From the NCBI GenBank assembly GCA_020722185.1, contig DYLH01000007.1, positions 1-62,841 of the forward strand: a stretch of DNA of 62,841 nt, given 5' to 3'. Shown here piece by piece: positions 1 through 62,841 of the stretch (its first letter is position 1; each line of letters opens with the position of its first letter). The position numbers were made by a program, and so were the translations under genes. This DNA is from Candidatus Avelusimicrobium gallicola. GTDB lineage: Bacteria; Elusimicrobiota; Elusimicrobia; Elusimicrobiales; UBA9959. Under the pieces are notes generated by a model. That model did not search any database. It was not told the origin of the DNA and was given only the letters and a program-made list of their open reading frames with translations.

Positions 1-17
1 ACAATCTAGGGAGGCAT

Positions 18-170
18 ATGAGTGAAAAGATTCTTGTAATAGAGGATGAAAAAAGAGCTTTTACTCACTATGGAAAAATAATAGATATATCTTTTGAAAT
101 AAAAAAATACCTCAAGTCACTCAAAGGCAGAAAGGGCAGCATATATCTTAAAGACAGACGCCAAGATTAA
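18..170 (+). CDS. 50-aa small ORF with a receiver-domain-like N-terminus (possible truncated response regulator)
   Basis: Read by hand: GGGAGG SD then ATG at 18; MSEKILVIEDEKRAFTHYGKIIDISFEIKKYLKSLKGRKGSIYLKDRRQD*. KILVIEDE is the first strand of a REC domain, but the rest does not follow REC. Confidence 0.45.
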   Translation: MSEKILVIEDEKRAFTHYGKIIDISFEIKKYLKSLKGRKGSIYLKDRRQD

Positions 171-174
171 TCCT

Positions 175-1065
175 TTATCCCTTTGGATGAAATTTTTTGT
201 GCATCTCCTTTAACTGAGTATTGTCTAGATGAGTATATATTTGAGTTGTGTTGAGACTGGCATGTCCAAGCATCTCTCCAATAGAGCGCAAGTCAGCCCC
301 ACGTTGAAGGAGATGAGTGGCAAAGCTGTGCCTGAGCAAATGCGGATGTACTTTTTTTTGAAGTCCCGCTTCTGACGCGAATCTTTTTATATCTTTCCAC
401 AACTGCACCCTGCTTATTTTTTTGCCAGATTTATTCAAAAATACCCAGGATTGAGCCGCGCGTCCGCCAAATTTCAATTCTCTCAATTCAATATATTTTT
501 TTAAAATTTCGCAGGCATTTTCATTTAGAGGCACAAGCCTTTCCTTAGACCCTTTGCCAAAAACTCTCAGCCACCCCTGAGCCATATTAATATCCTCAAT
601 CTTAAGCGATGTAAGTTCTGAAATCCTTATACCGCTTGCATACAGGAGTTCCAAAACAGCAATAGTTCTTATGCTCTGATATTTGTCAGATATTTCATGG
701 GAAAGAAGTTTCTCAGTTTCATCCACAGATAAAGCCTTGGGAAGACGCTTTTCAAGTTTTGGCGCTTTGAAAGATTGTAATGGATTTTTTTTTAAAATGT
801 TTTCAAGCGCCAGAAACTTATAAAAAGCTTTTAGAGCTTCAGTTTTCCTAAACAGGGAAGAGGTTTTAAGCCCTTTCTTTTTTTCATCCCAAAGATAGTC
901 TTGAAGAAAATTTGGAGCAATTTTAAGTGGATCAAACCTCTTTTTCTCACAATAAGCAAGGAAATGTTTCAAATCCCCGACATAAGACAGAGCAGTATTT
1001 CGAGAAAGATTTCTCTCAAGCGAAAGATAGCGCCTGAAAGAATTAAGATAATCTGTGGAATCCAT
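175..1065 (-). CDS. xerD: Site-specific tyrosine recombinase XerD/XerC
   Basis: 296 aa; catalytic set LYASGIRISE (R), GKGSKER (K), HLLRHSFATH (HxxR), LGH, TQIY; N-terminal SAM-like domain. Confidence 0.9.
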   Translation of the reverse strand: MDSTDYLNSFRRYLSLERNLSRNTALSYVGDLKHFLAYCEKKRFDPLKIAPNFLQDYLWDEKKKGLKTSSLFRKTEALKAFYKFLALENILKKNPLQSFKAPKLEKRLPKALSVDETEKLLSHEISDKYQSIRTIAVLELLYASGIRISELTSLKIEDINMAQGWLRVFGKGSKERLVPLNENACEILKKYIELRELKFGGRAAQSWVFLNKSGKKISRVQLWKDIKRFASEAGLQKKVHPHLLRHSFATHLLQRGADLRSIGEMLGHASLNTTQIYTHLDNTQLKEMHKKFHPKG

Positions 1066-1087
1066 AAAAGCCTGTCAATAAATACAA

Positions 1088-2164
1088 TTATTGTTTGCCT
1101 TTTCGGACTTTTTCTTCCTTCTTTTCTTTTGCTGTCTGCGAATTGTCTATAGTATTATCCTTTTCTACACCGCTATTAAGCAATCTATCCTTAAGTTCTT
1201 TTTCTATAGACTCGGCTATTTCATGTTTTTCTTTGAGAAAAGATTTGGCATTTTCTCTGCCCTGTCCAATCCTTTCCCCTCTATACTCGAACCAACTCCC
1301 TGTCTTTTCTATTAATCCAGTTTCAACCCCCATATCCAATATGCAACCTTCCCTTGAAATTCCCACTCCATTTATCATCTCAAATTCCGCCACTCTATAT
1401 GGAGGCGCCACTTTGTTTTTGACTATTTTCACTCTTATTCTTGCTCCTGCAACCACATCCCCTTGTTTGAGAGTTTCTATTTTTCTTATATCTAAACGCA
1501 CAGAAGAATAAAATTTAAGAGCGAGACCTCCGGGTGTAGTTTCTGGATTGCCAAACATCACACCTATTTTATGCCTTATTTGGTTTATGAATATTATAGC
1601 CGTTTTACTATTAGCGGCGATGGCGGTCAATTTTCTAAGAGCCTGTGACATAAGCCTAGCCTGTAAACCTACATGCTGATCCCCCATTTCTCCTTCTATT
1701 TCAGCTTTTGGCACAAGGGCTGCAACCGAGTCTATCACAATTATATCCACGGCGCCAGAACGAACAAGTTTCTCAGTTATCTCTAAAGCCTGTTCTCCAC
1801 TATCTGGCTGAGATATAAGCAAGTTATCTATATCTACTCCTATTTTCTTTGCGTAGTAAGGATCCAGAGCATGTTCAGCGTCTATGAAAGCCGCCATACC
1901 ACCTTTTTTTTGCGCTTCAGCTATTATATGCAAGGTTAAAGTGGTCTTTCCACTCGCCTCTGGACCAAAAATCTCTATAACTCTTCCACGTGGAAGTCCA
2001 CCTACACCTAGAGCCAGATCAAGAGAAAGAGCACCGGTAGGTATAGCTGCAACCTGTCCCTTGGCCGCTTTTTCTCCAAGTTTCATAATGGCTTCCTTGC
2101 CAAAACTTTTCTCTATTTGACTGAGGGCCGCTTCAAGCGCCTGTTTTTTTTCATCTTTTGACAT
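1088..2164 (-). CDS. recA: Recombinase RecA
   Basis: GPEASGKTT Walker [35 protein letters not shown]; GGAGG SD. Confidence 0.99.
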
Positions 2165-2219
2165 TGTTCCTCCATCTGGCGAATTTAAAAGATCGCCAAA
2201 ATTTTTCTTTGCTAATCTA

Positions 2220-2254
2220 AGTATAACATATTACCGCGACAACATATTGTCGCG
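2220..2254 (-). promoter_or_regulatory. recA promoter: extended -10 (TGtTATACT) with a 20-bp palindrome over the -35 position
   Basis: TATACT at 2225-2220 preceded by TGt; perfect inverted repeat CGCGACAA-cata-TTGTCGCG at 2235-2254. Confidence 0.55.
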
Positions 2255-2269
2255 CAAAATAAGCATAAA

Positions 2270-2917
2270 CTATGGCCAATGCTTATTTTCTAAATCAAAT
2301 CTCGAAAGCTCTGCGCCTATTTCTATACATCTTTGAGATATATCATCGCCTCGATTTACATAAAATGGCGTACCATAAACAACTCGCGCTTTTGAAAAAG
2401 GCATTGGCAATTCAAATTTATCCCATGATTTTTCAAAAACCTTTTTTTTCTCAACTTTAAAAGTCACAGGCACTATAGCCGCTTCAGTTAATTGGGACAA
2501 AAAAATAGCCCCTGGTTTAACTTCATGCAAAGGCCCCTTTGGGCCATCTACCGCAACAGCGCAGTCATATCCTTCCCTGATAGCTCTTATCATCTCACGC
2601 AAAGCTTTTGTCCCCCCACGAGAGCTGGATCCTCTGACGCATTTATATCCAAATTTTTCAAGTATCGCTGTTAACATATCTCCATCTTTTGACAAACTTG
2701 TAAGTATAACTATGTTTTTCTTTCTGTGGGTATATGTGGCAAGAAATAGTTTTCCATGCCAGAGCACATAAATTATTCTTTTTCCCTCATTTCTGAGTCT
2801 CTCTACAATATCTCCATTCATAAACTCAATTTTTAAACTTTTGGATATAATGTTAATTATAAACCAGGCTAAAGTCGGGACGAGTAAATTGCGTATATAA
2901 AGTTTAAGCCCATTCAT
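2270..2917 (-). CDS. Lysophospholipid acyltransferase family protein (DUF374-type)
   Basis: WHG motif, SLSKDGD, RGSSSRGG, VDGPKGP, WDKFELPMPF. Confidence 0.8.
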   Translation of the reverse strand: MNGLKLYIRNLLVPTLAWFIINIISKSLKIEFMNGDIVERLRNEGKRIIYVLWHGKLFLATYTHRKKNIVILTSLSKDGDMLTAILEKFGYKCVRGSSSRGGTKALREMIRAIREGYDCAVAVDGPKGPLHEVKPGAIFLSQLTEAAIVPVTFKVEKKKVFEKSWDKFELPMPFSKARVVYGTPFYVNRGDDISQRCIEIGAELSRFDLENKHWP

Positions 2918-2985
2918 CCTTATAATTATATAAATTATTGAATTTTGCCTTTAACTTAAATAAAATAAGCTGATGGAGGAATAAT

Positions 2986-3978
2986 ATGATTTTTTTCGTG
3001 ATTTTTTTATCCTTAATTTCCAATCTTTCCGCCATCCCCGTAGAGCTTAAGGATGGGACCAAAATAGAGGGCGAAGTGCAGGGATTCATTGATGACTCCT
3101 ATGCAATAAAGACTAAATATGGCATACTGACTATAAAGAAAGAAGATATTCTCAATGCGCAAGATCTTGAAATTGAACAAGAGAAAATATCAAACAATGA
3201 AGAAAATATATCTTCAGACACAGTCAGTAATAATCATATCGAAGAAACACTGACATTTGAAGTAATAAATTCAAGCGGCGAAATTAAAAAGATATATTAT
3301 GAAAATTCAATCGCAATAGCTACAAGAACATATTCTCAAAACAATGTGCTTATTTCACAGGATGGAAATATAAAAGATGGCACATATACCCAAAGATATT
3401 CCTCTGGCAACATAAAAGCTCAATTGCAATTTGAAAATGAGAAAGAAAACGGTTTAGCTAAATTTTTTTATGAAAATGGAAATATGCAAGCAAGGGCACA
3501 ATACAAAAACGGTTTGCTTGATGGGACGCTTTTTTCATATTCTCCAGAAGGAATTCTTCTTTCAGAACAAAACTACAAAGAAGGCCTTCTCGACGGGAGT
3601 TTTTGCGAATACAATATTGACGGTTCCATTAAAAGCAAAACATTTTATCTAAAGGGAGAGAAAATAGAGCCTCAAAAAGAAACTCCTCAAAATAAAAAAA
3701 TCGCTGAAGAAGAGCCTTTGAGCGCAAAAAAAATAAAAGTGGCAAGAGGATATAGATTCATTGTATATCTTGAAAAAAAATATAAGGCCTCATTCACCAT
3801 ACTTAATAATGGAGTGGAACTAAAAAATAGAAGAGAAGGAGAACTTCCTGATGGCCAGCTAAAAGTTTATTCAGAAGATGGGCAACTTACTGATGAATTT
3901 GTTTTCAAAAACAATAGCATATTAAGGTATTCCAAAATTTCAAACGGTAAAACTGAAATTTTTGATTTCAGCGAATAG
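2986..3978 (+). CDS. Secreted protein with MORN-variant (YwqK-like) repeats
   Basis: Signal peptide; repeated G-x-x-x-x-Y/F-x-x-G-x-x units (DGTYTQRYSSGNIK, NGLAKFFYENGNMQ, DGTLFSYSPEGIL); GGAGG SD. Confidence 0.7.
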   Translation: MIFFVIFLSLISNLSAIPVELKDGTKIEGEVQGFIDDSYAIKTKYGILTIKKEDILNAQDLEIEQEKISNNEENISSDTVSNNHIEETLTFEVINSSGEIKKIYYENSIAIATRTYSQNNVLISQDGNIKDGTYTQRYSSGNIKAQLQFENEKENGLAKFFYENGNMQARAQYKNGLLDGTLFSYSPEGILLSEQNYKEGLLDGSFCEYNIDGSIKSKTFYLKGEKIEPQKETPQNKKIAEEEPLSAKKIKVARGYRFIVYLEKKYKASFTILNNGVELKNRREGELPDGQLKVYSEDGQLTDEFVFKNNSILRYSKISNGKTEIFDFSE

Positions 3979-4007
3979 ATAGGTGGCACTTAGTTAAAAT
4001 ATAAAGA

Positions 4008-4619
4008 TTAAATCTTTTTTTCAAAAACCATAGGATTGCTGTCTGATGCCTCGAACCCTATAAGTTTTAGATATTTTATATGCTGTTTATTGTCTGTTTC
4101 TGCCACTATTTTTTCAAAGCCTGCAAACTCAGATGCAATTTGAGAGGAATCATAAAAACATCTGGCATTTTTCAGATCTCTGTAATCAGGCATCACATAA
4201 TCGAGAATCACCCTTATTTCTTTACCTTCTTTTATAAATATAAATGCGCCAATAGCAGAAATATTTCTCATTATAAGAAAACATTCGGCTTTTTCAAGGG
4301 AGACATCAGTAAATCTTGGGAAAAAACTGATTATGTCTTTTCCATTATATGATAGAAAGTATTTAAGTAAAGTATCCTGTGAACTAGTTTTTACAAATTT
4401 AAATATATCTTTTTTACTTTTAAGCGCATGTATGTAATATGCATCAACAATAACCACAAAAAGATTGGCAACCGCAACCGCATAAGCCTTAAGCGCAAAA
4501 CCATAAAAAACAAATATGAGAGAGCCAATCAGATTTATCACTCTAAGGCGAAAGACATTGCTCATTAAAAGAGATATGGCAACTAGAATTGAGCCTATGT
4601 AACCTATTATCTCAAGCAT
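4008..4619 (-). CDS. YgjV-like inner-membrane protein with a soluble C-terminal domain
   Basis: Three N-terminal hydrophobic helices (IGYIGSILVAISLLM...RLRVINLIGS), then about 135 aa of soluble sequence. Confidence 0.6.
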   Translation of the reverse strand: MLEIIGYIGSILVAISLLMSNVFRLRVINLIGSLIFVFYGFALKAYAVAVANLFVVIVDAYYIHALKSKKDIFKFVKTSSQDTLLKYFLSYNGKDIISFFPRFTDVSLEKAECFLIMRNISAIGAFIFIKEGKEIRVILDYVMPDYRDLKNARCFYDSSQIASEFAGFEKIVAETDNKQHIKYLKLIGFEASDSNPMVFEKKI

Positions 4620-4621
4620 AT

Positions 4622-5563
4622 TTATTTCTCTTCCATTGAAGATTCAATCTGATAATAAGCAGAAACTATTTTAGCTATCTGTGATATAAACCTTTTTGCG
4701 CTTTTATAATTTGGACCATTTAGGGTTAAAACTGCTAAAAGATAATCCCCATTAGGGGAAAAAACTATTCCCACATCATGACATGCTTTTCTGAGAAGTC
4801 CAGTTTTGTGACCAATACTCCATTCTCTCGGAGTGCCACTTCTAAGTCTGGATCGACTCTTATTTCCTTTGAGTATTTCAAGCATAGATAAACTGGCATT
4901 CTGGGAAACCATTTCTTTTTTATAAATTTCCTCAAAGATGAAAGCTATTTCTCTGGCAGTTGTATAATTTTCATTTTTAACCGGAAAGGAACTCAAAGAT
5001 AATCCGTCCTGGCATATATTGGTCACTTTTAATCCAAGCATTTGAAATTCTTTTTGAAAAAAATACATTCCGAAATTATCTATCAGCATCTGAGTCGCTG
5101 TATTGTCGCTCTCGGTTATCATCTTGTAAATAGTTTCAAGAATGCTTATTCTTGTTCCTTCTCTAGCCCATTTCAATGTGCCAGAACCAGATCTTCTATC
5201 TCTATTTCTCAATATTAGTTCTGAATTTAGATCCAGTTTTTCTTTCTCTGCCAGGGCAAACACGCTTACCATTACAGGCACTTTAACAAGGCTTGCCGAA
5301 GGGAATTTCTTATCGCCATTGAAATCCCACTCACGAGATGTATTGAAATCTTTTATCAGAATTGCAACTTTGCCTGGATATCTTAAAGCCGTCTCATGCA
5401 TCTTTGTGGTCATTTCATTCCAGACAGATTCATTCATGACAAATTTTTTTTTAGGGCTTGAGCTATACTTTACATCTGAGAAAAAGCCAGATTTATAGGC
5501 AAAATATAAACCAAAAGCCACTATAACGGCTATGTAAATAACTATTTTTCCGCTTCTTTTCAT
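4622..5563 (-). CDS. Serine hydrolase of the class A beta-lactamase/PBP fold, membrane-anchored
   Basis: SxxK (SASLVK), SDN (TESDNTAT), KTG (GHKTG); N-terminal signal anchor. Confidence 0.85.
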   Translation of the reverse strand: MKRSGKIVIYIAVIVAFGLYFAYKSGFFSDVKYSSSPKKKFVMNESVWNEMTTKMHETALRYPGKVAILIKDFNTSREWDFNGDKKFPSASLVKVPVMVSVFALAEKEKLDLNSELILRNRDRRSGSGTLKWAREGTRISILETIYKMITESDNTATQMLIDNFGMYFFQKEFQMLGLKVTNICQDGLSLSSFPVKNENYTTAREIAFIFEEIYKKEMVSQNASLSMLEILKGNKSRSRLRSGTPREWSIGHKTGLLRKACHDVGIVFSPNGDYLLAVLTLNGPNYKSAKRFISQIAKIVSAYYQIESSMEEK

Positions 5564-5574
5564 TTATAGAAAAC

Positions 5575-8043
5575 TTATTTTATCTTCATTGTGAGGTTCT
5601 CGCCTTTTTCATCCACGTCAATGGCTATGACATCTTTTTCTTTAGCCATATTGACAAGTATGAATTCAGACATCGGATCTTCCACCATTTTTTGAACTGT
5701 TCTAATTATTGGTCTGGCACCATAATTTGGATCAAATCCTTTTTTGACCAGCAACTCTTTTGCTTTCTCAGTTATTTCCATTGAAAAGCCTCGCTCTTTT
5801 AGCTTTGAATACACTTTGCCCAGATGTATTTCAAGTATTTTTCTCATATCAGCTTCAGTTAAAGGCCTGAAAACTATTATTTCGTCTACGCGGTTTATAA
5901 ACTCTGGATTGAAAACTCTCTTAACTTCATCCATCACGGTGTCTTTCATTTCCTTATAATCCCTTTCCTTGTCCTCTTGTGGAATAAAACCGAGGGATTT
6001 TCCTTTTGATATAAGTCTGGCTCCGACATTTGAGGTCATTATTATTATCGTATTTTTAAAACTCACTTTATGGCCAAGACTGTCCGTAAGATTTCCTTCA
6101 TCCATAACCTGAAGAAGTATGTTAAACACATCAGGGTGGGCTTTTTCTATTTCATCAAGCACCACTACTGAATAGGGTTTTCGTCTTACAAGCTCTGTCA
6201 ATTTTCCGCCCTCCTCATATCCTACATATCCTGGAGGCGCGCCTATTAACCTTGAAACAGAAAACTTCTCCATGTACTCAGACATATCTATTCTAACCAT
6301 AGAGTCTTCATTACCGAATAGAAACTCAGCCAAAGTTCTGGCCAACTCTGTTTTTCCAACTCCTGTTGGGCCAAGAAATATAAAATTTCCTATAGGCTTT
6401 TTTGGATCTTTCATCCCTGTTCTGGATCTCTTTATGGCCTGAGATATTATCCTGACAGCCTCATCCTGTCCTATGAGACGCTTATGAAGTTCTTCTTCCA
6501 TATGTATGAGTTTTTCAGTCTCGCTCTGATTAAGCCTCGTGACAGGAATTCCAGTCCATTTTGACGCAACTATAGCTATATCTTCTTCACTTACCACTGG
6601 CCACTTCTTTTCCCTTTCCTCGCGCCATTTCTTCTTCATTTCCTCTATTTCTTTTTTAAGCGCTTTCTTTTTCTCTTTTAATTTAGAGAGTTTGGCGCTA
6701 TCCTGTTCTTCCATAAGTTCTTTTTCTTTTTTTAGTAAATCTTCAAGCTCTTTCTCTTTCTGCTTAAACTCTATAGGGTAAACCGACAGTTTCAATCTGG
6801 CCCTGGACCCAGCTTCGTCAAGTAAATCTATGGCCTTGTCTGGAAGAGCCCTGTCTGTTATATATTTATCTGAGAGGGTGGCGGCTGTGACTATGGCGCT
6901 TTCAGTGTATTTACATTTATGATGATTTTCGTATTTATCTTTGAGACCTTTGAGTATTTCTATTGTCTCATCAAGAGTTGGCGGATCGACTATTATTGGC
7001 TGAAAACGCCTTTCAAGAGCGGGATCATGTTCTATATGTTTTCTATACTCATCAAATGTAGTTGCGCCTATACATTGAAGCTCGCCACGAGCTAAAGCTG
7101 GTTTTAGCATATTGGATGCGTCTATGGCTCCCTCAGCCGCTCCCGCCCCAATTACAGTGTGAAGTTCATCTATAAAAACTATAACTGAATTTTTGGCTTT
7201 GCGTATTTCTTCTATTATGCTTTTTAATCGCTGTTCAAATTCGCCACGATATTTTGTCCCAGCAACTATTGAAGCTAAATCAAGGCTTAAAAGGCGCTTT
7301 CCAGACAAAGTGTCTGATATATCTTCCGAAACTATCTTTTGTGCTAACCCTTCCACTATTGCTGTTTTGCCTACCCCAGGCTCGCCAATTAAAACTGGAT
7401 TATTTTTTGTCCTTCTGCCAAGTACTTGAACAAGCCTGTCTATCTCATTTTCTCTGCCTATTACAGGGTCTAGCATTCCATCTCTAGCCAGTTGTGTCAT
7501 ATCTCTGGCAAATTCATCTAAAGTTGGAGTTTTTGTTTTTGTGGTTTTTGCGGACGATCTTGGATGGTGCAAATCTTTGTTCTCTTCTTCATCTCTATAC
7601 ACACCGCCAGAAGAAGTGTTTATAATCTCTTCTACTACCATATTGTACTTGACGCCTATGCTTTGCAATATTTTTGACGCTATACCATCATCTTCCCTTA
7701 TTATGCCAAGAAGTATATGTTCCGTGCCTATAAAGGTCTGTCCAAGCTTTTGCGCTTCTTCAAAAGCATATTCAAGAACTTTCTTACTTTTTGTGGTAAA
7801 TTCTATATCGCCTAAAAGCATCATATTGTCGCCGGGTTTCAAGACTTCGACCAATTTTGATTTTATCCTTCTTGCATCAAAACCAAGCTTTGTAAGTATA
7901 CGCATAGCAAGCGAATCTTCAACCATAAGTATTCCAAGCAATATATGTTCGCTACCTATATAAGCGTGACCAAGCCTCTTGGCTTCTTGTTGAGCGACAT
8001 TTATTATCTTTTTGGAATTTTCTGTAAATCTTTCTCCGGGCAT
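5575..8043 (-). CDS. clpC: ATP-dependent Clp protease ATP-binding subunit ClpC
   Basis: Two Clp-N repeats, GEPGVGKT and GPTGVGKT Walker A motifs, short coiled-coil M domain, SLGF ClpP-docking loop. Confidence 0.95.
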
Positions 8044-8054
8044 AATACCTCCTA

Positions 8055-9392
8055 TTATTTTTTTTCAACTAAAATTTTAAATCCTTTTACTTCTTTAACC
8101 AAAATCTCGCATCCTTGGGGCAAATTGCCTGAAAGGCTTTCAGCTTCCCATATTTCACCACCTATAAGAACGCTACCTTTAGGATTTAAGTCCGTTTTAG
8201 CCAACCCTTTTTTATTGACCAGCGATTCTATACCGGTAACTGGCTTCCTCATCTGAGAACGTAAAACTATCCACGCGAGAAAAGCCGCCACTGCCAGGAT
8301 ACCAATTAAATTAACTATCAGCACACTTGGAGAAACAGATACACCGCTTATATCTGGGTTTTTAAAAAGTATAAGTGTCCCAAGTATTATTGACACAATT
8401 CCCCCTATGCTCAACATACCATAACTCATAACTTTTATTTCAACAAGAAAGAAAATAAAACCTAAAAGTATCAATGCCAATCCGGCAAAATTGGCTGAAA
8501 GGGTTTGAAAAGAATAAAAACCGAGTATCATGGAAATTCCGCCCACTATGCCCGGCAGTATAAGGCCAGGATTGTAAAGTTCTATAAAAATACCTATGGC
8601 GCCCACACTTGCCAGCACCATTGCTATGTTTGGATCTGTTATAGCCGCAAGAAATTTCTGGCGACCACTCATATCAAAGGACTCTATCTGAACCGACTTG
8701 GCTATTACTTTTCCATATTCATCTAAATATAATCCATCTAATTTTGAGAAAAACTCATTCATATCTGCGGCTATAAAATCCACAACTTTTTTTTCCACAG
8801 CTTCATTGGCTGATATGGAATCGCTTTTTACCACGGCTTTTATGGCCCAATCCACATTTCTGCCTTTCTGTTGGGTTATAGACTTTATATAAGCTGAAGC
8901 ATCATTTAGAGCTTTTTCTTCCATCGCGCTTTTATCTTTTTTTTCTTTTTCCTTAATGCCTGATATGTCGCCAGCGCCAAGCATAACTGGATGGGCCGCG
9001 CCTATATTCGTGCCCGGGCTCATGGCGGCAATATTGGCGGCCATAGTTATGAATACTCCAGCTGAAGCCGCTCTTCCGCCCTGAGGGCTGACATAAACAG
9101 CTATCGGCACCTTAGAAGAAAGCATTTTTTTTATTATCTCTCTCATTGAAAGGTCAAGGCCGCCCGGAGTATCCAGTCGTATTATGAGTATGTCATAGCC
9201 TTCTTTTGAAGCCTTATCTATGGCGCTGCTGATATACTCAGCGGCAACTGGGATTATCACTCCTGAATAAGAAGATACGAGAGCTTTGGAAATTTTATAT
9301 TCTTTGACATCGTTAGGAGTTTTTTTAGATTGCGCAGAAAATAAGCCCTGCGCAAAAAGCAGAATGAATATGTAAAAAATAATCTTCTTCAT
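8055..9392 (-). CDS. nfeD: NfeD family membrane-bound ClpP-class serine protease (long form)
   Basis: Signal peptide, LDTPGG, RAASAG, GTNIGAAHPV, multi-TM region, C-terminal OB-fold (GEIWEA). Confidence 0.9.
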   Translation of the reverse strand: MKKIIFYIFILLFAQGLFSAQSKKTPNDVKEYKISKALVSSYSGVIIPVAAEYISSAIDKASKEGYDILIIRLDTPGGLDLSMREIIKKMLSSKVPIAVYVSPQGGRAASAGVFITMAANIAAMSPGTNIGAAHPVMLGAGDISGIKEKEKKDKSAMEEKALNDASAYIKSITQQKGRNVDWAIKAVVKSDSISANEAVEKKVVDFIAADMNEFFSKLDGLYLDEYGKVIAKSVQIESFDMSGRQKFLAAITDPNIAMVLASVGAIGIFIELYNPGLILPGIVGGISMILGFYSFQTLSANFAGLALILLGFIFFLVEIKVMSYGMLSIGGIVSIILGTLILFKNPDISGVSVSPSVLIVNLIGILAVAAFLAWIVLRSQMRKPVTGIESLVNKKGLAKTDLNPKGSVLIGGEIWEAESLSGNLPQGCEILVKEVKGFKILVEKK

Positions 9393-9628
9393 AGCATATA
9401 AAGGCGTAAAGAGAAATTTCGCCCATTAAATTATACATTTTTTTAAATTTATTTATGAGCTCACCATCAAATCAAAAATAACCTAACTAAATCCATAAAT
9501 TACAAGTTCTCTCTATAAAGCGTGCGCAAGCAAGCTAGCTAGTAAGTTTTAAGTGTTTTGGATATTTATCGCTCTAATTTTTTGGCGTTTTAGTTGGGAT
9601 AAGTATTCTAGTTATATTACTTGATATC

Positions 9629-10900
9629 TTATTGCCTTCTTGATAGAATTTTTGACCCTATGTCCTTTCTAAAATGTTTTCCTGCAAATTTTATCTCTTC
9701 AGCTTTTTTATAAGCCTTTTCAATAGCCTCGCTCAAACTGGCACCCACAGCTGAAACACTTAAGACTCTGCCACCAGCCGTTATATACCTGCCATTCTCA
9801 TACTTTGTGCCAGCATGAAATATTTCAACCTCTCCTCTTGTTTCCAGTCCACTTATTTCATCTCCTTTTCTTGGATTCTCTGGATAGCCCTGCGCGGAAA
9901 GTACAATACAGGCGCAAGCTCCATTTTTAAGACTCACCTGTTCTTTTTCAAGCTTTCCGCCACAAGCCGCATCATAAAACAATTGAGACATATCCTCATC
10001 CACAAGAGGCAATATGGCCTGAGTCTCTGGGTCGCCAAAGCGACAATTAAATTCCAGAACCTTAGGACCGTTCTTTGTCATCATAATACCAGCGTATATT
10101 GCGCCTCTATAATCTATTTTCTCTGTTACTATTCCAGTTATGAATCGCCACAATATCTCATTTTTTATTTCATCAAACATTTCGCTATCCATCTCAACAG
10201 GGCACACAGCGCCCATTCCACCAGTATTTGGCCCCTCATCTCCATCATTTAGCCTTTTATGATCCATGGAGATAGGCAACATTGTAAAGGTTTTCCCATC
10301 AACTATCGCCATAACAGAACATTCCCATCCTTCAAGAAATTCCTCTATTATGACCTTTGAGCCAGAAGCGCCAAATATTTTTTTTTCCATAAAATCTTCA
10401 ATAGCTTGAAAAGCCTCAGACTCATTTTTGCATATTCTTACCCCTTTGCCAGATGCAAGGCCATCCGCTTTTATGACTATAGGATAAGATTTTTTCTCCC
10501 TGAGATATTCTCTGGCATAGGAAGAATCGTATACTATCTTAAAATCGGCTGTAGGGATATAATGTCTATTCATAAACTCTTTGGCCACCTGTTTTGAGGC
10601 CTCAAGTACTGCGCCTCGCATACGAGGACCAAAGACCTTTACTCCATTTTTTTCCAAAAAATCAGAAATGCCGCGTGAGAGCGGTTCTTCTGGCCCTATC
10701 ACAACCAAATCCACATTTTCCTTTTTGCATAGCTCAGCTATTTTTTCAAAGTCAAGAGCGCCGATTTCAAGACTCTCAGCTATTTCTGAAATAGCTTTAG
10801 AATATGGCAGTTGAAAAAGCTTTTTTATTTTTGGGCTTTGTTTTAGTTTCCAGCATATGACATGTTCTCTTGCGCCATTCCCTATAACCAAAATATTCAT
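9629..10900 (-). CDS. purD: Phosphoribosylamine--glycine ligase
   Basis: ILVIGNGAREH, IGPEEPL, KADGLASGKGV, GPNTGGMGA, EFNCRFGDPETQ; start refined to the ATG after GGAGG. Confidence 0.97.
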   Translation of the reverse strand: MNILVIGNGAREHVICWKLKQSPKIKKLFQLPYSKAISEIAESLEIGALDFEKIAELCKKENVDLVVIGPEEPLSRGISDFLEKNGVKVFGPRMRGAVLEASKQVAKEFMNRHYIPTADFKIVYDSSYAREYLREKKSYPIVIKADGLASGKGVRICKNESEAFQAIEDFMEKKIFGASGSKVIIEEFLEGWECSVMAIVDGKTFTMLPISMDHKRLNDGDEGPNTGGMGAVCPVEMDSEMFDEIKNEILWRFITGIVTEKIDYRGAIYAGIMMTKNGPKVLEFNCRFGDPETQAILPLVDEDMSQLFYDAACGGKLEKEQVSLKNGACACIVLSAQGYPENPRKGDEISGLETRGEVEIFHAGTKYENGRYITAGGRVLSVSAVGASLSEAIEKAYKKAEEIKFAGKHFRKDIGSKILSRRQ

Positions 10901-10948
10901 CATCCCTCCCAAATAAAATACATGTCTAAACCGTTTTCAAAAAATCTT

Positions 10949-12292
10949 CTAGTCCCTCTCAGGGTATTTCCCGTCAAAACATGCGCTACAGAAATTTCTA
11001 TCTGCATTTCCACAAACTTTTATAAGGCTTTCAAGCGACAAATAAAATAGACCGTCTGCTCCTATGAATTTCCTTATTTCATCAATTTTCTTAAATCTGA
11101 CAGCTATCAATTCTTCTTTTTTGGGAGTATCTATTCCATAAAAGCATGGAGAAATAATGGCGGGCGAAGCTATGGCCATTATCACTTTTTTCGCGCCAGC
11201 ATCTTTTAAACTTCTCACTATTTTTTTGGAAGTTGTCCCTCTCACAAGTGAATCATCTATAAGCAATATTTTTTTCCCCATTATGACATCTTTTATAGGC
11301 GCCAATTTTAAGTGGGCTGTGAACTCCCTCATTTTCTGGTCTGGCTGAATAAAAGACCTGCCGGCATAGTGATTTCGCATAAAGACTGGTTGATACACTA
11401 TTCCTGAGGCAGCTGAAAATCCCAAAGCATAAGCAGTGCCAGAATCAGGCACCCCAGACACTATATCGGCGTCAAAGCGTTCAATTTCCTTAGCAAGAAT
11501 CCTTCCTATTTCGTATCTTGCCTTTTGAACTGTTTGACCACAAATAACAGAATCTGGTCTGGCAAAATAAACTTGTTCAAATATGCACCTAGATATTTTT
11601 GTAGGTTTAGCAAATTGAGTAAATTTTATTTTTCCACTGTTCACAATAGCCATTTCCCCGGGCTCAATCTCAAACTCTATTTTTGCCCCTATAACTTCAA
11701 GCGCGCATGTTTCAGAAGAAAATACCCATGAATCTCCAAGTTTGCCTACTACAAGAGGCCTGAAACCATGTGGATCTCTCGCCGCTATTATTTTATCTTT
11801 TGTCAGAAAAAGAAATGAGTAAGCGCCCTTAAGCAAGGGGAGCTTTTCAGCTATGGCCTTATCCAAATTTTTCTGATGGCTTCGGCTGATTAAATGTATT
11901 ATGACTTCGCTGTCAGTGTCTGATTGAAAAATTGCGCCATCTTCAACAAGTTCTCTTCTAAGCTTTTGCGCGTTTACTATATTTCCATTGTGAGCCACAG
12001 CTATTTCGCCATATTTGCAATTGAAGTAAAGTGGTTGCGCATTATTCACACTACTTGAGCCGGCTGTCGAATACCTGACATGACCAATAGCGCTTTCACT
12101 TGAAATAGATGAAAGTATTTCAGGAGTAAAAATATCATTTACAAGCCCCATAGAATTGTAATACACCAGCCGCCCTTTTTTAACTCCGGCTATGCCAGCT
12201 GACTCCTGTCCCCTATGTTGCAAAGCAAAAAGTCCCAGATAAGAGAGTCGCGCGCTTTCCCTATTGTTTGCAACAGCGAAAATTCCGCACAT
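10949..12292 (-). CDS. purF: Amidophosphoribosyltransferase
   Basis: MCGIF N-terminal nucleophile, LQHRGQESAG, IGHVRYST, PRT motif IDDSLVRGTT, Fe-S cysteines. Confidence 0.98.
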   Translation of the reverse strand: MCGIFAVANNRESARLSYLGLFALQHRGQESAGIAGVKKGRLVYYNSMGLVNDIFTPEILSSISSESAIGHVRYSTAGSSSVNNAQPLYFNCKYGEIAVAHNGNIVNAQKLRRELVEDGAIFQSDTDSEVIIHLISRSHQKNLDKAIAEKLPLLKGAYSFLFLTKDKIIAARDPHGFRPLVVGKLGDSWVFSSETCALEVIGAKIEFEIEPGEMAIVNSGKIKFTQFAKPTKISRCIFEQVYFARPDSVICGQTVQKARYEIGRILAKEIERFDADIVSGVPDSGTAYALGFSAASGIVYQPVFMRNHYAGRSFIQPDQKMREFTAHLKLAPIKDVIMGKKILLIDDSLVRGTTSKKIVRSLKDAGAKKVIMAIASPAIISPCFYGIDTPKKEELIAVRFKKIDEIRKFIGADGLFYLSLESLIKVCGNADRNFCSACFDGKYPERD

Positions 12293-12319
12293 AATTCCTC
12301 CATAAAAATTCTTTAGAAA

Positions 12320-13027
12320 CTAAAATCTATAATTTGCGCCAAATGAAGCAAACCAACCTTCAAGAGCATATTTTACAGAACCTTCTTTTCTTGTTCCATT
12401 GATATAAAGCACTCCGAAACTTAAATCTCAAGTGGAGAAATCAATACTATTTTTATCTATCGCTGGCGTATCAAAAGCATACCCCAAAAGCGATGAAAAA
12501 GATTCATCCACAAATCTTTCAAGACCTAATCTAAATTTAAGCAATGTAGGCCAATCAAAAATATTTGGCTGACTTGTCAGATATACACTAGGATTTTTCA
12601 CAGTTATCTTATTTGAAAAGCCATTCCACCATGTCTGAGAAAAATCTGCGCTCAATTTAATTTTTTTATTCGGCTTATATAAAGCTCCTATGGTGGATGT
12701 AGGCGACTGCTTAACTTTGAAAGTTATGTCTGATTTTTCGAACATTACTCCGTTAACATAGGACTTGGCATCACATTCTATCTCAATCTTTGAACCAGTT
12801 CTAAAAACTGTCGCCACGCTCCATCTTTCATTGAAAGTATATTTCAATCCTGCCACTCCTTCAAAGACTAGGACATTTCCAGATATTTCTGTTTTCAGAT
12901 CATAAGCAGATGGGACATCTGGATGCAGAGCATTAACTCCAAGTTTTGTTTCTCCGCCAAGCAACCCACTGAGTATATTTAATCCACATCTAAATGACTT
13001 CAGATATTTTTTAAATATCCACCACAT
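12320..13027 (-). pseudogene. Remnant of a FadL/OmpP1-type outer-membrane beta-barrel gene
   Basis: No signal peptide; amphipathic beta strands (FRLGLERF, GYAFDTPA). The in-frame TGA at 12428-12430 is followed in the same frame by 35 codons ending ...GWFASFGANYRF* (TAG 12320-12322), a C-terminal beta-signal. Confidence 0.75.
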
Positions 13028-13072
13028 TAGAGTGGCCTCATGAAAAGAATATTTTTAAGTATAAAACATTGA

Positions 13073-13807
13073 TTATTTTACATAATCCACAGCATTTTTA
13101 AAAAAAGTATAGCCAACTGAAAGAAAATCTTTTAACTTTTTAGTTCCACTTTGAACAGAAAAAAAAGTTCTTTCAGGATGTGGCATCAAGCCAAGCAAAT
13201 TGCCGCGGCTATTGCATATTCCAGCAACATCCGCTATGGATCCATTTGGATTTTCCACATAAATCAAGGCATTTAAATTATTTTCAATAAGATCTTTAAG
13301 AGCATCCTCATCTGAAGGCACAAATTTTCCCTCGCCATGGGCTATTGGCAATTCAAACACATCGGGCAAACCTTTAGTGAATATACACGGACTTTTTTTA
13401 TTTATTCTGACTTTTACCCACTTGCATATAAAATGCCCTGCATCGTTTAAAAAAAGCGTAGCATTTCTTTTATAGTTTTTATCTTCTGGCAAAAATCCAG
13501 TTTTTACCAGAACCTGAAAGCCATTGCATATGCCTATGACGGGTTTCCCTGATTTAATGAATTTCTCAAAATTTTTTTTAAGTTTTACTATCTTTATAGC
13601 AAAAATTTTTCCGGCAGAAATATCATCCCCATAAGAAAATCCACCGGGCAAAGCCAGAATATCATAATCTTCAACATTTACATTTCCTTTTAATAATTCA
13701 TTTATATGAGCTATCTCAGCCTTAGCGCCACAATATCTAAATGCCGAAGCTGTTTCTAGATCGCAATTGGTTCCAGCGCCCCTTAAAACAAGAGCTTTTG
13801 GCTTCAT
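13073..13807 (-). CDS. purQ: FGAM synthase glutamine amidotransferase subunit
   Basis: GTNCD, PGGFSYGD, GICNGFQ, AHGEG, MPHPER. Confidence 0.97.
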   Translation of the reverse strand: MKPKALVLRGAGTNCDLETASAFRYCGAKAEIAHINELLKGNVNVEDYDILALPGGFSYGDDISAGKIFAIKIVKLKKNFEKFIKSGKPVIGICNGFQVLVKTGFLPEDKNYKRNATLFLNDAGHFICKWVKVRINKKSPCIFTKGLPDVFELPIAHGEGKFVPSDEDALKDLIENNLNALIYVENPNGSIADVAGICNSRGNLLGLMPHPERTFFSVQSGTKKLKDFLSVGYTFFKNAVDYVK

Positions 13808-16167
13808 ATTTTTTCTCCAAGAGAGTTTTTCCAGATTCCAAGCAGTTTTTCAATATCAGCATTTATTACTTCTTTTCCACAATGCTTTACTCTAATAACT
13901 TCTTCATCTACGACCTTCCCTATTCTGGCAATATCAGCTCCAGACATCATCTTGAGAAAATCTTTCTCCTTTTCAGCGTCCACTTCGACAATTATCATAC
14001 CCGGTCCTTCAGAAAACAAAATTTCTTGAATATCCCCTCTCTCACAAGCACTGCCGCCCATATCCACTTCACATGAAAACTCATCGAAAGACATTTTGGC
14101 TAAAGCTGTGGCAAGCCCTCCTTTTGAGATGTCATGCGCCGCCAAAATATATCCTTTTTCAATAGCTTTAGAAAGAGCTTTGTAATTTCTAATATATTTT
14201 TTAGGTTGAGGTTCTGCAAGTTTATTGCTTTTACATGAAAACAATCTGGAGTATACAGAAGCGCCAAGACCAAGTGCAAACTCGCCGACAAGGTATATGG
14301 GCGAACATGCTCTTTTAAATTCGCATGTAATAGCCTTTCTAATATCTTTTACTGGAGCTATAGCTGATATCAAAAGAGAAAGATCTATACGATATTCCTT
14401 ACCATTTATACTTGATTGATTGTAAAAACTGTCCTTGCCAGATATAAAAGGTGATTCGTATAATAAGGCTGCATCGCGACATCCTATTGCCGCCGCGGCG
14501 AAAGCGCCCAAAACATACTTATCATTTGGATTGGCACAGCAAAAATTGTCCAGCAAAGCCGTCCTTGAAATATCCGCTCCCACGCACACAAGGGATCTAA
14601 TTGCCTCGTCTATGGCATAAAAAGCCATTTTATAGGTATCAATTTTTCCAGCAAAAGAAAATCCATGAGAAACAGCAAATCCTTCAAAATTATTTTTCTT
14701 TCCAGTAATGGGATATGGCCATATAACTATAGCATCTGAAGGAGTTTGTTTTTTAACTCCATTAAATGGTTTTACAACTATTCCACCCTGAACTTCGTGG
14801 TCGTACTGCCTTATCACATATTCTCTGGAACAGACATTGATATCAGAGAGAATTTTTTCAAGTTCTTTGTTATAATCGTATTTTGGAGTAGGCAATTTAT
14901 TTACTACCTTCTGGCTTTTATACACAGCTTTCTTTTCAAACTTTGGAAGCCCGCCATGTAAGAAAGACATGTCTAAATCTACAATCTTTTCATCTCCATA
15001 AAAAACTTTCAATTTTCTTGAACCGTCAAAAACTCCAAGCTCGCAAATAGGACATTCTTCAATAGAGCAAATTTCTCTCAATTTTCCAATTTTTGATGGC
15101 GGAACAGCCATTATCATTCTCTCCTGAGATTCGCTCACCCAGATCTCCCACGGCTTTATTGAATTGTCTTTCAGTATAGCTTTTTTAATATCGACATGAA
15201 CTCCCGTCTCTTCACCCAGCTCACCTATGGCCGAGGAAAATCCGCCGGCACCACAGTCAGTAATGGCATCATAAAGTCCAAGAGAACCTGCCTTCATTAT
15301 CACATCTAAAACTTTCTTCTCATTTACAGCATGGCCTATTTGAACAGCGCTAGAAGCGCTATTTTCATCTATATCAGCGGAAGAAAAAGTCGCGCCATGT
15401 ATCCCATCGCGTCCAGTTGGACCACCTATGGCAACTACAATATCCCCTTTTTTAACTTTCTTAAAAACTTTATCTTTTGGCATAATGCCGACGCATCCTA
15501 CATAGACGAGGGGATTAAAGGTATAGCTTTCATCAAAGTGTATACTTCCAGCAGCCGTAGGAATACCCATTCTATTGCCGTAATCTCTGACCCCCTCTAC
15601 CACGCCCTCAAAAATTTTTTCAGGAGTGAGAAATCCCGACGAAATTTTTTTATTCCTGAGAGGGCCAAAACAAAAATTATCAGTATTCAAAACAGGTTTA
15701 GCGCCAAGACCAACACCCAGAATATCTCTTATCACTCCGCCGACACCGGTCTCAGCGCCGCCATAGGGAGCTATAGCGCATGGATGATTGTGAGTCTCCG
15801 CCTTAAAAGCCAAAGCCCATGGCGAATTAGGTGATAATTCAATAATACCGGCATTGTCCTTAAATACAGAAAGGCACCATTTTTTATTGAGTTTCTTTGT
15901 GGCGGCAACTATGGTTTCCTTGAATAAATTTGAAAATTTGATTTTTTTCCCATTGTAATTAAGAGAGACTGGTCCAGAAAAAGTTTTATGTTTACAATGT
16001 TCAGACCATGTCTGCGCTATTGTCTCCATTTCTGCCCGTGTAGGATTGTGGCCAAGCTTGATAAAATAATCTCTCGCCTTTGTAAGTTCAGCCAAATTTA
16101 GTGACCAGCCAAATTTTTCATTTAGTTTAATGAGATCTTTATCTTGAGCTTTTATAAAATTTTCCAT
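13804..16167 (-). CDS. purL: FGAM synthase subunit PurL (small type, 787 aa)
   Basis: QTWSEHCKHK, ETHNHP, GGAETGVGGVIRD, DCGAGG, SESQERM, SGKDSFYN. Confidence 0.97.
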   Translation of the reverse strand: MENFIKAQDKDLIKLNEKFGWSLNLAELTKARDYFIKLGHNPTRAEMETIAQTWSEHCKHKTFSGPVSLNYNGKKIKFSNLFKETIVAATKKLNKKWCLSVFKDNAGIIELSPNSPWALAFKAETHNHPCAIAPYGGAETGVGGVIRDILGVGLGAKPVLNTDNFCFGPLRNKKISSGFLTPEKIFEGVVEGVRDYGNRMGIPTAAGSIHFDESYTFNPLVYVGCVGIMPKDKVFKKVKKGDIVVAIGGPTGRDGIHGATFSSADIDENSASSAVQIGHAVNEKKVLDVIMKAGSLGLYDAITDCGAGGFSSAIGELGEETGVHVDIKKAILKDNSIKPWEIWVSESQERMIMAVPPSKIGKLREICSIEECPICELGVFDGSRKLKVFYGDEKIVDLDMSFLHGGLPKFEKKAVYKSQKVVNKLPTPKYDYNKELEKILSDINVCSREYVIRQYDHEVQGGIVVKPFNGVKKQTPSDAIVIWPYPITGKKNNFEGFAVSHGFSFAGKIDTYKMAFYAIDEAIRSLVCVGADISRTALLDNFCCANPNDKYVLGAFAAAAIGCRDAALLYESPFISGKDSFYNQSSINGKEYRIDLSLLISAIAPVKDIRKAITCEFKRACSPIYLVGEFALGLGASVYSRLFSCKSNKLAEPQPKKYIRNYKALSKAIEKGYILAAHDISKGGLATALAKMSFDEFSCEVDMGGSACERGDIQEILFSEGPGMIIVEVDAEKEKDFLKMMSGADIARIGKVVDEEVIRVKHCGKEVINADIEKLLGIWKNSLGEKI

Positions 16168-16170
16168 ATC

Positions 16171-16611
16171 TCAATCTGCCTTTACCAAATGTATTAGCTC
16201 ATTTGCAAAACATTCTTTTATAGCTTTACAAGCATCTCTGGCATTAAGTCCAGCCAGATAAAAAGCCTGACCAGTTTTGACACTGATGGGTTTAGGGAAA
16301 CCTGCCAATTCAATCGCCTGACAGACACTTTGTGATAGCACATCTGTCACCCCTTCCTTGAAAAGCATTTCAACTCTTGTGTATCCGCTCAGTTTTCGTG
16401 GAGAATCGGCTGAGAATTCTTCAACTATAAAATCGCTCAACACATCGCCAGATATCTGAAAAATTTCCTCTCTTCTGTAATGCCCTTCAAGTATATATAG
16501 CTTGCTTTCTCTGGCAGATTTGAGATTCGGGTAGAAATGCGAAATTTTTTTAATCAATTTTTTTTCTTCATTCTTTGCAAATTTATCTTTTGTAAAAACT
16601 TCTATTTTCAT
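16171..16611 (-). CDS. purS: PurS-like protein with two tandem PurS-type domains
   Basis: Lies between purC and purL; 146 aa, about twice a PurS; two similar halves (SDFIVEEF / ANELIH; KEGVTD). Confidence 0.7.
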   Translation of the reverse strand: MKIEVFTKDKFAKNEEKKLIKKISHFYPNLKSARESKLYILEGHYRREEIFQISGDVLSDFIVEEFSADSPRKLSGYTRVEMLFKEGVTDVLSQSVCQAIELAGFPKPISVKTGQAFYLAGLNARDACKAIKECFANELIHLVKAD

Positions 16612-17471
16612 AGCAATATTTTTTTTTCTATTTTATTGTACAACTCCACTGTTTTTTCAATAATATCTTTTGGCAATGCGGGCGGAGGCGGAGTTTTAAG
16701 ATCCCAGCCGCTTTTCATAAGCCAATTGCGAACAAATTGTTTATCATAGCTCTCAGGGCTTTTGCCGCAAGTCAAAGATTGAGCATTCCAAAATCTAGAT
16801 GAATCTGGCGTAAAAGCTTCATCTATGAGTATTAACTCATCATCGAGCAAACCAAATTCAAGTTTTGTATCAGCCAATATTATCCCTCTTTCCAAAAGAT
16901 AATTGTGGGCAAATTCATAAAGCTCAATTGATTTTTCCATTATTTTTTCTGCCAAGCTATCTCCGATAGTATTGGACATAAAATTAAAGGACACATTTTC
17001 ATCATGAGCTTTATCTGCCTTTGTGCTTGGAGTAAAAATAGGTTGTGGAAGTTTCTGAGATTCTTTAAGTCTACCCGGCAGTTTTATGCCACAAATAGAA
17101 CCGTTCTTTACATATTCTTTCCAACCGCTTCCGGTTATATATCCTCGAACTATGCATTCAAAATTGACTCTCTTTGCCCTAGCCGCCAAAATAGACCTGC
17201 CATCCAAATATTGAGGCAAATCAACACCTGAAATTTTTTTTATCTCCTCAAAATCACTGCTTATCAAGTGATTCTTAATTATATGTTTTGTCTTTTCAAA
17301 CCAAAAAAGACTTATACGATTGAGAGCCAATCCTTTTCCCGGTATTTCATTTGGCAAGACAAAATCAAAAGCGGATATTCTATCTGTGGCGCAAATAATC
17401 AATTTATCCTCACCAAGAAAATAAACATCCCTCACCTTGCCTTTGTATAATTTTAACTTTTCAATTTCCAC
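16608..17471 (-). CDS. purC: SAICAR synthetase
   Basis: YKGKVRDVY, TDRISAFD, ECIVRGYITGSGW, LADTKLEFG, TPDSSRFW, DKQFVR. Confidence 0.97.
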   Translation of the reverse strand: MEIEKLKLYKGKVRDVYFLGEDKLIICATDRISAFDFVLPNEIPGKGLALNRISLFWFEKTKHIIKNHLISSDFEEIKKISGVDLPQYLDGRSILAARAKRVNFECIVRGYITGSGWKEYVKNGSICGIKLPGRLKESQKLPQPIFTPSTKADKAHDENVSFNFMSNTIGDSLAEKIMEKSIELYEFAHNYLLERGIILADTKLEFGLLDDELILIDEAFTPDSSRFWNAQSLTCGKSPESYDKQFVRNWLMKSGWDLKTPPPPALPKDIIEKTVELYNKIEKKILL

Positions 17472-17481
17472 AATATAACTC

Positions 17482-19011
17482 CTATTCCCACTCTATAGTT
17501 GCCGGGGGCTTTGAGGTAATATCATAGACCACCCTATTTATTCCTTTAACCTCGCTTATAATGCGAGATGAAATCCTTGCAAGGAGACTATGGTCTAGTT
17601 TGGACCAATCAGCTGTCATCCCGTCGACGCTATCAACACAACGCAAGGCAAGGGCATTCTCATAGCTTCTCTCATCTCCCATAACGCCCACAGACTTTAC
17701 GGGCAAAAGCACGCAAAAAGCCTGCCATATTTTATAGTAAACTTTGGCATTAGATATTTCTTCTCTCATTATAAAATCTGCCTTTCTGAGAATATCTAAT
17801 CTATCACCTGTGACCTCGCCTATTATTCTTATTGCAAGACCCGGACCTGGAAATGGATGCTGGAAAAGTATTTCATCTGACAAGTGCAATTTCTTGCCTA
17901 TTTCCCGCACTTCATCTTTGAATAAAAATTTAAACGGCTCTATCAGCCTAAACCCTAATTTTTCAGGTAGTCCGCCTACATTGTGATGACTTTTTATAAC
18001 AGCTGATGGACCCTTAACTGAAACAGATTCTATGATATCTGGATAAAGAGTGCCCTGCAAAAGATATTTAGCGCCTTTTATTTTTTTAGCCTCTTTTTGA
18101 AAAACTTCTATAAAAGTAGCGCCTATTATCTTTCTTTTCTTTTCAGGATCTTCCACACCTTTTAATCTCCTTAAAAATACTGAGCTCGCATCCACGATTT
18201 TTATATTGAATTTGAATTTTTTCTTGAAAATATCTTCAATTCTCTCTTTGTCTTTTGCGCGTAAAAGACCTGTGTCCACAAAAACACAATTTAATTTTTT
18301 ACCTATGGCTTTATGCGCTAAAACAGCCGCTACAGAACTATCAACTCCTCCTGAAAGCGCGCATATAACCTTCTCATCCTCAACTAGATTTTTAATCTCT
18401 TTTATAGAGCTTTTTATAAAGTCTTCACTGTCAAAAAAATCTTTTATGCCACAAATTTCTCTGGCAAAATTATCCAAAATTTTTATGCCATTTTCGCTGT
18501 GATATACTTCAGGATGAAATTGCAAGGCATACATCTTTCTCTCTCTATTTTCCATTGCCGCTATCAAGCCATTTTCAGTTCTGGCTGAAACAGAAAAACC
18601 TTTGGGGACAGATTTAACCTCATCGCCATGACTCATCCAGACAGTGAATTTTTTTTCAATCCCCGAGAAAAGAAGTCCGCCAGAAACAGTAATTCTAGTA
18701 AGGCCATATTCTCTCTTGACAGCTTTTTTTATTTCTCCGCCCATATCGTGGGCAATAAGTTGCATACCATAACATATTCCAAGTATTGGCAGTGGACATG
18801 TGGCAATATCAAAAGGAGAATAAGGAGCGTCCTTGATATACACGCTTTGAGGACCACCTGAAAAAATGACACCTTTGACATCTTCTTTTTTGATTTCTTC
18901 AAAAGGCGTATTAAAAGGCAATATCTCGCAATAGATCTTGAGATTTCTCAGTCTCCTCGCTATTAGCTGAGTGTATTGACTTCCAAAATCAAGTATCAAT
19001 ATTTTTTCCAT
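17482..19011 (-). CDS. guaA: GMP synthase (glutamine-hydrolysing)
   Basis: [53 protein letters not shown]; start refined to 19011. Confidence 0.98.
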
Positions 19012-19015
19012 GTTT

Positions 19016-20182
19016 TTATTTTTGTTTGCCCATTCCCACAACTTGAGCTTTCTGTAAAAGTTTGCCCTCAGTCTTTATGGAAGGAGCTATTATTATTGGG
19101 ACCATCTGCATTTCCTTTATATTATGCGCGCCCAAAGCTCCCATTGATGTTTTAAGAGCGCCAACAAGATTTTGAGTGCCGTCATCTGTGCGAGCAGGGC
19201 CAAAGAGTATTTCCTCTATGCTCCCAGTAGTCCCGACATGAACTCTTGTCCCTCTTGGAAGATTGGCATGTGGTGTGGCCATACCCCAGTGATATCCGCG
19301 ACCAGGAGCTTCCTTGGCTTTAGCAAAAGGAGACCCTATCATAACAGCGTCAGAGCCAGATGCTATAGCTTTGCAAACATCCCCACCGGTTATCATCCCA
19401 CCATCTGTGATTATGGGGACATATCTGCCTGTTTTCTTGAAATACACATCTCTGGCTGCGGCGCAATCCACTGTGGCTGAAACCTGTGGAACTCCTATCC
19501 CCAAAACACCACGGCTTGTGCATGCGGCTCCGGGACCAACACCTATCAAAAGCCCCGCAGCCCCCGTCTCTATAAGTTCAAGGCTTGCTCTGTAAGTCAC
19601 GCAGTTTCCAAGAACCACAGGGATCTTCATTTCTTTTACAAATTTATAAAGATCTAGAGATTTTTGTTTTGAGGACTCATACCTTACGGAAATTACCGTA
19701 GATTGTACAAAAAAGATATCTGCGCCGGCATCCCTCGCTATTGGACCAAATTTTCCCGCATTTTGCGGTATACAGCTGACTGCGCATGGGACCTTGTGCT
19801 TTTTAATCTCTTCCACCCTTTTAGCTATTAGATGCGGCTTTATAGGTTCCTTGTAGATTTTTTGAAAAATTTCAGTCGATTCTTCCGGCTTGCAATTTAC
19901 CAATTTCTCCACTGCTTCCTGAGGATTTTCATAACGGCTATTTATTCCATCAAGATTTAGCACGGCAAGTCCGCCAAGTTTATTCATGGCTACAGCAAAA
20001 TCGACATTTACCACTCCGTCCATAGCCGAAGCTAAAAAAGGTATTTTCAATTTTATTCCGCCAAGATCCATTGATGTGTCTGTATCTTCAGGATCTATGG
20101 TAAGGCTGCCAGGCACTAGGGCTACATCATCAAAACCATAAGTCTGTCTCGCTTCTCTATTTCTACCTATATAGTGCGCCAT
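19016..20182 (-). CDS. guaB3: GuaB3-family IMP dehydrogenase (no CBS domains)
   Basis: [17 protein letters not shown], catalytic [18 protein letters not shown]; 388 aa without a CBS insert. Confidence 0.88.
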
Positions 20183-20198
20183 ATTTCCTCCTTTGAAT

Positions 20199-20241
20199 AA
20201 AAGAAAAAAGCCCGCTGAAAGAGTTTTTTTTTTCAGCGAGC
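20199..20241 (-). terminator. Intrinsic terminator inside the 5' leader of guaB3 (attenuator candidate)
   Basis: Minus strand GCTCGCTGAAA-10nt-TTTCAGCGGGC (11 bp, one G-U) followed by TTTTTTCTTTT; ends about 16 nt before the guaB3 ATG. Confidence 0.8.
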
Positions 20242-20293
20242 TGAGAATCCCAGTCTACACCAGATTCTTAAATCTTTGCAAATCTTTGATAAA

Positions 20294-20321
20294 ATTCTAA
20301 CAAATTGAAAAAAAAAAACAA
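20294..20321 (-). promoter_or_regulatory. Sigma70-type promoter of the gua/pur operon
   Basis: TTGTTT-16-TAGAAT with an extended TG; predicted +1 at about 20287. Confidence 0.55.
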
Positions 20322-20349
20322 AATTTTCAAAATTACATATAATAGCTAT

Positions 20350-21255
20350 ATGGGGAAAATAGAGCCCGTAATACATATTACTACAGCCTGCAATCATAGG
20401 TGTATATTTTGTTCAAGAAAATATAACCCGCCTGATCCGCCTGAGGCGCCAGATGAAGTGAACATGATACTTGAAGAATTCAAAGACACCATAACAATAG
20501 AAGGCGGAGAACCGACTCTTTCAAAAGAGCTGCCCATACTTTCTGCCAGAGCTAAAAAAGCCGGTATAAGAGAAGTTATGCTTGTCACCAATGGCTATTC
20601 TCTTGATGAACCAGAAAACATAAAAAAACTGCTTTCAGCAGGCATTGATATTTTCAATTTTAATTTCCCATCCCATATTGAGAAACTTTACAATACTTTA
20701 AGCGGATCAAAAAATTATCATAAAACAGTTTCCGCAATAAAAAACTGCATAAAAAATGCCGGGCCACAAAAAACAAGGTTGACAATGGTATTAAACTCCC
20801 TAAACTACAAGTACTTAAAAGGATATGCGCATTTTATAAAAAGGGAATTCGGCCAAATATTTTATGCTGAAATCAATATGATAAAACTGCTGGGCTCTGT
20901 AAGAAAAAGAATCTGGCTAATACCCCGACTTAAAGATATCGCACAATACTTAAAGGAAGGATTTTCTGAATTTGACAAATTGGGAATAAATTTTATTTCT
21001 GATGGGATACCGCTTTGTTTTATGAATGGATTTGAGCATAAAAATATAGATGCGTATATGTCTATCAAAGGCGGGTGTTTTTCAACTTCTGAAAAATCTC
21101 ATTTCAAGCCATGTTTATCGTGTAAAATTAAAAGTGTATGTCCTGGTCCCAGAAAAGACTATGTCTCTATTTTTGGATTTAATGAGCTGAAACCAGTTTC
21201 CAATCCACGCGCAAAGGAATTGATACTGAAAAGGATAAAAAGTGAAAGTAAATAA
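20350..21255 (+). CDS. Radical SAM protein with a Cys-rich C-terminal (SPASM/twitch-like) extension
   Basis: CNHRCIFC (CxxxCxxC), GGEPTL, VTNG; C-terminal CF...CLSCKIKSVCPG; start refined to ATG 20350. Confidence 0.88.
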   Translation: MGKIEPVIHITTACNHRCIFCSRKYNPPDPPEAPDEVNMILEEFKDTITIEGGEPTLSKELPILSARAKKAGIREVMLVTNGYSLDEPENIKKLLSAGIDIFNFNFPSHIEKLYNTLSGSKNYHKTVSAIKNCIKNAGPQKTRLTMVLNSLNYKYLKGYAHFIKREFGQIFYAEINMIKLLGSVRKRIWLIPRLKDIAQYLKEGFSEFDKLGINFISDGIPLCFMNGFEHKNIDAYMSIKGGCFSTSEKSHFKPCLSCKIKSVCPGPRKDYVSIFGFNELKPVSNPRAKELILKRIKSESK

Positions 21256-21277
21256 CAAAGATTGATATAATTTACAT

Positions 21278-22948
21278 ATGGCAAAGATGTATCCTTCGGG
21301 AAATTTGAATTTCATAAACAATAGCGAAAAGGAGTTCTACACTCTGCTAAAAGAACATCCTGACACAAAAGAATGGACAGTGTTTTATTCTCATCGTATG
21401 GTCTCAACCAAGTATATAAATGAAGTAGATTTTTTAGTTCTCATCAAGGATTTGGGCATATCCCTTATAGAATTAAAAGCGAATAACCCCATATCAATAT
21501 CCCCAGACACTTTTAAATACAACTATATGGGCAGGATTGAGGAAAAAGAAAATCCATTTAGAAAAATTAAAAATCTCGTAAGCCAATTTAAAACCGTACT
21601 CAAATCTCAAGGAAAAGATTTAGAAAAGATTTTTGTATCTCACATAATAATTTTCCCTGAATATAATGGACTATTTGATAGGAAAATATGCTTTTCAGAC
21701 AGCGCGGATAACTACATCACGGCCTTGACAGAAAAAGAGAAAATTCCTTCTCAAATACTGAACCTTCACCGAAGGCAAAGCCAGAGTGTAAGGAGAATGG
21801 AAGCCGCAAAAGATGTCAATGAAATAAATGGAATACTTACAAAAGTGGAGGAAATACTAAAACACGAAATAGATTTAGACGAGAACGCTCTTCTCATACA
21901 GTTTGAAAAAGAGAATAAATCCAATCTTATCCAAAGCATGCTTAGCCGATGGTTCATGATTGAAAACCTTAAAAAAGCTATTCTCGTAGGTCCAGCGGGA
22001 TCGGGCAAAACTTTTAGCTGTATTCAACAAATGATCAAAAAAAGAAAAGAAAAAAAGACAATAGCCTATTTCTGTCATGGAGCGCTGCTGGCCAGAAAAC
22101 TTTCAAAGGAATTCAGGGAAGTTGACAATGTGGAGATATTTGAATTGAGGGATTTTTTATGCAAAAAACTTAAAAAATCACCCGATGAAAAGATTCCCAT
22201 TCAAGGTCTAATAAAGGATATGATTAATTTAAATCCAAGACCTAAATATGATTTAATAGTGGCAGATGAAGGAGAATTTTATCTCTCAAATGACTTTTTA
22301 TCTCTCTCAAACAAACTTCTTAAAGGTGGTCTCAAAGATGGATTTTTCTGGGCAGCTTTTGATGAATGCATCCTAGAAAGAGAACAAATCTCCGCAATAG
22401 ATAAAGCCTTGGACAATTTTGAATTAAGCGGATTAAAAATTAAATTGTCTGTCAATTACAGAAATTCTTTCGATATGTCTTCTCTTTTTTCCTCTTTTTG
22501 TGGTGATAAACTTTACGAAAAAAGCGAAGTTTCCAATCTTTCTCAAATAACTTCCATTTTTTACAGCGATTCTCAAGAGGCCTCTATTTCAGCAACTCTT
22601 GAAGCTCTCCTTACAAAATACAGGCCATCTGAAATAACCTTCTTAAGCCCCAAACATCTCGAAGAATCCTTTGCCGGGAAACTTCGCAGAGAAAATAGAA
22701 GCTGGGGCAAAAAAATGTCACAGTTAAGCCACCCTCAAGAAGGTTTTTTCAATTATGGAGACCCTGACTCTTTTAGCGGAATGGAGAGCAGAGTGGTAAT
22801 AATCACAGATCTTGACGAAGACTTTTTTTCAAATCCTAGGGCCGGGAAAATTTTGTACAAAATGGCTTCATCTTCTTTATTTAAGCTTGTTTTCCTTGTA
22901 CATGAAAAAGCCAGAGATACTTTTAAACAATATCTGACGAGGGACTAA
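21278..22948 (+). CDS. NERD nuclease domain fused to an SF1 (UvrD-like) helicase domain
   Basis: N-terminal EVDFLVL...IELKA PD-(D/E)xK core; GPAGSGKT, ADE, NYRNS, SFSGME motifs. Confidence 0.8.
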   Translation: MAKMYPSGNLNFINNSEKEFYTLLKEHPDTKEWTVFYSHRMVSTKYINEVDFLVLIKDLGISLIELKANNPISISPDTFKYNYMGRIEEKENPFRKIKNLVSQFKTVLKSQGKDLEKIFVSHIIIFPEYNGLFDRKICFSDSADNYITALTEKEKIPSQILNLHRRQSQSVRRMEAAKDVNEINGILTKVEEILKHEIDLDENALLIQFEKENKSNLIQSMLSRWFMIENLKKAILVGPAGSGKTFSCIQQMIKKRKEKKTIAYFCHGALLARKLSKEFREVDNVEIFELRDFLCKKLKKSPDEKIPIQGLIKDMINLNPRPKYDLIVADEGEFYLSNDFLSLSNKLLKGGLKDGFFWAAFDECILEREQISAIDKALDNFELSGLKIKLSVNYRNSFDMSSLFSSFCGDKLYEKSEVSNLSQITSIFYSDSQEASISATLEALLTKYRPSEITFLSPKHLEESFAGKLRRENRSWGKKMSQLSHPQEGFFNYGDPDSFSGMESRVVIITDLDEDFFSNPRAGKILYKMASSSLFKLVFLVHEKARDTFKQYLTRD

Positions 22949-22949
22949 A

Positions 22950-23408
22950 ATGCAGTCTTTCAAACCAAATATGGGAACTGGGAACAATGGTTACACGACT
23001 CTTTTCTCATCCCGCGTCCCTAAAACAGATTTAAGAATAGTTCTAAACGCTTTTATAGACGAAATACAGGCCATTCTTGCTGTGGCAAGATCTAAGAAAA
23101 AGAATCAAAAAATAAAAAAGATTCAGCAAGATTTAATCAGAGTTTCCGCCTTTATAGCGGGATATGTAAAGGGAACTGAAATAAACAAGTTGCATGAAGA
23201 TTTAAAAAAAGAAATTAAAAAAGAGTCCAGTGGATATAATTTGAAGGAATTCATTATTTTTGGAGATAATGAGAATAGCGCTATCCTCAATCTCGCAAGA
23301 GTAAAAACAAGGCTGGCGGAATTGCTGGCGTGGAAACTCAAAAACAAACCCGCAGCAATATATCTAAACAGATTGTCAGACTATATATTTCTCATTTCCG
23401 TAAAATGA
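22950..23408 (+). CDS. PduO-type cob(I)alamin adenosyltransferase-like protein (divergent)
   Basis: GTGNNGYTTL..RVPK, IDE, YLNRLSDYIF. Confidence 0.7.
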   Translation: MQSFKPNMGTGNNGYTTLFSSRVPKTDLRIVLNAFIDEIQAILAVARSKKKNQKIKKIQQDLIRVSAFIAGYVKGTEINKLHEDLKKEIKKESSGYNLKEFIIFGDNENSAILNLARVKTRLAELLAWKLKNKPAAIYLNRLSDYIFLISVK

Positions 23409-23504
23409 TTAGGTTTTTTAGTGGTTTGTTTTTTTAAGCTTTTACTCTCAGAGTTTTTGCACTTATGCTCTTGTGCACTTTTGCCCTGTATATTTCATTG
23501 CCAC

Positions 23505-23855
23505 CTAGAATATTGCTAAAGTGGCAGCTATCAAGGCAAGCAATCCGATGCCAAATGGCCAATCCCTTTTTAGCCAGTTTTTATCTTCTTGTTTATCCCT
23601 TTCGCTTGTGAATGGATTGGTAGTTTTAACTATTTCATACTCTTTCTCTATCTCTTTTTCAGTATTTTCTTTTACAATTTCATAATTTTCTTTGGTATAT
23701 GATTCAAGAGTCTTAAAACCAGTACTTTTCCCGGAAGAATTGACTGAAATATCATTTGATATTTTGAATTCTTCTTGTTTAATCAGTTCTTTAGAGCAAG
23801 ACAATAAGAAAATCGACAAGAGTAATATCGAAAAACGACTTATAATTTTACCCAT
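23505..23855 (-). CDS. Lipoprotein with a C-terminal transmembrane helix
   Basis: True start ATG 23855 (MGKIISRF...); lipobox FLLSC; C-terminal WPFGIGLLALIAATLAIF. Confidence 0.7.
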   Translation of the reverse strand: MGKIISRFSILLLSIFLLSCSKELIKQEEFKISNDISVNSSGKSTGFKTLESYTKENYEIVKENTEKEIEKEYEIVKTTNPFTSERDKQEDKNWLKRDWPFGIGLLALIAATLAIF

Positions 23856-23909
23856 GAATAAATTATAGCGAATTTTTTTAACATTAATCAGTTTTTTTGC
23901 TATAATTAG

Positions 23910-24005
23910 GCTTACAGGGGAGCTTGGAATGGTCCAAGCTGAGATAGCGGGTTCGTCCCGCTGTACCCTTAGAACCTGAACCGGATAATGCCGGCGGAGG
24001 GAGAA
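23910..24005 (+). ncRNA. TPP riboswitch
   Basis: CAGGGGAGC...GCTGAGA...ACCCTTAGAACCTGAACCGGATAATGCCGGCGGAGGGA matches the THI-box; TGcTATAAT promoter at 23898-23906; upstream of thiC. Confidence 0.97.
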
Positions 24006-24092
24006 TGCAGAAGACAGATAAAAATCCCACAAGAAAATACACAAAAGTCACTTCCAATCTTTGCCATTTTCCCTTCATTATTGGAGGCGAAA

Positions 24093-25334
24093 ATGTTAGT
24101 ATCAGAAAAAGAGTTAAAACTAATATCAGAGAAAGAAGAAGTCCCGTCCGATTTAATTAAAAAGGAAATATCTTGCGGAAGGGCTGTTTTATTGCGCAAT
24201 AAAAAAAGAAAAATAAATCCGATAATAGTCGGTAGAAAATTTAAGTGTAAGATAAATGTCAATATAGGCATATCCCCTGAAAGCAAAAGTCTAAAAAAAG
24301 AGCTTAAAAAAATGTATGCCGCAATTGAATGTGGTGCGAATGTTTTAATGGATTTGTCAACTGGCTCAGATGCATTTAGGACGCGCTCAATTCTGCTTAA
24401 AAACTCAAACCTGCCTCTTGGCACAGTGCCAATTTACTCAATGCCTCAGATAAATGGCCGTATTCAGCTTTCCAAATCAGCAATTCTTGATGAAATAGAA
24501 AAACAAGCAGAGCAAGGGGTGGACTTTATGACTCTTCACTGCGGCATTCTTTCAAGACATCTACCTCTTGCAAAAAAAAGGATTGTAGGGATAGTATCTC
24601 GAGGAGGCGCGTTAATAGCTAAGTATATGTCTGAAACAGGCAAAGAAAATCCTTTCTATGAATATTTTGACGAGATATTGCCGGTATTAAAAAAATACTC
24701 GGTAACTATAAGCCTCGGCGATGGGTTAAGGCCCGGGGCATGCCACGACGCTAGCGATGCAGCGCAGTATGCGGAGCTTTCTGTTTTAGGAGAATTAAAA
24801 AAAAGATGCCTTTCCTCCGGGGTAGGATTTATGATAGAAGGGCCCGGTCATGTGCCTATGAATTTGATAAAAGAAAATGTTTTAAGAGCAGAAAAAGAAA
24901 CAGACAAAGCTCCATTGTATTTTCTTGGGCCTCTTGTGCTGGACAATGCTATGGGGAGAGATCATATAGCGGCGGCCATAGGCGCAACTATGGCGGGTTT
25001 TTATGGAGTATCACTTCTTTGCGTTGTAACTCCCGCAGAGCATATCGGTTTGCCTGATATAGAGGATATACGGGAGGGGACATGCGTTTTTAGAATAGCA
25101 GCCGAAAGTGTAAATCTGGCCAGAGGATTTAATCAAGAGAAAATGACATCTATTGAAATCTCCAAAGCTAGAGTAGCTTTTGATTGGCAGAAACAATTTT
25201 CACTTGCCATTGATGGTAGGCTCGCTAAAGAAAAATACCAAAAACTCAATAGGAAAAAGAGAAATTATTGTTCAATGTGTGGAAAAGATTTTTGCGCAAT
25301 GAAAAAATTCAAAGATTGCATAGAGGTTTTATGA
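24093..25334 (+). CDS. thiC: Phosphomethylpyrimidine synthase
   Basis: INVNIG, MDLSTG, VDFMTLH, SRGG, LGDGLRPG, EGPGH, CSMCGKDFC; start refined to 24093 after GGAGG. Confidence 0.96.
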   Translation: MLVSEKELKLISEKEEVPSDLIKKEISCGRAVLLRNKKRKINPIIVGRKFKCKINVNIGISPESKSLKKELKKMYAAIECGANVLMDLSTGSDAFRTRSILLKNSNLPLGTVPIYSMPQINGRIQLSKSAILDEIEKQAEQGVDFMTLHCGILSRHLPLAKKRIVGIVSRGGALIAKYMSETGKENPFYEYFDEILPVLKKYSVTISLGDGLRPGACHDASDAAQYAELSVLGELKKRCLSSGVGFMIEGPGHVPMNLIKENVLRAEKETDKAPLYFLGPLVLDNAMGRDHIAAAIGATMAGFYGVSLLCVVTPAEHIGLPDIEDIREGTCVFRIAAESVNLARGFNQEKMTSIEISKARVAFDWQKQFSLAIDGRLAKEKYQKLNRKKRNYCSMCGKDFCAMKKFKDCIEVL

Positions 25335-26140
25335 AAAAAATAGTCACAGCTTTGACTATAGCCGGATCTGACACTTCTGGCGGCGCGGGAATACAGGCAG
25401 ATTTGAAAGTATTTGAGGAGTTTGAGGTATATGGGATGAGTGTTATCACAGCTCTCACGGCTCAAAACACCCTTTCTGTCTCTTCAATAATGCCAGTAAA
25501 GAAAACTTTTTTTCGCCTTCAACTTGAAACCTTGCTTTCAGACATTAAACCAGACGCTTTGAAAACAGGAATGATCTATTCCTCTTTTATGGCAGAAGAG
25601 ATTAAATATGCCTTTGATAGGTATCGCCTTAAAAATCTGGTCTGCGATCCGGTAATGCTTTCAAAATCAGGTTCAAGTTTATCCCCTAAAGCTTGCGCAA
25701 AAAAAGTTATTGAAAAAATTTTTCCCCTATGTGAAATTGTCACTCCCAATATACCCGAAGCTGAATTCATATGCAAAATGAAAATAAGAACTGAAAAAGA
25801 CATAATCTCAGCCTGCCATTTAATTTTAGATACCGGAGCAAGATCTGTATTGATTAAAGGCGGACATGGGAGAGGAGATATTGTAAAAGATTATTATTGC
25901 GAAAATGGCAAGTTTAAAATATTTGAAAGAAAGAGAATAAAAACAAAAAACACTCATGGTACCGGGTGTTCTCTCTCAGCCGCAATAACATCATTGCTTG
26001 CTTACGGCAAAAATAAAATAGAAGCTGTCTCTATGGCCATTGACTACATAGATGGCGCAATAAAGAATTCTTTTTCATTGGGGGCTGGGTGCGGGCCACT
26101 CAATCATTTCTATAGGAGAACAAATGAGCCAAAAGTATGA
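25331..26140 (+). CDS. thiD: HMP/HMP-P kinase
   Basis: GSDTSGGAGIQADLK, KTGM, DPVM, TPNIPEAE, KGGH, THGTGC. Confidence 0.96.
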   Translation: MKKIVTALTIAGSDTSGGAGIQADLKVFEEFEVYGMSVITALTAQNTLSVSSIMPVKKTFFRLQLETLLSDIKPDALKTGMIYSSFMAEEIKYAFDRYRLKNLVCDPVMLSKSGSSLSPKACAKKVIEKIFPLCEIVTPNIPEAEFICKMKIRTEKDIISACHLILDTGARSVLIKGGHGRGDIVKDYYCENGKFKIFERKRIKTKNTHGTGCSLSAAITSLLAYGKNKIEAVSMAIDYIDGAIKNSFSLGAGCGPLNHFYRRTNEPKV

Positions 26141-26738
26141 TTTCAAAAATAAGCTTTATCTGATAACAGATGAAATCCTTTTACCAAGAAAGATTTTCTT
26201 AAGTAGAATAAAACAGGCTTGCAAAGCCGGGATAGACCTCATACAGATAAGAGAAAAGAAAAGCGATCATTATGACAGGCTTGAAATATGCCGCGAGACT
26301 GTGAAGCTGGCACATAGTTTTGGCGCCAAAATTATAATAAATGACGATCCCTTGCTTGCCGCGGCATGTGGGGCCGATGGCGTTCATATAGGAAAATATG
26401 ATGTAGGCATTAAAGAGGCAAGGGATATACTTGGACAAAAAGCTATGATAGGAGTTTCCTGTTATGGTGATGTGGAACTCGCGCAAAGAATGCAAAAAAG
26501 CGGTGCCGATTATGTGTCCTTTGGCAATTTCTTTCTTTCGCCAACCAAGCCTCTTGAAAAAATAGTTCCTCTTGATATTATTTCACAAGCTAAAAGAAAA
26601 CTCAAAATCCCGGTACTCGCCATAGGTGGCATAAATGAAAAAAACTTTACTCAACTTATTGAAAAAGGCGCTGACGGAGTATGCTGTGTCTCAGCGCTTC
26701 TAAAAACCAAAGAAATAAAAAAATGGAGGATAAAATGA
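26124..26738 (+). CDS. thiE: Thiamine-phosphate synthase
   Basis: LYLITD, QIREK, IINDD, DGVHIG, GVSC, PTK, AIGGI. Confidence 0.93.
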   Translation: MSQKYDFKNKLYLITDEILLPRKIFLSRIKQACKAGIDLIQIREKKSDHYDRLEICRETVKLAHSFGAKIIINDDPLLAAACGADGVHIGKYDVGIKEARDILGQKAMIGVSCYGDVELAQRMQKSGADYVSFGNFFLSPTKPLEKIVPLDIISQAKRKLKIPVLAIGGINEKNFTQLIEKGADGVCCVSALLKTKEIKKWRIK

Positions 26739-27802
26739 GTACAGAAATGCTTGATAAAATGCCCGCTCTTGGGAAAATTACACCAGAGGTATTTGACAGC
26801 GTGATATACCCAAATCTTGGCGCGCCAAATCCAGGCCTGATAGTGGGGCCAAAACATGGAGTAGATTGCGCCATAATAGACACTGGCGCAGATAATGTAA
26901 TGGCTATGACATGCGATCCTTTTTATATAGTGCCTCAATATGGTTTTGACAAAGCCGCCTGGTTTGCCTTTCACATATTGGCCAGCGATATCTCTACCAC
27001 AGGCCTTGCCCCATCTTACATATCTGTAGATTTAAATTTGCCTCCTTCCATAAAGGATGCAGAATTCAGGATTATGTGGGAAAGCTTTTCCAATGAATGT
27101 AAGAAATATTCTGTGAACATTGCTTGCGGCCACACTGCAAAATATTCTGGTTGCGATTATCCTATGGTAGGTGGAGCTTTTATGTGCGCTTTGGGCAAAA
27201 AAGGATCCTATGTAACTCCAACTATGGCAAAAGAAGGCGATTTATTGATAATCACCAAGGGCGCAGCTGTGGAGGCCTCTGCTCTTATGGGAGCAACTTT
27301 TCCTGAAAAAATAAAAAAAGCTTTTGGCGCAAATTTTGCCAGAGAATGTGAAAAAATGTTTTATCAAATGAGTGTACTTGAAGATGCCCTGACAGCTGCA
27401 TCGTATGGTATTGGCGATAAAGGCGTAACATCGATGCATGACGCAACCGAATGCGGTGTTTATGGCGGCATTTTTGAGGTGGCCAGAGCTTCCAATAAGG
27501 GTGTTAAGTTGTACAAAGAAAAAATTTATGTGGATGAAAAAACAAAGAAGATATGCGAACATTTTGGCATGGATCCTTACTCATCAATAAGCGAGGGAAC
27601 TCTCATCATTACAGCCAGAGAGAAACACGCGGATAAAATAGTGAAACGTCTTGAAGAAAAAGGCATTGGCGCATATATTTGCGGAGAGATAAAAGCCAGA
27701 TCTTATGGAATGGTTCTCAGTGAAAACAACAAGGAAAGCGAGCTCAAACATCCTCTCATAGATCCATTTTGGTCAGCTTTTGACAGAGCCTTGAAAGGAT
27801 AG
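26735..27802 (+). CDS. AIR synthase (PurM/HypE/ThiL/SelD) superfamily protein
   Basis: GKI..., GVDCAII, TCDPF, SDI, GHT, MHDATECGVYG, SISEGTL; GGAGG SD; overlaps the thiE stop. Confidence 0.8.
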   Translation: MSTEMLDKMPALGKITPEVFDSVIYPNLGAPNPGLIVGPKHGVDCAIIDTGADNVMAMTCDPFYIVPQYGFDKAAWFAFHILASDISTTGLAPSYISVDLNLPPSIKDAEFRIMWESFSNECKKYSVNIACGHTAKYSGCDYPMVGGAFMCALGKKGSYVTPTMAKEGDLLIITKGAAVEASALMGATFPEKIKKAFGANFARECEKMFYQMSVLEDALTAASYGIGDKGVTSMHDATECGVYGGIFEVARASNKGVKLYKEKIYVDEKTKKICEHFGMDPYSSISEGTLIITAREKHADKIVKRLEEKGIGAYICGEIKARSYGMVLSENNKESELKHPLIDPFWSAFDRALKG

Positions 27803-28780
27803 ATTCCTGTGGGATTTTAAGATTTTTTTCACTACAAGAGGGCCTTCATATATAATTGAGGTGTAAATCTCTGCCAAATTTGCGCCATATTTTAACCTTT
27901 CATTTAGATCATCTTCGCTGAATATTCCACCCGAGGATATGATGGGTATTTCTTTTGATATTTCTCTTATTTCTTTCAGCCTTTCCATAGCCAGCATATT
28001 CAAAGGTCTGCCGCTTAATCCGCCTTTTTGACTATATCCCGCTTTTTCTGCCGGCAAGGTATTGGAAGCTATTAGCCCCATTTGATATTTCAGGCATATT
28101 TTTACAACATTAACTAGATCTGAATTCTCTATATCTGGCGCAATCTTAATAAGCATGGGCTTTAAACTATCTTGATTTTTCAATCTAGAAATTATTTTTT
28201 CAAGGTAGTTTATATCATGCAATTTCCTTAAATCCTTTATATTTGGACAACTTATGTTTATTATAAAAAAATCGCCATATTGACGAAGTATCCTGAAACA
28301 ATCAGCATAATTTTCTGCGGCATTTTCAAGAGGGCAATCAGTGTTTTTACCTATATTTATTCCAAGAGGTATCGAAGGTTTGCCATTACTAGCTATATTT
28401 TCTGCTACTTTTTTTGCGCCTTTATTGTTAAAGCCCATTCTATTTACAATAGCCATATTCTCAGGAAATCTAAAAAGCCTTGGTCTTTCATTTCCGGGCT
28501 GAGGCATAAAGGTCACTGTGCCAATTTCTATAAAACCAAAGCCAAGATATTGCATAACATTGTAGAGTTCTGCATTTTTGTCAAAGCCAGAGGCTAAGCC
28601 CAGAGGATTTTTAAATTTAAGCCCCATAAATTCTTTTTCTTTAACAAAATTTCCGCAGAAAGAGAAAATTTTTTCTTTGAAAGGCAGAATAGAAGTTGTT
28701 CTTATCGCAAAAGATACCAGTTCATGCGCTTTCTCAGGATCTAACTTAAAAAGAATTGGCCTTATTAAATGCTTATACAT
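27773..28780 (-). CDS. pyrD: Quinone-dependent (class 2) dihydroorotate dehydrogenase
   Basis: LDPEKAHE, NPLGLASGFDK, NRMGFNN, NIGKN, NISCPN, KIAPD, GGLSG. Confidence 0.94.
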   Translation of the reverse strand: MYKHLIRPILFKLDPEKAHELVSFAIRTTSILPFKEKIFSFCGNFVKEKEFMGLKFKNPLGLASGFDKNAELYNVMQYLGFGFIEIGTVTFMPQPGNERPRLFRFPENMAIVNRMGFNNKGAKKVAENIASNGKPSIPLGINIGKNTDCPLENAAENYADCFRILRQYGDFFIINISCPNIKDLRKLHDINYLEKIISRLKNQDSLKPMLIKIAPDIENSDLVNVVKICLKYQMGLIASNTLPAEKAGYSQKGGLSGRPLNMLAMERLKEIREISKEIPIISSGGIFSEDDLNERLKYGANLAEIYTSIIYEGPLVVKKILKSHRNLSFQGSVKS

Positions 28781-30050
28781 AAAACTTACCTTTGCAATAC
28801 GCCAACTTTCCTCCAACTATTGTCATCACAGTCTTTCCCTTTAATTTCATTCCCTTAAATGGCGAGTTATCTGAAAGTGAGTGAAATGATTTTACTGTCC
28901 ATTCCTTATTTGGGTCAACTATGGCTATATCAGCATCAAAACCGGTCATAAGTTTTCCCTTGTTTTTAATTCTCAAAAGCTTTGCTGGATTAGAAGTCAT
29001 TTTTTCTAAAATTAAAGCTGGGTCCATTTTGTATTTGTGATATAGCTGGTCTATGGACGCCGAAAGAAGTGTTTCAAGACCTATCACGCCAAAGGGGGAA
29101 TTTTCAAGACCAAGAGCTTTTTCTTTCTTTAGATGAGGTGCGTGATCTGTGCATATTATTTGTATATGACCTTTTTTCAAAGCTGACATGATGGCCTGTC
29201 TATCCTCTTCAGTTCTCAAAGGCGGATTCATCTTAAAATTGCTATCTCCTTTTAATAAATTTTTTTCAGTAAATGTAAAATAGTGTGGGCAGGTTTCAGC
29301 AGTTATCCTTTCGCATGAAACTTTTTTTACAAGAGAAATTGTTTCCGCGCAACTTATGTGTTGAATATGTAGAAAACCGCCGGTTTCAATGGCGATTTTT
29401 ATATCCCTCTCAGCAGCCCTGTATTCAAGCTCCTTGCTCTGCCCTTTTAGATTTAGTTTTCTTGAAACCTCTCCGAGATTTATAGGCGCATTCCCAGTTT
29501 CCAATTGGCAATGTGAAAGAATGGGTAGATTTAATTTTGCCGATAATCTCAAAGCTTGTTCCATTATCTCCTTACTATGCACCCACGAGCCATCATCTGT
29601 GAAAGCTCTGGCGCCAAGCCTTGCCGCTTTTTTGAGATTGGCCAGAGATATCCCTAATCTTTTATCGCTTATAGTTGATGAAAAAAATATATTTAAACAG
29701 GTTTCAGCCGCAACTTTTTTCATCAAGGATGCAAGTATCTCCTCATCTGTAGCAGGATTGGTATTGGGCATAGCCAATATTGAAGTCACGCCGCCAGATA
29801 AAGCTGCCTTGGTAATTGAGTGAAAATTTTCAGCTTTTTCATTTCCGGGGATTCTCGTATGCACATGAACATCTATAATTCCAGGCATTACCCACAAACC
29901 ACTGGCGTCTATAATACTCCAATTGGGCTTGGGATTTATTGAAAGATATACTTTCTCTATTTTACCTGAGGATATCAGTATATCTGATTTATTTTTTAGG
30001 CCCGCTGATTGGCTTATCAGAAGACCATTTTTTATCAGTATCTTTTTCAT
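28773..30050 (-). CDS. pyrC: Dihydroorotase (type I)
   Basis: DVHVH, MPNTNP, QHIS, ETCPHY, KMNPPLR, TDHAPH. Confidence 0.95.
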   Translation of the reverse strand: MKKILIKNGLLISQSAGLKNKSDILISSGKIEKVYLSINPKPNWSIIDASGLWVMPGIIDVHVHTRIPGNEKAENFHSITKAALSGGVTSILAMPNTNPATDEEILASLMKKVAAETCLNIFFSSTISDKRLGISLANLKKAARLGARAFTDDGSWVHSKEIMEQALRLSAKLNLPILSHCQLETGNAPINLGEVSRKLNLKGQSKELEYRAAERDIKIAIETGGFLHIQHISCAETISLVKKVSCERITAETCPHYFTFTEKNLLKGDSNFKMNPPLRTEEDRQAIMSALKKGHIQIICTDHAPHLKKEKALGLENSPFGVIGLETLLSASIDQLYHKYKMDPALILEKMTSNPAKLLRIKNKGKLMTGFDADIAIVDPNKEWTVKSFHSLSDNSPFKGMKLKGKTVMTIVGGKLAYCKGKFYV

Positions 30051-30648
30051 TTATGTTTACAGTAAATTCTTCAGAAAAGCTCAAAGTAGGATGCTCACCA
30101 AAAGAATTTGACGCTTCTTTGTAAAAAAACAATTGGAAAGCCGACATAAAAAGCAATATAGCCTTTATTTTGCCTCTGTTTTCAGTTTTTGAAAAAGGCA
30201 GTATATAGAACATAGAATATATTATGCCCGGCAAAGATATAAACAAATGGGATATAATCTGTCCATGTCTCTCCTCTCCACTCATCTTGTATGATATAGC
30301 AAGCAAGGAGAGGAAAAAGATAAGAATAAAATAATGCTTTATTTTTTCCCATTCTTTGTTGATTTTTTCAGATATAAATGACGACATTGCTAGACAATAG
30401 AGAATGAGTATGGGAGCCATTAAATGTATTAGAGGGGATCTGTTCTTTAACCTTTCTATAAAATTAGGACGGCCATAAAATACGATCGCTATTGTGGATA
30501 GTACAGCGACAAGAAAAAAGGCTAGAGGCTCAAATTTTTTTATTTTTGAATTGGCATTGTATATTTTGGCTATTTCGCATATGGCTAGAAAGGCCAAAAG
30601 AACTCCACAAAGAACATGTATTGTTATTGAAGCGGCAGTTAAATTCAT
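29989..30648 (-). CDS. Hypothetical polytopic membrane protein (about 6 TM, several intramembrane His)
   Basis: Alternating hydrophobic segments; start refined to 30648 after GGAG. Confidence 0.6.
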   Translation of the reverse strand: MNLTAASITIHVLCGVLLAFLAICEIAKIYNANSKIKKFEPLAFFLVAVLSTIAIVFYGRPNFIERLKNRSPLIHLMAPILILYCLAMSSFISEKINKEWEKIKHYFILIFFLSLLAISYKMSGEERHGQIISHLFISLPGIIYSMFYILPFSKTENRGKIKAILLFMSAFQLFFYKEASNSFGEHPTLSFSEEFTVNINEKDTDKKWSSDKPISGPKK

Positions 30649-31016
30649 TTTCTCCCCTTTTTTCTTTTTTCTCTTAGATAGAAATATAGGACTGAAAGTA
30701 TAAAAAACCACATAATCAGGTATTGTGGATTTTCAATTGTCTTTTTTTTCTCTTCCTCTTTAGCTAAATCTTTTCCTGAATTTTGATCAATAGCGCTCTC
30801 ATTTTTAGATGTTTCTTCTTTTTGAATTTGTGGAGGTTTCTTTCCCTGATATTTAGTGTCTTTTGACCTTGTAGATTTCGGCGCCGACAAAGCCGCTTCA
30901 AGAGGATTTTGCGCCACGCCGCAACCGTCTTTTTTAGAGCACAAATCCTGAGCAGAGAGCGAACTAGTCAAAGCGGAAAAAGCGAAACTTAAAAGAATCA
31001 ATAAAAGGATTTTCAT
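30645..31016 (-). CDS. Small exported protein with a Cys pair, charged linker and C-terminal TM plus basic tail
   Basis: Signal peptide MKILLLILLSFAFSA; CSKKDGC; ENPQYLIMWFFILSVLYFYLREKRKKGRK; AGGAG SD. Confidence 0.65.
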   Translation of the reverse strand: MKILLLILLSFAFSALTSSLSAQDLCSKKDGCGVAQNPLEAALSAPKSTRSKDTKYQGKKPPQIQKEETSKNESAIDQNSGKDLAKEEEKKKTIENPQYLIMWFFILSVLYFYLREKRKKGRK

Positions 31017-31056
31017 AATTTCTCCTATTTGCACCTCTTAGCACAAAAAACTTATA

Positions 31057-31224
31057 TTGCTGTAAATTGCATGATTTAGCGCAAGTCTGGCGGCATTAAG
31101 ACAGGCATTGAGCTTTTTATCTTCAACCTCGTCTGACTTATATGCCGACGACAATACTCACATTATATGTTATAAAATTTATTCGCAAAACAAATAGAAC
31201 ATATCCACATAGATATCATTTTTT
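31057..31224 (+). ncRNA. 6S RNA-like structured RNA (ssrS candidate)
   Basis: Long irregular hairpin 31085-31152 (GTC/GAC, CGGCAT/ATGCCG, TAAG/CTTA, CAGGC/GTCTG, TTGAG/TTCAA), central bubble, closing stem 31057-31068 with 31176-31188; G-U pairs favour the + strand. Confidence 0.6.
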
Positions 31225-31256
31225 AAGCGAGACAAGTTTCAAGCAAGATTATTACT

Positions 31257-32996
31257 TTATATGGAGCTTCGGCCAAATTTGCGTACCATATCGTCAAGCG
31301 CAAGTTCTATTATGGTTGGTCTGCCATGAGGGCAGTGTAGGCTGTCTTTGCAGTTTTTGAGATCCTCAATTATTTTCATTGCCGATTTTGAGTCCACTTT
31401 TTCACGGGCTTTTATGGATTTTTTGCATGCCAGTGTTGCTATGGAATTTCTCTTCACATCCTCTGGCGCTTTGTCTGGATCGCCAAGAATTTCTGAAAGG
31501 TATAGAAAAAAATCTTTCAATGCTTCCGGTGTGAAATAGAATATGGACGGAGATGAATATGCTGTTATCAAATTGGGACCAGTTCTGTTTATATCAAAGC
31601 CAGCCTTTGAAAGCCAATCCTTCCATAACATCAGGCTTTCCACCCTTGAAGCTGGCATCTCTATTGCGGCTGGAATAAGCAAATCTTGAACTTGTATAGA
31701 GTCTTTTTCAAAATCTGCCAGATATTTTTCAAAAAGTATTCTTTCCACAGCCGCATGTTGATCCATTATCAAAAGAGATTCTGATGTTTGAAAAAGCAAT
31801 AAACTTTCAAAAATCTGGCCTATAAAAGTTATTGGAGGTTTATACCACTGGGGACCCTTTTCCCCGGAGTAGATATGTTCAAGAAAATCTTCTTGAGCAT
31901 ATTGAGGAAGACTTTGGCTTTCAGTATCTTTGAAAGGAAAAGGATCTCTGGCAATTTCTTCTATTTTATTGGCAGGAATGTAGTCATTTAAAACTTTGAC
32001 CGGAGTTTGATCGGCAAAAATAGTTTTTGAAATAGCGGAATTGACAAGCTCAAAAATTGCTTTGTCATCTTTGAATTTAATTTCTTTTTTTTGAGGATGA
32101 ACATTTACATCTATTTCACTCCCCGGGCCTTTGAGAAACAATACAAAGGCTGGATGCTTTCCATTTCTGACATATTCATACGCCTTATAAACAGCCTGGC
32201 GCACAATATTGCTATCCACTGCTCTGCCATTGACAAAACAGTATTGAGAAGATCTGGAGGAAATGAGAGCGGAAGGATCAAGAGTCCAGCCAGTGAGGGA
32301 AAAGCCTTGCGATTGGGCGATTAGAGGTATCATCTTCTGTGCTGTTTTAGGCATCAAAACTTGTTTCACTGATGAGAAATTGTCTCTGGATGGTTTATAA
32401 GAGAAAATTTGAGAAGAATCTATTTTAAGTGAGAATGAAATTTCTGGTTTTGATAGTATAAATTCTTCCACAACTCTTATGGACGAAGCTTTGATTGAAT
32501 TTTCGCTTTTCAAAAATTTCTTTCTGGCCGGAGTATTGAAGAAAAGATCTCGTATTTCTATGACTGTGCCCTTTACTGGCGGTGCTGGCTTTATTGAGGC
32601 TGAGTTTGGATCTGATCCGCTTCCTTCAAGAGCAAATCCGCTATCGCCATTTCCATCAAATGTCTGTATTTTTAGTTTTGAGACAGAATAAGCTGAATAA
32701 AGAGCCTCACCCCTGAATCCATAACTTGAGAGGGAATATAGGTCCTCACTTGAACTTATTTTGCTTGTGGAGTGCGGAAAAACTGAAAGCTTCAAATCTT
32801 CTTTGTTCATTCCACAGCCATCATCTTTAACCCTGATAAGTTCTTTGCCCGCTTTCAATAGCTCTATCTCTATATTTTTCGCCCCGGCATCTAAAGAATT
32901 TTCTATCAACTCTTTGAGCACAGAAGCGGGGCTTTCGATAACCTCGCCAGCCGCTATCAGCGAGATAACTTCATTTGGCAGGATCTTTATTGGCAT
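31257..32996 (-). CDS. mutL: DNA mismatch repair endonuclease MutL
   Basis: IAAGEVIE, KELIENSLDAGA, DDGCGM, GFRGEAL, DQHAAVERI, ACK, CPHGRP. Confidence 0.97.
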   Translation of the reverse strand: MPIKILPNEVISLIAAGEVIESPASVLKELIENSLDAGAKNIEIELLKAGKELIRVKDDGCGMNKEDLKLSVFPHSTSKISSSEDLYSLSSYGFRGEALYSAYSVSKLKIQTFDGNGDSGFALEGSGSDPNSASIKPAPPVKGTVIEIRDLFFNTPARKKFLKSENSIKASSIRVVEEFILSKPEISFSLKIDSSQIFSYKPSRDNFSSVKQVLMPKTAQKMIPLIAQSQGFSLTGWTLDPSALISSRSSQYCFVNGRAVDSNIVRQAVYKAYEYVRNGKHPAFVLFLKGPGSEIDVNVHPQKKEIKFKDDKAIFELVNSAISKTIFADQTPVKVLNDYIPANKIEEIARDPFPFKDTESQSLPQYAQEDFLEHIYSGEKGPQWYKPPITFIGQIFESLLLFQTSESLLIMDQHAAVERILFEKYLADFEKDSIQVQDLLIPAAIEMPASRVESLMLWKDWLSKAGFDINRTGPNLITAYSSPSIFYFTPEALKDFFLYLSEILGDPDKAPEDVKRNSIATLACKKSIKAREKVDSKSAMKIIEDLKNCKDSLHCPHGRPTIIELALDDMVRKFGRSSI

Positions 32997-33066
32997 AGAT
33001 AAATTCTAACAAATTTAAGACTTTTATGGCTTTTTTAATGTTATAATTTTCTTGAGAGGTGATATT

Positions 33067-34386
33067 ATGGAAAAGACCATAGAAAAAATATTTAATCGCG
33101 CCAAAAATACTGCCTGTGAAGTGATTTTTTTCAAGAACAAAAATTCTCTTACAAGAATAGGTGACAATGAAATATCTCAGAATGTTTTTACAGATAGCGA
33201 ATATGCCGATGTGCGCCTTCAAAAAGATGGGATAAATTTTAAATTTTCACTGAACAAATTCGATGATGAAAGTCTTGATACAGCTTTCAAAAATGCCTTG
33301 CTTTCGTTTAAGTATATGAAGAAAGAAAATAATTTCTTCCCCCTGCTTAAAACACAAGTTAAAATAGATTATAAGAGGCATTATGATGAAGAGACCGCCA
33401 ATCTTTCGCCTGCTTTCAGAGCCGAAAAAGCAAAAAAGATAGTTTCCTATTGCGCCAAAAAAGGCATGACCGCTTATGGGATAATATCAAATGGTTCTTC
33501 TGAAATAATAATCGCAAATACGAATGGAGTTTATCAGAGGACAACTGAGACTTCTCTTAACTATGACATGACTATTAAATATGGACTGGGGTATGGCGCC
33601 GCTTCAGCATATTCCAATAAGTCTGACATCAATTATGAAGAAATAAACGCCCGCGCCATAGAAAAGGCACAAATATCCAAAAATCCATCTGACATAAAGC
33701 CGGGGAAATACACTGTTGTGCTGGAACCTCAGCCAGCCAATGAACTATTGAGCTTTCTTGGATACTATGGTTTTTCTGGATTGGCCTATGTGGAAAAAAG
33801 AAGTTTTGTAAGTGAAGCAATGGGAAAAAAGATTTTTCCAGATTTCATAACACTTACAGACAATGCCATTGACGGAAAAGCCGCTGGCATGCCATTTGAT
33901 TTTGAGGGCTGGCCAAAGGAAAAGGTGGAGTTAATTTCAGAAGGTGTGATAAAAAACATTGTGACAGACAGAAGTATTGCCAAAAAAACTGGCTTTAGAT
34001 ACACTGGACATTCACTGCCTCAGCCAAATTCTAATGGTTCCATAGCAATGAATATTGAAATGAAGGAAGGCAATAAATCTTTGGAAGATATGATAAAAGA
34101 CTGTGAGAAAGGCCTTTTGATAACACAGTTTCACTACACAAATTGCCTGAAACCCAAAGATGTTGAAATGACCGGGATGACAAGAAATGGCACATTTCTA
34201 ATTGAGAATGGCAAAATAAAAAAGGCTGTGAAAAACTTGAGATTTACTCAAAGCGCGATAGAGGCTTTCAAGAATATCAAATGTGTGGGAGACAAGGCTG
34301 AGTTGTTTGGCGGATATTTTGGCAAAAGCGCCTGTCCTGCTCTGACAATAAAAGATTTTAATTTCTCTTCAGGAACTGAATTTTAG
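33067..34386 (+). CDS. pmbA: TldD/PmbA family, PmbA-like (non-catalytic) subunit
   Basis: PGKYTVVLEP, FDFEG, TGMTRNG, NLRFTQS; no HExxH; adjacent to tldD. Confidence 0.8.
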   Translation: MEKTIEKIFNRAKNTACEVIFFKNKNSLTRIGDNEISQNVFTDSEYADVRLQKDGINFKFSLNKFDDESLDTAFKNALLSFKYMKKENNFFPLLKTQVKIDYKRHYDEETANLSPAFRAEKAKKIVSYCAKKGMTAYGIISNGSSEIIIANTNGVYQRTTETSLNYDMTIKYGLGYGAASAYSNKSDINYEEINARAIEKAQISKNPSDIKPGKYTVVLEPQPANELLSFLGYYGFSGLAYVEKRSFVSEAMGKKIFPDFITLTDNAIDGKAAGMPFDFEGWPKEKVELISEGVIKNIVTDRSIAKKTGFRYTGHSLPQPNSNGSIAMNIEMKEGNKSLEDMIKDCEKGLLITQFHYTNCLKPKDVEMTGMTRNGTFLIENGKIKKAVKNLRFTQSAIEAFKNIKCVGDKAELFGGYFGKSACPALTIKDFNFSSGTEF

Positions 34387-34394
34387 GAGGAAAA

Positions 34395-35831
34395 ATGTTT
34401 GACTTTGCTAAAAAAGCTATAGAAATACTTGATTTCAAAAAGGCGCAGTTTGGCGACGTAAGGATAATAGATGAAAGAACGCAATTTCTTTCTGTGAAAA
34501 ACTCCAATATAGGAGATATATCTGATGATATGTCTCTTGGCTTTGGGATTAGAGTCCTCTACAATGGCGGGTGGGGATTTGCTTCCGGGAAAGATATGAC
34601 AATTAAATGCGTTAAAGAGACAGCCATGAAAGCCTTTGAAATTGCCAGAGCTTCCTCTCAGGTAAAGAAAGAGAAGACAAAACTGGCATATGAGCCCGCT
34701 CACAAAGATTTCTGGCAAACTCCATATCTAAAAGATCCGTTTACCGTTTCACTTGAAGATAAACTTAAACTTCTCTTTGCCATAGATAAGGTTCTCACAG
34801 CAGACAAGCGAATAAAAAACGCTTATTCCAGACTTAAGTTCATAAAAACTCATAAATGGTATGCCTCCACAGAAGGAAGCGAAATAGAGCAAGTATTGCT
34901 TTACAGCGGCGGATATTACAGAGCTGTATCTGCTAATTTAAATGAAGTTCAGCAGAGGTCTTTTCCCGGGGAACACTCAGGCGCGCTTGGCATGGGATGG
35001 GAATTGATAGAGGATATGAAAATGCTTGAAAACGCGCAAAAGGTAAGAGATGAGGCCATAGCCCTGCTCTCAGCTCCGCAATGCCCAAGCGATGAAATGG
35101 ACCTCGTCCTTGAAGGCGATCAATTAGCTCTTCAAATTCACGAATCCGTTGGACATGCCACAGAGCTTGATCGCGTTTTAGGTTATGAAGAGTCTTATGC
35201 GGGGTCAAGTTTTGCCACAACTGAAAAACTCGGCAAATTCAAATATGCAAGTAAAATAGTCAATCTTGTCGCAGACGGCACCTTGCCTGGCGGTCTGGCC
35301 ACACAGGGATATGACGATGACGGGGTAAGGTCAAAGAGATGGCATATAGTTAAAAATGGCATACTTTCAGGATATGCCACAAATAGAGAATTTTGCTCTC
35401 GTATAGGAATGAATGAGAGCTGGTCATGCAATAGAGCGGATAGTTTTGCCTCAATACCAATAGTCAGAATACCAAATCTAAGCCTTATGCCCGGTCAGCA
35501 TAGCTATGAGGAACTTATCGGTGGAATTAAAAAAGGCATATTGCTAAACAGCAATAAATCCTGGAGCATAGACCAGAAGAGACTGAATTTTCAGTTTGGT
35601 TGCGAGTCTGGCTGGCTTATAAAAAATGGGAAAATTGCCGGCATGGTGAAAAACCCAGTCTATCAAGGCATAACGCCAGAATTCTGGAATTCCTGCGATG
35701 CCATAGCAGATCATAGGAGCTGGAAGCTCTATGGCGTTTCAAATTGTGGCAAAGGGCAGCCAACACAAATTTCTAGAATGTGCCATGCCTCAAGCCCTGC
35801 GCGCTTTAGAAAAGTAAAGATATGTAAATAA
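34395..35831 (+). CDS. tldD: TldD metalloprotease
   Basis: HESVGHATELDR (HExxGH), GYDDDGV, SWSID, CGKGQP. Confidence 0.9.
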   Translation: MFDFAKKAIEILDFKKAQFGDVRIIDERTQFLSVKNSNIGDISDDMSLGFGIRVLYNGGWGFASGKDMTIKCVKETAMKAFEIARASSQVKKEKTKLAYEPAHKDFWQTPYLKDPFTVSLEDKLKLLFAIDKVLTADKRIKNAYSRLKFIKTHKWYASTEGSEIEQVLLYSGGYYRAVSANLNEVQQRSFPGEHSGALGMGWELIEDMKMLENAQKVRDEAIALLSAPQCPSDEMDLVLEGDQLALQIHESVGHATELDRVLGYEESYAGSSFATTEKLGKFKYASKIVNLVADGTLPGGLATQGYDDDGVRSKRWHIVKNGILSGYATNREFCSRIGMNESWSCNRADSFASIPIVRIPNLSLMPGQHSYEELIGGIKKGILLNSNKSWSIDQKRLNFQFGCESGWLIKNGKIAGMVKNPVYQGITPEFWNSCDAIADHRSWKLYGVSNCGKGQPTQISRMCHASSPARFRKVKICK

Positions 35832-36006
35832 CTTCACGGAAAGTGTGAAAAGTGAAAGAGAATAGAAAATAGAAATTAGGATATTAAGCAATAAATCCGC
35901 AATTATAGGACTCTCTAACTTATCTGTTTTTGCAAGTTTGCTCTCTTTGGCAATAATGCTACTGTGAATGTAGTAACTATAATAGTTAACTTATGCGAAT
36001 TGTTTT

Positions 36007-36672
36007 TTAAAATTCGTCGTGATGATGTTTGACTATTTTTGCTGATACCATATAGATAATATCTTCGGCCACATTTACGCAGTGATCTCCTATTCTTTCC
36101 AGATGTCTTGCCACAAGTATCAGCGCAAGAGAAATAGGCGCTTTTCGTGGTTCCATCATTATATATTTTTCCAGAATCTCTATTACTATTTTATCTCTAA
36201 GTATGTCCACCTTTGAATCGGAAAGAATTACTTTTCTGGCCAGAGTATAGTCTTTATTTGTGAATGACTCTACTGAATTTTTTAGCATTTCGATAACAAT
36301 CTCTCCAAGTTTTGGCAAATCTTCATATGGCTTAAGTGGAGGATATTCATTTACTTCAATAGCTCTCTGAGCTATATCCACAGCCAGATCGCCTATTCTT
36401 TCAAGATCATTGTTCAGTTTTAGGGCGGATAAGACAAATCTTAAGTCTTTGGCGAGAGGGTGATGCCTGAGTATAAGTTCCGAGCATTTTTCGTCTATCA
36501 ATATCTCCATTTCATCTATCATTGCATCTTTCTCTATAACCTTTTTAGCAAGAGATTGATCTCTTGAAAAAAGAGCTTTTAGAGAATTTTGTATTTGTTC
36601 CATTACATGATAACTCATCTTGAGAACAGAGGCTTTTATATCTTCAAGTTCATCTTCAAAATGTCTATACAT
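36007..36672 (-). CDS. phoU: Phosphate signalling protein PhoU
   Basis: DLERIGDLA and LERIGDH repeats; downstream of pstB. Confidence 0.96.
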   Translation of the reverse strand: MYRHFEDELEDIKASVLKMSYHVMEQIQNSLKALFSRDQSLAKKVIEKDAMIDEMEILIDEKCSELILRHHPLAKDLRFVLSALKLNNDLERIGDLAVDIAQRAIEVNEYPPLKPYEDLPKLGEIVIEMLKNSVESFTNKDYTLARKVILSDSKVDILRDKIVIEILEKYIMMEPRKAPISLALILVARHLERIGDHCVNVAEDIIYMVSAKIVKHHHDEF

Positions 36673-36683
36673 TGTTCCTCCGT

Positions 36684-37529
36684 TTATCCAAATCTTCCAG
36701 TTATATAATCTTCAGTTCTTTTATCTGAAGGATTTTCAAAAATCTTTTTTGTCTCATTAAATTCTATCAATTCTCCCATGAGAAAAAAGGCTGTATAGTC
36801 AGAAACCCTCAAAGCTTGTTGCATATTATGTGTAACTATAACTATTGTGTAGTAATTTTTCAATTCAAGTATCAATTCTTCTATTTTTGCCGTTGAAATA
36901 GGGTCAAGACTTGCGCATGGTTCATCAAATAGTATCACTTCTGGTTCTATAGCTATGCATCGGGCTATGCAAAGGCGCTGTTGTTGCCCCCCAGATAGGC
37001 CAAGCGCGCTTTCATTTATTCTATTTTTAATTTCCTCATATAGAGCGGCTCTTTTTAGCGATTTTATCACTTTTTCCTCTATTTTATGTTTATCTTTGAC
37101 ACCATTTATTTTTAAGCCATAGGCAATATTCTCTATTATGCTTTTTGGAAAAGGATTTGGTTTTTGAAATACCATTCCAACTTTTTTCCTGAGCTCTACA
37201 GGACTGAAATCTTTAGAAAAAATATCTTTGCCATCAAGTAAAATCTCCCCTTCCACTTTTGAGGAAAGAGTGAAATCACTCATTCTATTTAAAATTCTTA
37301 TAAAAGTCGATTTTCCACATCCCGATGGGCCTATTATAGCTGTTACTTTTTTTTCATATATATCGAGGCTTATATTTTTCAAAGCTTGCTTTTCTCCATA
37401 GCTGAAATTCAGATTTCTCACTTTTATTCTGGCTTTTTGGGATGGATCTAAAATGACTTTTTCCATAGCGTTTTTTACTGAAGTGTAGCTGAAATTATGT
37501 TCTTTTTTTTCAGTGTCCAGTTTTAGCAT
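36684..37529 (-). CDS. pstB: Phosphate ABC transporter ATPase
   Basis: [40 protein letters not shown]. Confidence 0.98.
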
Positions 37530-38433
37530 ATAAACTCCTTTGTTTTTGTCTTATAAATATCGCAGAAATAGATATGATGATAACCAGAAAAAGCAACACA
37601 AGGGCACAGCCATAGGCTATTGGTATTTGTTGCTGTGGTGAGGTGCCCTCTGTTATAAGCGCGTATATGTGGTATGGCAAAGCCATAACTTCGGAAAAAA
37701 TAGATTTTGGAAGCTCTCTGGAATAAAAAACTGCCGCAGTGAAAAGTATTGGCGCTGTTTCTCCGGCAGCTCTTCCTATTCCAAGTATTATGGCCGTCAT
37801 TATTGAAGGAAGAGCTTGCGGAAGAATTATCTTCCATATAGTGGTCCATTTACTGGCTCCCAAAGCCATTGAGGCCTCTCTCATTGATTGTGGTATTGTC
37901 ATAAGGGCTTCTCTTGTTGAGGAGATTATAATCGGAAGTATCACTATGGATAATGTCAATGATCCAGATAAAATAGATATACCAAAGTTGAGTTGTTTTA
38001 CAAATATAGCCAATCCGAAAAGTCCGAAAACTATTGATGGCACGCCAGAGAGATTGTTTATACTTATCCTTATAAGAGTTGAAATAAAACCTTTTGGCCC
38101 ATATTCATTTAAATATATTGCGCAGGCTATCCCCGGTATTGCCGAAAATATTACGCTTAGTGTGACAAGATAAAATGTTCCAAGTATAGCTGGAAATATG
38201 CCTCCACTGGTCATTGAGTTTTCTGGCATTTTAAAAATAAAATCAAGAGAAATTACTCTCGCTCCTTTAAATATAAGAAATCCTATTATCCCCACAAGTA
38301 TAGAGACTGTCAGGAAAAAAGTTAATTTTATCACAGAAAAAGCTATATATTGTTTTATGTCTTTATTTGTTTTACAGAGAGAATTAGTTAGAATTTTAAA
38401 TATTGAAAATTTATAAGTATCTGCATTAATCAT
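37510..38433 (-). CDS. pstA: Phosphate ABC transporter permease PstA
   Basis: [42 protein letters not shown]. Confidence 0.95.
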
Positions 38434-39326
38434 CTTGAGCTTCCCAGTTTTATCCTGTATTTTTTAGATATTTTTTCAGCCAGCATATTCAAAACGAATG
38501 TAATAGCAAAAAGTATTAAAGCTATGGCAAAAAGCGAATAATAATGTAGAGTTTTAAAAGCAGCTTCTCCCATTTCCGCAGCTATAGCTGAAGTCATAGG
38601 CCTTACCGGTTCTAATGCTGAGGTCGGCATGATAGCGGCTCCTCCGCTAAGCATTAAAACAACCATAGTTTCTCCTATGATTCTTCCTGTTCCAAGTATT
38701 ATAGATGTTATTATTCCAGAAGCTGCAGCGGGTATAGTGACATTCATTAAAGTTTCAAATTTATTTGATCCAAGGGCGAAAGCTGCCTCTTTGAAAGATT
38801 TTGGCACATAGTTGAGAGAATCTTCTGAAAGACTGGCTATTATCGGGGCAGACATTATTCCAAGCACTATTCCAGAGGTGATAGCGCAGTATCCGCTTGG
38901 TATGTCAAAATATTTTTGTATGGCGGGAGCTAAAAAAACTATGCCCCAAAAACCATAAACTACAGAAGGGATGCTTGAAAGCAATTCTATGAAAGGCTTT
39001 AAAAAAACTTTTTCTCTCTTTCCAGCCAACTCGCTTATGTAAATTGCGCAAGCTAACCCCAGAGGTATTGAAATCAGCAGGGCTATTACGGTTACAACCA
39101 TGGTGCCCGCCATAAGAGGCAATATCCCAAAATCTGGCGGATCATAGGTCGGGTACCAGTCCTTTGAAAGCAACATTTTAAAAAAACCTATTTCTTTAAA
39201 TGCCGGAATTGCCTCTTTTATTAGAGTGAAAATTATTCCAGCCAAAAAAATTATAGCGGATAAAGAAAGGATAAATAGTGTGTATTCTATCGCTTTTTCT
39301 CTAAAATTTTCACTTTTTATAGACAT
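38430..39326 (-). CDS. pstC: Phosphate ABC transporter permease PstC
   Basis: WYP, FGILPLMAGT, IPSVVYG, GRIIGETM, IAAEMGEA. Confidence 0.95.
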   Translation of the reverse strand: MSIKSENFREKAIEYTLFILSLSAIIFLAGIIFTLIKEAIPAFKEIGFFKMLLSKDWYPTYDPPDFGILPLMAGTMVVTVIALLISIPLGLACAIYISELAGKREKVFLKPFIELLSSIPSVVYGFWGIVFLAPAIQKYFDIPSGYCAITSGIVLGIMSAPIIASLSEDSLNYVPKSFKEAAFALGSNKFETLMNVTIPAAASGIITSIILGTGRIIGETMVVLMLSGGAAIMPTSALEPVRPMTSAIAAEMGEAAFKTLHYYSLFAIALILFAITFVLNMLAEKISKKYRIKLGSSR

Positions 39327-39361
39327 ATTTTTATCTTAAGATCCAAAGACAGTTAATTAGG

Positions 39362-39436
39362 AAAAGAACAGTGCGTAAGCTCTAAACTTTTTACTAGTTT
39401 TTCTTTTTCCTCTATGGGACTTACGCACTTTCTTTT
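39362..39436. repeat. 17/18-bp inverted repeat enclosing a 40-bp spacer in the pstS-pstC intergenic region
   Basis: AAAAGAACAGTGCGTAAG (39362-39379) and CTTACGCACTTTCTTTT (39420-39436), with one indel. Confidence 0.75.
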
Positions 39437-39511
39437 ACTCTTCATGCTTTACGATTTTTTGCTGTTGCCTTTTTCGTTAATTCTTTATATTTTCCTATTT
39501 TTTAGGGAAAC

Positions 39512-40318
39512 CTATTTAAGGGCTATGAAACCAGCTTCTTTTACAATATCCATTCCTTCAACGCTTTTCACGAAATCTATGAATTTTTTGACCTCTGGTT
39601 TCATATTCATTTCCGTATACATAAAAAGCGGCCTTGCAAGTGAATATTTGTTCTTTAAAACTGTCTCAACAGAGGCTTCAATTCCATTATATTTAACCGC
39701 TTTCACTTTATCGGAAAGATATCCAAGACCTATATAGCCTATGGCGGCGGGAGTCTGTGCAACTATATTTGCTACCGCCTGATTGCTGGCCTGAGTAAGA
39801 GCGTCGGGGCGTACTCTTTTCTTTTCTAGAGCAAGCTCCATAAAGGCCTCAAAAGTCCCGCTGGCGCTATCTCTGGAAACGGCGACTATTTTCATATTTT
39901 CTCCGCCAAGTTCTTTCCAATTTTTTATCTTTCCAGTGAAGATATCTTTCACTTGCTGGCTTGTTAGATTCTCAATCTTGTTTGATGGATTTACTATGAG
40001 CACTATGCCATCCATAGCCACAGTATGGGCTTTAAGTTTTTTGCCTTTCTTGAAAGCATTGTCTAATTCCTTTTGCTTTATAGCCCTAGAAGAGTCTGCT
40101 ATATCGCATGTGCCGTCTATTATTGAAGTTAGTCCAACACCAGATCCACCACCGCGCACTATTATGTTTAAGCTTGGATTTTTTTTCATATAAACTTCAG
40201 CCGCTTTCTGAGCTATAGGCAGAACCGTTGTTGAGCCTTCAACTACTATTTTGTTTTGGGCGGCAAAGACTGAAGTGAACATCGCCGCGATTAATGCTGT
40301 CATTATGTTTTTTTTCAT
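39512..40318 (-). CDS. pstS: Phosphate-binding protein PstS
   Basis: Signal peptide, GSTTVLP, GGGSGVG, SRDSASGT, IGYIGLG, LARPLF. Confidence 0.95.
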   Translation of the reverse strand: MKKNIMTALIAAMFTSVFAAQNKIVVEGSTTVLPIAQKAAEVYMKKNPSLNIIVRGGGSGVGLTSIIDGTCDIADSSRAIKQKELDNAFKKGKKLKAHTVAMDGIVLIVNPSNKIENLTSQQVKDIFTGKIKNWKELGGENMKIVAVSRDSASGTFEAFMELALEKKRVRPDALTQASNQAVANIVAQTPAAIGYIGLGYLSDKVKAVKYNGIEASVETVLKNKYSLARPLFMYTEMNMKPEVKKFIDFVKSVEGMDIVKEAGFIALK

Positions 40319-40333
40319 TTTTCCTCCTTTAAA

Positions 40334-40670
40334 CTAAAACTTAAAATTCACATCTGCCTGAACAAGCCTTTCCCTCTTGGAAGTGCCTATTGCAACTGAA
40401 TCATAGTAATCAAATACTATTGAAAAATTTCTCATTACTCCTAAGGTAAGAATATATTCCAAACCTTTTACGCCTGTGGAGCCGCCATAGAAGTCGCTGT
40501 CTGGATATGTGTCTAACCATGCATCCTTTTCCAGCCTCCTTTGAGAAAAAGAAAATTGAAACTGTCCAGAGTCATCAACTTTTTCCTGACCAAAACTTAT
40601 ACCACGAGATTTGATAAAATGTCAAAAATATTATCGCTAATATTTTTTTGAGTCTCTTATTGGTATCCAT
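40334..40670 (-). pseudogene. Internally deleted outer-membrane porin gene at the head of the pst operon
   Basis: ATG 40670 opens a signal-peptide-like 31-aa frame (MDTNKRLKKILAIIFLTF...). A different frame (40606-40334, no start codon) encodes 90 aa ...RRLEKDAWLDTYPDSDFYGGSTGVKG...LVQADVNFKF*, a porin C-terminus. Confidence 0.8.
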
Positions 40671-40704
40671 ACAAATAAATTCTAAAAGAAGTGAGTTTGA
40701 TTAG

Positions 40705-40732
40705 CGTTAAATGTAGGTAAATTTTGTGTAAG
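40705..40732 (-). promoter_or_regulatory. Pho box: three half-sites in 11-bp phase
   Basis: Minus strand CTTACA, TTTACC, TTAACG at exact 11-bp period; the proximal site sits at the -35 position of a TAGAAT -10 (40684-40679). Confidence 0.7.
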
Positions 40733-40795
40733 AATTTATTAGACAAGTTAAAGCTTAAAGAGTAAAAGATCGCTTAAGGAATAATGGAGTGCATT

Positions 40796-42553
40796 TTAGG
40801 TGCCCCGAGGGGACTGAGGAAAACTTATTATAAAGCTATTTACTCCATCTGAACTTTCAGCTCTCACTGTGCCGCCTAATATTTCTACAGCATGCTTTAC
40901 TATTGAAAGGCCAAGTCCAGTTCCGCCTTTAAGTCTTGATCTTGATTTATTCACAGTGTAAAATCTTTCAAAAATTCTGCTCAAGCTTTCTTCTGGTATT
41001 TCTGGCCCTGAATTTTCAAAGAAAATCTTTAAGGTATTTTCCTCTTTTAGATTTCTTGTTCTGATAAATCCGCCTTTCATATTGAATTTAATGGCATTGT
41101 CAAAAAGATTAAAAAACGCTTTTTCAAGTATGTCCATATCTGACTCTATAAAAAGAGATTTATCAATTTCATTTGAGAAGTTTATTTCAGATGATATTAA
41201 AGAAGCGCGAAAAGATTCGCTTATAGAGCTTGTATATGAGAATAAGTTTATTTTTTCTTTCTTAATTTTAAGCATATCTGATTCAAGGTAATTAAGGGAA
41301 ATTATGTCTCTGCTTATGCTTTCTATGCGAGAAACATTTTTGTCTATCGCTAAAAGGAAAATTGACAAATCTTCTTTTGTTATGTTTTTATCAGACATTA
41401 TCGTTTCAAGACTTGTTTTTATGGCTGTTAGCGGAGTTTTTATCTCATGTGAAAGATTGGCTATAAAATCTTTTTTGATCGTTTCTAACTTTTTGTCTTC
41501 ATCTACATCATAAACAACAAGCAGATATTTATATGTGTCATTAATCATTGTTATAGGTATAATGGAAATTTCATAGTTTTTGCCATTATCTATATAGACA
41601 AAATTTTTATCTACTCTTTTTTTTTCTTTTATTGCAGATATTACCGCGTCTATAGCATCTCCACTTTTTAAGATATCGCTTATCTTAATATCTTGAGAAT
41701 TTAACTTGAATGTGTCTGAGAATTGTTTGTTAAATTTCTCTATGAATCCTCTGCTGTCTATGAGCGCAAGAGACTCTTTTATGTTTTCAAAAATCATGGA
41801 AAGCTGACTATTTGTAAGTTTTAATTCAAACAACTGTCTCTCAAGATTTTCAGCCATATAATTTAAAGTTTCAGAAAGTTTTTTCAGTTCTCCTTTGCCC
41901 TCAATCTTTATTCTGTGAGAAAAATCTCCAGAAGCATATAGTTTAGAGGCATATATGATTTTTCCAAGAGGAGAAAAAGCTTTTTTGAAAATAGCCCATC
42001 CAGCTGTAACTGAAATAAAGAGGAAAAAGAGAAAATATGTTGATATTTTTTTTCTTGCGGCGTATATTTCAGCATTTATGTCTTTTAGAGGTAGAGAGGC
42101 CCTTATGATTAAATTTTCACCATTTATCTTTTTTATCCTTGAATAATAAAGAAGATCCTTGCCAATAGTTTTTGAATGTCTAAGTGAAAACCCTTCCCCA
42201 TATTCAATGGCATTTTTCACTTCAGGTCGTCTGATATGATTTTCTACGTATTCAATTTTTTTTTGCGGTATTTGTGAATCCGCCAGCACTTTACCTTTGC
42301 TATCTATAAAAGTTATCCTTGCGCCGAATTTGGAAAGATATTCTTTTGACAAAGTCTGAATCAATTTTTGGGAATATTTTTCCCTATCAATTAAAGATTC
42401 AATGGTATTTACATATATTTCAGCTATTTTCTTATTGTGAGATATGTTTTCTTTTTTTATGTTGAGTATTATTGAGTAGTCAAGTAAGGCAAAAGATGTG
42501 AAAATTAAAAAAAGGTAAATAACAAATACTTTGTTTTTGAACACCTTAAACAT
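40796..42553 (-). CDS. phoR: Phosphate regulon sensor histidine kinase (HAMP-PAS-HisKA-HATPase)
   Basis: ENHIRRPEV periplasmic motif, HAMP, ANLSHEIKTPL, NLFDNAIK, GGTGLGLSIV. Confidence 0.9.
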   Translation of the reverse strand: MFKVFKNKVFVIYLFLIFTSFALLDYSIILNIKKENISHNKKIAEIYVNTIESLIDREKYSQKLIQTLSKEYLSKFGARITFIDSKGKVLADSQIPQKKIEYVENHIRRPEVKNAIEYGEGFSLRHSKTIGKDLLYYSRIKKINGENLIIRASLPLKDINAEIYAARKKISTYFLFFLFISVTAGWAIFKKAFSPLGKIIYASKLYASGDFSHRIKIEGKGELKKLSETLNYMAENLERQLFELKLTNSQLSMIFENIKESLALIDSRGFIEKFNKQFSDTFKLNSQDIKISDILKSGDAIDAVISAIKEKKRVDKNFVYIDNGKNYEISIIPITMINDTYKYLLVVYDVDEDKKLETIKKDFIANLSHEIKTPLTAIKTSLETIMSDKNITKEDLSIFLLAIDKNVSRIESISRDIISLNYLESDMLKIKKEKINLFSYTSSISESFRASLISSEINFSNEIDKSLFIESDMDILEKAFFNLFDNAIKFNMKGGFIRTRNLKEENTLKIFFENSGPEIPEESLSRIFERFYTVNKSRSRLKGGTGLGLSIVKHAVEILGGTVRAESSDGVNSFIISFPQSPRGT

Positions 42554-43232
42554 TTTCCCGCCATGAATATCCAAAATTTTTTACAGTTTCAAGATGTTCT
42601 GCGGCTTTGCCCAGTTTTTTTCTCAAATTCATTATGTGAACATCCACAGTCCTTGTCTCAATATTTGAAGAGTCTTCTGTCTTCCATATTTTTTCAAGAA
42701 TGGATTCTCTAGACAAAACCTTGTTTTTATTTTTTAAAAGTTCTTTAAGTATTATGAATTCGATAGCGGTCAACTTGATGTTTTTGTTTTTGACCTTCAC
42801 TGTTACCTTTTCTATATCAAGCTCAAGGTCTTCGCTTTTTAGTTTTTCATCAGAATCTGAATTTACGCGCGTTCGTCTTAAAATTGCCCGAATTCTCGCA
42901 ATTAATTCCATTATGGAGAATGGTTTCGTTATATAGTCATCTGCGCCGCTTTCAAGGCCTGTTACCTTATCTATTTCCAGTGTTCTGGCTGTGAGCATTA
43001 TTATGGGAATAGTTGATGTTTTCTTTGAAGCCCTTAATGCCTTACATAAAGTTATCCCGTCAAGTCCAGGCAACATTATATCAAGTATTGCCAAATCTGG
43101 TGGCCGGGCAATAATTTTTTCCATCGCAATATTGCCGTCATTGGCGCTTTCTGTTTCAAATCCTTCCTTGCGCAAATTGTATTCAATTGCTCGCAATATG
43201 TCAGGCTCATCTTCCACTATAAATATTCGCAT
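42546..43232 (-). CDS. phoB: OmpR-family response regulator PhoB/PhoP
   Basis: IVEDE, LDIMLP, GADDYITKPF, winged helix TRTVDVHI; next to phoR and pst. Confidence 0.9.
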   Translation of the reverse strand: MRIFIVEDEPDILRAIEYNLRKEGFETESANDGNIAMEKIIARPPDLAILDIMLPGLDGITLCKALRASKKTSTIPIIMLTARTLEIDKVTGLESGADDYITKPFSIMELIARIRAILRRTRVNSDSDEKLKSEDLELDIEKVTVKVKNKNIKLTAIEFIILKELLKNKNKVLSRESILEKIWKTEDSSNIETRTVDVHIMNLRKKLGKAAEHLETVKNFGYSWRENV

Positions 43233-43312
43233 AGTAATATTAAATTTTTTTTAGTGAGATAAAGCAATAAAAAAGCTTTTTTTTCGTTTAATTAATGAAA
43301 TCTCCACCAAAG

Positions 43313-43342
43313 AAAAAGGCCCCGGTGTAAACCGGGGCCTTT
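43313..43342 (-). terminator. Intrinsic terminator
   Basis: AAAGGCCCCGGT-GTAA-ACCGGGGCCTTT perfect 12-bp stem; T-run follows on the minus strand. Confidence 0.9.
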
Positions 43343-43356
43343 CATTAGAAAATATT

Positions 43357-43887
43357 TTAGTTCTCAGGCAAATAGATAGAGGCGTTCAAATATCCGCCAC
43401 CTGAAAGATTTAAATAGTTCCCACTGCCTGCCCATCCACTTACATTTATTGGATCTCTTGGGTAAACTGTACCTATGTACTTCCCTTCACTGTAAACAGA
43501 AAACGAGACATTTGGATAGACTGTTTGAAATACATATTGATTAGGGTTTACCCAGAAAGAGGCATATAAGCTTATATTTTGATTGTCGGTTTTCACTTTA
43601 TAATCGGAAGAAACAAGCTGCGTCCATCCAGTGAGATTCACATTTATAAAACCGCCATTCTCCGGCACAAAAGCCCCGCCATTAAGCGTGACATATCCAC
43701 TGAGTGAGACATATTGTCCTGCTTTAACATATGATATAGATGTTTTTTCCAATTTGATATTGTCAATGGATAGTTTTACAGAAGACAGATTTTTTGCAAA
43801 ATCCATTTCTGAGATTCTAATCTTTTCCTGCGCTTTGGATATTGAGGCGATCAGAATAAATACAGCGATAATTGACAGTTTTTTCAT
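43357..43887 (-). CDS. Hypothetical secreted beta-rich protein
   Basis: Signal peptide MKKLSIIAVFILIASISKA; Gly/aromatic-rich beta strands. Confidence 0.65.
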   Translation of the reverse strand: MKKLSIIAVFILIASISKAQEKIRISEMDFAKNLSSVKLSIDNIKLEKTSISYVKAGQYVSLSGYVTLNGGAFVPENGGFINVNLTGWTQLVSSDYKVKTDNQNISLYASFWVNPNQYVFQTVYPNVSFSVYSEGKYIGTVYPRDPINVSGWAGSGNYLNLSGGGYLNASIYLPEN

Positions 43888-44669
43888 TTCCCATCCATTT
43901 TTTCATTGGTATTTGACTCATTTAATTGCTGAGTATTCTCACTTTGATTCTGACCTTCTTCAACTTGCTCTTGTATGTGTCTTTCCTTCTTTCTTTTTTT
44001 GTGATTGCCATCATCAACTTTTTTAAGCATTTCAGAGAATACTGAAGGTGTAGGGGAACTTGATTCAAGCCAGGTCTTTAAAGTTGCCTCATCTTTGACT
44101 ATTAAAAGATACTCCATTCCTAACACGGATGCCTTGTTTCTTTTTGCCTTTTCAAGTATTTCATCTAAAAAATTATCACTATATGGATCAAAATTCTCAA
44201 GTATTTTCAGATTTTCCCTTGAAACCCCAACCAAATACACTCCCCCACTTTCGCTTGCGCCTATTACGCAATTTTTTTCACTTATTTTGGAAAATGCAAA
44301 ATCAATGTGCTGTTGGGTTATAAATGGGCACAAGTGATTTATATATACCACCTTTTTACATCCCGTTGTAAAAGCTAAAGAGGCCGACATCATCAGCATC
44401 TCGGAATAGCTTTTCCCATGGCATTCAAGAAAACCTGGATCTTCACTGGAAAGCCATGTGAGATCTGGGTTTTTAGGTGTTTTGGAATATGCGATTATTT
44501 TTATGGCGCCTTCAAATGAATTTGCCACAGTATAAGCCTGAACATAAAGGTCCTTACTTATATGAATAGACCTTTCACTGCCGAAAGCATCTTTTAAACC
44601 CTGTGGGATCAAGTGATCTTCAGGCGCGCCAAGAACTAAAACCACAGCATTGTCTCTGTTGTTTGCCAT
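43884..44669 (-). CDS. Divergent DUF2064 (TIGR04282-like, glycosyltransferase-A-fold) protein
   Basis: CPFITQQHIDFAF...VIGASESGGVYLVG resembles DxPxL...VxGPxxDGGYYLIG; charged C-terminal tail. Confidence 0.6.
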   Translation of the reverse strand: MANNRDNAVVLVLGAPEDHLIPQGLKDAFGSERSIHISKDLYVQAYTVANSFEGAIKIIAYSKTPKNPDLTWLSSEDPGFLECHGKSYSEMLMMSASLAFTTGCKKVVYINHLCPFITQQHIDFAFSKISEKNCVIGASESGGVYLVGVSRENLKILENFDPYSDNFLDEILEKAKRNKASVLGMEYLLIVKDEATLKTWLESSSPTPSVFSEMLKKVDDGNHKKRKKERHIQEQVEEGQNQSENTQQLNESNTNEKMDGK

Positions 44670-44732
44670 ATTAAACCTGTCATTCTGACCAGCTTAAAGA
44701 CTGTCAAAATGCTATCATATATTATACAAATT

Positions 44733-45830
44733 ATGGCAATTAAAAAAACTACTATACTTGTGTTTGGAGGAAGTTTTGATCCACCTCACAGTGCGCATAT
44801 TTCAATGCTTGAGGAAGCTGTAACTCTAATTAAACCTGAAAGGGTTATTATTGCTTTGACATGGCTTTCCCCCTTCAAGAAAGAGCATTTTGCCAGTTTT
44901 AGCCAAAGGAGGGAGCTTTTATCAATTGCATTGAAAAAATGCTCTTTTGCCGATATTTGCTATATATCTGATTTTGAGTTTAAGAGAAGAAAGAAAACTT
45001 ATACATGGCAATTTATAAAACATCTTAAAAATAAATATCCAAATTCAGAAATTTTTTTCTTGATGGGATCAGATTCTTTTGTCTCATTGGATAAATGGAG
45101 AAAATCGGAATATATAAAGAAGTCATGTAAATTGATTGTAGCAATCAGAAAGGGTTTTGTCCCTAAAAAAAGTGGCGCTCTTTTTTTAAACAAGATGTAT
45201 CCGCCAAATTCTTCCACTGAATTCAGAGAGAGGGCGCTATTCTGTGATTTTTCTCTCTTGCATAGTAAAGTAGCAAAAAAAATAAAAAAACATGGTCTAT
45301 ACTTTGCGGATTTGGCGTGCGCTATGAAAGAGAATATGTCAGAAAAAAGATTTTTACATGTCGCCAATACCGCTCTTTTATCCATGAGACTGGCTAAATC
45401 TCATGGGATAGACATAAAAAAAGCCGTCATATCTGCGCTTTTGCACGACTGCGCCAAAGAATTGCCATTTAAGAAGCAGGTTTCACTTTCTCTAAAACTT
45501 TTCCCTGAGTCTTTGGTTAGAAAAATCTCTGATATGGCTCCTCTGGCCATTCATCAATTTGCCTCAGCTGCTCTGGCAAGAAGAAAATTTGGAATTTGCG
45601 ATAAGCAAATTTTAAAGGCTATAGCATGGCATTCAATAGGGGAAAAGAACCCTTCAAAGTTGGGGAAATTGCTTTTTATCTGCGATTTTGCCTCATACGA
45701 TAGGCGACACGAAAGCGCAAAAAAAGTGAGAGAAATCGCTTTTTCATCCATTGAAAAAGCGTATACTGAAGTTTTAAGACTAAAAAAGGAATACATAGTT
45801 GAAAAAGGCGGTAGGATAGCGACAATATGA
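44733..45830 (+). CDS. nadD: Nicotinate-nucleotide adenylyltransferase NadD fused to a YqeK HD-domain hydrolase
   Basis: FGGSFDPPHSAH, LMGSDS, SSTEFR; then RFLH, LLHDCAK, AIAWHSIG, ICDF. Confidence 0.88.
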   Translation: MAIKKTTILVFGGSFDPPHSAHISMLEEAVTLIKPERVIIALTWLSPFKKEHFASFSQRRELLSIALKKCSFADICYISDFEFKRRKKTYTWQFIKHLKNKYPNSEIFFLMGSDSFVSLDKWRKSEYIKKSCKLIVAIRKGFVPKKSGALFLNKMYPPNSSTEFRERALFCDFSLLHSKVAKKIKKHGLYFADLACAMKENMSEKRFLHVANTALLSMRLAKSHGIDIKKAVISALLHDCAKELPFKKQVSLSLKLFPESLVRKISDMAPLAIHQFASAALARRKFGICDKQILKAIAWHSIGEKNPSKLGKLLFICDFASYDRRHESAKKVREIAFSSIEKAYTEVLRLKKEYIVEKGGRIATI

Positions 45831-46681
45831 ATAGGATAAGGACAACACTAATAGTTTATATGGCTGTGGCGACATTTTTCGGAATATGGGCTTATTCATC
45901 CAATTTAACTAGAAAAATATCTCTCCAAAAAAAAGTTGAAATAGTTTTTTTCTCAGATTCTGAAAATGATACAAAAGGCTTTGAAGTCTATTTACTTGAA
46001 TATGACCCATCTAAAAGAAGTTTTAGATTCATAAGCTCAGATAGGCGCATGAAGGTTAGAGAAATTTCATACAACAAAGCCTACGAGGCATTAAGACAAA
46101 TGCGAGAAGAAGAACCCAATAGAGATGATTTTTTCTATATGCAATTGCCTTTTAAATCAACAAATCCTCATGAATACCTGACCTCATTTACAAATTCATG
46201 GAGAAGTGATTTTGAAGGCACATGGGAATTTATTTCTCTTGCAATAAAATCAAAGAGCAAAGGGAATTGCAATCTTTCCTGGCCAGATATTTTAACTTTA
46301 TTGGTAGAATTTTTTCATTCCAGCTCTATTAATTTTTCATATCAAGAAATAAATCTGAAGAAAAAAAATATAGAGTCCGATATTGAACAAGCCCCAAAAA
46401 ATGAGAGTATAAAAATAAAGTTTATAGACGCTTCTGGACTTAAAAATAATGTGGAAAAAACTTTTGCATATTTGCGAGCAAATGGATTCGATCCTGTGGA
46501 TTATAAAAGGGCAAAGGTAAAAAAGAAAACGGAAATCATATCTCCAAGCGAAGATATTTCTGTGGCGCAAAAATTGGCCATGATTCTAAAGATGAGATAT
46601 GTTGAAATAAAAGTGGAAAAAGAAAAGTATAATATTTACGGGGCTAAAATCATGGCGGGACAAGATTTTAATTGGAGGTAG
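45827..46681 (+). CDS. Membrane-anchored protein with a C-terminal LytR_C-like domain
   Basis: N-terminal TM; C-terminal DASG...GF...TEII...IMAGQDF; usual nadD-yqeK-lytR-rsfS context. Confidence 0.7.
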   Translation: MNRIRTTLIVYMAVATFFGIWAYSSNLTRKISLQKKVEIVFFSDSENDTKGFEVYLLEYDPSKRSFRFISSDRRMKVREISYNKAYEALRQMREEEPNRDDFFYMQLPFKSTNPHEYLTSFTNSWRSDFEGTWEFISLAIKSKSKGNCNLSWPDILTLLVEFFHSSSINFSYQEINLKKKNIESDIEQAPKNESIKIKFIDASGLKNNVEKTFAYLRANGFDPVDYKRAKVKKKTEIISPSEDISVAQKLAMILKMRYVEIKVEKEKYNIYGAKIMAGQDFNWR

Positions 46682-46682
46682 G

Positions 46683-47744
46683 ATGGATCTTTCAACTCTT
46701 TTAAAAACTGCTGTGGATAAAGGGGCAAGCGATATACATATAACTGTGGGTAAACCTCCAATGATGCGTCTTTCAGGCGAACTGATACCTATAGTTGAAA
46801 CTGCTCCTCTTAATGGGGATCAAACTAAAACGCTCATCTACGCGCTTCTTTACGATGAGCAAAAAAAGAGGTTTGAAGAAGATTTGGAACTAGACTGTTC
46901 TTTTGCTATTAAAGGGGTTTCTCGTTTCAGGCTTAATGTTCTCAATACCAAAAACGGCACTGAAGCCGTTATGCGTGTAATACCTTCAAAAATTCCTTCA
47001 GCTCAAGAACTTGATCTTTCCCCATCTATAGTTCAACTTGCCAATTTGCCTCGTGGACTTATTCTCGTCACAGGACCCACCGGATCTGGCAAGTCTACAA
47101 CTCTAGCTTGTCTATTGAATATGATAAACGAAAGCAAGAAGGCGCATATACTGACAATAGAAGATCCCATAGAGTTCACATATGAAGCCAAAGCCAGTCT
47201 CATCAGACAGCGTGAGGTTGGGCAACATACAAAATCTTTCGGCCATGCGCTTAGATCGGCGCTTAGAGAAGACCCCAATGTAATACTTGTGGGGGAAATG
47301 AGAGATCTTGAAACCATACAACTTACCATAACAGCGTCAGAAACGGGACATTTGACTTTTGCCACTTTGCACACTCAGGACGCGCCATCAACAGTGGACA
47401 GAATAATAGATGTTTTCCCATCACATCAGCAAGAGCAAATAAGAGTTCAGCTTTCCACATCCCTTCAGGCGATTGTTTCACAAATACTCTTGCCTAGGAA
47501 GGATGGGAATGGCCGGGTAGCGGCCAGAGAAATTATGGTAATGACTCCAGCCATATCAAACCTAATAAGAGAGGGAAAAACCCATATGTTATATGGAGCC
47601 ATAGAGACAGGCGCAAAATTTGGAATGATGTCAATGGATAGAGCTTTAGCTAATCTGGTTATAAAAGGACTTGCAGACAAAGAATTGGCCATGTCGAAAG
47701 CGCATGACAAAGAAGTTTTTTCAAAATTATGCGCTATGGTTTGA
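46683..47744 (+). CDS. pilT: Type IV pilus retraction ATPase
   Basis: ASDIHITVG, GPTGSGKSTT, TIEDPIE, ALREDP, GEMRD, TLHT, AISNLIRE. Confidence 0.95.
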   Translation: MDLSTLLKTAVDKGASDIHITVGKPPMMRLSGELIPIVETAPLNGDQTKTLIYALLYDEQKKRFEEDLELDCSFAIKGVSRFRLNVLNTKNGTEAVMRVIPSKIPSAQELDLSPSIVQLANLPRGLILVTGPTGSGKSTTLACLLNMINESKKAHILTIEDPIEFTYEAKASLIRQREVGQHTKSFGHALRSALREDPNVILVGEMRDLETIQLTITASETGHLTFATLHTQDAPSTVDRIIDVFPSHQQEQIRVQLSTSLQAIVSQILLPRKDGNGRVAAREIMVMTPAISNLIREGKTHMLYGAIETGAKFGMMSMDRALANLVIKGLADKELAMSKAHDKEVFSKLCAMV

Positions 47745-47753
47745 GGTGAAAAT

Positions 47754-48611
47754 ATGGGAAAAAAGACATTGCTTGAAATATTCAAGCGCCAGCCAGAGGT
47801 TTTTGAAAAATATTTTTCAAAAATGGAAATAAACAAAGGTGATATCCTTTTTAGAGAGGGAGACAAGGGAAATGAAGTTTTTTTTATTGAAAAGGGAACT
47901 GTCGCTATAAAAAAATCGATGGATAAAAATGGAACGGATTTTAAAATTTTGGCCATTGTGTCCGAAGGAAATTTTTTTGGCGAGATGGCTGTTCTCAAAG
48001 ATATTCCGAGAACAGCTTCGGCCGAGGCAGTGGAAGAATCTCTGATTTACAAAATAAGTCGAGCTGGTTTTCTTGAATTTGTAAATAAGTATCCCCAAGA
48101 AGGTTTTGAAATATTTTTACAGATTACAAGCATATCAATGGAAAGACTTCAACACACTTCCAAAGAGCTGACTTTGCTCTACGATATAAGTCGCATGTTA
48201 ACTTCAGATTATCTGGACGAAAAAATTTTTTTGAAAGATATCGTGGATGAGGTGTCTTTCTATTTTGATAATGAGTGGAACATAGAATCGTTTTTTTATA
48301 ACTTTTACAATGATGAATATGAAATGGCTGGTTCAAATAGAGAATTTGAAAGCTCAAAAAAATTTTCCAATCCCTCTCAAAGTGGATGGATTGATGACAA
48401 TGCTTATGCCGTGGTCGCAATCGAGAAAAACAAAGTCCAGGCATACATTATATTCAACTCCAAAGGAGAACTTTCAATAGCTGAAAAGAATAATTGGGCC
48501 ACCATATTTAATACAATATCTTTTATCCTTTCATCCGGCCTGAAAAATATAGCAGGCAAAAAGGAATTGGGCTTTATGAATAAACTTAAAAATAGGAAGA
48601 ATTTCTTATGA
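47754..48611 (+). CDS. Cyclic-nucleotide-binding domain protein without an HTH
   Basis: LFREGD, FFGEMAVL...PRTASA phosphate-binding cassette; C-terminal region is not a Crp HTH. Confidence 0.8.
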   Translation: MGKKTLLEIFKRQPEVFEKYFSKMEINKGDILFREGDKGNEVFFIEKGTVAIKKSMDKNGTDFKILAIVSEGNFFGEMAVLKDIPRTASAEAVEESLIYKISRAGFLEFVNKYPQEGFEIFLQITSISMERLQHTSKELTLLYDISRMLTSDYLDEKIFLKDIVDEVSFYFDNEWNIESFFYNFYNDEYEMAGSNREFESSKKFSNPSQSGWIDDNAYAVVAIEKNKVQAYIIFNSKGELSIAEKNNWATIFNTISFILSSGLKNIAGKKELGFMNKLKNRKNFL

Positions 48612-49072
48612 CAAAAAACCTCTATAAAAAAATGGCCATAAAAGCGGCTCTTTTGGCTCACTCAAAAAAAGCTGAAAACATATTGATATACGATATTTCA
48701 TCAAATAGTTCGCTTTTTTATTATGCAGTCATTGTGACTGCCTCATCCTTACCTCAAATACGGGCCATAGCTGAAGAAACGGTTTCTCATTTCAAAAAGC
48801 TTGGTTTGTACAGTCAATATCGCGACGGATCAAATTCAGCAAAATGGCGAGCTCTGGATTATTATGGATTTATAGTTCATATACTTGACCCTGAAGCAAG
48901 AGAACTATATGCCTTAGACAAACTTTACCACGATTGCAAAAAAATTGATTGGAAAGAAGTAAAAGAAGAATCTAAAATTTCAAAGGCTACAAAAAAACAA
49001 AAAAAGAAAAGTTCAGCAAAAAAACCTGAAAGCATTCGCAAGAGAATAGCGCGCAAGCGCAAAAGTTCGTAA
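48608..49072 (+). CDS. rsfS: Ribosome silencing factor
   Basis: KKAENI, VIVTASS, WRALDY, VHI, ELYALDKLY; basic tail. Confidence 0.88.
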   Translation: MTKNLYKKMAIKAALLAHSKKAENILIYDISSNSSLFYYAVIVTASSLPQIRAIAEETVSHFKKLGLYSQYRDGSNSAKWRALDYYGFIVHILDPEARELYALDKLYHDCKKIDWKEVKEESKISKATKKQKKKSSAKKPESIRKRIARKRKSS

Positions 49073-49205
49073 GTCTTAAAGACATAAGTTTCAAAGTTTT
49101 TTAATAGTTTGTTTTTTTTCACTTATGCGCTTATACCTTACGCATTGTAGTATTTTCCTTCAACTTAAACTTTCATATTTTATTACTACGCGATTTTGTG
49201 CGGCA

Positions 49206-50102
49206 TCAGCGTCCCACAATTTCTATTGCTTTTTTTATTGTGTTAAAGTGTATTTTAACTGTCTTATTTATATCGGCGCAATATCCGCCGCTTAATGTAA
49301 GAACAAGTGGCAATCCAGAACTCTTGGCTTTCTCAAAAACTATTTTATCTCTATCCTCTATATCTTCAATAGAAAGACTTAAATCTCCAAGAGTATCTTC
49401 CTTATAGACATCCGCTCCAGCATTATAGAAAATCAAATTGGGACTAAAAGAGTCAAATATATTTTTCAAGGCTTCTTTAAGTTTTGAATTATACACAGAC
49501 CCATTTGTTTTACTCTCAAGTTCTATATCAAGACTACTTTTCTCCTTTTTAGGCGGATAGATGTCTTTAGAATGCATTGAAAATGTGAATACATTTTTTT
49601 CAGCAGACATTATTTCAGCAGTCCCATCCCCCTGATGCACATCTAGATCTATTACTAAAATTTTCTTATCTGAATTTTTTTTAAGCGCTTTTTTTGCCGC
49701 AATAGCTATATCATTTACAAGGCAAAATCCCGCCCCATAATCCCTGTGAGCGTGATGCGCCCCACCTCCGCAGTGAAGGCCCAAACCTTCTTTGAGAGCG
49801 ATATCGCAGGCCATCATAGTCCCACCACAGTGCAGAAGATGGGCAAAAATAATATCCTTATTAACTGGAAGCTCGGCTGTAAGTTGATCGGCAGGAGTAA
49901 GCTTCATATCAAGAAGCTTTTTTACCCATTTTGTAGAATGTGCAAGCAAGAGATCCTCTTCTGTGGGCATTTCTGGTTCTATTATTTTATCCCGCTTTAT
50001 CACCTTTTTCTCAATGAGCAATTCGCATGTCTTTTCAAATTTTTCAGTTTTAAATTTATGCGATAAATCAATCGTATAAAGTGGAGAGTAAATCAATCTC
50101 AT
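49206..50102 (-). CDS. Zn-dependent histone deacetylase family amidohydrolase
   Basis: GGGAHHA, GFCLVND, DLDVHQGDGT, AGAD, LSGGY; start refined to 50102. Confidence 0.92.
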   Translation of the reverse strand: MRLIYSPLYTIDLSHKFKTEKFEKTCELLIEKKVIKRDKIIEPEMPTEEDLLLAHSTKWVKKLLDMKLTPADQLTAELPVNKDIIFAHLLHCGGTMMACDIALKEGLGLHCGGGAHHAHRDYGAGFCLVNDIAIAAKKALKKNSDKKILVIDLDVHQGDGTAEIMSAEKNVFTFSMHSKDIYPPKKEKSSLDIELESKTNGSVYNSKLKEALKNIFDSFSPNLIFYNAGADVYKEDTLGDLSLSIEDIEDRDKIVFEKAKSSGLPLVLTLSGGYCADINKTVKIHFNTIKKAIEIVGR

Positions 50103-50169
50103 TTTCAACATTTTAGCAAAATACAATCAGTAAAACCAAAGACCTATTGACTAAAGGGACCTAATGGCA

Positions 50170-50198
50170 TTGACAAAGCAATGTTTTAGTGGTAAATG
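50170..50198 (+). promoter_or_regulatory. Sigma70-type promoter of the protease gene
   Basis: TTGACA-17-TAAATG with an extended TG. Confidence 0.4.
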
Positions 50199-50214
50199 TA
50201 TCTAAGGAGGATAT

Positions 50215-51312
50215 ATGAAAAATACATTTTTACAAATATGCGCCGTCCTCCTTTTTGTTTCTCCAACTTTTGCGAGAGAACCCAGAAATCCCTACTATCA
50301 ACCAGTCTCCATTTATGGAAATGATGATAGGAGCGAATTTTACCTTGCTGATGATATAACCAAAGCGCTCGCATCCTCCACTGCCGCTCTTTTTAGAAGC
50401 AAAGACATCTCTGATTTGGGCAATGGCATTTCACAAATAAGGCCAACTACACTTAAAGAAAGATTTAATCTCAAGGAAGATGAAGCTTACAGCAATCAGC
50501 CATCTGTTTCCTTTTGCTCTTCAGCTTTAGTGGGCAAGGATCTGATACTGACCTCTGGGCATTGCCTTAGGCAATTCCCCTGCGAAAAAATAAGAATAGC
50601 TTTTGATTATAGAGTTGATGCGGCTGGGGAATATCCTCAAATGCTCAAAAACGAAAATATTTATTCCTGCAAAAGCATAGTGGCCAGCAAATATGACCCA
50701 AATGGCGCTGATTATGCCATAATAAAAACGGACAGACAAGTAAATCGCACTCCCCTTGCCATAAATAGAACAGATAACATAGCCAAAGGAACTAAGATTT
50801 TTGTGATAGGATATCCATCAGGCCTTCCGGTTAAAATAGCTAACAATGCCAAAGTGAGGGAAGTAAAAAATGATTTTTTTGTTACAGATCTAGACACATT
50901 TAGAGGTAATTCTGGAAGCCCGGTTTTCAACAATCAAACAATGAAAATAGAGGGCGTTCTTTCCAGAGGCGCCACAGACTATGTATATGGAAGCTATATT
51001 TCCGAAGATCTTGAAGCAGACCCGTCAAATCCAAATAGCCCGATATATAAGCCCGGCGCAGCCTATAAAGTTGGACAAGATGAAGGAAGAGGCGAAGATG
51101 TAACCAAATCAACTGTTTTCCAAAGCCTGATTCCAAAAACAGATTTCGAGACGGCTCTTGATGAAGCAATTAAACAGGGAGCTCGCTTTGAAAGAGAGAA
51201 ACAAAATAACATAAAGCCAGCCATATATATACCCTCTCAATGGGGGCAGGGAGTACAGCCCGCTGTATATTATCCTCCAGTCAATACAAATCCAGAACCT
51301 GTAGAAATTTAG
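50215..51312 (+). CDS. Secreted trypsin-like (S1) serine protease
   Basis: Signal peptide, IYGNDDR, CS...LTSGHC (His), DYAII (Asp), GNSGSPVF (Ser); AAGGAGG SD. Confidence 0.92.
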   Translation: MKNTFLQICAVLLFVSPTFAREPRNPYYQPVSIYGNDDRSEFYLADDITKALASSTAALFRSKDISDLGNGISQIRPTTLKERFNLKEDEAYSNQPSVSFCSSALVGKDLILTSGHCLRQFPCEKIRIAFDYRVDAAGEYPQMLKNENIYSCKSIVASKYDPNGADYAIIKTDRQVNRTPLAINRTDNIAKGTKIFVIGYPSGLPVKIANNAKVREVKNDFFVTDLDTFRGNSGSPVFNNQTMKIEGVLSRGATDYVYGSYISEDLEADPSNPNSPIYKPGAAYKVGQDEGRGEDVTKSTVFQSLIPKTDFETALDEAIKQGARFEREKQNNIKPAIYIPSQWGQGVQPAVYYPPVNTNPEPVEI

Positions 51313-53000
51313 TTTTTTCTTTTGTCCATGACATATGCGCTTTTTTCAAAAGCTTTGGCAGCTTTTTTAAGGTCGCTTCCTATATTGCTTATCTGCGCAT
51401 ATGATGTGAGATCTTTCAGGCCATTGTGTACTATTGCCACAGAAATGGCAAGCAGAGGAAATCTTTTAAGAGTTCCTTGCCTGTCAAGACTAGTTATATA
51501 CCCTTTTTCAAGATCTTCTTTCTTATAGAAAGAAGGAGCTATTTCATCAAAAGATTTTGTTATTTTCAGGGCAATTTCTTCAGCTTTTTCATAAGATGTA
51601 ACAACTATAAAATCATCCCCGCCGATATGTCCTATAAAATCGCCTGATTTTTCATTTGGCATAGTGATTTTCACAAGGAGATTGGCAGTTGCTTTTATAA
51701 CTCTATCTCCTGCTTCAAAACCATACACATCATTATATGCCTTAAAATTGTTCAAATCCACATATAAAACTGCAAATTTTTTCTTTTCACTCAAGGCTCT
51801 CTCTATCCTAGACTGTATTGAAGGATTGCCGGGCAATCTAGAAAGAGGATTTGTGTCTAAAACCTGCTTATTCCTCTTTAAAACCATTTTTATCCTTGCC
51901 ACCAACTCATCTGTATCGACAGGTTTTATTAAATAATCGTCTATACCCATTGAAAGACCTTTAAGCTTGGCTTGTTTTTCCCCATAAGCTGTAACTATGA
52001 TAATCGGGATGTGCGCAAAAAGGGGATTCTCTTTCAACTCCGCTGCGGCAGTGAGTCCATCTTTTAAAGGCATATTGTAGTCCATTATTATGATGTCTGG
52101 ATTGCTCTCATAAACAACTTTTATAGCTTCTTCTCCATCAGAAGCAGTGAAAACTTCAAAACCGGCTCTTTCCACAGTCTCTTTGACCAATATCAAGAGC
52201 TCAGTCTGATCATCTGCAAGGAGAACTCTAGGTTTTGAATCTCCAACAAAACTCTGGCTTACTTCTTCATTTATCTTTTTCTCTATTTGTTGCAGAAGGA
52301 ATTTTTCATCTATGTCTTTATATATCATCTCAGGAAGGCCAGTCAGCATCCCCCTATCCTGATATGATTCAAATTTGAGAGCCGTTATGACTATTATAGG
52401 TATTGAAGCCGTTTTCCTCTCATCCTGTAATTCTTGCATTACTTCAAAACCATCTTTGCCAGGCATCATTATGTCAAGAAAAATTAGAGATGGCGAGATA
52501 TTTTTAACAGCTTCAACAGCCCTCTTAGGATTATTTTCCACATAGGCTTCAAAACCCTGCGCGTCAAGAAACATCTTAAGTAAATCAGAGAATTCTCTGT
52601 CATCGTCTACAATAAGAATTTTTTTGCTCTCTCCCACATTTCTCTTCACAGCGCTTTTTAACTCATCAAAATCAACAGGCTTTGATATATACCCGCTTAC
52701 TCTGGGAGAAGGACCAACTATATTCTCTATTTTTCTATTCTGAGAAACCACAAGAATACGACCCTCGCCTGAAGGGTTGTAGTTTTTTATTTTATCTATC
52801 AATTGTATGGCATTAAAACTCTTAGACAGTATGTCCACAATAAAAAGAGAATATGTATTTTTTTCAGCCGAAAAAAACTTGTCTGGCAAATTAGATGAAA
52901 CTGTAAGATTGTAGTATTTTGCGTCAAGAATTTTTCTCACTTTATCTACAAAAATTAAATCATCTGTTAGGAGCAGTATTTCTTTTATGGAATAAGCCAT
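51309..53000 (-). CDS. Triple-receiver GGDEF-domain protein (REC-REC-REC-GGDEF)
   Basis: Three REC blocks (FIVDI/KPVD; IVDDD/LDIMMP; LADDQ/MDYNMP/KPVD); TNPLSRLPG, DLNNFKAYND, GGDDF. Confidence 0.9.
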   Translation of the reverse strand: MAYSIKEILLLTDDLIFVDKVRKILDAKYYNLTVSSNLPDKFFSAEKNTYSLFIVDILSKSFNAIQLIDKIKNYNPSGEGRILVVSQNRKIENIVGPSPRVSGYISKPVDFDELKSAVKRNVGESKKILIVDDDREFSDLLKMFLDAQGFEAYVENNPKRAVEAVKNISPSLIFLDIMMPGKDGFEVMQELQDERKTASIPIIVITALKFESYQDRGMLTGLPEMIYKDIDEKFLLQQIEKKINEEVSQSFVGDSKPRVLLADDQTELLILVKETVERAGFEVFTASDGEEAIKVVYESNPDIIIMDYNMPLKDGLTAAAELKENPLFAHIPIIIVTAYGEKQAKLKGLSMGIDDYLIKPVDTDELVARIKMVLKRNKQVLDTNPLSRLPGNPSIQSRIERALSEKKKFAVLYVDLNNFKAYNDVYGFEAGDRVIKATANLLVKITMPNEKSGDFIGHIGGDDFIVVTSYEKAEEIALKITKSFDEIAPSFYKKEDLEKGYITSLDRQGTLKRFPLLAISVAIVHNGLKDLTSYAQISNIGSDLKKAAKAFEKSAYVMDKRKN

Positions 53001-53070
53001 AATCTGATTTTACAATTTATTAAAACTCTGAACAAACACTAAAGTAGTGTGCACTGAAAAAGCCTAAAAT

Positions 53071-53101
53071 AAAAACGCCCCGCTTTGACACAGGGCGCTT
53101 T
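53071..53101 (-). terminator. Weak intrinsic terminator after the SWIB gene
   Basis: CGCCC/GGGCG stem with a 12-nt loop; TTTTTATTTT follows on the minus strand. Confidence 0.45.
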
Positions 53102-53124
53102 ATTGTCAATCTAAGCAAGCAAAA

Positions 53125-53385
53125 TTATTTCACATGCTTACTGATTAGCTTGGCAAGATCAAACATGCTGATCTGCTTTTTCCCAAAAAATTTGGAAAGC
53201 TTCTCGTCAGCATTGATCATTCTCTTGTTTTTCTTGTCCTGAAGGCCATTCTTCTTTATATATGCCCATATTTTCTTAACTATCTCAGTTCTGGGCATAT
53301 CTTTGGCGCCGACTATCTCGGCAAGAACGGCATCCGGTTTAACAGGAGCCATGAATTTGGCATTACCTTTAGATTTAGCTGGCAT
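53125..53385 (-). CDS. Stand-alone SWIB/MDM2 domain protein
   Basis: LAEIVG...PRTEIVKKIWAYIKKNGLQD..NKRMINADEKL...MFDLAK. Confidence 0.93.
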   Translation of the reverse strand: MPAKSKGNAKFMAPVKPDAVLAEIVGAKDMPRTEIVKKIWAYIKKNGLQDKKNKRMINADEKLSKFFGKKQISMFDLAKLISKHVK

Positions 53386-53462
53386 TTAATCCTCCTTTTA
53401 CCTCGTCAAGTATAATAATACATAATTTTCATAGGGAGCTGTCAACAGAAATCTTGCATTTT

Positions 53463-55010
53463 TTACAGGGAAGGCCCTCCCGATAAAATGTCTTTGTCCT
53501 TAACAGAAAACTTATTAAAGTTGTCAGCGAACATCCTTGCAAGCTCTGTTTTCTTGTTTTCGTATTCTTTTTTATCCTGCCATGCCAAAGAGGGGTTAAG
53601 AACAGATGTATCCGCAGAGCCAAAAGACAAAGGTATCTCAAAACCAAAAATTGGATCCTTTTCATACTTTACGCCTGTCTTATCCCCTGATATGGCAAAA
53701 TTGACTATGGCTCTTGTATCTTTTATGCTTATTCTCTTGCCCACGCCATAGGGGCCTCCGCATAAGCCAGTATTTATAAGCCAGCAATCAGCTTTGTATT
53801 TTTCCATTTTTTCAGCTAGTAGCGAGGCATATACAGTAGGATGCCAACTCATAAATGGCGCTCCGAAACATGCGCTAAATGTAGCCTTTGGCTCTTTTAT
53901 TCCTATTTCGGTATTGGCCACTTTAGCCGTGTATCCGGATATAAAATGATACATAGCTTGAGAATAATTCAATTTTGAAACCGGCGGAAGCACACCAAAG
54001 GCATCGTATGTGAGCATTAGTATATTTTTGGGATGAGGAAATGTTTCTCCATCCACTGCATTGTCTATGAAGTTAAGTGGATATCCAGCTCTGGTGTTTT
54101 CTGTTTTAGAGCCATCATTAAAGTTTACAATTCCGTTTTTGTCAAAAACCACATTTTCCAAAACAGCGCCAAAACTATTTGCCGCGACATATATCTGTGG
54201 TTCGGCTTCTTTTGAAAGGTTTATAACTTTAGCATAACATCCACCCTCAAAATTGAATATGCCATTTTCATCCCAACCATGTTCGTCATCGCCTATGAGA
54301 CCTCTTTGAGGATCGCTTGAAAGTGTGGTTTTTCCGGTGCCAGACAGGCCAAAGAAAAGCGCAGTATCACTATCTTTGCCCACATTGGCGGAACAATGCA
54401 TGGGGAAAACCTTTTTTAGAGGAAGGAAATAATTCATCACAGTAAAAGCTGTCTTCTTTATTTCACCCGCATAACCACTGCCACCTATGATAGCAATCTT
54501 CTTTGCAAAATTTATAATTATAAAAGTCTCGCTTCTAGTGCCATCGAAAAAAGGATCTGCCTTAAATCCGGGCGCAACCACTATATTAAAATCAGGTTTG
54601 CTAAAATTTTCTCTAGCCTCTCGGAAAAGATTTTTCACGAAAAGCGAATGCCACGCATACTCTGTCCATATTTCAAGATTCATTCCATGGCTTCCAGCGC
54701 CTACGCGACATTTTCTCAGATATATGTTTTTGGAAGACATATACTTCTTCATTTTGGAATAGAGCGCTTCAAATTTGTGCTCATCTATCGGCTTATTATT
54801 TTCATCCCAAGATATATTCCCTTGGGAAGAGGGCTCTTTCACTATGAACTTGTCTTTTGCTGCGCGCGCAGTATGGTATCCCGTATTTACCGCAAGAGCC
54901 CCAGTTGAAACTATGTTTGCCTCTCCATTTCTTACAGCATGCTCATACAGCTCTCCGACAGTAAGATTGGTAAAAACCTTATTTTGACCTTTTATCTCCA
55001 ATGTGTTCAT
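53463..55010 (-). CDS. pckA: Phosphoenolpyruvate carboxykinase (ATP)
   Basis: YAGEIKK, MHCSAN, FGLSGTGKTTLS, GDDEHGW, EGGCYAK, ENTRAGY. Confidence 0.97.
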   Translation of the reverse strand: MNTLEIKGQNKVFTNLTVGELYEHAVRNGEANIVSTGALAVNTGYHTARAAKDKFIVKEPSSQGNISWDENNKPIDEHKFEALYSKMKKYMSSKNIYLRKCRVGAGSHGMNLEIWTEYAWHSLFVKNLFREARENFSKPDFNIVVAPGFKADPFFDGTRSETFIIINFAKKIAIIGGSGYAGEIKKTAFTVMNYFLPLKKVFPMHCSANVGKDSDTALFFGLSGTGKTTLSSDPQRGLIGDDEHGWDENGIFNFEGGCYAKVINLSKEAEPQIYVAANSFGAVLENVVFDKNGIVNFNDGSKTENTRAGYPLNFIDNAVDGETFPHPKNILMLTYDAFGVLPPVSKLNYSQAMYHFISGYTAKVANTEIGIKEPKATFSACFGAPFMSWHPTVYASLLAEKMEKYKADCWLINTGLCGGPYGVGKRISIKDTRAIVNFAISGDKTGVKYEKDPIFGFEIPLSFGSADTSVLNPSLAWQDKKEYENKKTELARMFADNFNKFSVKDKDILSGGPSL

Positions 55011-55160
55011 TTTTCCTCCATGTTTTTCCACTAAAAAACGGATTAGAGCGCACAAGTTCTAAAGTTCCAAAGTTTGAAAAGTTACAACCTTTAAACTTAA
55101 TCTCTATCTTCTAATATCTGTACTTTTCCGCGCTTTCGCGCTATGGTGCGAAACTAATTT

Positions 55161-56324
55161 TTAAGCTTTGTCAAGATGTTCCCGTATCTTGTTTACGCCA
55201 CGAACGATATCCTCTTTTTTGCCACAAAAGCTTATTCTCAAGTGACCATCCATACCAAACTCAGCGCCCGGAACTGTAACAATGCCAATTTTCTCTATAA
55301 GCTCAGCAGAAAGCTTCTGGCTATTTTTTTCATAAGCAGAAAAATCTGCAAAACTATAAAAAGTGCCTTGAGGTTTCTCAAATTTCAATTTCTTAAATTT
55401 TTTAAATTCTGCGACAAGAGTATCTCTTTTCTCCTCAAGTTCTTTCACCATCCTTCTAGTAAAGGCATCCCCCTCAGACAGCGCTCCCAGAGCCGCAACC
55501 TGACTTAACTCGCTTGGGCAGGATGTGATCTGAGCTTGAACCCTTGTCATAGCTGAGGTCAAATTTTTAGATGCCACGGACCACCCTATTCTAAAACCAG
55601 TCATTGAAAATGTTTTGGAAACGCCATTTATCGAAACTATATTCGAATTATTTATGTCCCGACTTGAAAAAGAGAAAGCAGACGGCACTATTTCTGAATC
55701 AAAAACAAGCTTATTGTATATGTCATCCATTAAAAGGAAGATATTTCTCTCTTCACACAATTTGACAATTTTCCTTATGAATTCAGCGCCATATATCAAG
55801 CCGCTTGGATTATTTGGGGTATTGAGCATTATAGCCTTTGTCTTATCATTTACATGAGATTCTATCTCCTCAAATGAGCACAAAAGGCCTTTTGATGGTT
55901 TTACCGGAACGGGCTCGCCATAAACCATTTTCACCATTTCGGTATAACTCACCCAATACGGAGCGGGGAAAATCACCTGATCTTGTGGATTTATGGCACA
56001 AAAAAGAAAATTGTATATGGACTGCTTGGCGCCAGAAGAAATAACTATATTTTCAGGTTTTACATTAATGCCGTAATTTTCTTTTGTGTATTCGCAGACC
56101 TTTTCTTTTAGTTCGACTATGCCAGAAGTGCCTGTGTATTTGACCCTTTTCGAATTTATTTTCTTTATAGTCTCCTGCGCTGCCATGGAAGGGATATCGA
56201 ACTCTGGCTCACCACCACCAAGATGTATTATATCTTTGCCCTGTTTTTTGAGATTATTCGCAAGTTCATTTAATTTGAGAGTGGCAGATTGTCCAATTGA
56301 GGCAGATATTTTACTCAGTTCCAT
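55161..56324 (-). CDS. PLP-dependent aminotransferase, class I/II (AspC-like)
   Basis: GGGEPEF, GAKQ, NTPNNPSG, DDIY, SKTFSMTGFRIG. Confidence 0.92.
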   Translation of the reverse strand: MELSKISASIGQSATLKLNELANNLKKQGKDIIHLGGGEPEFDIPSMAAQETIKKINSKRVKYTGTSGIVELKEKVCEYTKENYGINVKPENIVISSGAKQSIYNFLFCAINPQDQVIFPAPYWVSYTEMVKMVYGEPVPVKPSKGLLCSFEEIESHVNDKTKAIMLNTPNNPSGLIYGAEFIRKIVKLCEERNIFLLMDDIYNKLVFDSEIVPSAFSFSSRDINNSNIVSINGVSKTFSMTGFRIGWSVASKNLTSAMTRVQAQITSCPSELSQVAALGALSEGDAFTRRMVKELEEKRDTLVAEFKKFKKLKFEKPQGTFYSFADFSAYEKNSQKLSAELIEKIGIVTVPGAEFGMDGHLRISFCGKKEDIVRGVNKIREHLDKA

Positions 56325-56405
56325 AGAATGCCCCTTTTTAGCCGCAAAGAAATTTTTGTTTTATAAAGAACGAAAGCGGCTCAGTCATATACACTAAAAA
56401 ACTCA

Positions 56406-56477
56406 AGGCGCGGGTCGGAATCGAACCGACGCATAGCGGTTTTGCAGACCGCGGCCTTTCCACTTGGCTACCGCGCC
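56406..56477 (-). tRNA. tRNA-Cys(GCA), CCA not encoded
   Basis: GGCGCGG/CCGCGCC acceptor stem, GCGGT-CTGCAAA-ACCGC anticodon arm, GTTCGATTC T-loop, U discriminator. Confidence 0.97.
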
Positions 56478-56523
56478 ATATAGTTTATATTATCAAAATT
56501 CTAACCTTAACATCAAATATGAT

Positions 56524-56940
56524 TCATTCCCCTATTATCTTCACCATTACTCTCTTCTTTCTGCAACCATCAAATTCACCATAGAAAATCTGCTCCCATG
56601 GCCCAAAATCAAGCCTTCCACTTGTAACTGCGATGACAACTTCCCGACCCATAATTGTGCGCTTCAAATGAGCGTCCCCATTGTCTTCCCCAGTCAAGTT
56701 GTGATCATAGCCATGCGCGTCATAAGGAGCCAATTTCTCAACCCATTTAAGAAAGTCGCGATGAAGACCTGATTCATTGTCGTTTATAAAAACGCTGGCT
56801 GTTATATGCATGGAATTCACAAGACAAAGTCCCTCTTTTATTTGCGACTTTGCCAGCTCCTTTTCGACAAGGTCGGTTATATTGACTATTTCATATCTCT
56901 TGGATGTGTTCATCCATAAATAAGCTGTATGAGACTTCAT
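56524..56940 (-). CDS. yjbQ: YjbQ (UPF0047) family protein
   Basis: [32 protein letters not shown]. Confidence 0.92.
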
Positions 56941-56948
56941 TTATCCTC

Positions 56949-58121
56949 CTAACTCTTTTTTCTGGCCTCATATTTTTTTTGAGGGTCAAAAGGAAATACA
57001 TACGGCGAATTCCACGATCTCTCAAATATATCATGCCCGAGCTTTCCAGCAGCTAAACCTTCAATTACCACTGCCGCGCCGCGCGTCTGATAAAAATATT
57101 CATATCCCCAGTTTGAAGTGCTTATCATCAAGATGCGCCTGTCTGAGCAGATATATTTCAAATGCTCAACTCTTGAAAAAGGGATAAATCCGCCTGAAAA
57201 TTCAGGTATTGAAGAAATCTTTATCTCTATGTTTTCTATTCCAGAAAGTTTTTTTATGGCAGCTTCCTTGCCATAACCTAAAGCCCAATCTGAAAAGATA
57301 AGTCTAACCTTCACGCCCCTTTTAGCAGCTGAGATAAAAGCTTTCTCTAAAATGTCAAATTTTCTTTTGCTGGAATATGTCATAACCTGAGCCACAATGC
57401 TTTCTTTGGATGAATTTATAATTTTAAGAATTTCATCTATCTCTGAAGTGTATTTCCCGCCCTTATCTGGAGAAAAAGCCATACACCACTTTACTTCCTC
57501 ATTAAGGAAAGAAGCTTTTTCTGGCTTCTTGCATGATAAATCGAGCTTTATACGCTTTTTATGGCCATTATTTTCCAGAGCGGCAGTCCAATCTGATTCA
57601 AATATTTTAGAAAGAGCTAAAGCAGCCTTCTTACTTTTCAATCTAAGCCCAAGTTCATGTATATGGGTTAAAGATCTCCAGTCAAAATTTTGGCTACCGA
57701 CATAAGCCTCTGTCCTGTCCACAATGAAAAATTTAGCATGCTGAACTCCGCCGGCTATTTTGCGAAATTCTATTATTCTCACCTCGATATTTTTTTGATT
57801 TAATAAAGGCAAATATTTTGAGCTCACATTCATCATAACCTTTTCAAAAATCACTCTTATTTTCACTCCCCTTTCAGCGGCAGACTCTATGGCTTTCAAC
57901 ACTTCCTGCATCCCCTCGCCTTCCTTGCTCTCCAAATAAAATTGCTCTATGTCTATGCTCTCTTTTGCTGAATTTATCATATCAACCCACACATCAATAG
58001 GCCTTAGAGTAAAAGATGAGCCATACACGGTCTCAAGCGGAACGCTTTCAATAGGCAAAATCTCATCAGCAAAAGCGCAAAACGGAAAAAACAAGGACAA
58101 TAAAAGAATAATTTTTTTCAT
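56949..58121 (-). CDS. Secreted phospholipase D superfamily protein (two HKD motifs, PLD3/K4-like)
   Basis: Signal peptide; ESVP; HAKFFIVD...GSQNFDWRS; HLKYICSD...TSNW. Confidence 0.85.
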   Translation of the reverse strand: MKKIILLLSLFFPFCAFADEILPIESVPLETVYGSSFTLRPIDVWVDMINSAKESIDIEQFYLESKEGEGMQEVLKAIESAAERGVKIRVIFEKVMMNVSSKYLPLLNQKNIEVRIIEFRKIAGGVQHAKFFIVDRTEAYVGSQNFDWRSLTHIHELGLRLKSKKAALALSKIFESDWTAALENNGHKKRIKLDLSCKKPEKASFLNEEVKWCMAFSPDKGGKYTSEIDEILKIINSSKESIVAQVMTYSSKRKFDILEKAFISAAKRGVKVRLIFSDWALGYGKEAAIKKLSGIENIEIKISSIPEFSGGFIPFSRVEHLKYICSDRRILMISTSNWGYEYFYQTRGAAVVIEGLAAGKLGHDIFERSWNSPYVFPFDPQKKYEARKKS

Positions 58122-58169
58122 AATTTTTCTCCCTCTCAATTGAAAACAATCAGAGTTTTAACCTCATGC

Positions 58170-59723
58170 TCATTTTTTTTCAAACAAGCTTTTAGAGGTC
58201 ATCTCCACGGGTTTCTCTATGCCCATTACATCCATCACAGTCACGGCTATATCAGAGAGAATTCCCCTCTTTCTGAGCACCGAGTTTTTATACTCATTGC
58301 TTACGAGGATAAATTCTACAGGATTTGTCGTATGGGAAGTTTTCGGCATATTTATCTTGTAATCCCACATTTCCTCGCTATTTCCATGATCCGCAGATAT
58401 CATAACGACATATCCCTTGCTCAAAGCAGCTCTTGTAAGAATTCCCACACAATCATCCACCACTTCCACTGCCTTCACAGCGGCATTAAAATCGCCTGTA
58501 TGTCCCACCATATCGCCATTGGCAAAATTTACGAGTATGAAATCATATTTTCCAGTATTTATTTCTTCCTGACAGCGTTTGGCGACTGTATACGCGTCCA
58601 TTTCTGGATGCTGAGCAAAAGATGAAGGATCCCATCTGCCATTTATTTCAATTCTGTCTTCTCCTATTTCTGGTTCTATCTTTTTGCCATTGAAAAAAGA
58701 AGTGACATGCTTGAATTTTTGCGTCTCGGCTATTCTAAGTTGTCTCAAGCCTTTAGATGAAATCATTTGACCAAGCAAATTATTCATATTTCCACTTTCA
58801 CTCATAGGAGGAAGAGCGCTAAACGGAAACTCATCATAATACTTCGTGAGTCCGCAATACACTATATTGAATTTTTTCCATCTTTTGCCGGGATAATTCT
58901 CGTCTACAAAAGCTTTTGTGAGCTCTATGGCTCTGTCCTGCCTGAAATTGAAATGTATCACAGAATCCCCATCTTTCATCCCACTGTATTGGCCTATTAT
59001 ACAGGGCTCTATGTATTCATCTGTTACAGGTTCCCCTGTGGGATTCTTCATATTGGCATAGGCATATTCCACTGCCTCAACAGCGCTATTGAATTTTTTC
59101 CCTTGCGCTCTTGTTATTGCATCATAGCTTTTATCTATCAATGGCCATTTCTCACCTCTATCCATGGAAAAGTAACGGCCGATAATAGTAGCTATTTTGG
59201 CTTGAGGATATTGCTTGATAAAATCCTCCAGCATTTTCACATAAGCCAGCGAACTTCGTGGAGGTGTGTCTCGGCCATCTGCAAAAAAGTGTATATATAT
59301 GTTTTTAACTGAAAGTTCTGCAGCTTTTTTAATGATGGCGTAGAGATGATCCTGATGCGCATGAACTCCTTCATCCTGAACAAGTCCCATTAGATGAATA
59401 GTCCCTTTCTTCGAAGCATTTTCAAGCGCTTTTTTCATGGCGGCAGTCTCAAAAAAAGAGCCATCCTCTATCATATCTCTTATTCTCTTCAATTCCTGTA
59501 CAACTATTCTGCCAGCACCTATATTTAAATGTCCCACCTCTGAAGAACCCTGATAACCAGCCGGCAATCCCACAGCCTCACCAGAAGGCTCAAGCACGGT
59601 GTTTGGATATTCCTTGAGATAAGAATCTATATTTGGAGTTTTAGCAGCTTTGACAGAATTGTATTTATCATCCTCTCTACCTATACCCCAGCCATCCCTT
59701 ATTATAAGCAAAACTTTTTTCAT
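58170..59723 (-). CDS. gpmI: 2,3-bisphosphoglycerate-independent phosphoglycerate mutase
   Basis: IRDGWG, GSSEVGH, DGRDT, NFRQDR, AETQKF, DMVGHTG, ADHGN. Confidence 0.96.
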   Translation of the reverse strand: MKKVLLIIRDGWGIGREDDKYNSVKAAKTPNIDSYLKEYPNTVLEPSGEAVGLPAGYQGSSEVGHLNIGAGRIVVQELKRIRDMIEDGSFFETAAMKKALENASKKGTIHLMGLVQDEGVHAHQDHLYAIIKKAAELSVKNIYIHFFADGRDTPPRSSLAYVKMLEDFIKQYPQAKIATIIGRYFSMDRGEKWPLIDKSYDAITRAQGKKFNSAVEAVEYAYANMKNPTGEPVTDEYIEPCIIGQYSGMKDGDSVIHFNFRQDRAIELTKAFVDENYPGKRWKKFNIVYCGLTKYYDEFPFSALPPMSESGNMNNLLGQMISSKGLRQLRIAETQKFKHVTSFFNGKKIEPEIGEDRIEINGRWDPSSFAQHPEMDAYTVAKRCQEEINTGKYDFILVNFANGDMVGHTGDFNAAVKAVEVVDDCVGILTRAALSKGYVVMISADHGNSEEMWDYKINMPKTSHTTNPVEFILVSNEYKNSVLRKRGILSDIAVTVMDVMGIEKPVEMTSKSLFEKK

Positions 59724-59830
59724 TTTAAGCCTCCGGAATAACTCTATTGCCAAAACAAAGAAAACAAGGTACCATTATATTTTAGAAAATATACAGAACT
59801 TTTACTAATAAACCCGCGTAGGGAAACAGT

Positions 59831-60055
59831 ATGAGATTGGTAAAAATAAAAGTCAAAGCTAAGGCCAAACAAAACAGTATTGAAGACCATGGCAAAGATT
59901 CTTTTATCATAAGCGTCAAAGAGCCAGCTGAAAACAATAGAGCCAATAAGGCGGCCTGCGCAATACTCGCAGCTCATCTTGGAGTGGAAGAGAATAAAGT
60001 TGTTTTGGTAAAAGGACACACCACGCCTTCTAAAATAGCTATGATATATAAATAG
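59831..60055 (+). CDS. DUF167 (YggU-like) protein
   Basis: VKAKAK, VKEPAENNRANKA, LVKGHTT..K. Confidence 0.85.
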   Translation: MRLVKIKVKAKAKQNSIEDHGKDSFIISVKEPAENNRANKAACAILAAHLGVEENKVVLVKGHTTPSKIAMIYK

Positions 60056-60144
60056 CTGGGGCGTGTATAAATCTCACTATGACAAGGCGCAAAGAGCAGA
60101 CAAATAAAAAAAAACACAAGCAAAACTAAAGATCTGGGGGCAAA

Positions 60145-60306
60145 ATGAATGAAATATTAGCTTCGTGTTATACTTCGCTTTTAATGAATTTCATGCCTTT
60201 CATTATTGCCGCCGTCTTAATAGGATTAATTCTGTTTCTGCCTACTTATTCAGCAAAAAAAAAGAAGGAAGAATTTAGAAAATCTCGCTATTTCTTTAGG
60301 ATTTGA
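60145..60306 (+). CDS. 53-aa single-pass membrane protein (below the ORF-track cutoff)
   Basis: Read by hand: GGGGG SD-like; MNEILASCYTSLLMNFMPFIIAAVLIGLILFLPTYSAKKKKEEFRKSRYFFRI*; TM followed by a basic stretch. Confidence 0.55.
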   Translation: MNEILASCYTSLLMNFMPFIIAAVLIGLILFLPTYSAKKKKEEFRKSRYFFRI

Positions 60307-60409
60307 ATTAAAACTAAGTGGCAGTTTTTTGCGATTCTGTTCTTTGTCGCCGTGGTTCTTTCCCTCTTTTCACTCTTTGTATTTTACATTTTTTACACTT
60401 TAGAAATGA

Positions 60410-60438
60410 TTGAAAACAGTTTTTTTTATTCGTATAAT
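60410..60438 (+). promoter_or_regulatory. Near-consensus sigma70 promoter placing +1 on the dsbA ATG
   Basis: TTGAAA-17-TATAAT-6-ATG. Confidence 0.7.
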
Positions 60439-60444
60439 TAGGCT

Positions 60445-61068
60445 ATGAAAAGGCTTACAACTGTCAAGATATTTTCAGCTTTGATTTTGATAATTGCCAC
60501 CACATCAACTGTGCTTATCTTCACACGTGGCGAAAAAACACAGGAGACACCTTCCCCAATGTGGCGTAGGATGGGGCCAGAGAAAGCGAAAATAATCATA
60601 TATGAACACTCAGATTTTGCCTGTCCTGCCTGCGCGGGCGCTAATTTCAAACTTAAGGAAATTATGAAAGTTTACGGCAAAGAGATACAACTTAATTTCA
60701 AACATTACCCGCTTACAATGATACATCGCTTTTCTCTGGATGCTGCGGCTTATGCCGATTGCGCCGGAGAACAGGGGAAATTTTGGGAATTTGCAGACCT
60801 TCTTTTCGCAAATGCCGAGAAATGGGCCAATAATGAAAATTTCAAGGAAGAATTCAAAGATTATGCCAAAAAACTAAATCTTGACTGGAAAAAACTTGAA
60901 GAATGTCATCAAGACCCAAAAACATTGAAACAGATAAAATCGGATATTTCCTATGGGGATCTCAAAGGTGTGGACGCCACTCCCACATTTTTCGTAAACG
61001 GGAAGAGGGCGGTAGGCACGCTTCAATTAATAAACAGAATTCAGATTTTGACTGCCGAAGAATTATGA
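60445..61068 (+). CDS. DsbA-family thioredoxin-fold oxidoreductase
   Basis: N-terminal anchor, SDFACPAC (CxxC), HYPL, GVDATPTFFVNG (cis-Pro loop). Confidence 0.9.
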   Translation: MKRLTTVKIFSALILIIATTSTVLIFTRGEKTQETPSPMWRRMGPEKAKIIIYEHSDFACPACAGANFKLKEIMKVYGKEIQLNFKHYPLTMIHRFSLDAAAYADCAGEQGKFWEFADLLFANAEKWANNENFKEEFKDYAKKLNLDWKKLEECHQDPKTLKQIKSDISYGDLKGVDATPTFFVNGKRAVGTLQLINRIQILTAEEL

Positions 61069-61532
61069 AAGAAAAGATTTTAAGCTTATTTTACATTTTT
61101 GCTAGGATGATGCCAGCCATAGTTCTTTTTTATGCTGGGTATGTAAAAATTGCCGCGCCAATGGAAGAATTTGCCTATGCCATAGAAAGATATAGGATTT
61201 TGCCATCACTTTTCATAGCGCCTATCGCTCAATTTTTTCCATGGTTTGAAGTCTATTTGGCCGTATTGCTCTTTTTTGGTCTATTCCAAAATGCAATGTT
61301 AAAAACGGCAACGATGATTTTTTTAGTTTTTGAAATATTATTACTGCAGGCTTTACTGCGCGGGCTTGAGGTGACTAATTGTGGCTGCTTTGGCGCAAGC
61401 AAATCAAATTCTATTGGTTTGGAGTTTACAATGAATATAGTGTGGCTTGCGCTTTTGATTTTGGCCTCTATAAAAAAACCAAATTTTTCGCTTGATTCTT
61501 TCCTTGAAAGGAGATTTTCAAATGAGAACTAG
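61065..61532 (+). CDS. DoxX/MauE family membrane protein
   Basis: True start ATG 61065; AGYVK, PWFE, NCGCFG; four TM helices. Confidence 0.82.
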   Translation: MKEKILSLFYIFARMMPAIVLFYAGYVKIAAPMEEFAYAIERYRILPSLFIAPIAQFFPWFEVYLAVLLFFGLFQNAMLKTATMIFLVFEILLLQALLRGLEVTNCGCFGASKSNSIGLEFTMNIVWLALLILASIKKPNFSLDSFLERRFSNEN

Positions 61533-62265
61533 ACTCTTTCTCATAGTTGCGCTTTCTCTCATATCTTTCCTGGGATTTAGAGGATATGAAGACAAAAAAG
61601 CGGCCGAAGCCATATGGCTTGAGGTTTCATGGCCTGAGAAAAACCAAAGCTATTACATAGAAATAGACACTGAAGGCCGATTTATGACAAAAGAAGAAAA
61701 AAAGAAGAAATTTTTAGTCAGGGAAGGACAAATAAAAAAGATGTATGCCAAAGATTTTTTCAGAGAAACCAAGAATTCCGAAGTAATTGGAGGAAGGAAT
61801 ACAGAAGGAGCAAAGCTACTGTTTTATAAGGGAGAGGTGATTAAAATCTCAGCTTATATAAACGGTGAATTGGTCAGGGTAGAAGCTCCAATGAAAGATT
61901 TCAGTGATTCATTTCGTTTTGCCTTTTCAGAAATGAAAAAAGAGATATTTAAATCCAAGCCACAATACAAATACCCCGCTTTTCTAACAGCAGTACCCCT
62001 TAAAGGAGTATTGCTAGCCCAGTTTCAAAAAGATTTACCTCAAGGCTATAAACTAAAAGTGGTAGAAATTAAGAAACTCAAAACTCAGCCACAGATTTAT
62101 CAGGCGATAAATCACCAGTATAAATTGATACCACTTAAAAACGAAGAAGAGGTTTCATCTATCTTAAATTTTATAAGTGAACAACAGCTTCTTGGAATGA
62201 AATCCCTTTTCTATCTGGGAACGACAAGAGGCAATTTTCAGTGTTCCATAGTTGAACCTGAATGA
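61522..62265 (+). CDS. Hypothetical exported protein
   Basis: AGGAG SD, N-terminal signal/anchor, soluble remainder; no family recognised. Confidence 0.6.
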   Translation: MRTRLFLIVALSLISFLGFRGYEDKKAAEAIWLEVSWPEKNQSYYIEIDTEGRFMTKEEKKKKFLVREGQIKKMYAKDFFRETKNSEVIGGRNTEGAKLLFYKGEVIKISAYINGELVRVEAPMKDFSDSFRFAFSEMKKEIFKSKPQYKYPAFLTAVPLKGVLLAQFQKDLPQGYKLKVVEIKKLKTQPQIYQAINHQYKLIPLKNEEEVSSILNFISEQQLLGMKSLFYLGTTRGNFQCSIVEPE

Positions 62266-62304
62266 GTATTGAATTGATGCCCACATTTAAAATAGAATAA
62301 ACCT

Positions 62305-62691
62305 ATGCCCGAAAATATATTTATAGTGGCCGTGGATGACGACGACACCATACTTGATGTGTATGAGTCTGGTCTTTCGGCGTATGAACTTAAAACCTTT
62401 GATGATCCACAAAAAGCCAAAGAGTACATATTCTCTGAGAAAAAACCTGATGTGATACTTATGGATATAATGATGCCTCATATAGACGGTATAGCCCTGA
62501 TGAATGAAATACATTCCAATGAAAGCACAAAACATATTTCGATAATAGCAGTAAGCGGACTAAATGATGCAGCTACATTAAACGATGCCCTGCTTTTTGG
62601 CGCTATGGACTATCTTGTAAAACCTTTTGATCTAGCAGAGTTGGAGTTGAAGATAAAAAAAGCTGCAGAAATATCCAAAAGAAACCGCTAA
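62305..62691 (+). CDS. Single-domain response regulator (CheY-like receiver)
   Basis: VAVDDDD, LMDIMMP, AVSG, DYLVKPF. Confidence 0.92.
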   Translation: MPENIFIVAVDDDDTILDVYESGLSAYELKTFDDPQKAKEYIFSEKKPDVILMDIMMPHIDGIALMNEIHSNESTKHISIIAVSGLNDAATLNDALLFGAMDYLVKPFDLAELELKIKKAAEISKRNR

Positions 62692-62841
62692 AACAGACAA
62701 TAGACAATCAAAAATTTTTGTTTTAAGATAATAATTGTCTATAATTATTATTGTTTACAATATGAGGAAAGTTATAAAATTTTTCCCTGTTTTATTTTTA
62801 TATAGATGAAATGACTTTCCGCTAGACTTTTTCAGGGAACC

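Follow-up and report, generated by a model that had tools for sequence, protein, structure and literature searches.

The window, that is, the whole 62,841-nucleotide stretch of DNA analysed here, contains eleven genes at which a hexamer resembling a −10 promoter element lies 6 or 7 nt in front of the ATG. An earlier note on this DNA had drawn attention to these sites, and all 11 hexamers, spacers and start codons were found at the positions listed in Table 1. The phoB hexamer, TTTAAT, is the weakest box because the conserved A at −11 is missing from it. Pfam searches agree with most of the gene identities given in the earlier note, but the supposed lipoprotein starting at 23855 has no Pfam match, the helicase starting at 21278, described there as a NERD protein, matches ResIII only with no NERD match, and the gene called phoB encodes a regulator of the broader OmpR/PhoB type. 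In the proposed proteins, Pfam domains begin at residues 1–15, and the N-termini of orthologs align at the same Met. The nadD gene has a tempting upstream ATG inside its own promoter; in the related genome G001 this ATG (44709) is not in frame.

Table 1 Hexamers, spacers and start codons at the 11 sites in the window.
Gene	Coordinates	Strand	Hexamer, spacer and start codon
DUF374 gene (PF04028)	2915..2930	-	TATAAT 2925-2930, 7-nt spacer TATAAGG, ATG 2915-2917
Radical SAM gene	20338..20352	+	TATAAT, 6-nt spacer, ATG 20350; Pfam domain from residue 9
Helicase gene	21263..21280	+	TGaTATAAT, 6-nt spacer, ATG 21278; TATAAT-N6-ATG = 21266-21280
Small protein ("lipoprotein")	23853..23867	-	TATAAT, 6-nt spacer, ATG 23855
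mutL	32994..33011	-	TGtTAGAAT (hexamer 33003-33008), 6-nt spacer, ATG 32996
OmpR/PhoB-type response regulator (phoB)	43230..43244	-	Non-canonical TTTAAT, 6-nt spacer, ATG 43232
nadD-HD fusion gene	44720..44735	+	TATTAT, 7-nt spacer, ATG 44733
Histone-deacetylase-family gene	50100..50118	-	TGcTAAAAT, 7-nt spacer, ATG 50102
REC-GGDEF gene	52998..53012	-	TAAAAT, 6-nt spacer, ATG 53000
DsbA-like thioredoxin gene	60433..60447	+	TATAAT, 6-nt spacer, ATG 60445
Single-domain receiver gene	62293..62307	+	TAGAAT, 6-nt spacer, ATG 62305

Spacing signal and promoter features across the genome

Over the whole 1.6-Mb genome the pattern occurs far more often than expected by chance. In a promoter-anchored scan, in which the ATG had to open an ORF of 80 aa or more and other spacers in the same phase served as background, TANAAT was followed by ATG 70 times at spacer 6 and 78 times at spacer 7, compared with backgrounds of ~23 and ~44, respectively. 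TATAAT alone gave 31 and 33 cases against ~7 and ~15. Among called genes the corresponding TANAAT counts were 49 and 47 against ~12 and ~16, where the calls come from a home-made caller based on ORFs and codon usage, so that single starts may be wrong. The peak is sharp, being confined to spacers 6 and 7, and it is specific to ATG: the genome-wide scan gave no peak for GTG or TTG starts. About one-quarter of the TANAAT sites at these two spacers are expected by chance.

The signal depends on operon position. For divergent first genes, 21 sites were counted at each of spacers 6 and 7 versus 3.5 and 4.1 expected (P = 2e-10 and 4e-9), which corresponds to an excess of 16–20%. The excess is 10–11% for genes that follow another on the same strand and are separated from it by 40 nt or more, and ~0% for operon-internal genes. 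The comparison with shuffled controls that the earlier note had proposed gave the enrichment it anticipated: TANNNT is present at −12/−13 in 21.7% of first genes versus 8.1% of dinucleotide shuffles (z = 11.6), and TANAAT in 12.1% versus 1.0% (z = 25). Operon-internal genes have no TANNNT excess over dinucleotide shuffles (z = −0.6) and a small TANAAT excess (1.9% versus 0.7%, z = 3.9).

Candidate hexamers are preceded by TGn in 30% of cases, compared with 6% of all genomic TANAAT sequences (odds ratio 6.6, P = 7e-13), and TTG occupies the −35 position in 16% of candidates versus 7%; these two features indicate that the element is a promoter rather than a translation signal. No full or clear −35 consensus was found among the candidate promoters, and the bases directly 5′ of the hexamer are A-rich. 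A Shine–Dalgarno (SD) match of at least 5 bases precedes only 7% of candidates versus 35% of all genes. Matches of at least 4 bases stand in front of 57% of operon-internal genes, in keeping with the earlier note's remark that many such genes carry GGAGG. The 16S rRNA gene of the assembly is a fragment that lacks the 3′ end.

From these counts we estimate that ~75–100 genes are probably leaderless, corresponding to 5–7% of genes and to 11–20% of transcription units, a share that varies with the motif and the class of first gene considered. The word "widespread" in the earlier note therefore stands for a leaderless share that is moderate and not dominant. The window overstates it: such sites are ~2.5 times as dense there as in the genome on average, with 10 of 96 candidate sites lying in 3.9% of the genome. 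The suggested bias toward regulatory and stress genes was not seen: receiver-domain proteins are not enriched in the leaderless set (2 of 23, Fisher P = 0.67), and the set includes the housekeeping genes thrS, prfB, folD, pyrF, mutS and recG.

Conservation in orthologs and distribution in Elusimicrobiota

At nine of the ten sites tested in orthologs (all those of Table 1 other than the receiver gene), the box and its spacing are kept while the spacer bases vary, and for mutL, phoB and dsbA the box is kept down to 45–56% protein identity. The mutL box is conserved in nine relatives belonging to eight genera, with TA[AG]AAT-N6/7-ATG present in G001, in G002 and in another seven genera of the family, the protein identity being 42–52% (the values of 46–52% in three of them come from partial matches). 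In G003 the mutL box is retained with a leader of ~30 nt. What looked like an in-frame stop codon in the mutL gene of genus g17 is its natural stop. All six dsbA orthologs examined (84–56% identity) have TATAAT-N6-ATG with a different spacer sequence in each. In the genus, phoB keeps TTTAAT or TTAAAT together with TTGC(A/T)T 17 bp upstream, and in family orthologs the same Met is preceded by TATAAT-N6, TATTAT-N7 or TATCAT-N7.

The DUF374 box is kept in three of four orthologs: it occurs with N7 in orthologs from metagenomes (80% and 59% identity) and lies N6 from the second ATG in G001, and a 52% ortholog located after recR has no box. TATAAT-N6-ATG precedes the radical SAM gene in both same-genus genomes, with differing spacer bases, and the helicase gene in G001 and G002; helicase orthologs in genus g8 are GGAG-led at the same Met. 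For REC-GGDEF, both G001 and G002 retain aaattgTAAAATc-N6-ATG, and the deacetylase gene has TGaTACAAT-N7 in G001 and TGcTAAAAT-N6 in G002 but is without the box outside the genus. G001, G002 and G003 share the nadD element tatcatatattatac at N7–8 spacing; in other genera the same promoter block is followed by a leader of 20–45 nt, with GGAG in four of them. The exception among the ten is the "lipoprotein" gene, whose ortholog in G001 is SD-led, with GGAGAG before the same Met; among the sites with a canonical box it is the least certain.

The phylum was established in part from DsbA, whose nearest named homologs are labelled Elusimicrobia, Elusimicrobiales or Elusimicrobiota at NCBI; a MutL scan of named genomes returned only distant matches from other phyla. 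Within the genus, family and order the spacing signal is strong. It is weaker in two relatives at the class level, and Endomicrobium proavitum has almost none, the class-level and phylum-level samples being small (120–400 kb each). Expressed as the spacer-6/7 excess per Mb, it amounts to 57 in the genome studied here, 61 in G012, 38 in G021 and −14 in G053 (38% GC). E. proavitum Rsa215 (PMC4505116) resembles the present organism in phylum, genome size, GC content and the possession of SD-led genes, but its excess is only 5.6 per Mb (40% GC; 400 kb measured), and the trait therefore varies within the phylum. Because E. proavitum and G053 are nearly without excess, the peak is not an effect of AT-richness.

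The ATG-abutting −10 layout is inherited. We favour, as a somewhat better than even proposition, a history in which one order-level clade of Elusimicrobiota kept ATG-abutting and often extended −10 promoters on about one-sixth of its transcription units, including those of the core genes mutS, mutL, recG, thrS and prfB, while the proteins diverged to ~45–50% identity, and in which another class, represented by E. proavitum, has almost none.

Proposed initiation mode and its alternatives

We propose, at a probability of roughly 80%, that a −10 box adjoining the ATG makes the mRNAs of these first genes leaderless and that the promoters are of the housekeeping type. The promoters would be recognized as sigma-70-type elements, mostly consisting of a −10 or extended −10 (TGnTAnAAT), with 6–7 nt between the end of the hexamer and the start codon of the first gene in the transcription unit. 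Because of this distance, RNA polymerase would begin on the A of this ATG, give or take one base, and would produce an mRNA with neither a 5′ leader nor an SD sequence. A ribosome carrying initiator tRNA could then bind the 5′-terminal AUG directly, as for leaderless mRNAs elsewhere in bacteria. Genes downstream in operons, and most other first genes, would use ordinary GGAGG-type ribosome-binding sites, and individual genes may have switched between leaderless and SD-led initiation with the promoter unchanged. The earlier note had likewise read these first genes as leaderless, and the positional peak, its restriction to first genes and to ATG, the extended −10, the depletion of SD motifs and the conservation in orthologs all point in that direction.

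At 37% GC, TANNNT-like hexamers are common, and some will fall 6–7 nt before an ATG without any function. In ~11% of genes background alone puts TANNNT by itself at one of the two spacers, one candidate, at 43806, is a false positive whose orthologs have no ATG there, and the "lipoprotein" site is not conserved. Such coincidence does not predict a sharp peak at first genes only, the enrichment of TGn, conservation across genera or the lack of a peak in equally AT-rich genomes of the same phylum. Chance is thus refuted as the general explanation, for which we regard it as extremely improbable, and still applies to about one-quarter of the sites taken singly. The position of the element, where a ribosome-binding site would lie, its A/T-rich composition and the A-rich bases just upstream would also suit a translation signal other than an SD sequence, acting on an mRNA with a leader and comparable to the A-rich motif of Bacteroidetes ("group B" genomes). 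Such a signal should precede operon-internal genes too, but these use GGAGG instead; the upstream TGn is a promoter feature, and nadD and mutL orthologs keep the box 20–45 nt upstream of an SD-led start, so that we consider this reading very unlikely.

Two further alternatives accept the boxes as real promoters. The adjacent ATG might not be the start, the apparent first codons serving as leader for translation from a start downstream, and gene callers do disagree on some starts: the DsbA call in the window, at 169 aa, omits 38 residues, and one ortholog was given 220 aa, 13 more than the proper 207. We judge a downstream start unlikely, given that Pfam domains lie so close to the proposed Met, that orthologs, including SD-led ones, align from this same residue and that SD motifs are depleted around the candidate starts. 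Alternatively, the ATG-adjacent promoter could be secondary, with most of the mRNA leadered and originating from an upstream promoter, as further −10-like hexamers in several intergenic regions might suggest. The candidate genes, however, lack an SD sequence that a leadered transcript could use, and it is the ATG-adjacent element that is conserved; mixed transcripts of this kind are a decidedly improbable explanation.

Relation to known leaderless systems

Leaderless initiation of the kind proposed here has precedents in many phyla. Outside Actinobacteria and Deinococcus-Thermus, leaderless genes make up 2–16% in many phyla according to Zheng et al. 2011 (PMC3160421), and GeneMarkS-2 assigned 1028 of 4769 bacteria to a leaderless class, with 25–50% of operons leaderless in its group C (PMC6028130). 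Since leaderless genes occur in so many phyla in these surveys, the Elusimicrobiota case would be a further instance of a known mechanism. The earlier note knew of no report for such a lineage, and we likewise found none of leaderless genes in Elusimicrobia in the searchable literature; the text of PMC6028130 and PMC3160421 does not name Elusimicrobiota. The novelty is nevertheless smaller than that note implied, given the many phyla already known.

The arrangement resembles the "group C" or "TA-led" genes of these surveys (PMC6028130, PMC3160421) in having a Pribnow box 6–8 nt from the start of first genes and SD sequences elsewhere, in the coexistence of leaderless and SD-led genes in one genome and in the switching of orthologs from one mode to the other between related genomes. 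The estimated share of transcription units, 11–20%, lies below the group C range and is closer to the 2–16% of genes of Zheng et al. With Mycobacterium tuberculosis and Deinococcus deserti (PMC6028130) it shares the −10-to-start spacing, the lack of an SD and the mixture of housekeeping and accessory genes, but in those species transcription start sites were mapped by dRNA-seq (cited in PMC6028130), whereas here the architecture was read from the sequence, for which searches of sequencing runs returned three DNA runs, all of one 2014 biofilm metagenome study, and no RNA run. Both species are GC-rich, in contrast to the 37% GC and frequent extended −10 TGn of the present genome. A 5′-terminal GUG is also used by mycobacteria; here the peak is confined to ATG.

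Leaderless starts are misplaced by gene finders that look for a ribosome-binding site, and the annotation of metagenomic Elusimicrobiota would gain from a dual start model. The result leaves the known picture of the leaderless mechanism unchanged and extends the range of bacteria with a probably sizeable leaderless fraction to an uncultured, Gram-negative and AT-rich lineage. If the inheritance proposed above is correct, leaderless and SD-led initiation would have replaced each other repeatedly on a retained promoter (nadD, mutL, the helicase gene and the radical SAM gene), and the phylum would offer a natural contrast for the gain or loss of leaderless initiation. Variation within the phylum and the switching of single genes may thus be useful for understanding how the two modes of initiation replace each other.

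Candidate sites and the genome-wide signal

The genome that holds the window, as contig C38, is metagenome-assembled (1.6 Mb in 60 contigs, 36.8% GC), and the window sequence was found in a 2014 biofilm metagenome run. The closest named homologs of its DsbA-like protein are nearly all labeled Elusimicrobia, Elusimicrobiales or Elusimicrobiota by NCBI, in line with assignment of the genome to the phylum Elusimicrobiota. An earlier note had proposed −10 boxes 6–7 nt before the ATG of eleven first genes, read as leaderless mRNAs, and every hexamer, spacer and coordinate was verified in the sequence. Nine of the eleven hexamers are TANAAT (TATAAT at five sites, TAGAAT and TAAAAT at two each), that of nadD is TATTAT, and that of phoB, encoding an OmpR/PhoB-type regulator, is TTTAAT, without the A at −11. 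The gene identities are Pfam-backed except for the 'lipoprotein', which has no Pfam hit, and the helicase, which matches ResIII only; the first Pfam domain begins 3–15 residues from the proposed Met in 6 of the 10 genes scanned. GGAGG-type sites, described in the note for operon-internal genes, are present there and at many other window genes.

In a promoter-anchored scan that uses no gene calls, every TANAAT on both strands was paired with any ATG that begins an ORF of ≥80 aa, for spacers of 0–30 bases between hexamer and ATG. The counts are 70 at spacer 6 and 78 at spacer 7, compared with ~23 and ~44 at other spacers of the same phase; for TATAAT alone they are 31 and 33 versus ~7 and ~15. 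The peak is absent for GTG and TTG starts in the same genome-wide scan. Among 1371 genes called by a simple method based on ORFs and codon usage, 49 (spacer 6) and 47 (spacer 7) carry the layout versus ~12 and ~16. Divergently transcribed genes (n = 220), taken as unambiguous first genes, give 21 and 21 versus 3.5 and 4.1 (P = 2e-10 and 4e-9), an excess of 16% for TANAAT and 20% for TANNNT. The excess is 10–11% for same-strand genes behind a gap of ≥40 nt (n = 276) and ~0% for operon-internal genes (n = 816). The shuffle test suggested in the note bore out the enrichment: in first genes TANNNT occurs at −12/−13 in 21.7% versus 8.1% of dinucleotide shuffles (z = 11.6) and TANAAT in 12.1% versus 1.0% (z = 25), and in internal genes TANNNT is not in excess (z = −0.6) and TANAAT slightly so (z = 3.9). 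The overall excess amounts to ~75–100 genes, or 5–7% of genes and 11–20% of transcription units. The window overstates the genome average because 10 of the 96 candidates (genes with TANAAT at spacer 6 or 7) lie in this 3.9% of the genome. A further match at 43806 was rejected as a chance match and illustrates a background of roughly 25% among single sites.

A hexamer at a fixed distance from the start codon could be a translation signal instead of a promoter, but such a signal would be expected before operon-internal genes too, where the excess is ~0%. An extended −10 TG precedes 30% of the spacer-6/7 hexamers versus 6% of all 7842 genomic TANAAT (odds ratio 6.6, P = 7e-13), and TTG lies at −35 distance from 16% versus 7%. 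A Shine-Dalgarno (SD) motif of at least 5 bases is found at 7% of candidates versus 35% of genes overall. These sequence statistics, together with conservation, give good support to the leaderless reading, and it is from them that we infer the transcript starts.

The regulatory bias proposed in the earlier note was not seen: receiver-domain proteins are not enriched (2/23 among candidates). The candidate set is functionally broad: beyond the window it includes ThrRS, RF2, MutS, RecG, FolD, PyrF, a type II/IV secretion ATPase, a carbamoyltransferase, a DedA/VTT membrane protein and an ACT protein, and in several of these a Pfam domain begins at residues 1–9. TANAAT-N6/7-ATG is present at mutS, recG, thrS and prfB (contigs C3, C33, C26 and C45 of the same genome); the joint occurrence of mutS, mutL and recG is anecdotal and carries no statistical weight. 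ThrRS begins at the editing domain, its N-terminal TGS domain seemingly absent, and prfB is one 373-aa ORF in which the programmed frameshift was not seen.

Conservation of the layout

Orthologs for ten of the eleven sites were taken from 30 relatives and from metagenome contigs. The layout is kept family-wide for mutL and phoB and down to 56% identity for dsbA; most other sites were examined or are conserved within the genus only. At mutL, TGnTA(A/G)AAT-N6-ATG is found in both same-genus genomes and TA(A/G)AAT-N6 or N7 in seven further genera of the family, at 42–52% protein identity (46–52% in three genomes being partial matches). G003, a relative outside the genus, keeps the mutL box, followed by a ~30-nt leader with an SD-like AAGGA. 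In a sister family, mutL directly follows another gene, starting within a few bases of its end, and is operon-internal without its own promoter; the protein encoded by that upstream gene terminates in ...EWKK(R/K). For phoB, the weak box is retained in the genus together with TTGC(A/T)T 17 bp upstream, and across the family the same Met is preceded by a canonical box, as TATAAT-N6, TATTAT-N7 or TATCAT-N7. TATAAT-N6-ATG precedes dsbA in 6/6 orthologs examined (84–56% identity), with a different spacer sequence in each.

The DUF374 box is kept in 3/4 orthologs, and at the radical SAM, helicase, deacetylase and REC-GGDEF genes both same-genus genomes retain box and spacing. In other genera, the helicase and radical SAM orthologs instead have GGAG, or a weaker run of purines of the AAGG type, before the same or a nearby Met. 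The nadD promoter block tatcatatattatac is conserved, with the leaderless layout (N7-8) in the genus and G003 and a 20–45-nt leader in other genera, four of them with GGAG. The 'lipoprotein' site is not conserved, as GGAGAG precedes the same Met in the same-genus genome G001. Across orthologs, hexamer and distance are kept and spacer bases drift, the pattern expected if the box–ATG distance were under selection.

Start-codon annotation

Gene callers choosing ATG 44709 over-extend nadD, because that ATG is out of frame in G001. For one DsbA ortholog of 84% identity, the start call uses an ATG in the −35 position and so adds 13 surplus codons; such conflicting DsbA start calls are typical of gene-finder behavior at leaderless starts. 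The TldD/PmbA-like gene divergent from mutL is read as leadered and SD-led, because TGtTATAAT precedes a short leader, tttcTTGAGAGG.

Coordinates of individual features (window positions unless a contig is named)
Feature	Position	Strand	Observation
mutL–TldD/PmbA-like region	32997-33075		common 55-bp intergenic region, two back-to-back promoters
TldD/PmbA-like promoter and leader		+	kept in both same-genus genomes
TTG, longest-ORF start of TldD/PmbA-like gene	33052		probably not the real start
TAGAAT-N7-ATG in ORF 43357-43887	43806	-	ATG replaced by AAC or AGC in same-genus orthologs
nadD in-frame ATG	44709 (44709-44735)		eight codons upstream of conserved Met, overlapping own promoter
DsbA-like gene	60445-61068		public record of this protein 169 aa, 82% coverage
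16S rRNA gene, sole in assembly	C33:1-1072		fragment (model positions 9-873 and two scraps) without the 3' end, where the anti-SD sequence sits

Distribution within Elusimicrobiota

The promoter-anchored statistic was reused on samples of relatives, with AT-rich genomes lacking the peak as internal negative controls. The leaderless layout is clade-specific within the phylum.

Excess of the layout per Mb in samples of Elusimicrobiota genomes
Genome	Relationship	Sample	Excess per Mb
Own genome		1595 kb	57
G001, G002	same genus	60 and 40 kb, syntenic	130-167
G012	same family	373 kb	61
G021	same order, other family	400 kb	38
G078	same class	400 kb, 53% GC, small counts	23
G076	same class	140 kb, very small counts	19
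G059	same phylum, family of E. proavitum	400 kb, 36% GC	19
G052 (Endomicrobium proavitum Rsa215, PMC4505116)	same phylum	400 kb, 40% GC	5.6
G053	same phylum	120 kb, 38% GC	-14

'TA-led' leaderless genes have been described in 207 of 953 bacterial genomes; their share of all genes exceeds 20% for Actinobacteria and Deinococcus-Thermus and is 2–16% in many other groups (Zheng et al. 2011, PMC3160421). GeneMarkS-2 places 1028 of 4769 bacteria in 'group C', with a Pribnow box ~10 nt from first-gene starts and 25–50% leaderless operons (PMC6028130). Within searchable papers, literature mentioning both Elusimicrobia and the leaderless trait yielded no report of it for the phylum. The results point to a moderate leaderless fraction in this Elusimicrobiota lineage, for which we found no earlier report. 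Its practical value lies in start-codon annotation, and it offers a contrast within one phylum for studying the exchange between leaderless and SD-led starts.

Follow-up and report, generated by a model that had tools for sequence, protein, structure and literature searches.

A conserved terminator in the leader of the guaB3 purine operon of Candidatus Avelusimicrobium gallicola, a candidate genus-restricted attenuator without a recognisable aptamer

The purine operon of Candidatus Avelusimicrobium gallicola that begins with guaB3 is preceded by a structured leader, and this raises the question of whether the leader is a regulatory RNA and, if so, whether it senses a nucleotide. The locus lies in a window of 62,841 nucleotides, by which we mean the whole stretch of DNA that was analysed. 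This window is contig C38 of a metagenome-assembled genome of 1.6 Mb and 37% G+C. A sequence-only reading of the same DNA had proposed that an undescribed nucleotide-sensing RNA switch or a protein-binding attenuator controls the purine genes from here. The reading that we favor, and to which we would give roughly an even chance, is that the leader is a transcription attenuator confined to one genus and one locus and lacking a recognisable aptamer. For comparison, GTDB places three species in the genus, namely this genome (G000), G001 and G002, and further assemblies were reached via the 90% protein cluster of GuaB3 and the nearest clusters.

Downstream of the leader lie nine genes on the minus strand (9629..20182, ~10.5 kb), in the order guaB3-guaA-purC-purS-like-purL-purQ-ORF-purF-purD, and a pattern scan of this operon found no strong internal terminator. 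The first gene is identified as guaB3 by TIGR01304 (454 bits). Because no second IMPDH-like gene besides guaB3 was found in the three genomes of the genus, guaB3 may be their only IMP dehydrogenase. The earlier claim that some 10.5 kb of purine genes are controlled from this point would hold for the operon but does not extend to the pathway as a whole: the purH homologue (contig C26) stands immediately behind another gene and the purM homologue (contig C11) has its own upstream region, neither of them with a similar leader. The leader would govern the nine operon genes, not the entire purine pathway. No candidate for a regulator was found in the operon or adjoining it. Two ORFs of the operon were considered for this role and rejected, one of 146 aa that is PurS-like and one of 199 aa that has just a faint match to outer-membrane β-barrel proteins and resembles a fragment of one. 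The far end of the intergenic region, which measures 167 nt, is bounded by a divergent radical-SAM gene on the plus strand (20350..21255) that lies outside the element. The region is thus divergent, as originally described, and the same arrangement of radical-SAM gene and guaB3 occurs in G001, G002 and L203.

Where the guaB3 transcript begins determines whether the hairpins discussed below are transcribed with the operon. The candidate promoter is of the extended −10 type, AATTTG-T-TAGAAT, or AATTTGTTAGAAT (20294..20306, minus strand), with TG-T-TAGAAT at 20302-20294 and no clear −35. Just upstream of it, a T11 tract (20308..20318, minus strand) forms an A/T-rich, UP-element-like block and is one of the five homopolymeric A/T runs of at least 10 in the genome; a similar T-run is present in P2 and absent in G002. 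When up to one mismatch was allowed, AATTTGTTAGAAT had 11 genomic matches vs. 2 for a reversed control, and AATTTGnTAnAAT occurs in 19 genomic copies, mostly ahead of genes. An alignment of guaB3 upstream regions from 18 genomes of the family, representing 13 genera, contained such a promoter in almost all of them and as nearly the sole conserved block (invariant columns T115, T120, A121, A124 and T125), with flanks that vary from A/T-rich to G+C-rich. By this recurrence, the guaB3 promoter is the general extended −10 type of these bacteria, and since this general type lies upstream of guaB3 across the family, the guaB3 transcript should start upstream of the hairpins. The 16 nt that separate the U-tract from the ATG are too short to hold a promoter. 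The sequence-only reading had placed an extended −10 promoter here, with +1 at about 20287; the promoter is present at that location, and the start, A20287 on the minus strand, agrees by spacing as the seventh base downstream of the −10 and is a prediction only. An A is found at the same distance from the −10 in every related leader.

The predicted leader extends over ~105 nt of the minus strand from A20287 to the guaB3 ATG. RNAfold arranged it as three tandem hairpins, and its stability exceeded that of dinucleotide shuffles (z = −2.8 to −3.0; 1 of 200 shuffles as good). The 5′-terminal segment, AAAGAUUUGCAAAGAUUUAA (20268..20287), is built around the direct repeat AAAGATTT-GC-AAAGATTT (20287-20280 and 20277-20270), in which AGNUUU recurs with a 10-nt period. 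It is followed by hairpin 1 (20244..20268), where AGAAUCU (20268-20262) pairs with GGAUUCU (20250-20244) around an 11-nt loop; both the repeat and this hairpin had been reported from the sequence and are present. In the terminator hairpin (20209..20242), AGCUCGCUGAAA (20242-20231) pairs with UUUCAGCGGGCU (20220-20209) to give a stem of 12 bp that includes one U-G and six G-C pairs, with a 10-nt loop (A7CUC) and a folding energy of −16.8 kcal/mol. An A10 run (20224..20233) extends from the upper stem into the loop; it has a length that only 5 of the 91 A/T runs of at least 9 in this genome reach. The hairpin leads into the U-tract U6CU4 (20199..20209), and the Shine-Dalgarno (SD) sequence GGAGG of guaB3 (20187..20191) stands 4 nt before the ATG at 20182, all on the minus strand. 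The distance from the end of the U-tract to the ATG is 16 nt (20 nt in a strict terminator scan). The description of a strong intrinsic terminator oriented toward guaB3 and ending ~16 nt before its ATG is confirmed, with the stem amounting to 12 pairs when the U-G is counted. The other coordinates and counts given in that reading likewise agree with the sequence.

In sequence, an intrinsic terminator is a G+C-rich stem-loop with a U-tract immediately behind it on the transcribed strand; the 12-bp hairpin with its U6CU4 has this form, and the corresponding elements were found in seven lineages, where the hairpin energies range from −15 to −21 kcal/mol. Sites with a hairpin and T-tract, of −12 to −22 kcal/mol, stand directly after many genes of this genome, e.g., GGCCCCGG-TTTACA-CCGGGGCC-TTTTT at 43339-43310 of the window. 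Because canonical terminators follow the genes of this organism, its polymerase should recognise the hairpin in the guaB3 leader as well. In the strict genome scan, in which a leader position was defined as one with no co-directional gene before the hairpin and T-tract, four leader-position sites were found genome-wide, and the guaB3 site was the sole one close to a start codon. The sequence of the terminator stem is unique in the genome, and no second copy of the element was detected there by BLAST, regular expressions, a position-weight matrix of the 5′ segment or stem 8-mers. A 17-nt match on contig C5 was rejected as a second copy, as it is antisense within a coding region.

The element is similarly narrow in its distribution. 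A covariance model of the full leader (R1) found one site each in G000-G002, with E = 1e-15 to 1e-16, and nothing below E = 0.15 in the 58 other genomes of the family (61 searched). Among 401 genomes of the phylum, the stem pattern was absent from other genera save for one intragenic match in G004, which lies inside a 635-aa ORF and was rejected as a chance occurrence. Among 152 guaB3 loci sampled more broadly, across several phyla, a hairpin and T-tract lie within 200 nt in 28 cases and within 95 nt in ~10; several of these hairpins are terminators of upstream genes that overlap the guaB3 promoter, and no motif common to the guaB3-leader terminators of this sample was found. Terminators before guaB3 recur across phyla but are not general. 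The sequencing runs found to contain the locus or its relatives were all DNA metagenomes, of biofilm, groundwater, sludge and hot spring origin, and contigs from four metagenome runs yielded only the L203 variant.

Comparison of the lineages that carry the element revealed two forms. The full leader is present in five lineages (G000; G001; G002/L203; L201/L205/L209; and L207/L208) and follows a fixed order: TAnAAT, six bases, A, the 5′ segment, a hairpin, the terminator, the U-tract and the SD sequence. Its terminator conforms to AGCUCGCUGA-A9-11-...-(C/U)(A/G)GCG(G/A)GCU, followed by U4-5GUCU4-5. Two further, more distant lineages have the terminator only, namely P2 (L195, 90% protein identity), with the leader ATAGCTCGCTG-AAATCAAAAAATGAAA-CAGCGAGC-ATTTTTTTG, and P4 (L197/198, 87%), with ATAGCTCGCTGA-CAATGTAGAATTGCC-TTAGCGGGCT-TTTTGACTTTTT. 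In both of these, the same promoter is followed by the stem at about +2, and the 5′ segment and hairpin 1 are missing. In P4, 12 nt lie between the U-tract and the SD sequence; with the hairpin occupying the leader from about +2 up to this gap, expression in this lineage would depend on read-through alone. The leader of P3 (88%) is 35 nt long and contains no terminator, the upstream sequence of P1 is unrelated, and the leaders of other genera in the family are short or different and lack a terminator.

Between lineages, third-codon identity of guaB3 at conserved four-fold-type residues is 0.28-0.43 and therefore saturated, the exception being G000 vs. L207 (55%). The first 10 nt of the 5′ arm of the terminator, AGCUCGCUGA, are nonetheless identical (10/10) in all seven lineages. 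The three variable positions of the stem are all in the 3′ arm, and every change there is wobble-compatible: U-G became U-A in L201 and P2, U-A became U-G in G002, and G-C became G-U in P4. The U-tract is kept across lineages, the form in the relatives being U5GUCU4-5, and the A-run is A9-A11 in all core-genus variants, i.e., the five full-leader lineages. Since the stem is identical although neutral sites are saturated, its sequence appears to be read by something, and the pattern of change indicates that purifying selection acts on the leader terminator. On these comparisons, the terminator is real, selected and restricted to one locus in this genus and its close relatives.

Conservation in the remainder of the leader is uneven. 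The 5′ segment (18-20 nt) is conserved in the five full-leader lineages, with the consensus AGAUUUGCRAAGNUUUAA and 12 invariant columns in 7 variants. Any hairpin that it could form by itself is negligible, at 0 to −1.3 kcal/mol; a fold of the direct repeat upon itself around a GNRA-like loop was rejected on this energy and on the loss of pair 6-15 in two lineages. The spacer before the SD sequence is not conserved in the five full-leader lineages. Hairpin 1 keeps its register and varies in stem sequence, loop and energy (−0.2 to −16.2 kcal/mol). Its stems are AGAAUCU/GGAUUCU, GGUCCG/CGGACU, AGUUC/GGAUU, GGGUCUGG/CCGGGCCC and AAUCU/AGAUU, and its loops consist of 6-11 unrelated bases. In an alignment of seven rows, pairing holds in 91% of the cells and hairpin 1 has three pairs in which both partners vary, and the covariation of hairpin 1 was not significant against shuffles of this alignment, 78-230 of 500 shuffles being as good. 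The alignment of related leaders, which had been suggested as a check on the RNA switch, thus showed a hairpin that is not conserved and covariation no better than shuffles. To judge by this pattern, hairpin 1 is a variable spacer hairpin and not a conserved aptamer, and because the terminator and 5′ segment are conserved and hairpin 1 is not, the functional units of the leader would be the terminator and the 5′ segment.

From the anatomy, conservation pattern and distribution that were observed, we infer termination, its regulation and a controlling agent in the following form. RNA polymerase would initiate at the housekeeping-type extended −10 promoter and make a leader of ~85-90 nt, after which it would encounter the strong intrinsic terminator just ahead of the ribosome-binding site. 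As the terminator lies between promoter and ribosome-binding site, the nine-gene operon would be expressed by read-through only. What sets the efficiency of termination would not be a small-molecule pocket in hairpin 1. One option is that a factor acting in trans binds to the invariant 5′ arm or to the 5′ segment. Another is competition between the 5′ segment (GCGA..UUU) and the 3′ arm for pairing to the 5′ arm (UCGC..AAA/AGC), in which the A-run would serve as a delay. The leader terminator most likely belongs to the broad class of transcription attenuators. An attenuator controlled by a bound protein, as had been proposed, may be at work here; a search in and next to the operon gave no candidate regulator.

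The terminator might instead be constitutive and unregulated, a leaky stop that lowers the output of a strong promoter, with a 5′-proximal structure that may protect the end of the mRNA. The bare hairpins of P2 and P4, at about +2, are what such a dampener could look like, as they leave no room for a sensor RNA, and the searches for a conserved alternative structure, for an aptamer and for a leader peptide yielded none. That the close lineages P1 and P3, like the other genera of the family, do without a terminator argues against a need for one and is compatible with a dispensable dampener. However, a dampener would be free to drift by compensatory change, yet the 5′ arm is invariant, and the 5′ segment and the A9-A11 run are conserved despite saturation at neutral sites. 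A weaker promoter would also be an easier way to lower expression. We consider the constitutive reading unlikely.

If the attenuator is regulated, a pairing between its two conserved blocks, the 5′ segment and the 5′ arm, would be the most economical link between them, and it is a possible one on the folding evidence. In predicted folds of transcripts ending before the 3′ arm, the 5′ segment pairs with the 5′ arm and encloses hairpin 1 in G001, G002, L201 and L207; in the shortened transcript of G000, the interior of hairpin 1 pairs with the 5′ arm instead. An RNAalifold consensus of the shortened leaders joins GCGA..GUUU with NAGC-UCGC through 13 pairs (−4.8 kcal/mol; covariation term, −0.11). 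For the 5′ arm, the probability of pairing did not exceed that in controls with shuffled upstream sequence (p = 0.10-0.69), and natural changes break pairs between the 5′ segment and 5′ arm rather than compensate (G to A in G000 and G001, and G to A in G002). In P2 and P4, the invariant stem has no RNA ahead of it to pair with, and its conservation there calls for an explanation other than an antiterminator. The layout of alternating 1:2, 2:3 and 3:4 hairpins that had been drawn from the sequence is not supported by the comparison: its 2:3 hairpin is specific to G000, and the alternative pairing lacks covariation support. The small hairpin on which that layout depended, UCAG-CUCG-CUGA, exists in this genome only and cannot form in G001, G002, L201 or L207. 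A more specific proposal is a minimal attenuator without aptamer, in which the 5′ arm would pair with the 5′ segment for read-through or with the 3′ arm for a stop and the A9-A11 run would tie this choice to the rate at which the polymerase incorporates ATP, making the operon directly responsive to ATP, or in which, alternatively, a dedicated RNA-binding protein would read AGCUCGCUGA; the bare +2 terminator of P2 and P4 would then be ancestral. In this detailed form, it is a long shot.

The idea that drew attention to the locus was a small undescribed riboswitch, in which the 5′ segment and hairpin 1, perhaps together with the A-run, would form a pocket for a purine-related metabolite and decide between antiterminator and terminator. 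Its appeal lies in the position of the leader ahead of a purine operon and in the combination of a conserved 5′ segment of 18-20 nt, an in-register hairpin and an A-rich tract, which recalls small pseudoknot aptamers. Neither the window nor 22 related loci gave a hit in Rfam cmscan at gathering thresholds. At permissive E-values, the leader and six variant loci gave chance hairpin matches only (E 0.26-4.9, different for each variant); these matches, which included miRNA precursors, SpF39 and the PyrG leader at 22 of 65 bits, were rejected as chance level. The purine (RF00167), ZTP, PRPP/ppGpp and preQ1-I riboswitches and the PyrR element had no match up to E 5-10 in seven variant leaders, and literature searches on Elusimicrobia and riboswitches found nothing relevant. 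Recognition of no known riboswitch core and no PyrR loop in the original reading is therefore borne out by the Rfam search, and a riboswitch, if there is one, would be new, since no known family matches the leader. The guaB3 leader shares with the purine, ZTP, PRPP/ppGpp (ykkC subtype 2) and preQ1-I riboswitches the context of purine genes and a terminator platform, and with preQ1-I an A-rich tract, but it lacks conserved nucleotides in junction or loop. Hairpin 1 has no conserved nucleotide in either loop or stem over its wide range of energies and is missing altogether in P2 and P4. Covariation did not rise above shuffles, the loops have no consistent pseudoknot partner across variants, and the element occurs as a single copy per genome in one genus. 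A riboswitch is very unlikely because the would-be aptamer is the least conserved part of the leader and has been dispensed with by two lineages. The nucleotide-sensing switch that had been proposed accordingly finds no counterpart in hairpin 1, which is unrelated between lineages.

Other attenuation systems provide models for how the guaB3 terminator might be controlled. Leader-peptide attenuators contain a short conserved ORF with an SD sequence and regulatory codons, together with overlapping alternative structures. A leader peptide was rejected here, as there is no AUG and the sole UUG frame lacks an SD sequence; this frame also differs in length between lineages (8 codons in G000, 4 in G001 and 15 in L201). 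ANTAR targets consist of two tandem hexaloop hairpins, with A at position 1 and G at position 4 of the loop, the second of which overlaps the terminator. This possibility was also rejected, in that the loops have 4 nt (in the negligible hairpin) and 6-11 nt and an AxxGxx hexaloop is found in L201 only. There is a likeness in layout to the pyrG leader of Bacillus subtilis (RF02371), also a short leader of a nucleotide biosynthesis gene in which an intrinsic terminator is the sole obvious structure, without aptamer or leader peptide. The pyrG leader is a reiterative-transcription attenuator, controlled by polymerase and the NTP pool. The match of the guaB3 leader to the pyrG model, although among the best that Rfam gave, is at chance level (22 bits and E = 1, vs. 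a gathering threshold of 65 bits). Whereas pyrG transcripts start with GGGC and acquire extra G residues that pair with a C/U-rich terminator arm, guaB3 leaders start with A(N)AG, have three identical bases from +1 in G000 only and possess an arm that is not complementary to a homopolymer. Reiterative transcription of the pyrG type was rejected on the observed starts, AAAG, AUAG, AGAG and AGAU, and on the lack of complementarity of AGCUCGCUGA to poly-A or poly-U. The proposed logic of a protein acting on conserved RNA upstream of a terminator resembles that of PyrR and TRAP attenuation (Bacillus pyr and trp). Unlike those systems, the guaB3 leader has no match to a PyrR site and no arrays of (G/U)AG triplets at TRAP spacing; neither a conserved antiterminator nor, in the operon and its surroundings, a gene for a regulator was found. 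PyrR and TRAP systems act at several loci whereas this leader is found at a single one.

Termination would release a transcript of ~85-90 nt, and the selected product might be this RNA itself, acting as a 5′-UTR-derived or dual-function small RNA with its conserved single-stranded 5′ end as seed. Attenuator-derived sRNAs include rnTrpL of Sinorhizobium and the riboswitch-derived SreA and SreB of Listeria. As in those cases, the RNA released by termination, with its conserved 5′ part, could function in trans, and the order of conserved 5′ segment, variable middle and conserved terminator with U-tail is that of a seed, hairpin and terminator; P2 and P4 would yield a hairpin-only RNA of 45 nt. 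In contrast to those sRNAs, the guaB3 leader gave no target signal above shuffled seeds: against 1336 translation-initiation regions, the seed performed no better than shuffled ones (best −14.5 kcal/mol, with a shuffled minimum averaging −15.8 kcal/mol). The element is, moreover, always fixed ahead of guaB3. A role as a small RNA is for these reasons very improbable.

There is even less to recommend the notion that the conserved sequences act as DNA, with the +1..+20 repeat AGATTT-N4-AGATTT or the hairpin palindrome as a repressor operator; although a direct repeat of 10-bp period that overlaps the start site occupies a frequent operator position and the stem is conserved in sequence and not in pairing alone, a position-weight scan found no second site in the genome and hence no regulon, the distance between the palindrome arms varies between lineages in a way ill-suited to a dimeric DNA binder, the U-G pair favors a hairpin on the transcribed strand, the U-tract is conserved, and P2 and P4 lack the direct repeat, so that an operator is scarcely probable.

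The attenuator without recognisable aptamer is thus the interpretation carried forward here, and several consequences follow. Whether its terminator is regulated or constitutive, the locus drops off the list of riboswitch candidates. If the terminator were only a constitutive dampener, the finding would be an ordinary one. The promoter type documented in the course of this work, AATTTGnTAnAAT without a −35, is useful for the annotation of start sites in these genomes. Related lineages lack the terminator, carry it bare at +2 or carry it behind a conserved 5′ extension, and these three states form a natural series for the study of how an attenuator is put together. To our knowledge, the Elusimicrobiota have seen almost no experimental genetics. 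Should the terminator prove to be regulated, purine synthesis in this phylum would have its first described control element, and an unusually simple one, consisting of one hairpin for which the sequence, and not the shape alone, is selected.

These bacteria seem to employ an extended -10 promoter whose upstream part is fixed (AATTTGnTAnAAT) and which has no recognisable -35 element. This sequence occurs in 19 exact copies in the source genome, and a promoter of the same type (window 20294-20306) is nearly the sole block conserved upstream of guaB3 in an alignment of 18 genomes from 13 genera. On the divergent side (window 20335-20352, + strand), a perfect TATAAT ends 6 nt upstream of the ATG (20350) of the radical-SAM gene, which lacks a Shine-Dalgarno sequence; its translation may proceed from a leaderless mRNA.

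The genome as a whole contains 91 A/T homopolymer runs of at least 9, of which 86 are exactly 9 in length and just 5 reach 10-11; two of these five flank the guaB3 promoter and leader. The A-run of the leader is itself 9, 10 or 11 nucleotides long, and varies between contigs that are otherwise near-identical (L203 versus the related species G002; L207 versus L208, of one lineage). Selection against slippery runs could account for these run lengths, as could an assembly effect.

Two genomes from different families, G015 and G026, have in common a leader block of ~50 nt before guaB3 (L005:2640-2790 and L018:2660-2760, - strand), which reads GCTCAGGTGGATAG.CTG..GGC.GTTAG.CTG.AGGTA ... ATAGCCTTCAG and includes long-range complementarity between UUAGGCUGxAGG and CCUUCAGCCUAA. 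This block contains no U-tract and has no match in Rfam, and may represent a distinct and wider kind of leader RNA for this operon. In the more distant lineage P4, the promoter is preceded by a gene-free region of 600 nt in which words like (A/G)GCGAGC occur six times or more (L197:1030-1430); these words are similar to the terminator's 3' arm (CAGCGAGC). Contigs encoding one identical GuaB3 protein (P0001) carry two quite different upstream regions (L191:1300-1500, L192:76-275), one of which consists of TAATTACTA-like repeats forming a long inverted repeat. Within the window, the only riboswitch recognised by Rfam is a TPP riboswitch (23906-24019, + strand; 74 bits) preceding thiC.

Between purQ and purF lies a 199-aa ORF (window 12428-13027, - strand) with a faint match to outer-membrane beta-barrels. 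A PurS-like ORF (window 16171-16611, - strand) is, at 146 aa, about twice the usual length, its PurS match being confined to the C-terminal half. On other contigs of the genome, a purM homologue (C11:87950-88452) is interrupted where the assembly has a stretch of N, and a purH homologue (C26:33092-34546), overlapping the gene before it at that gene's end, scores 210 bits against a family cut-off of 528. A GuaB3 query identified one gene per genome in the source genome and in G001 and G002, the other two species of the genus, and retrieved no canonical CBS-containing IMP dehydrogenase from these three; some other genera possess both enzymes. GuaB3 may be the sole IMP dehydrogenase-like enzyme in these three genomes.
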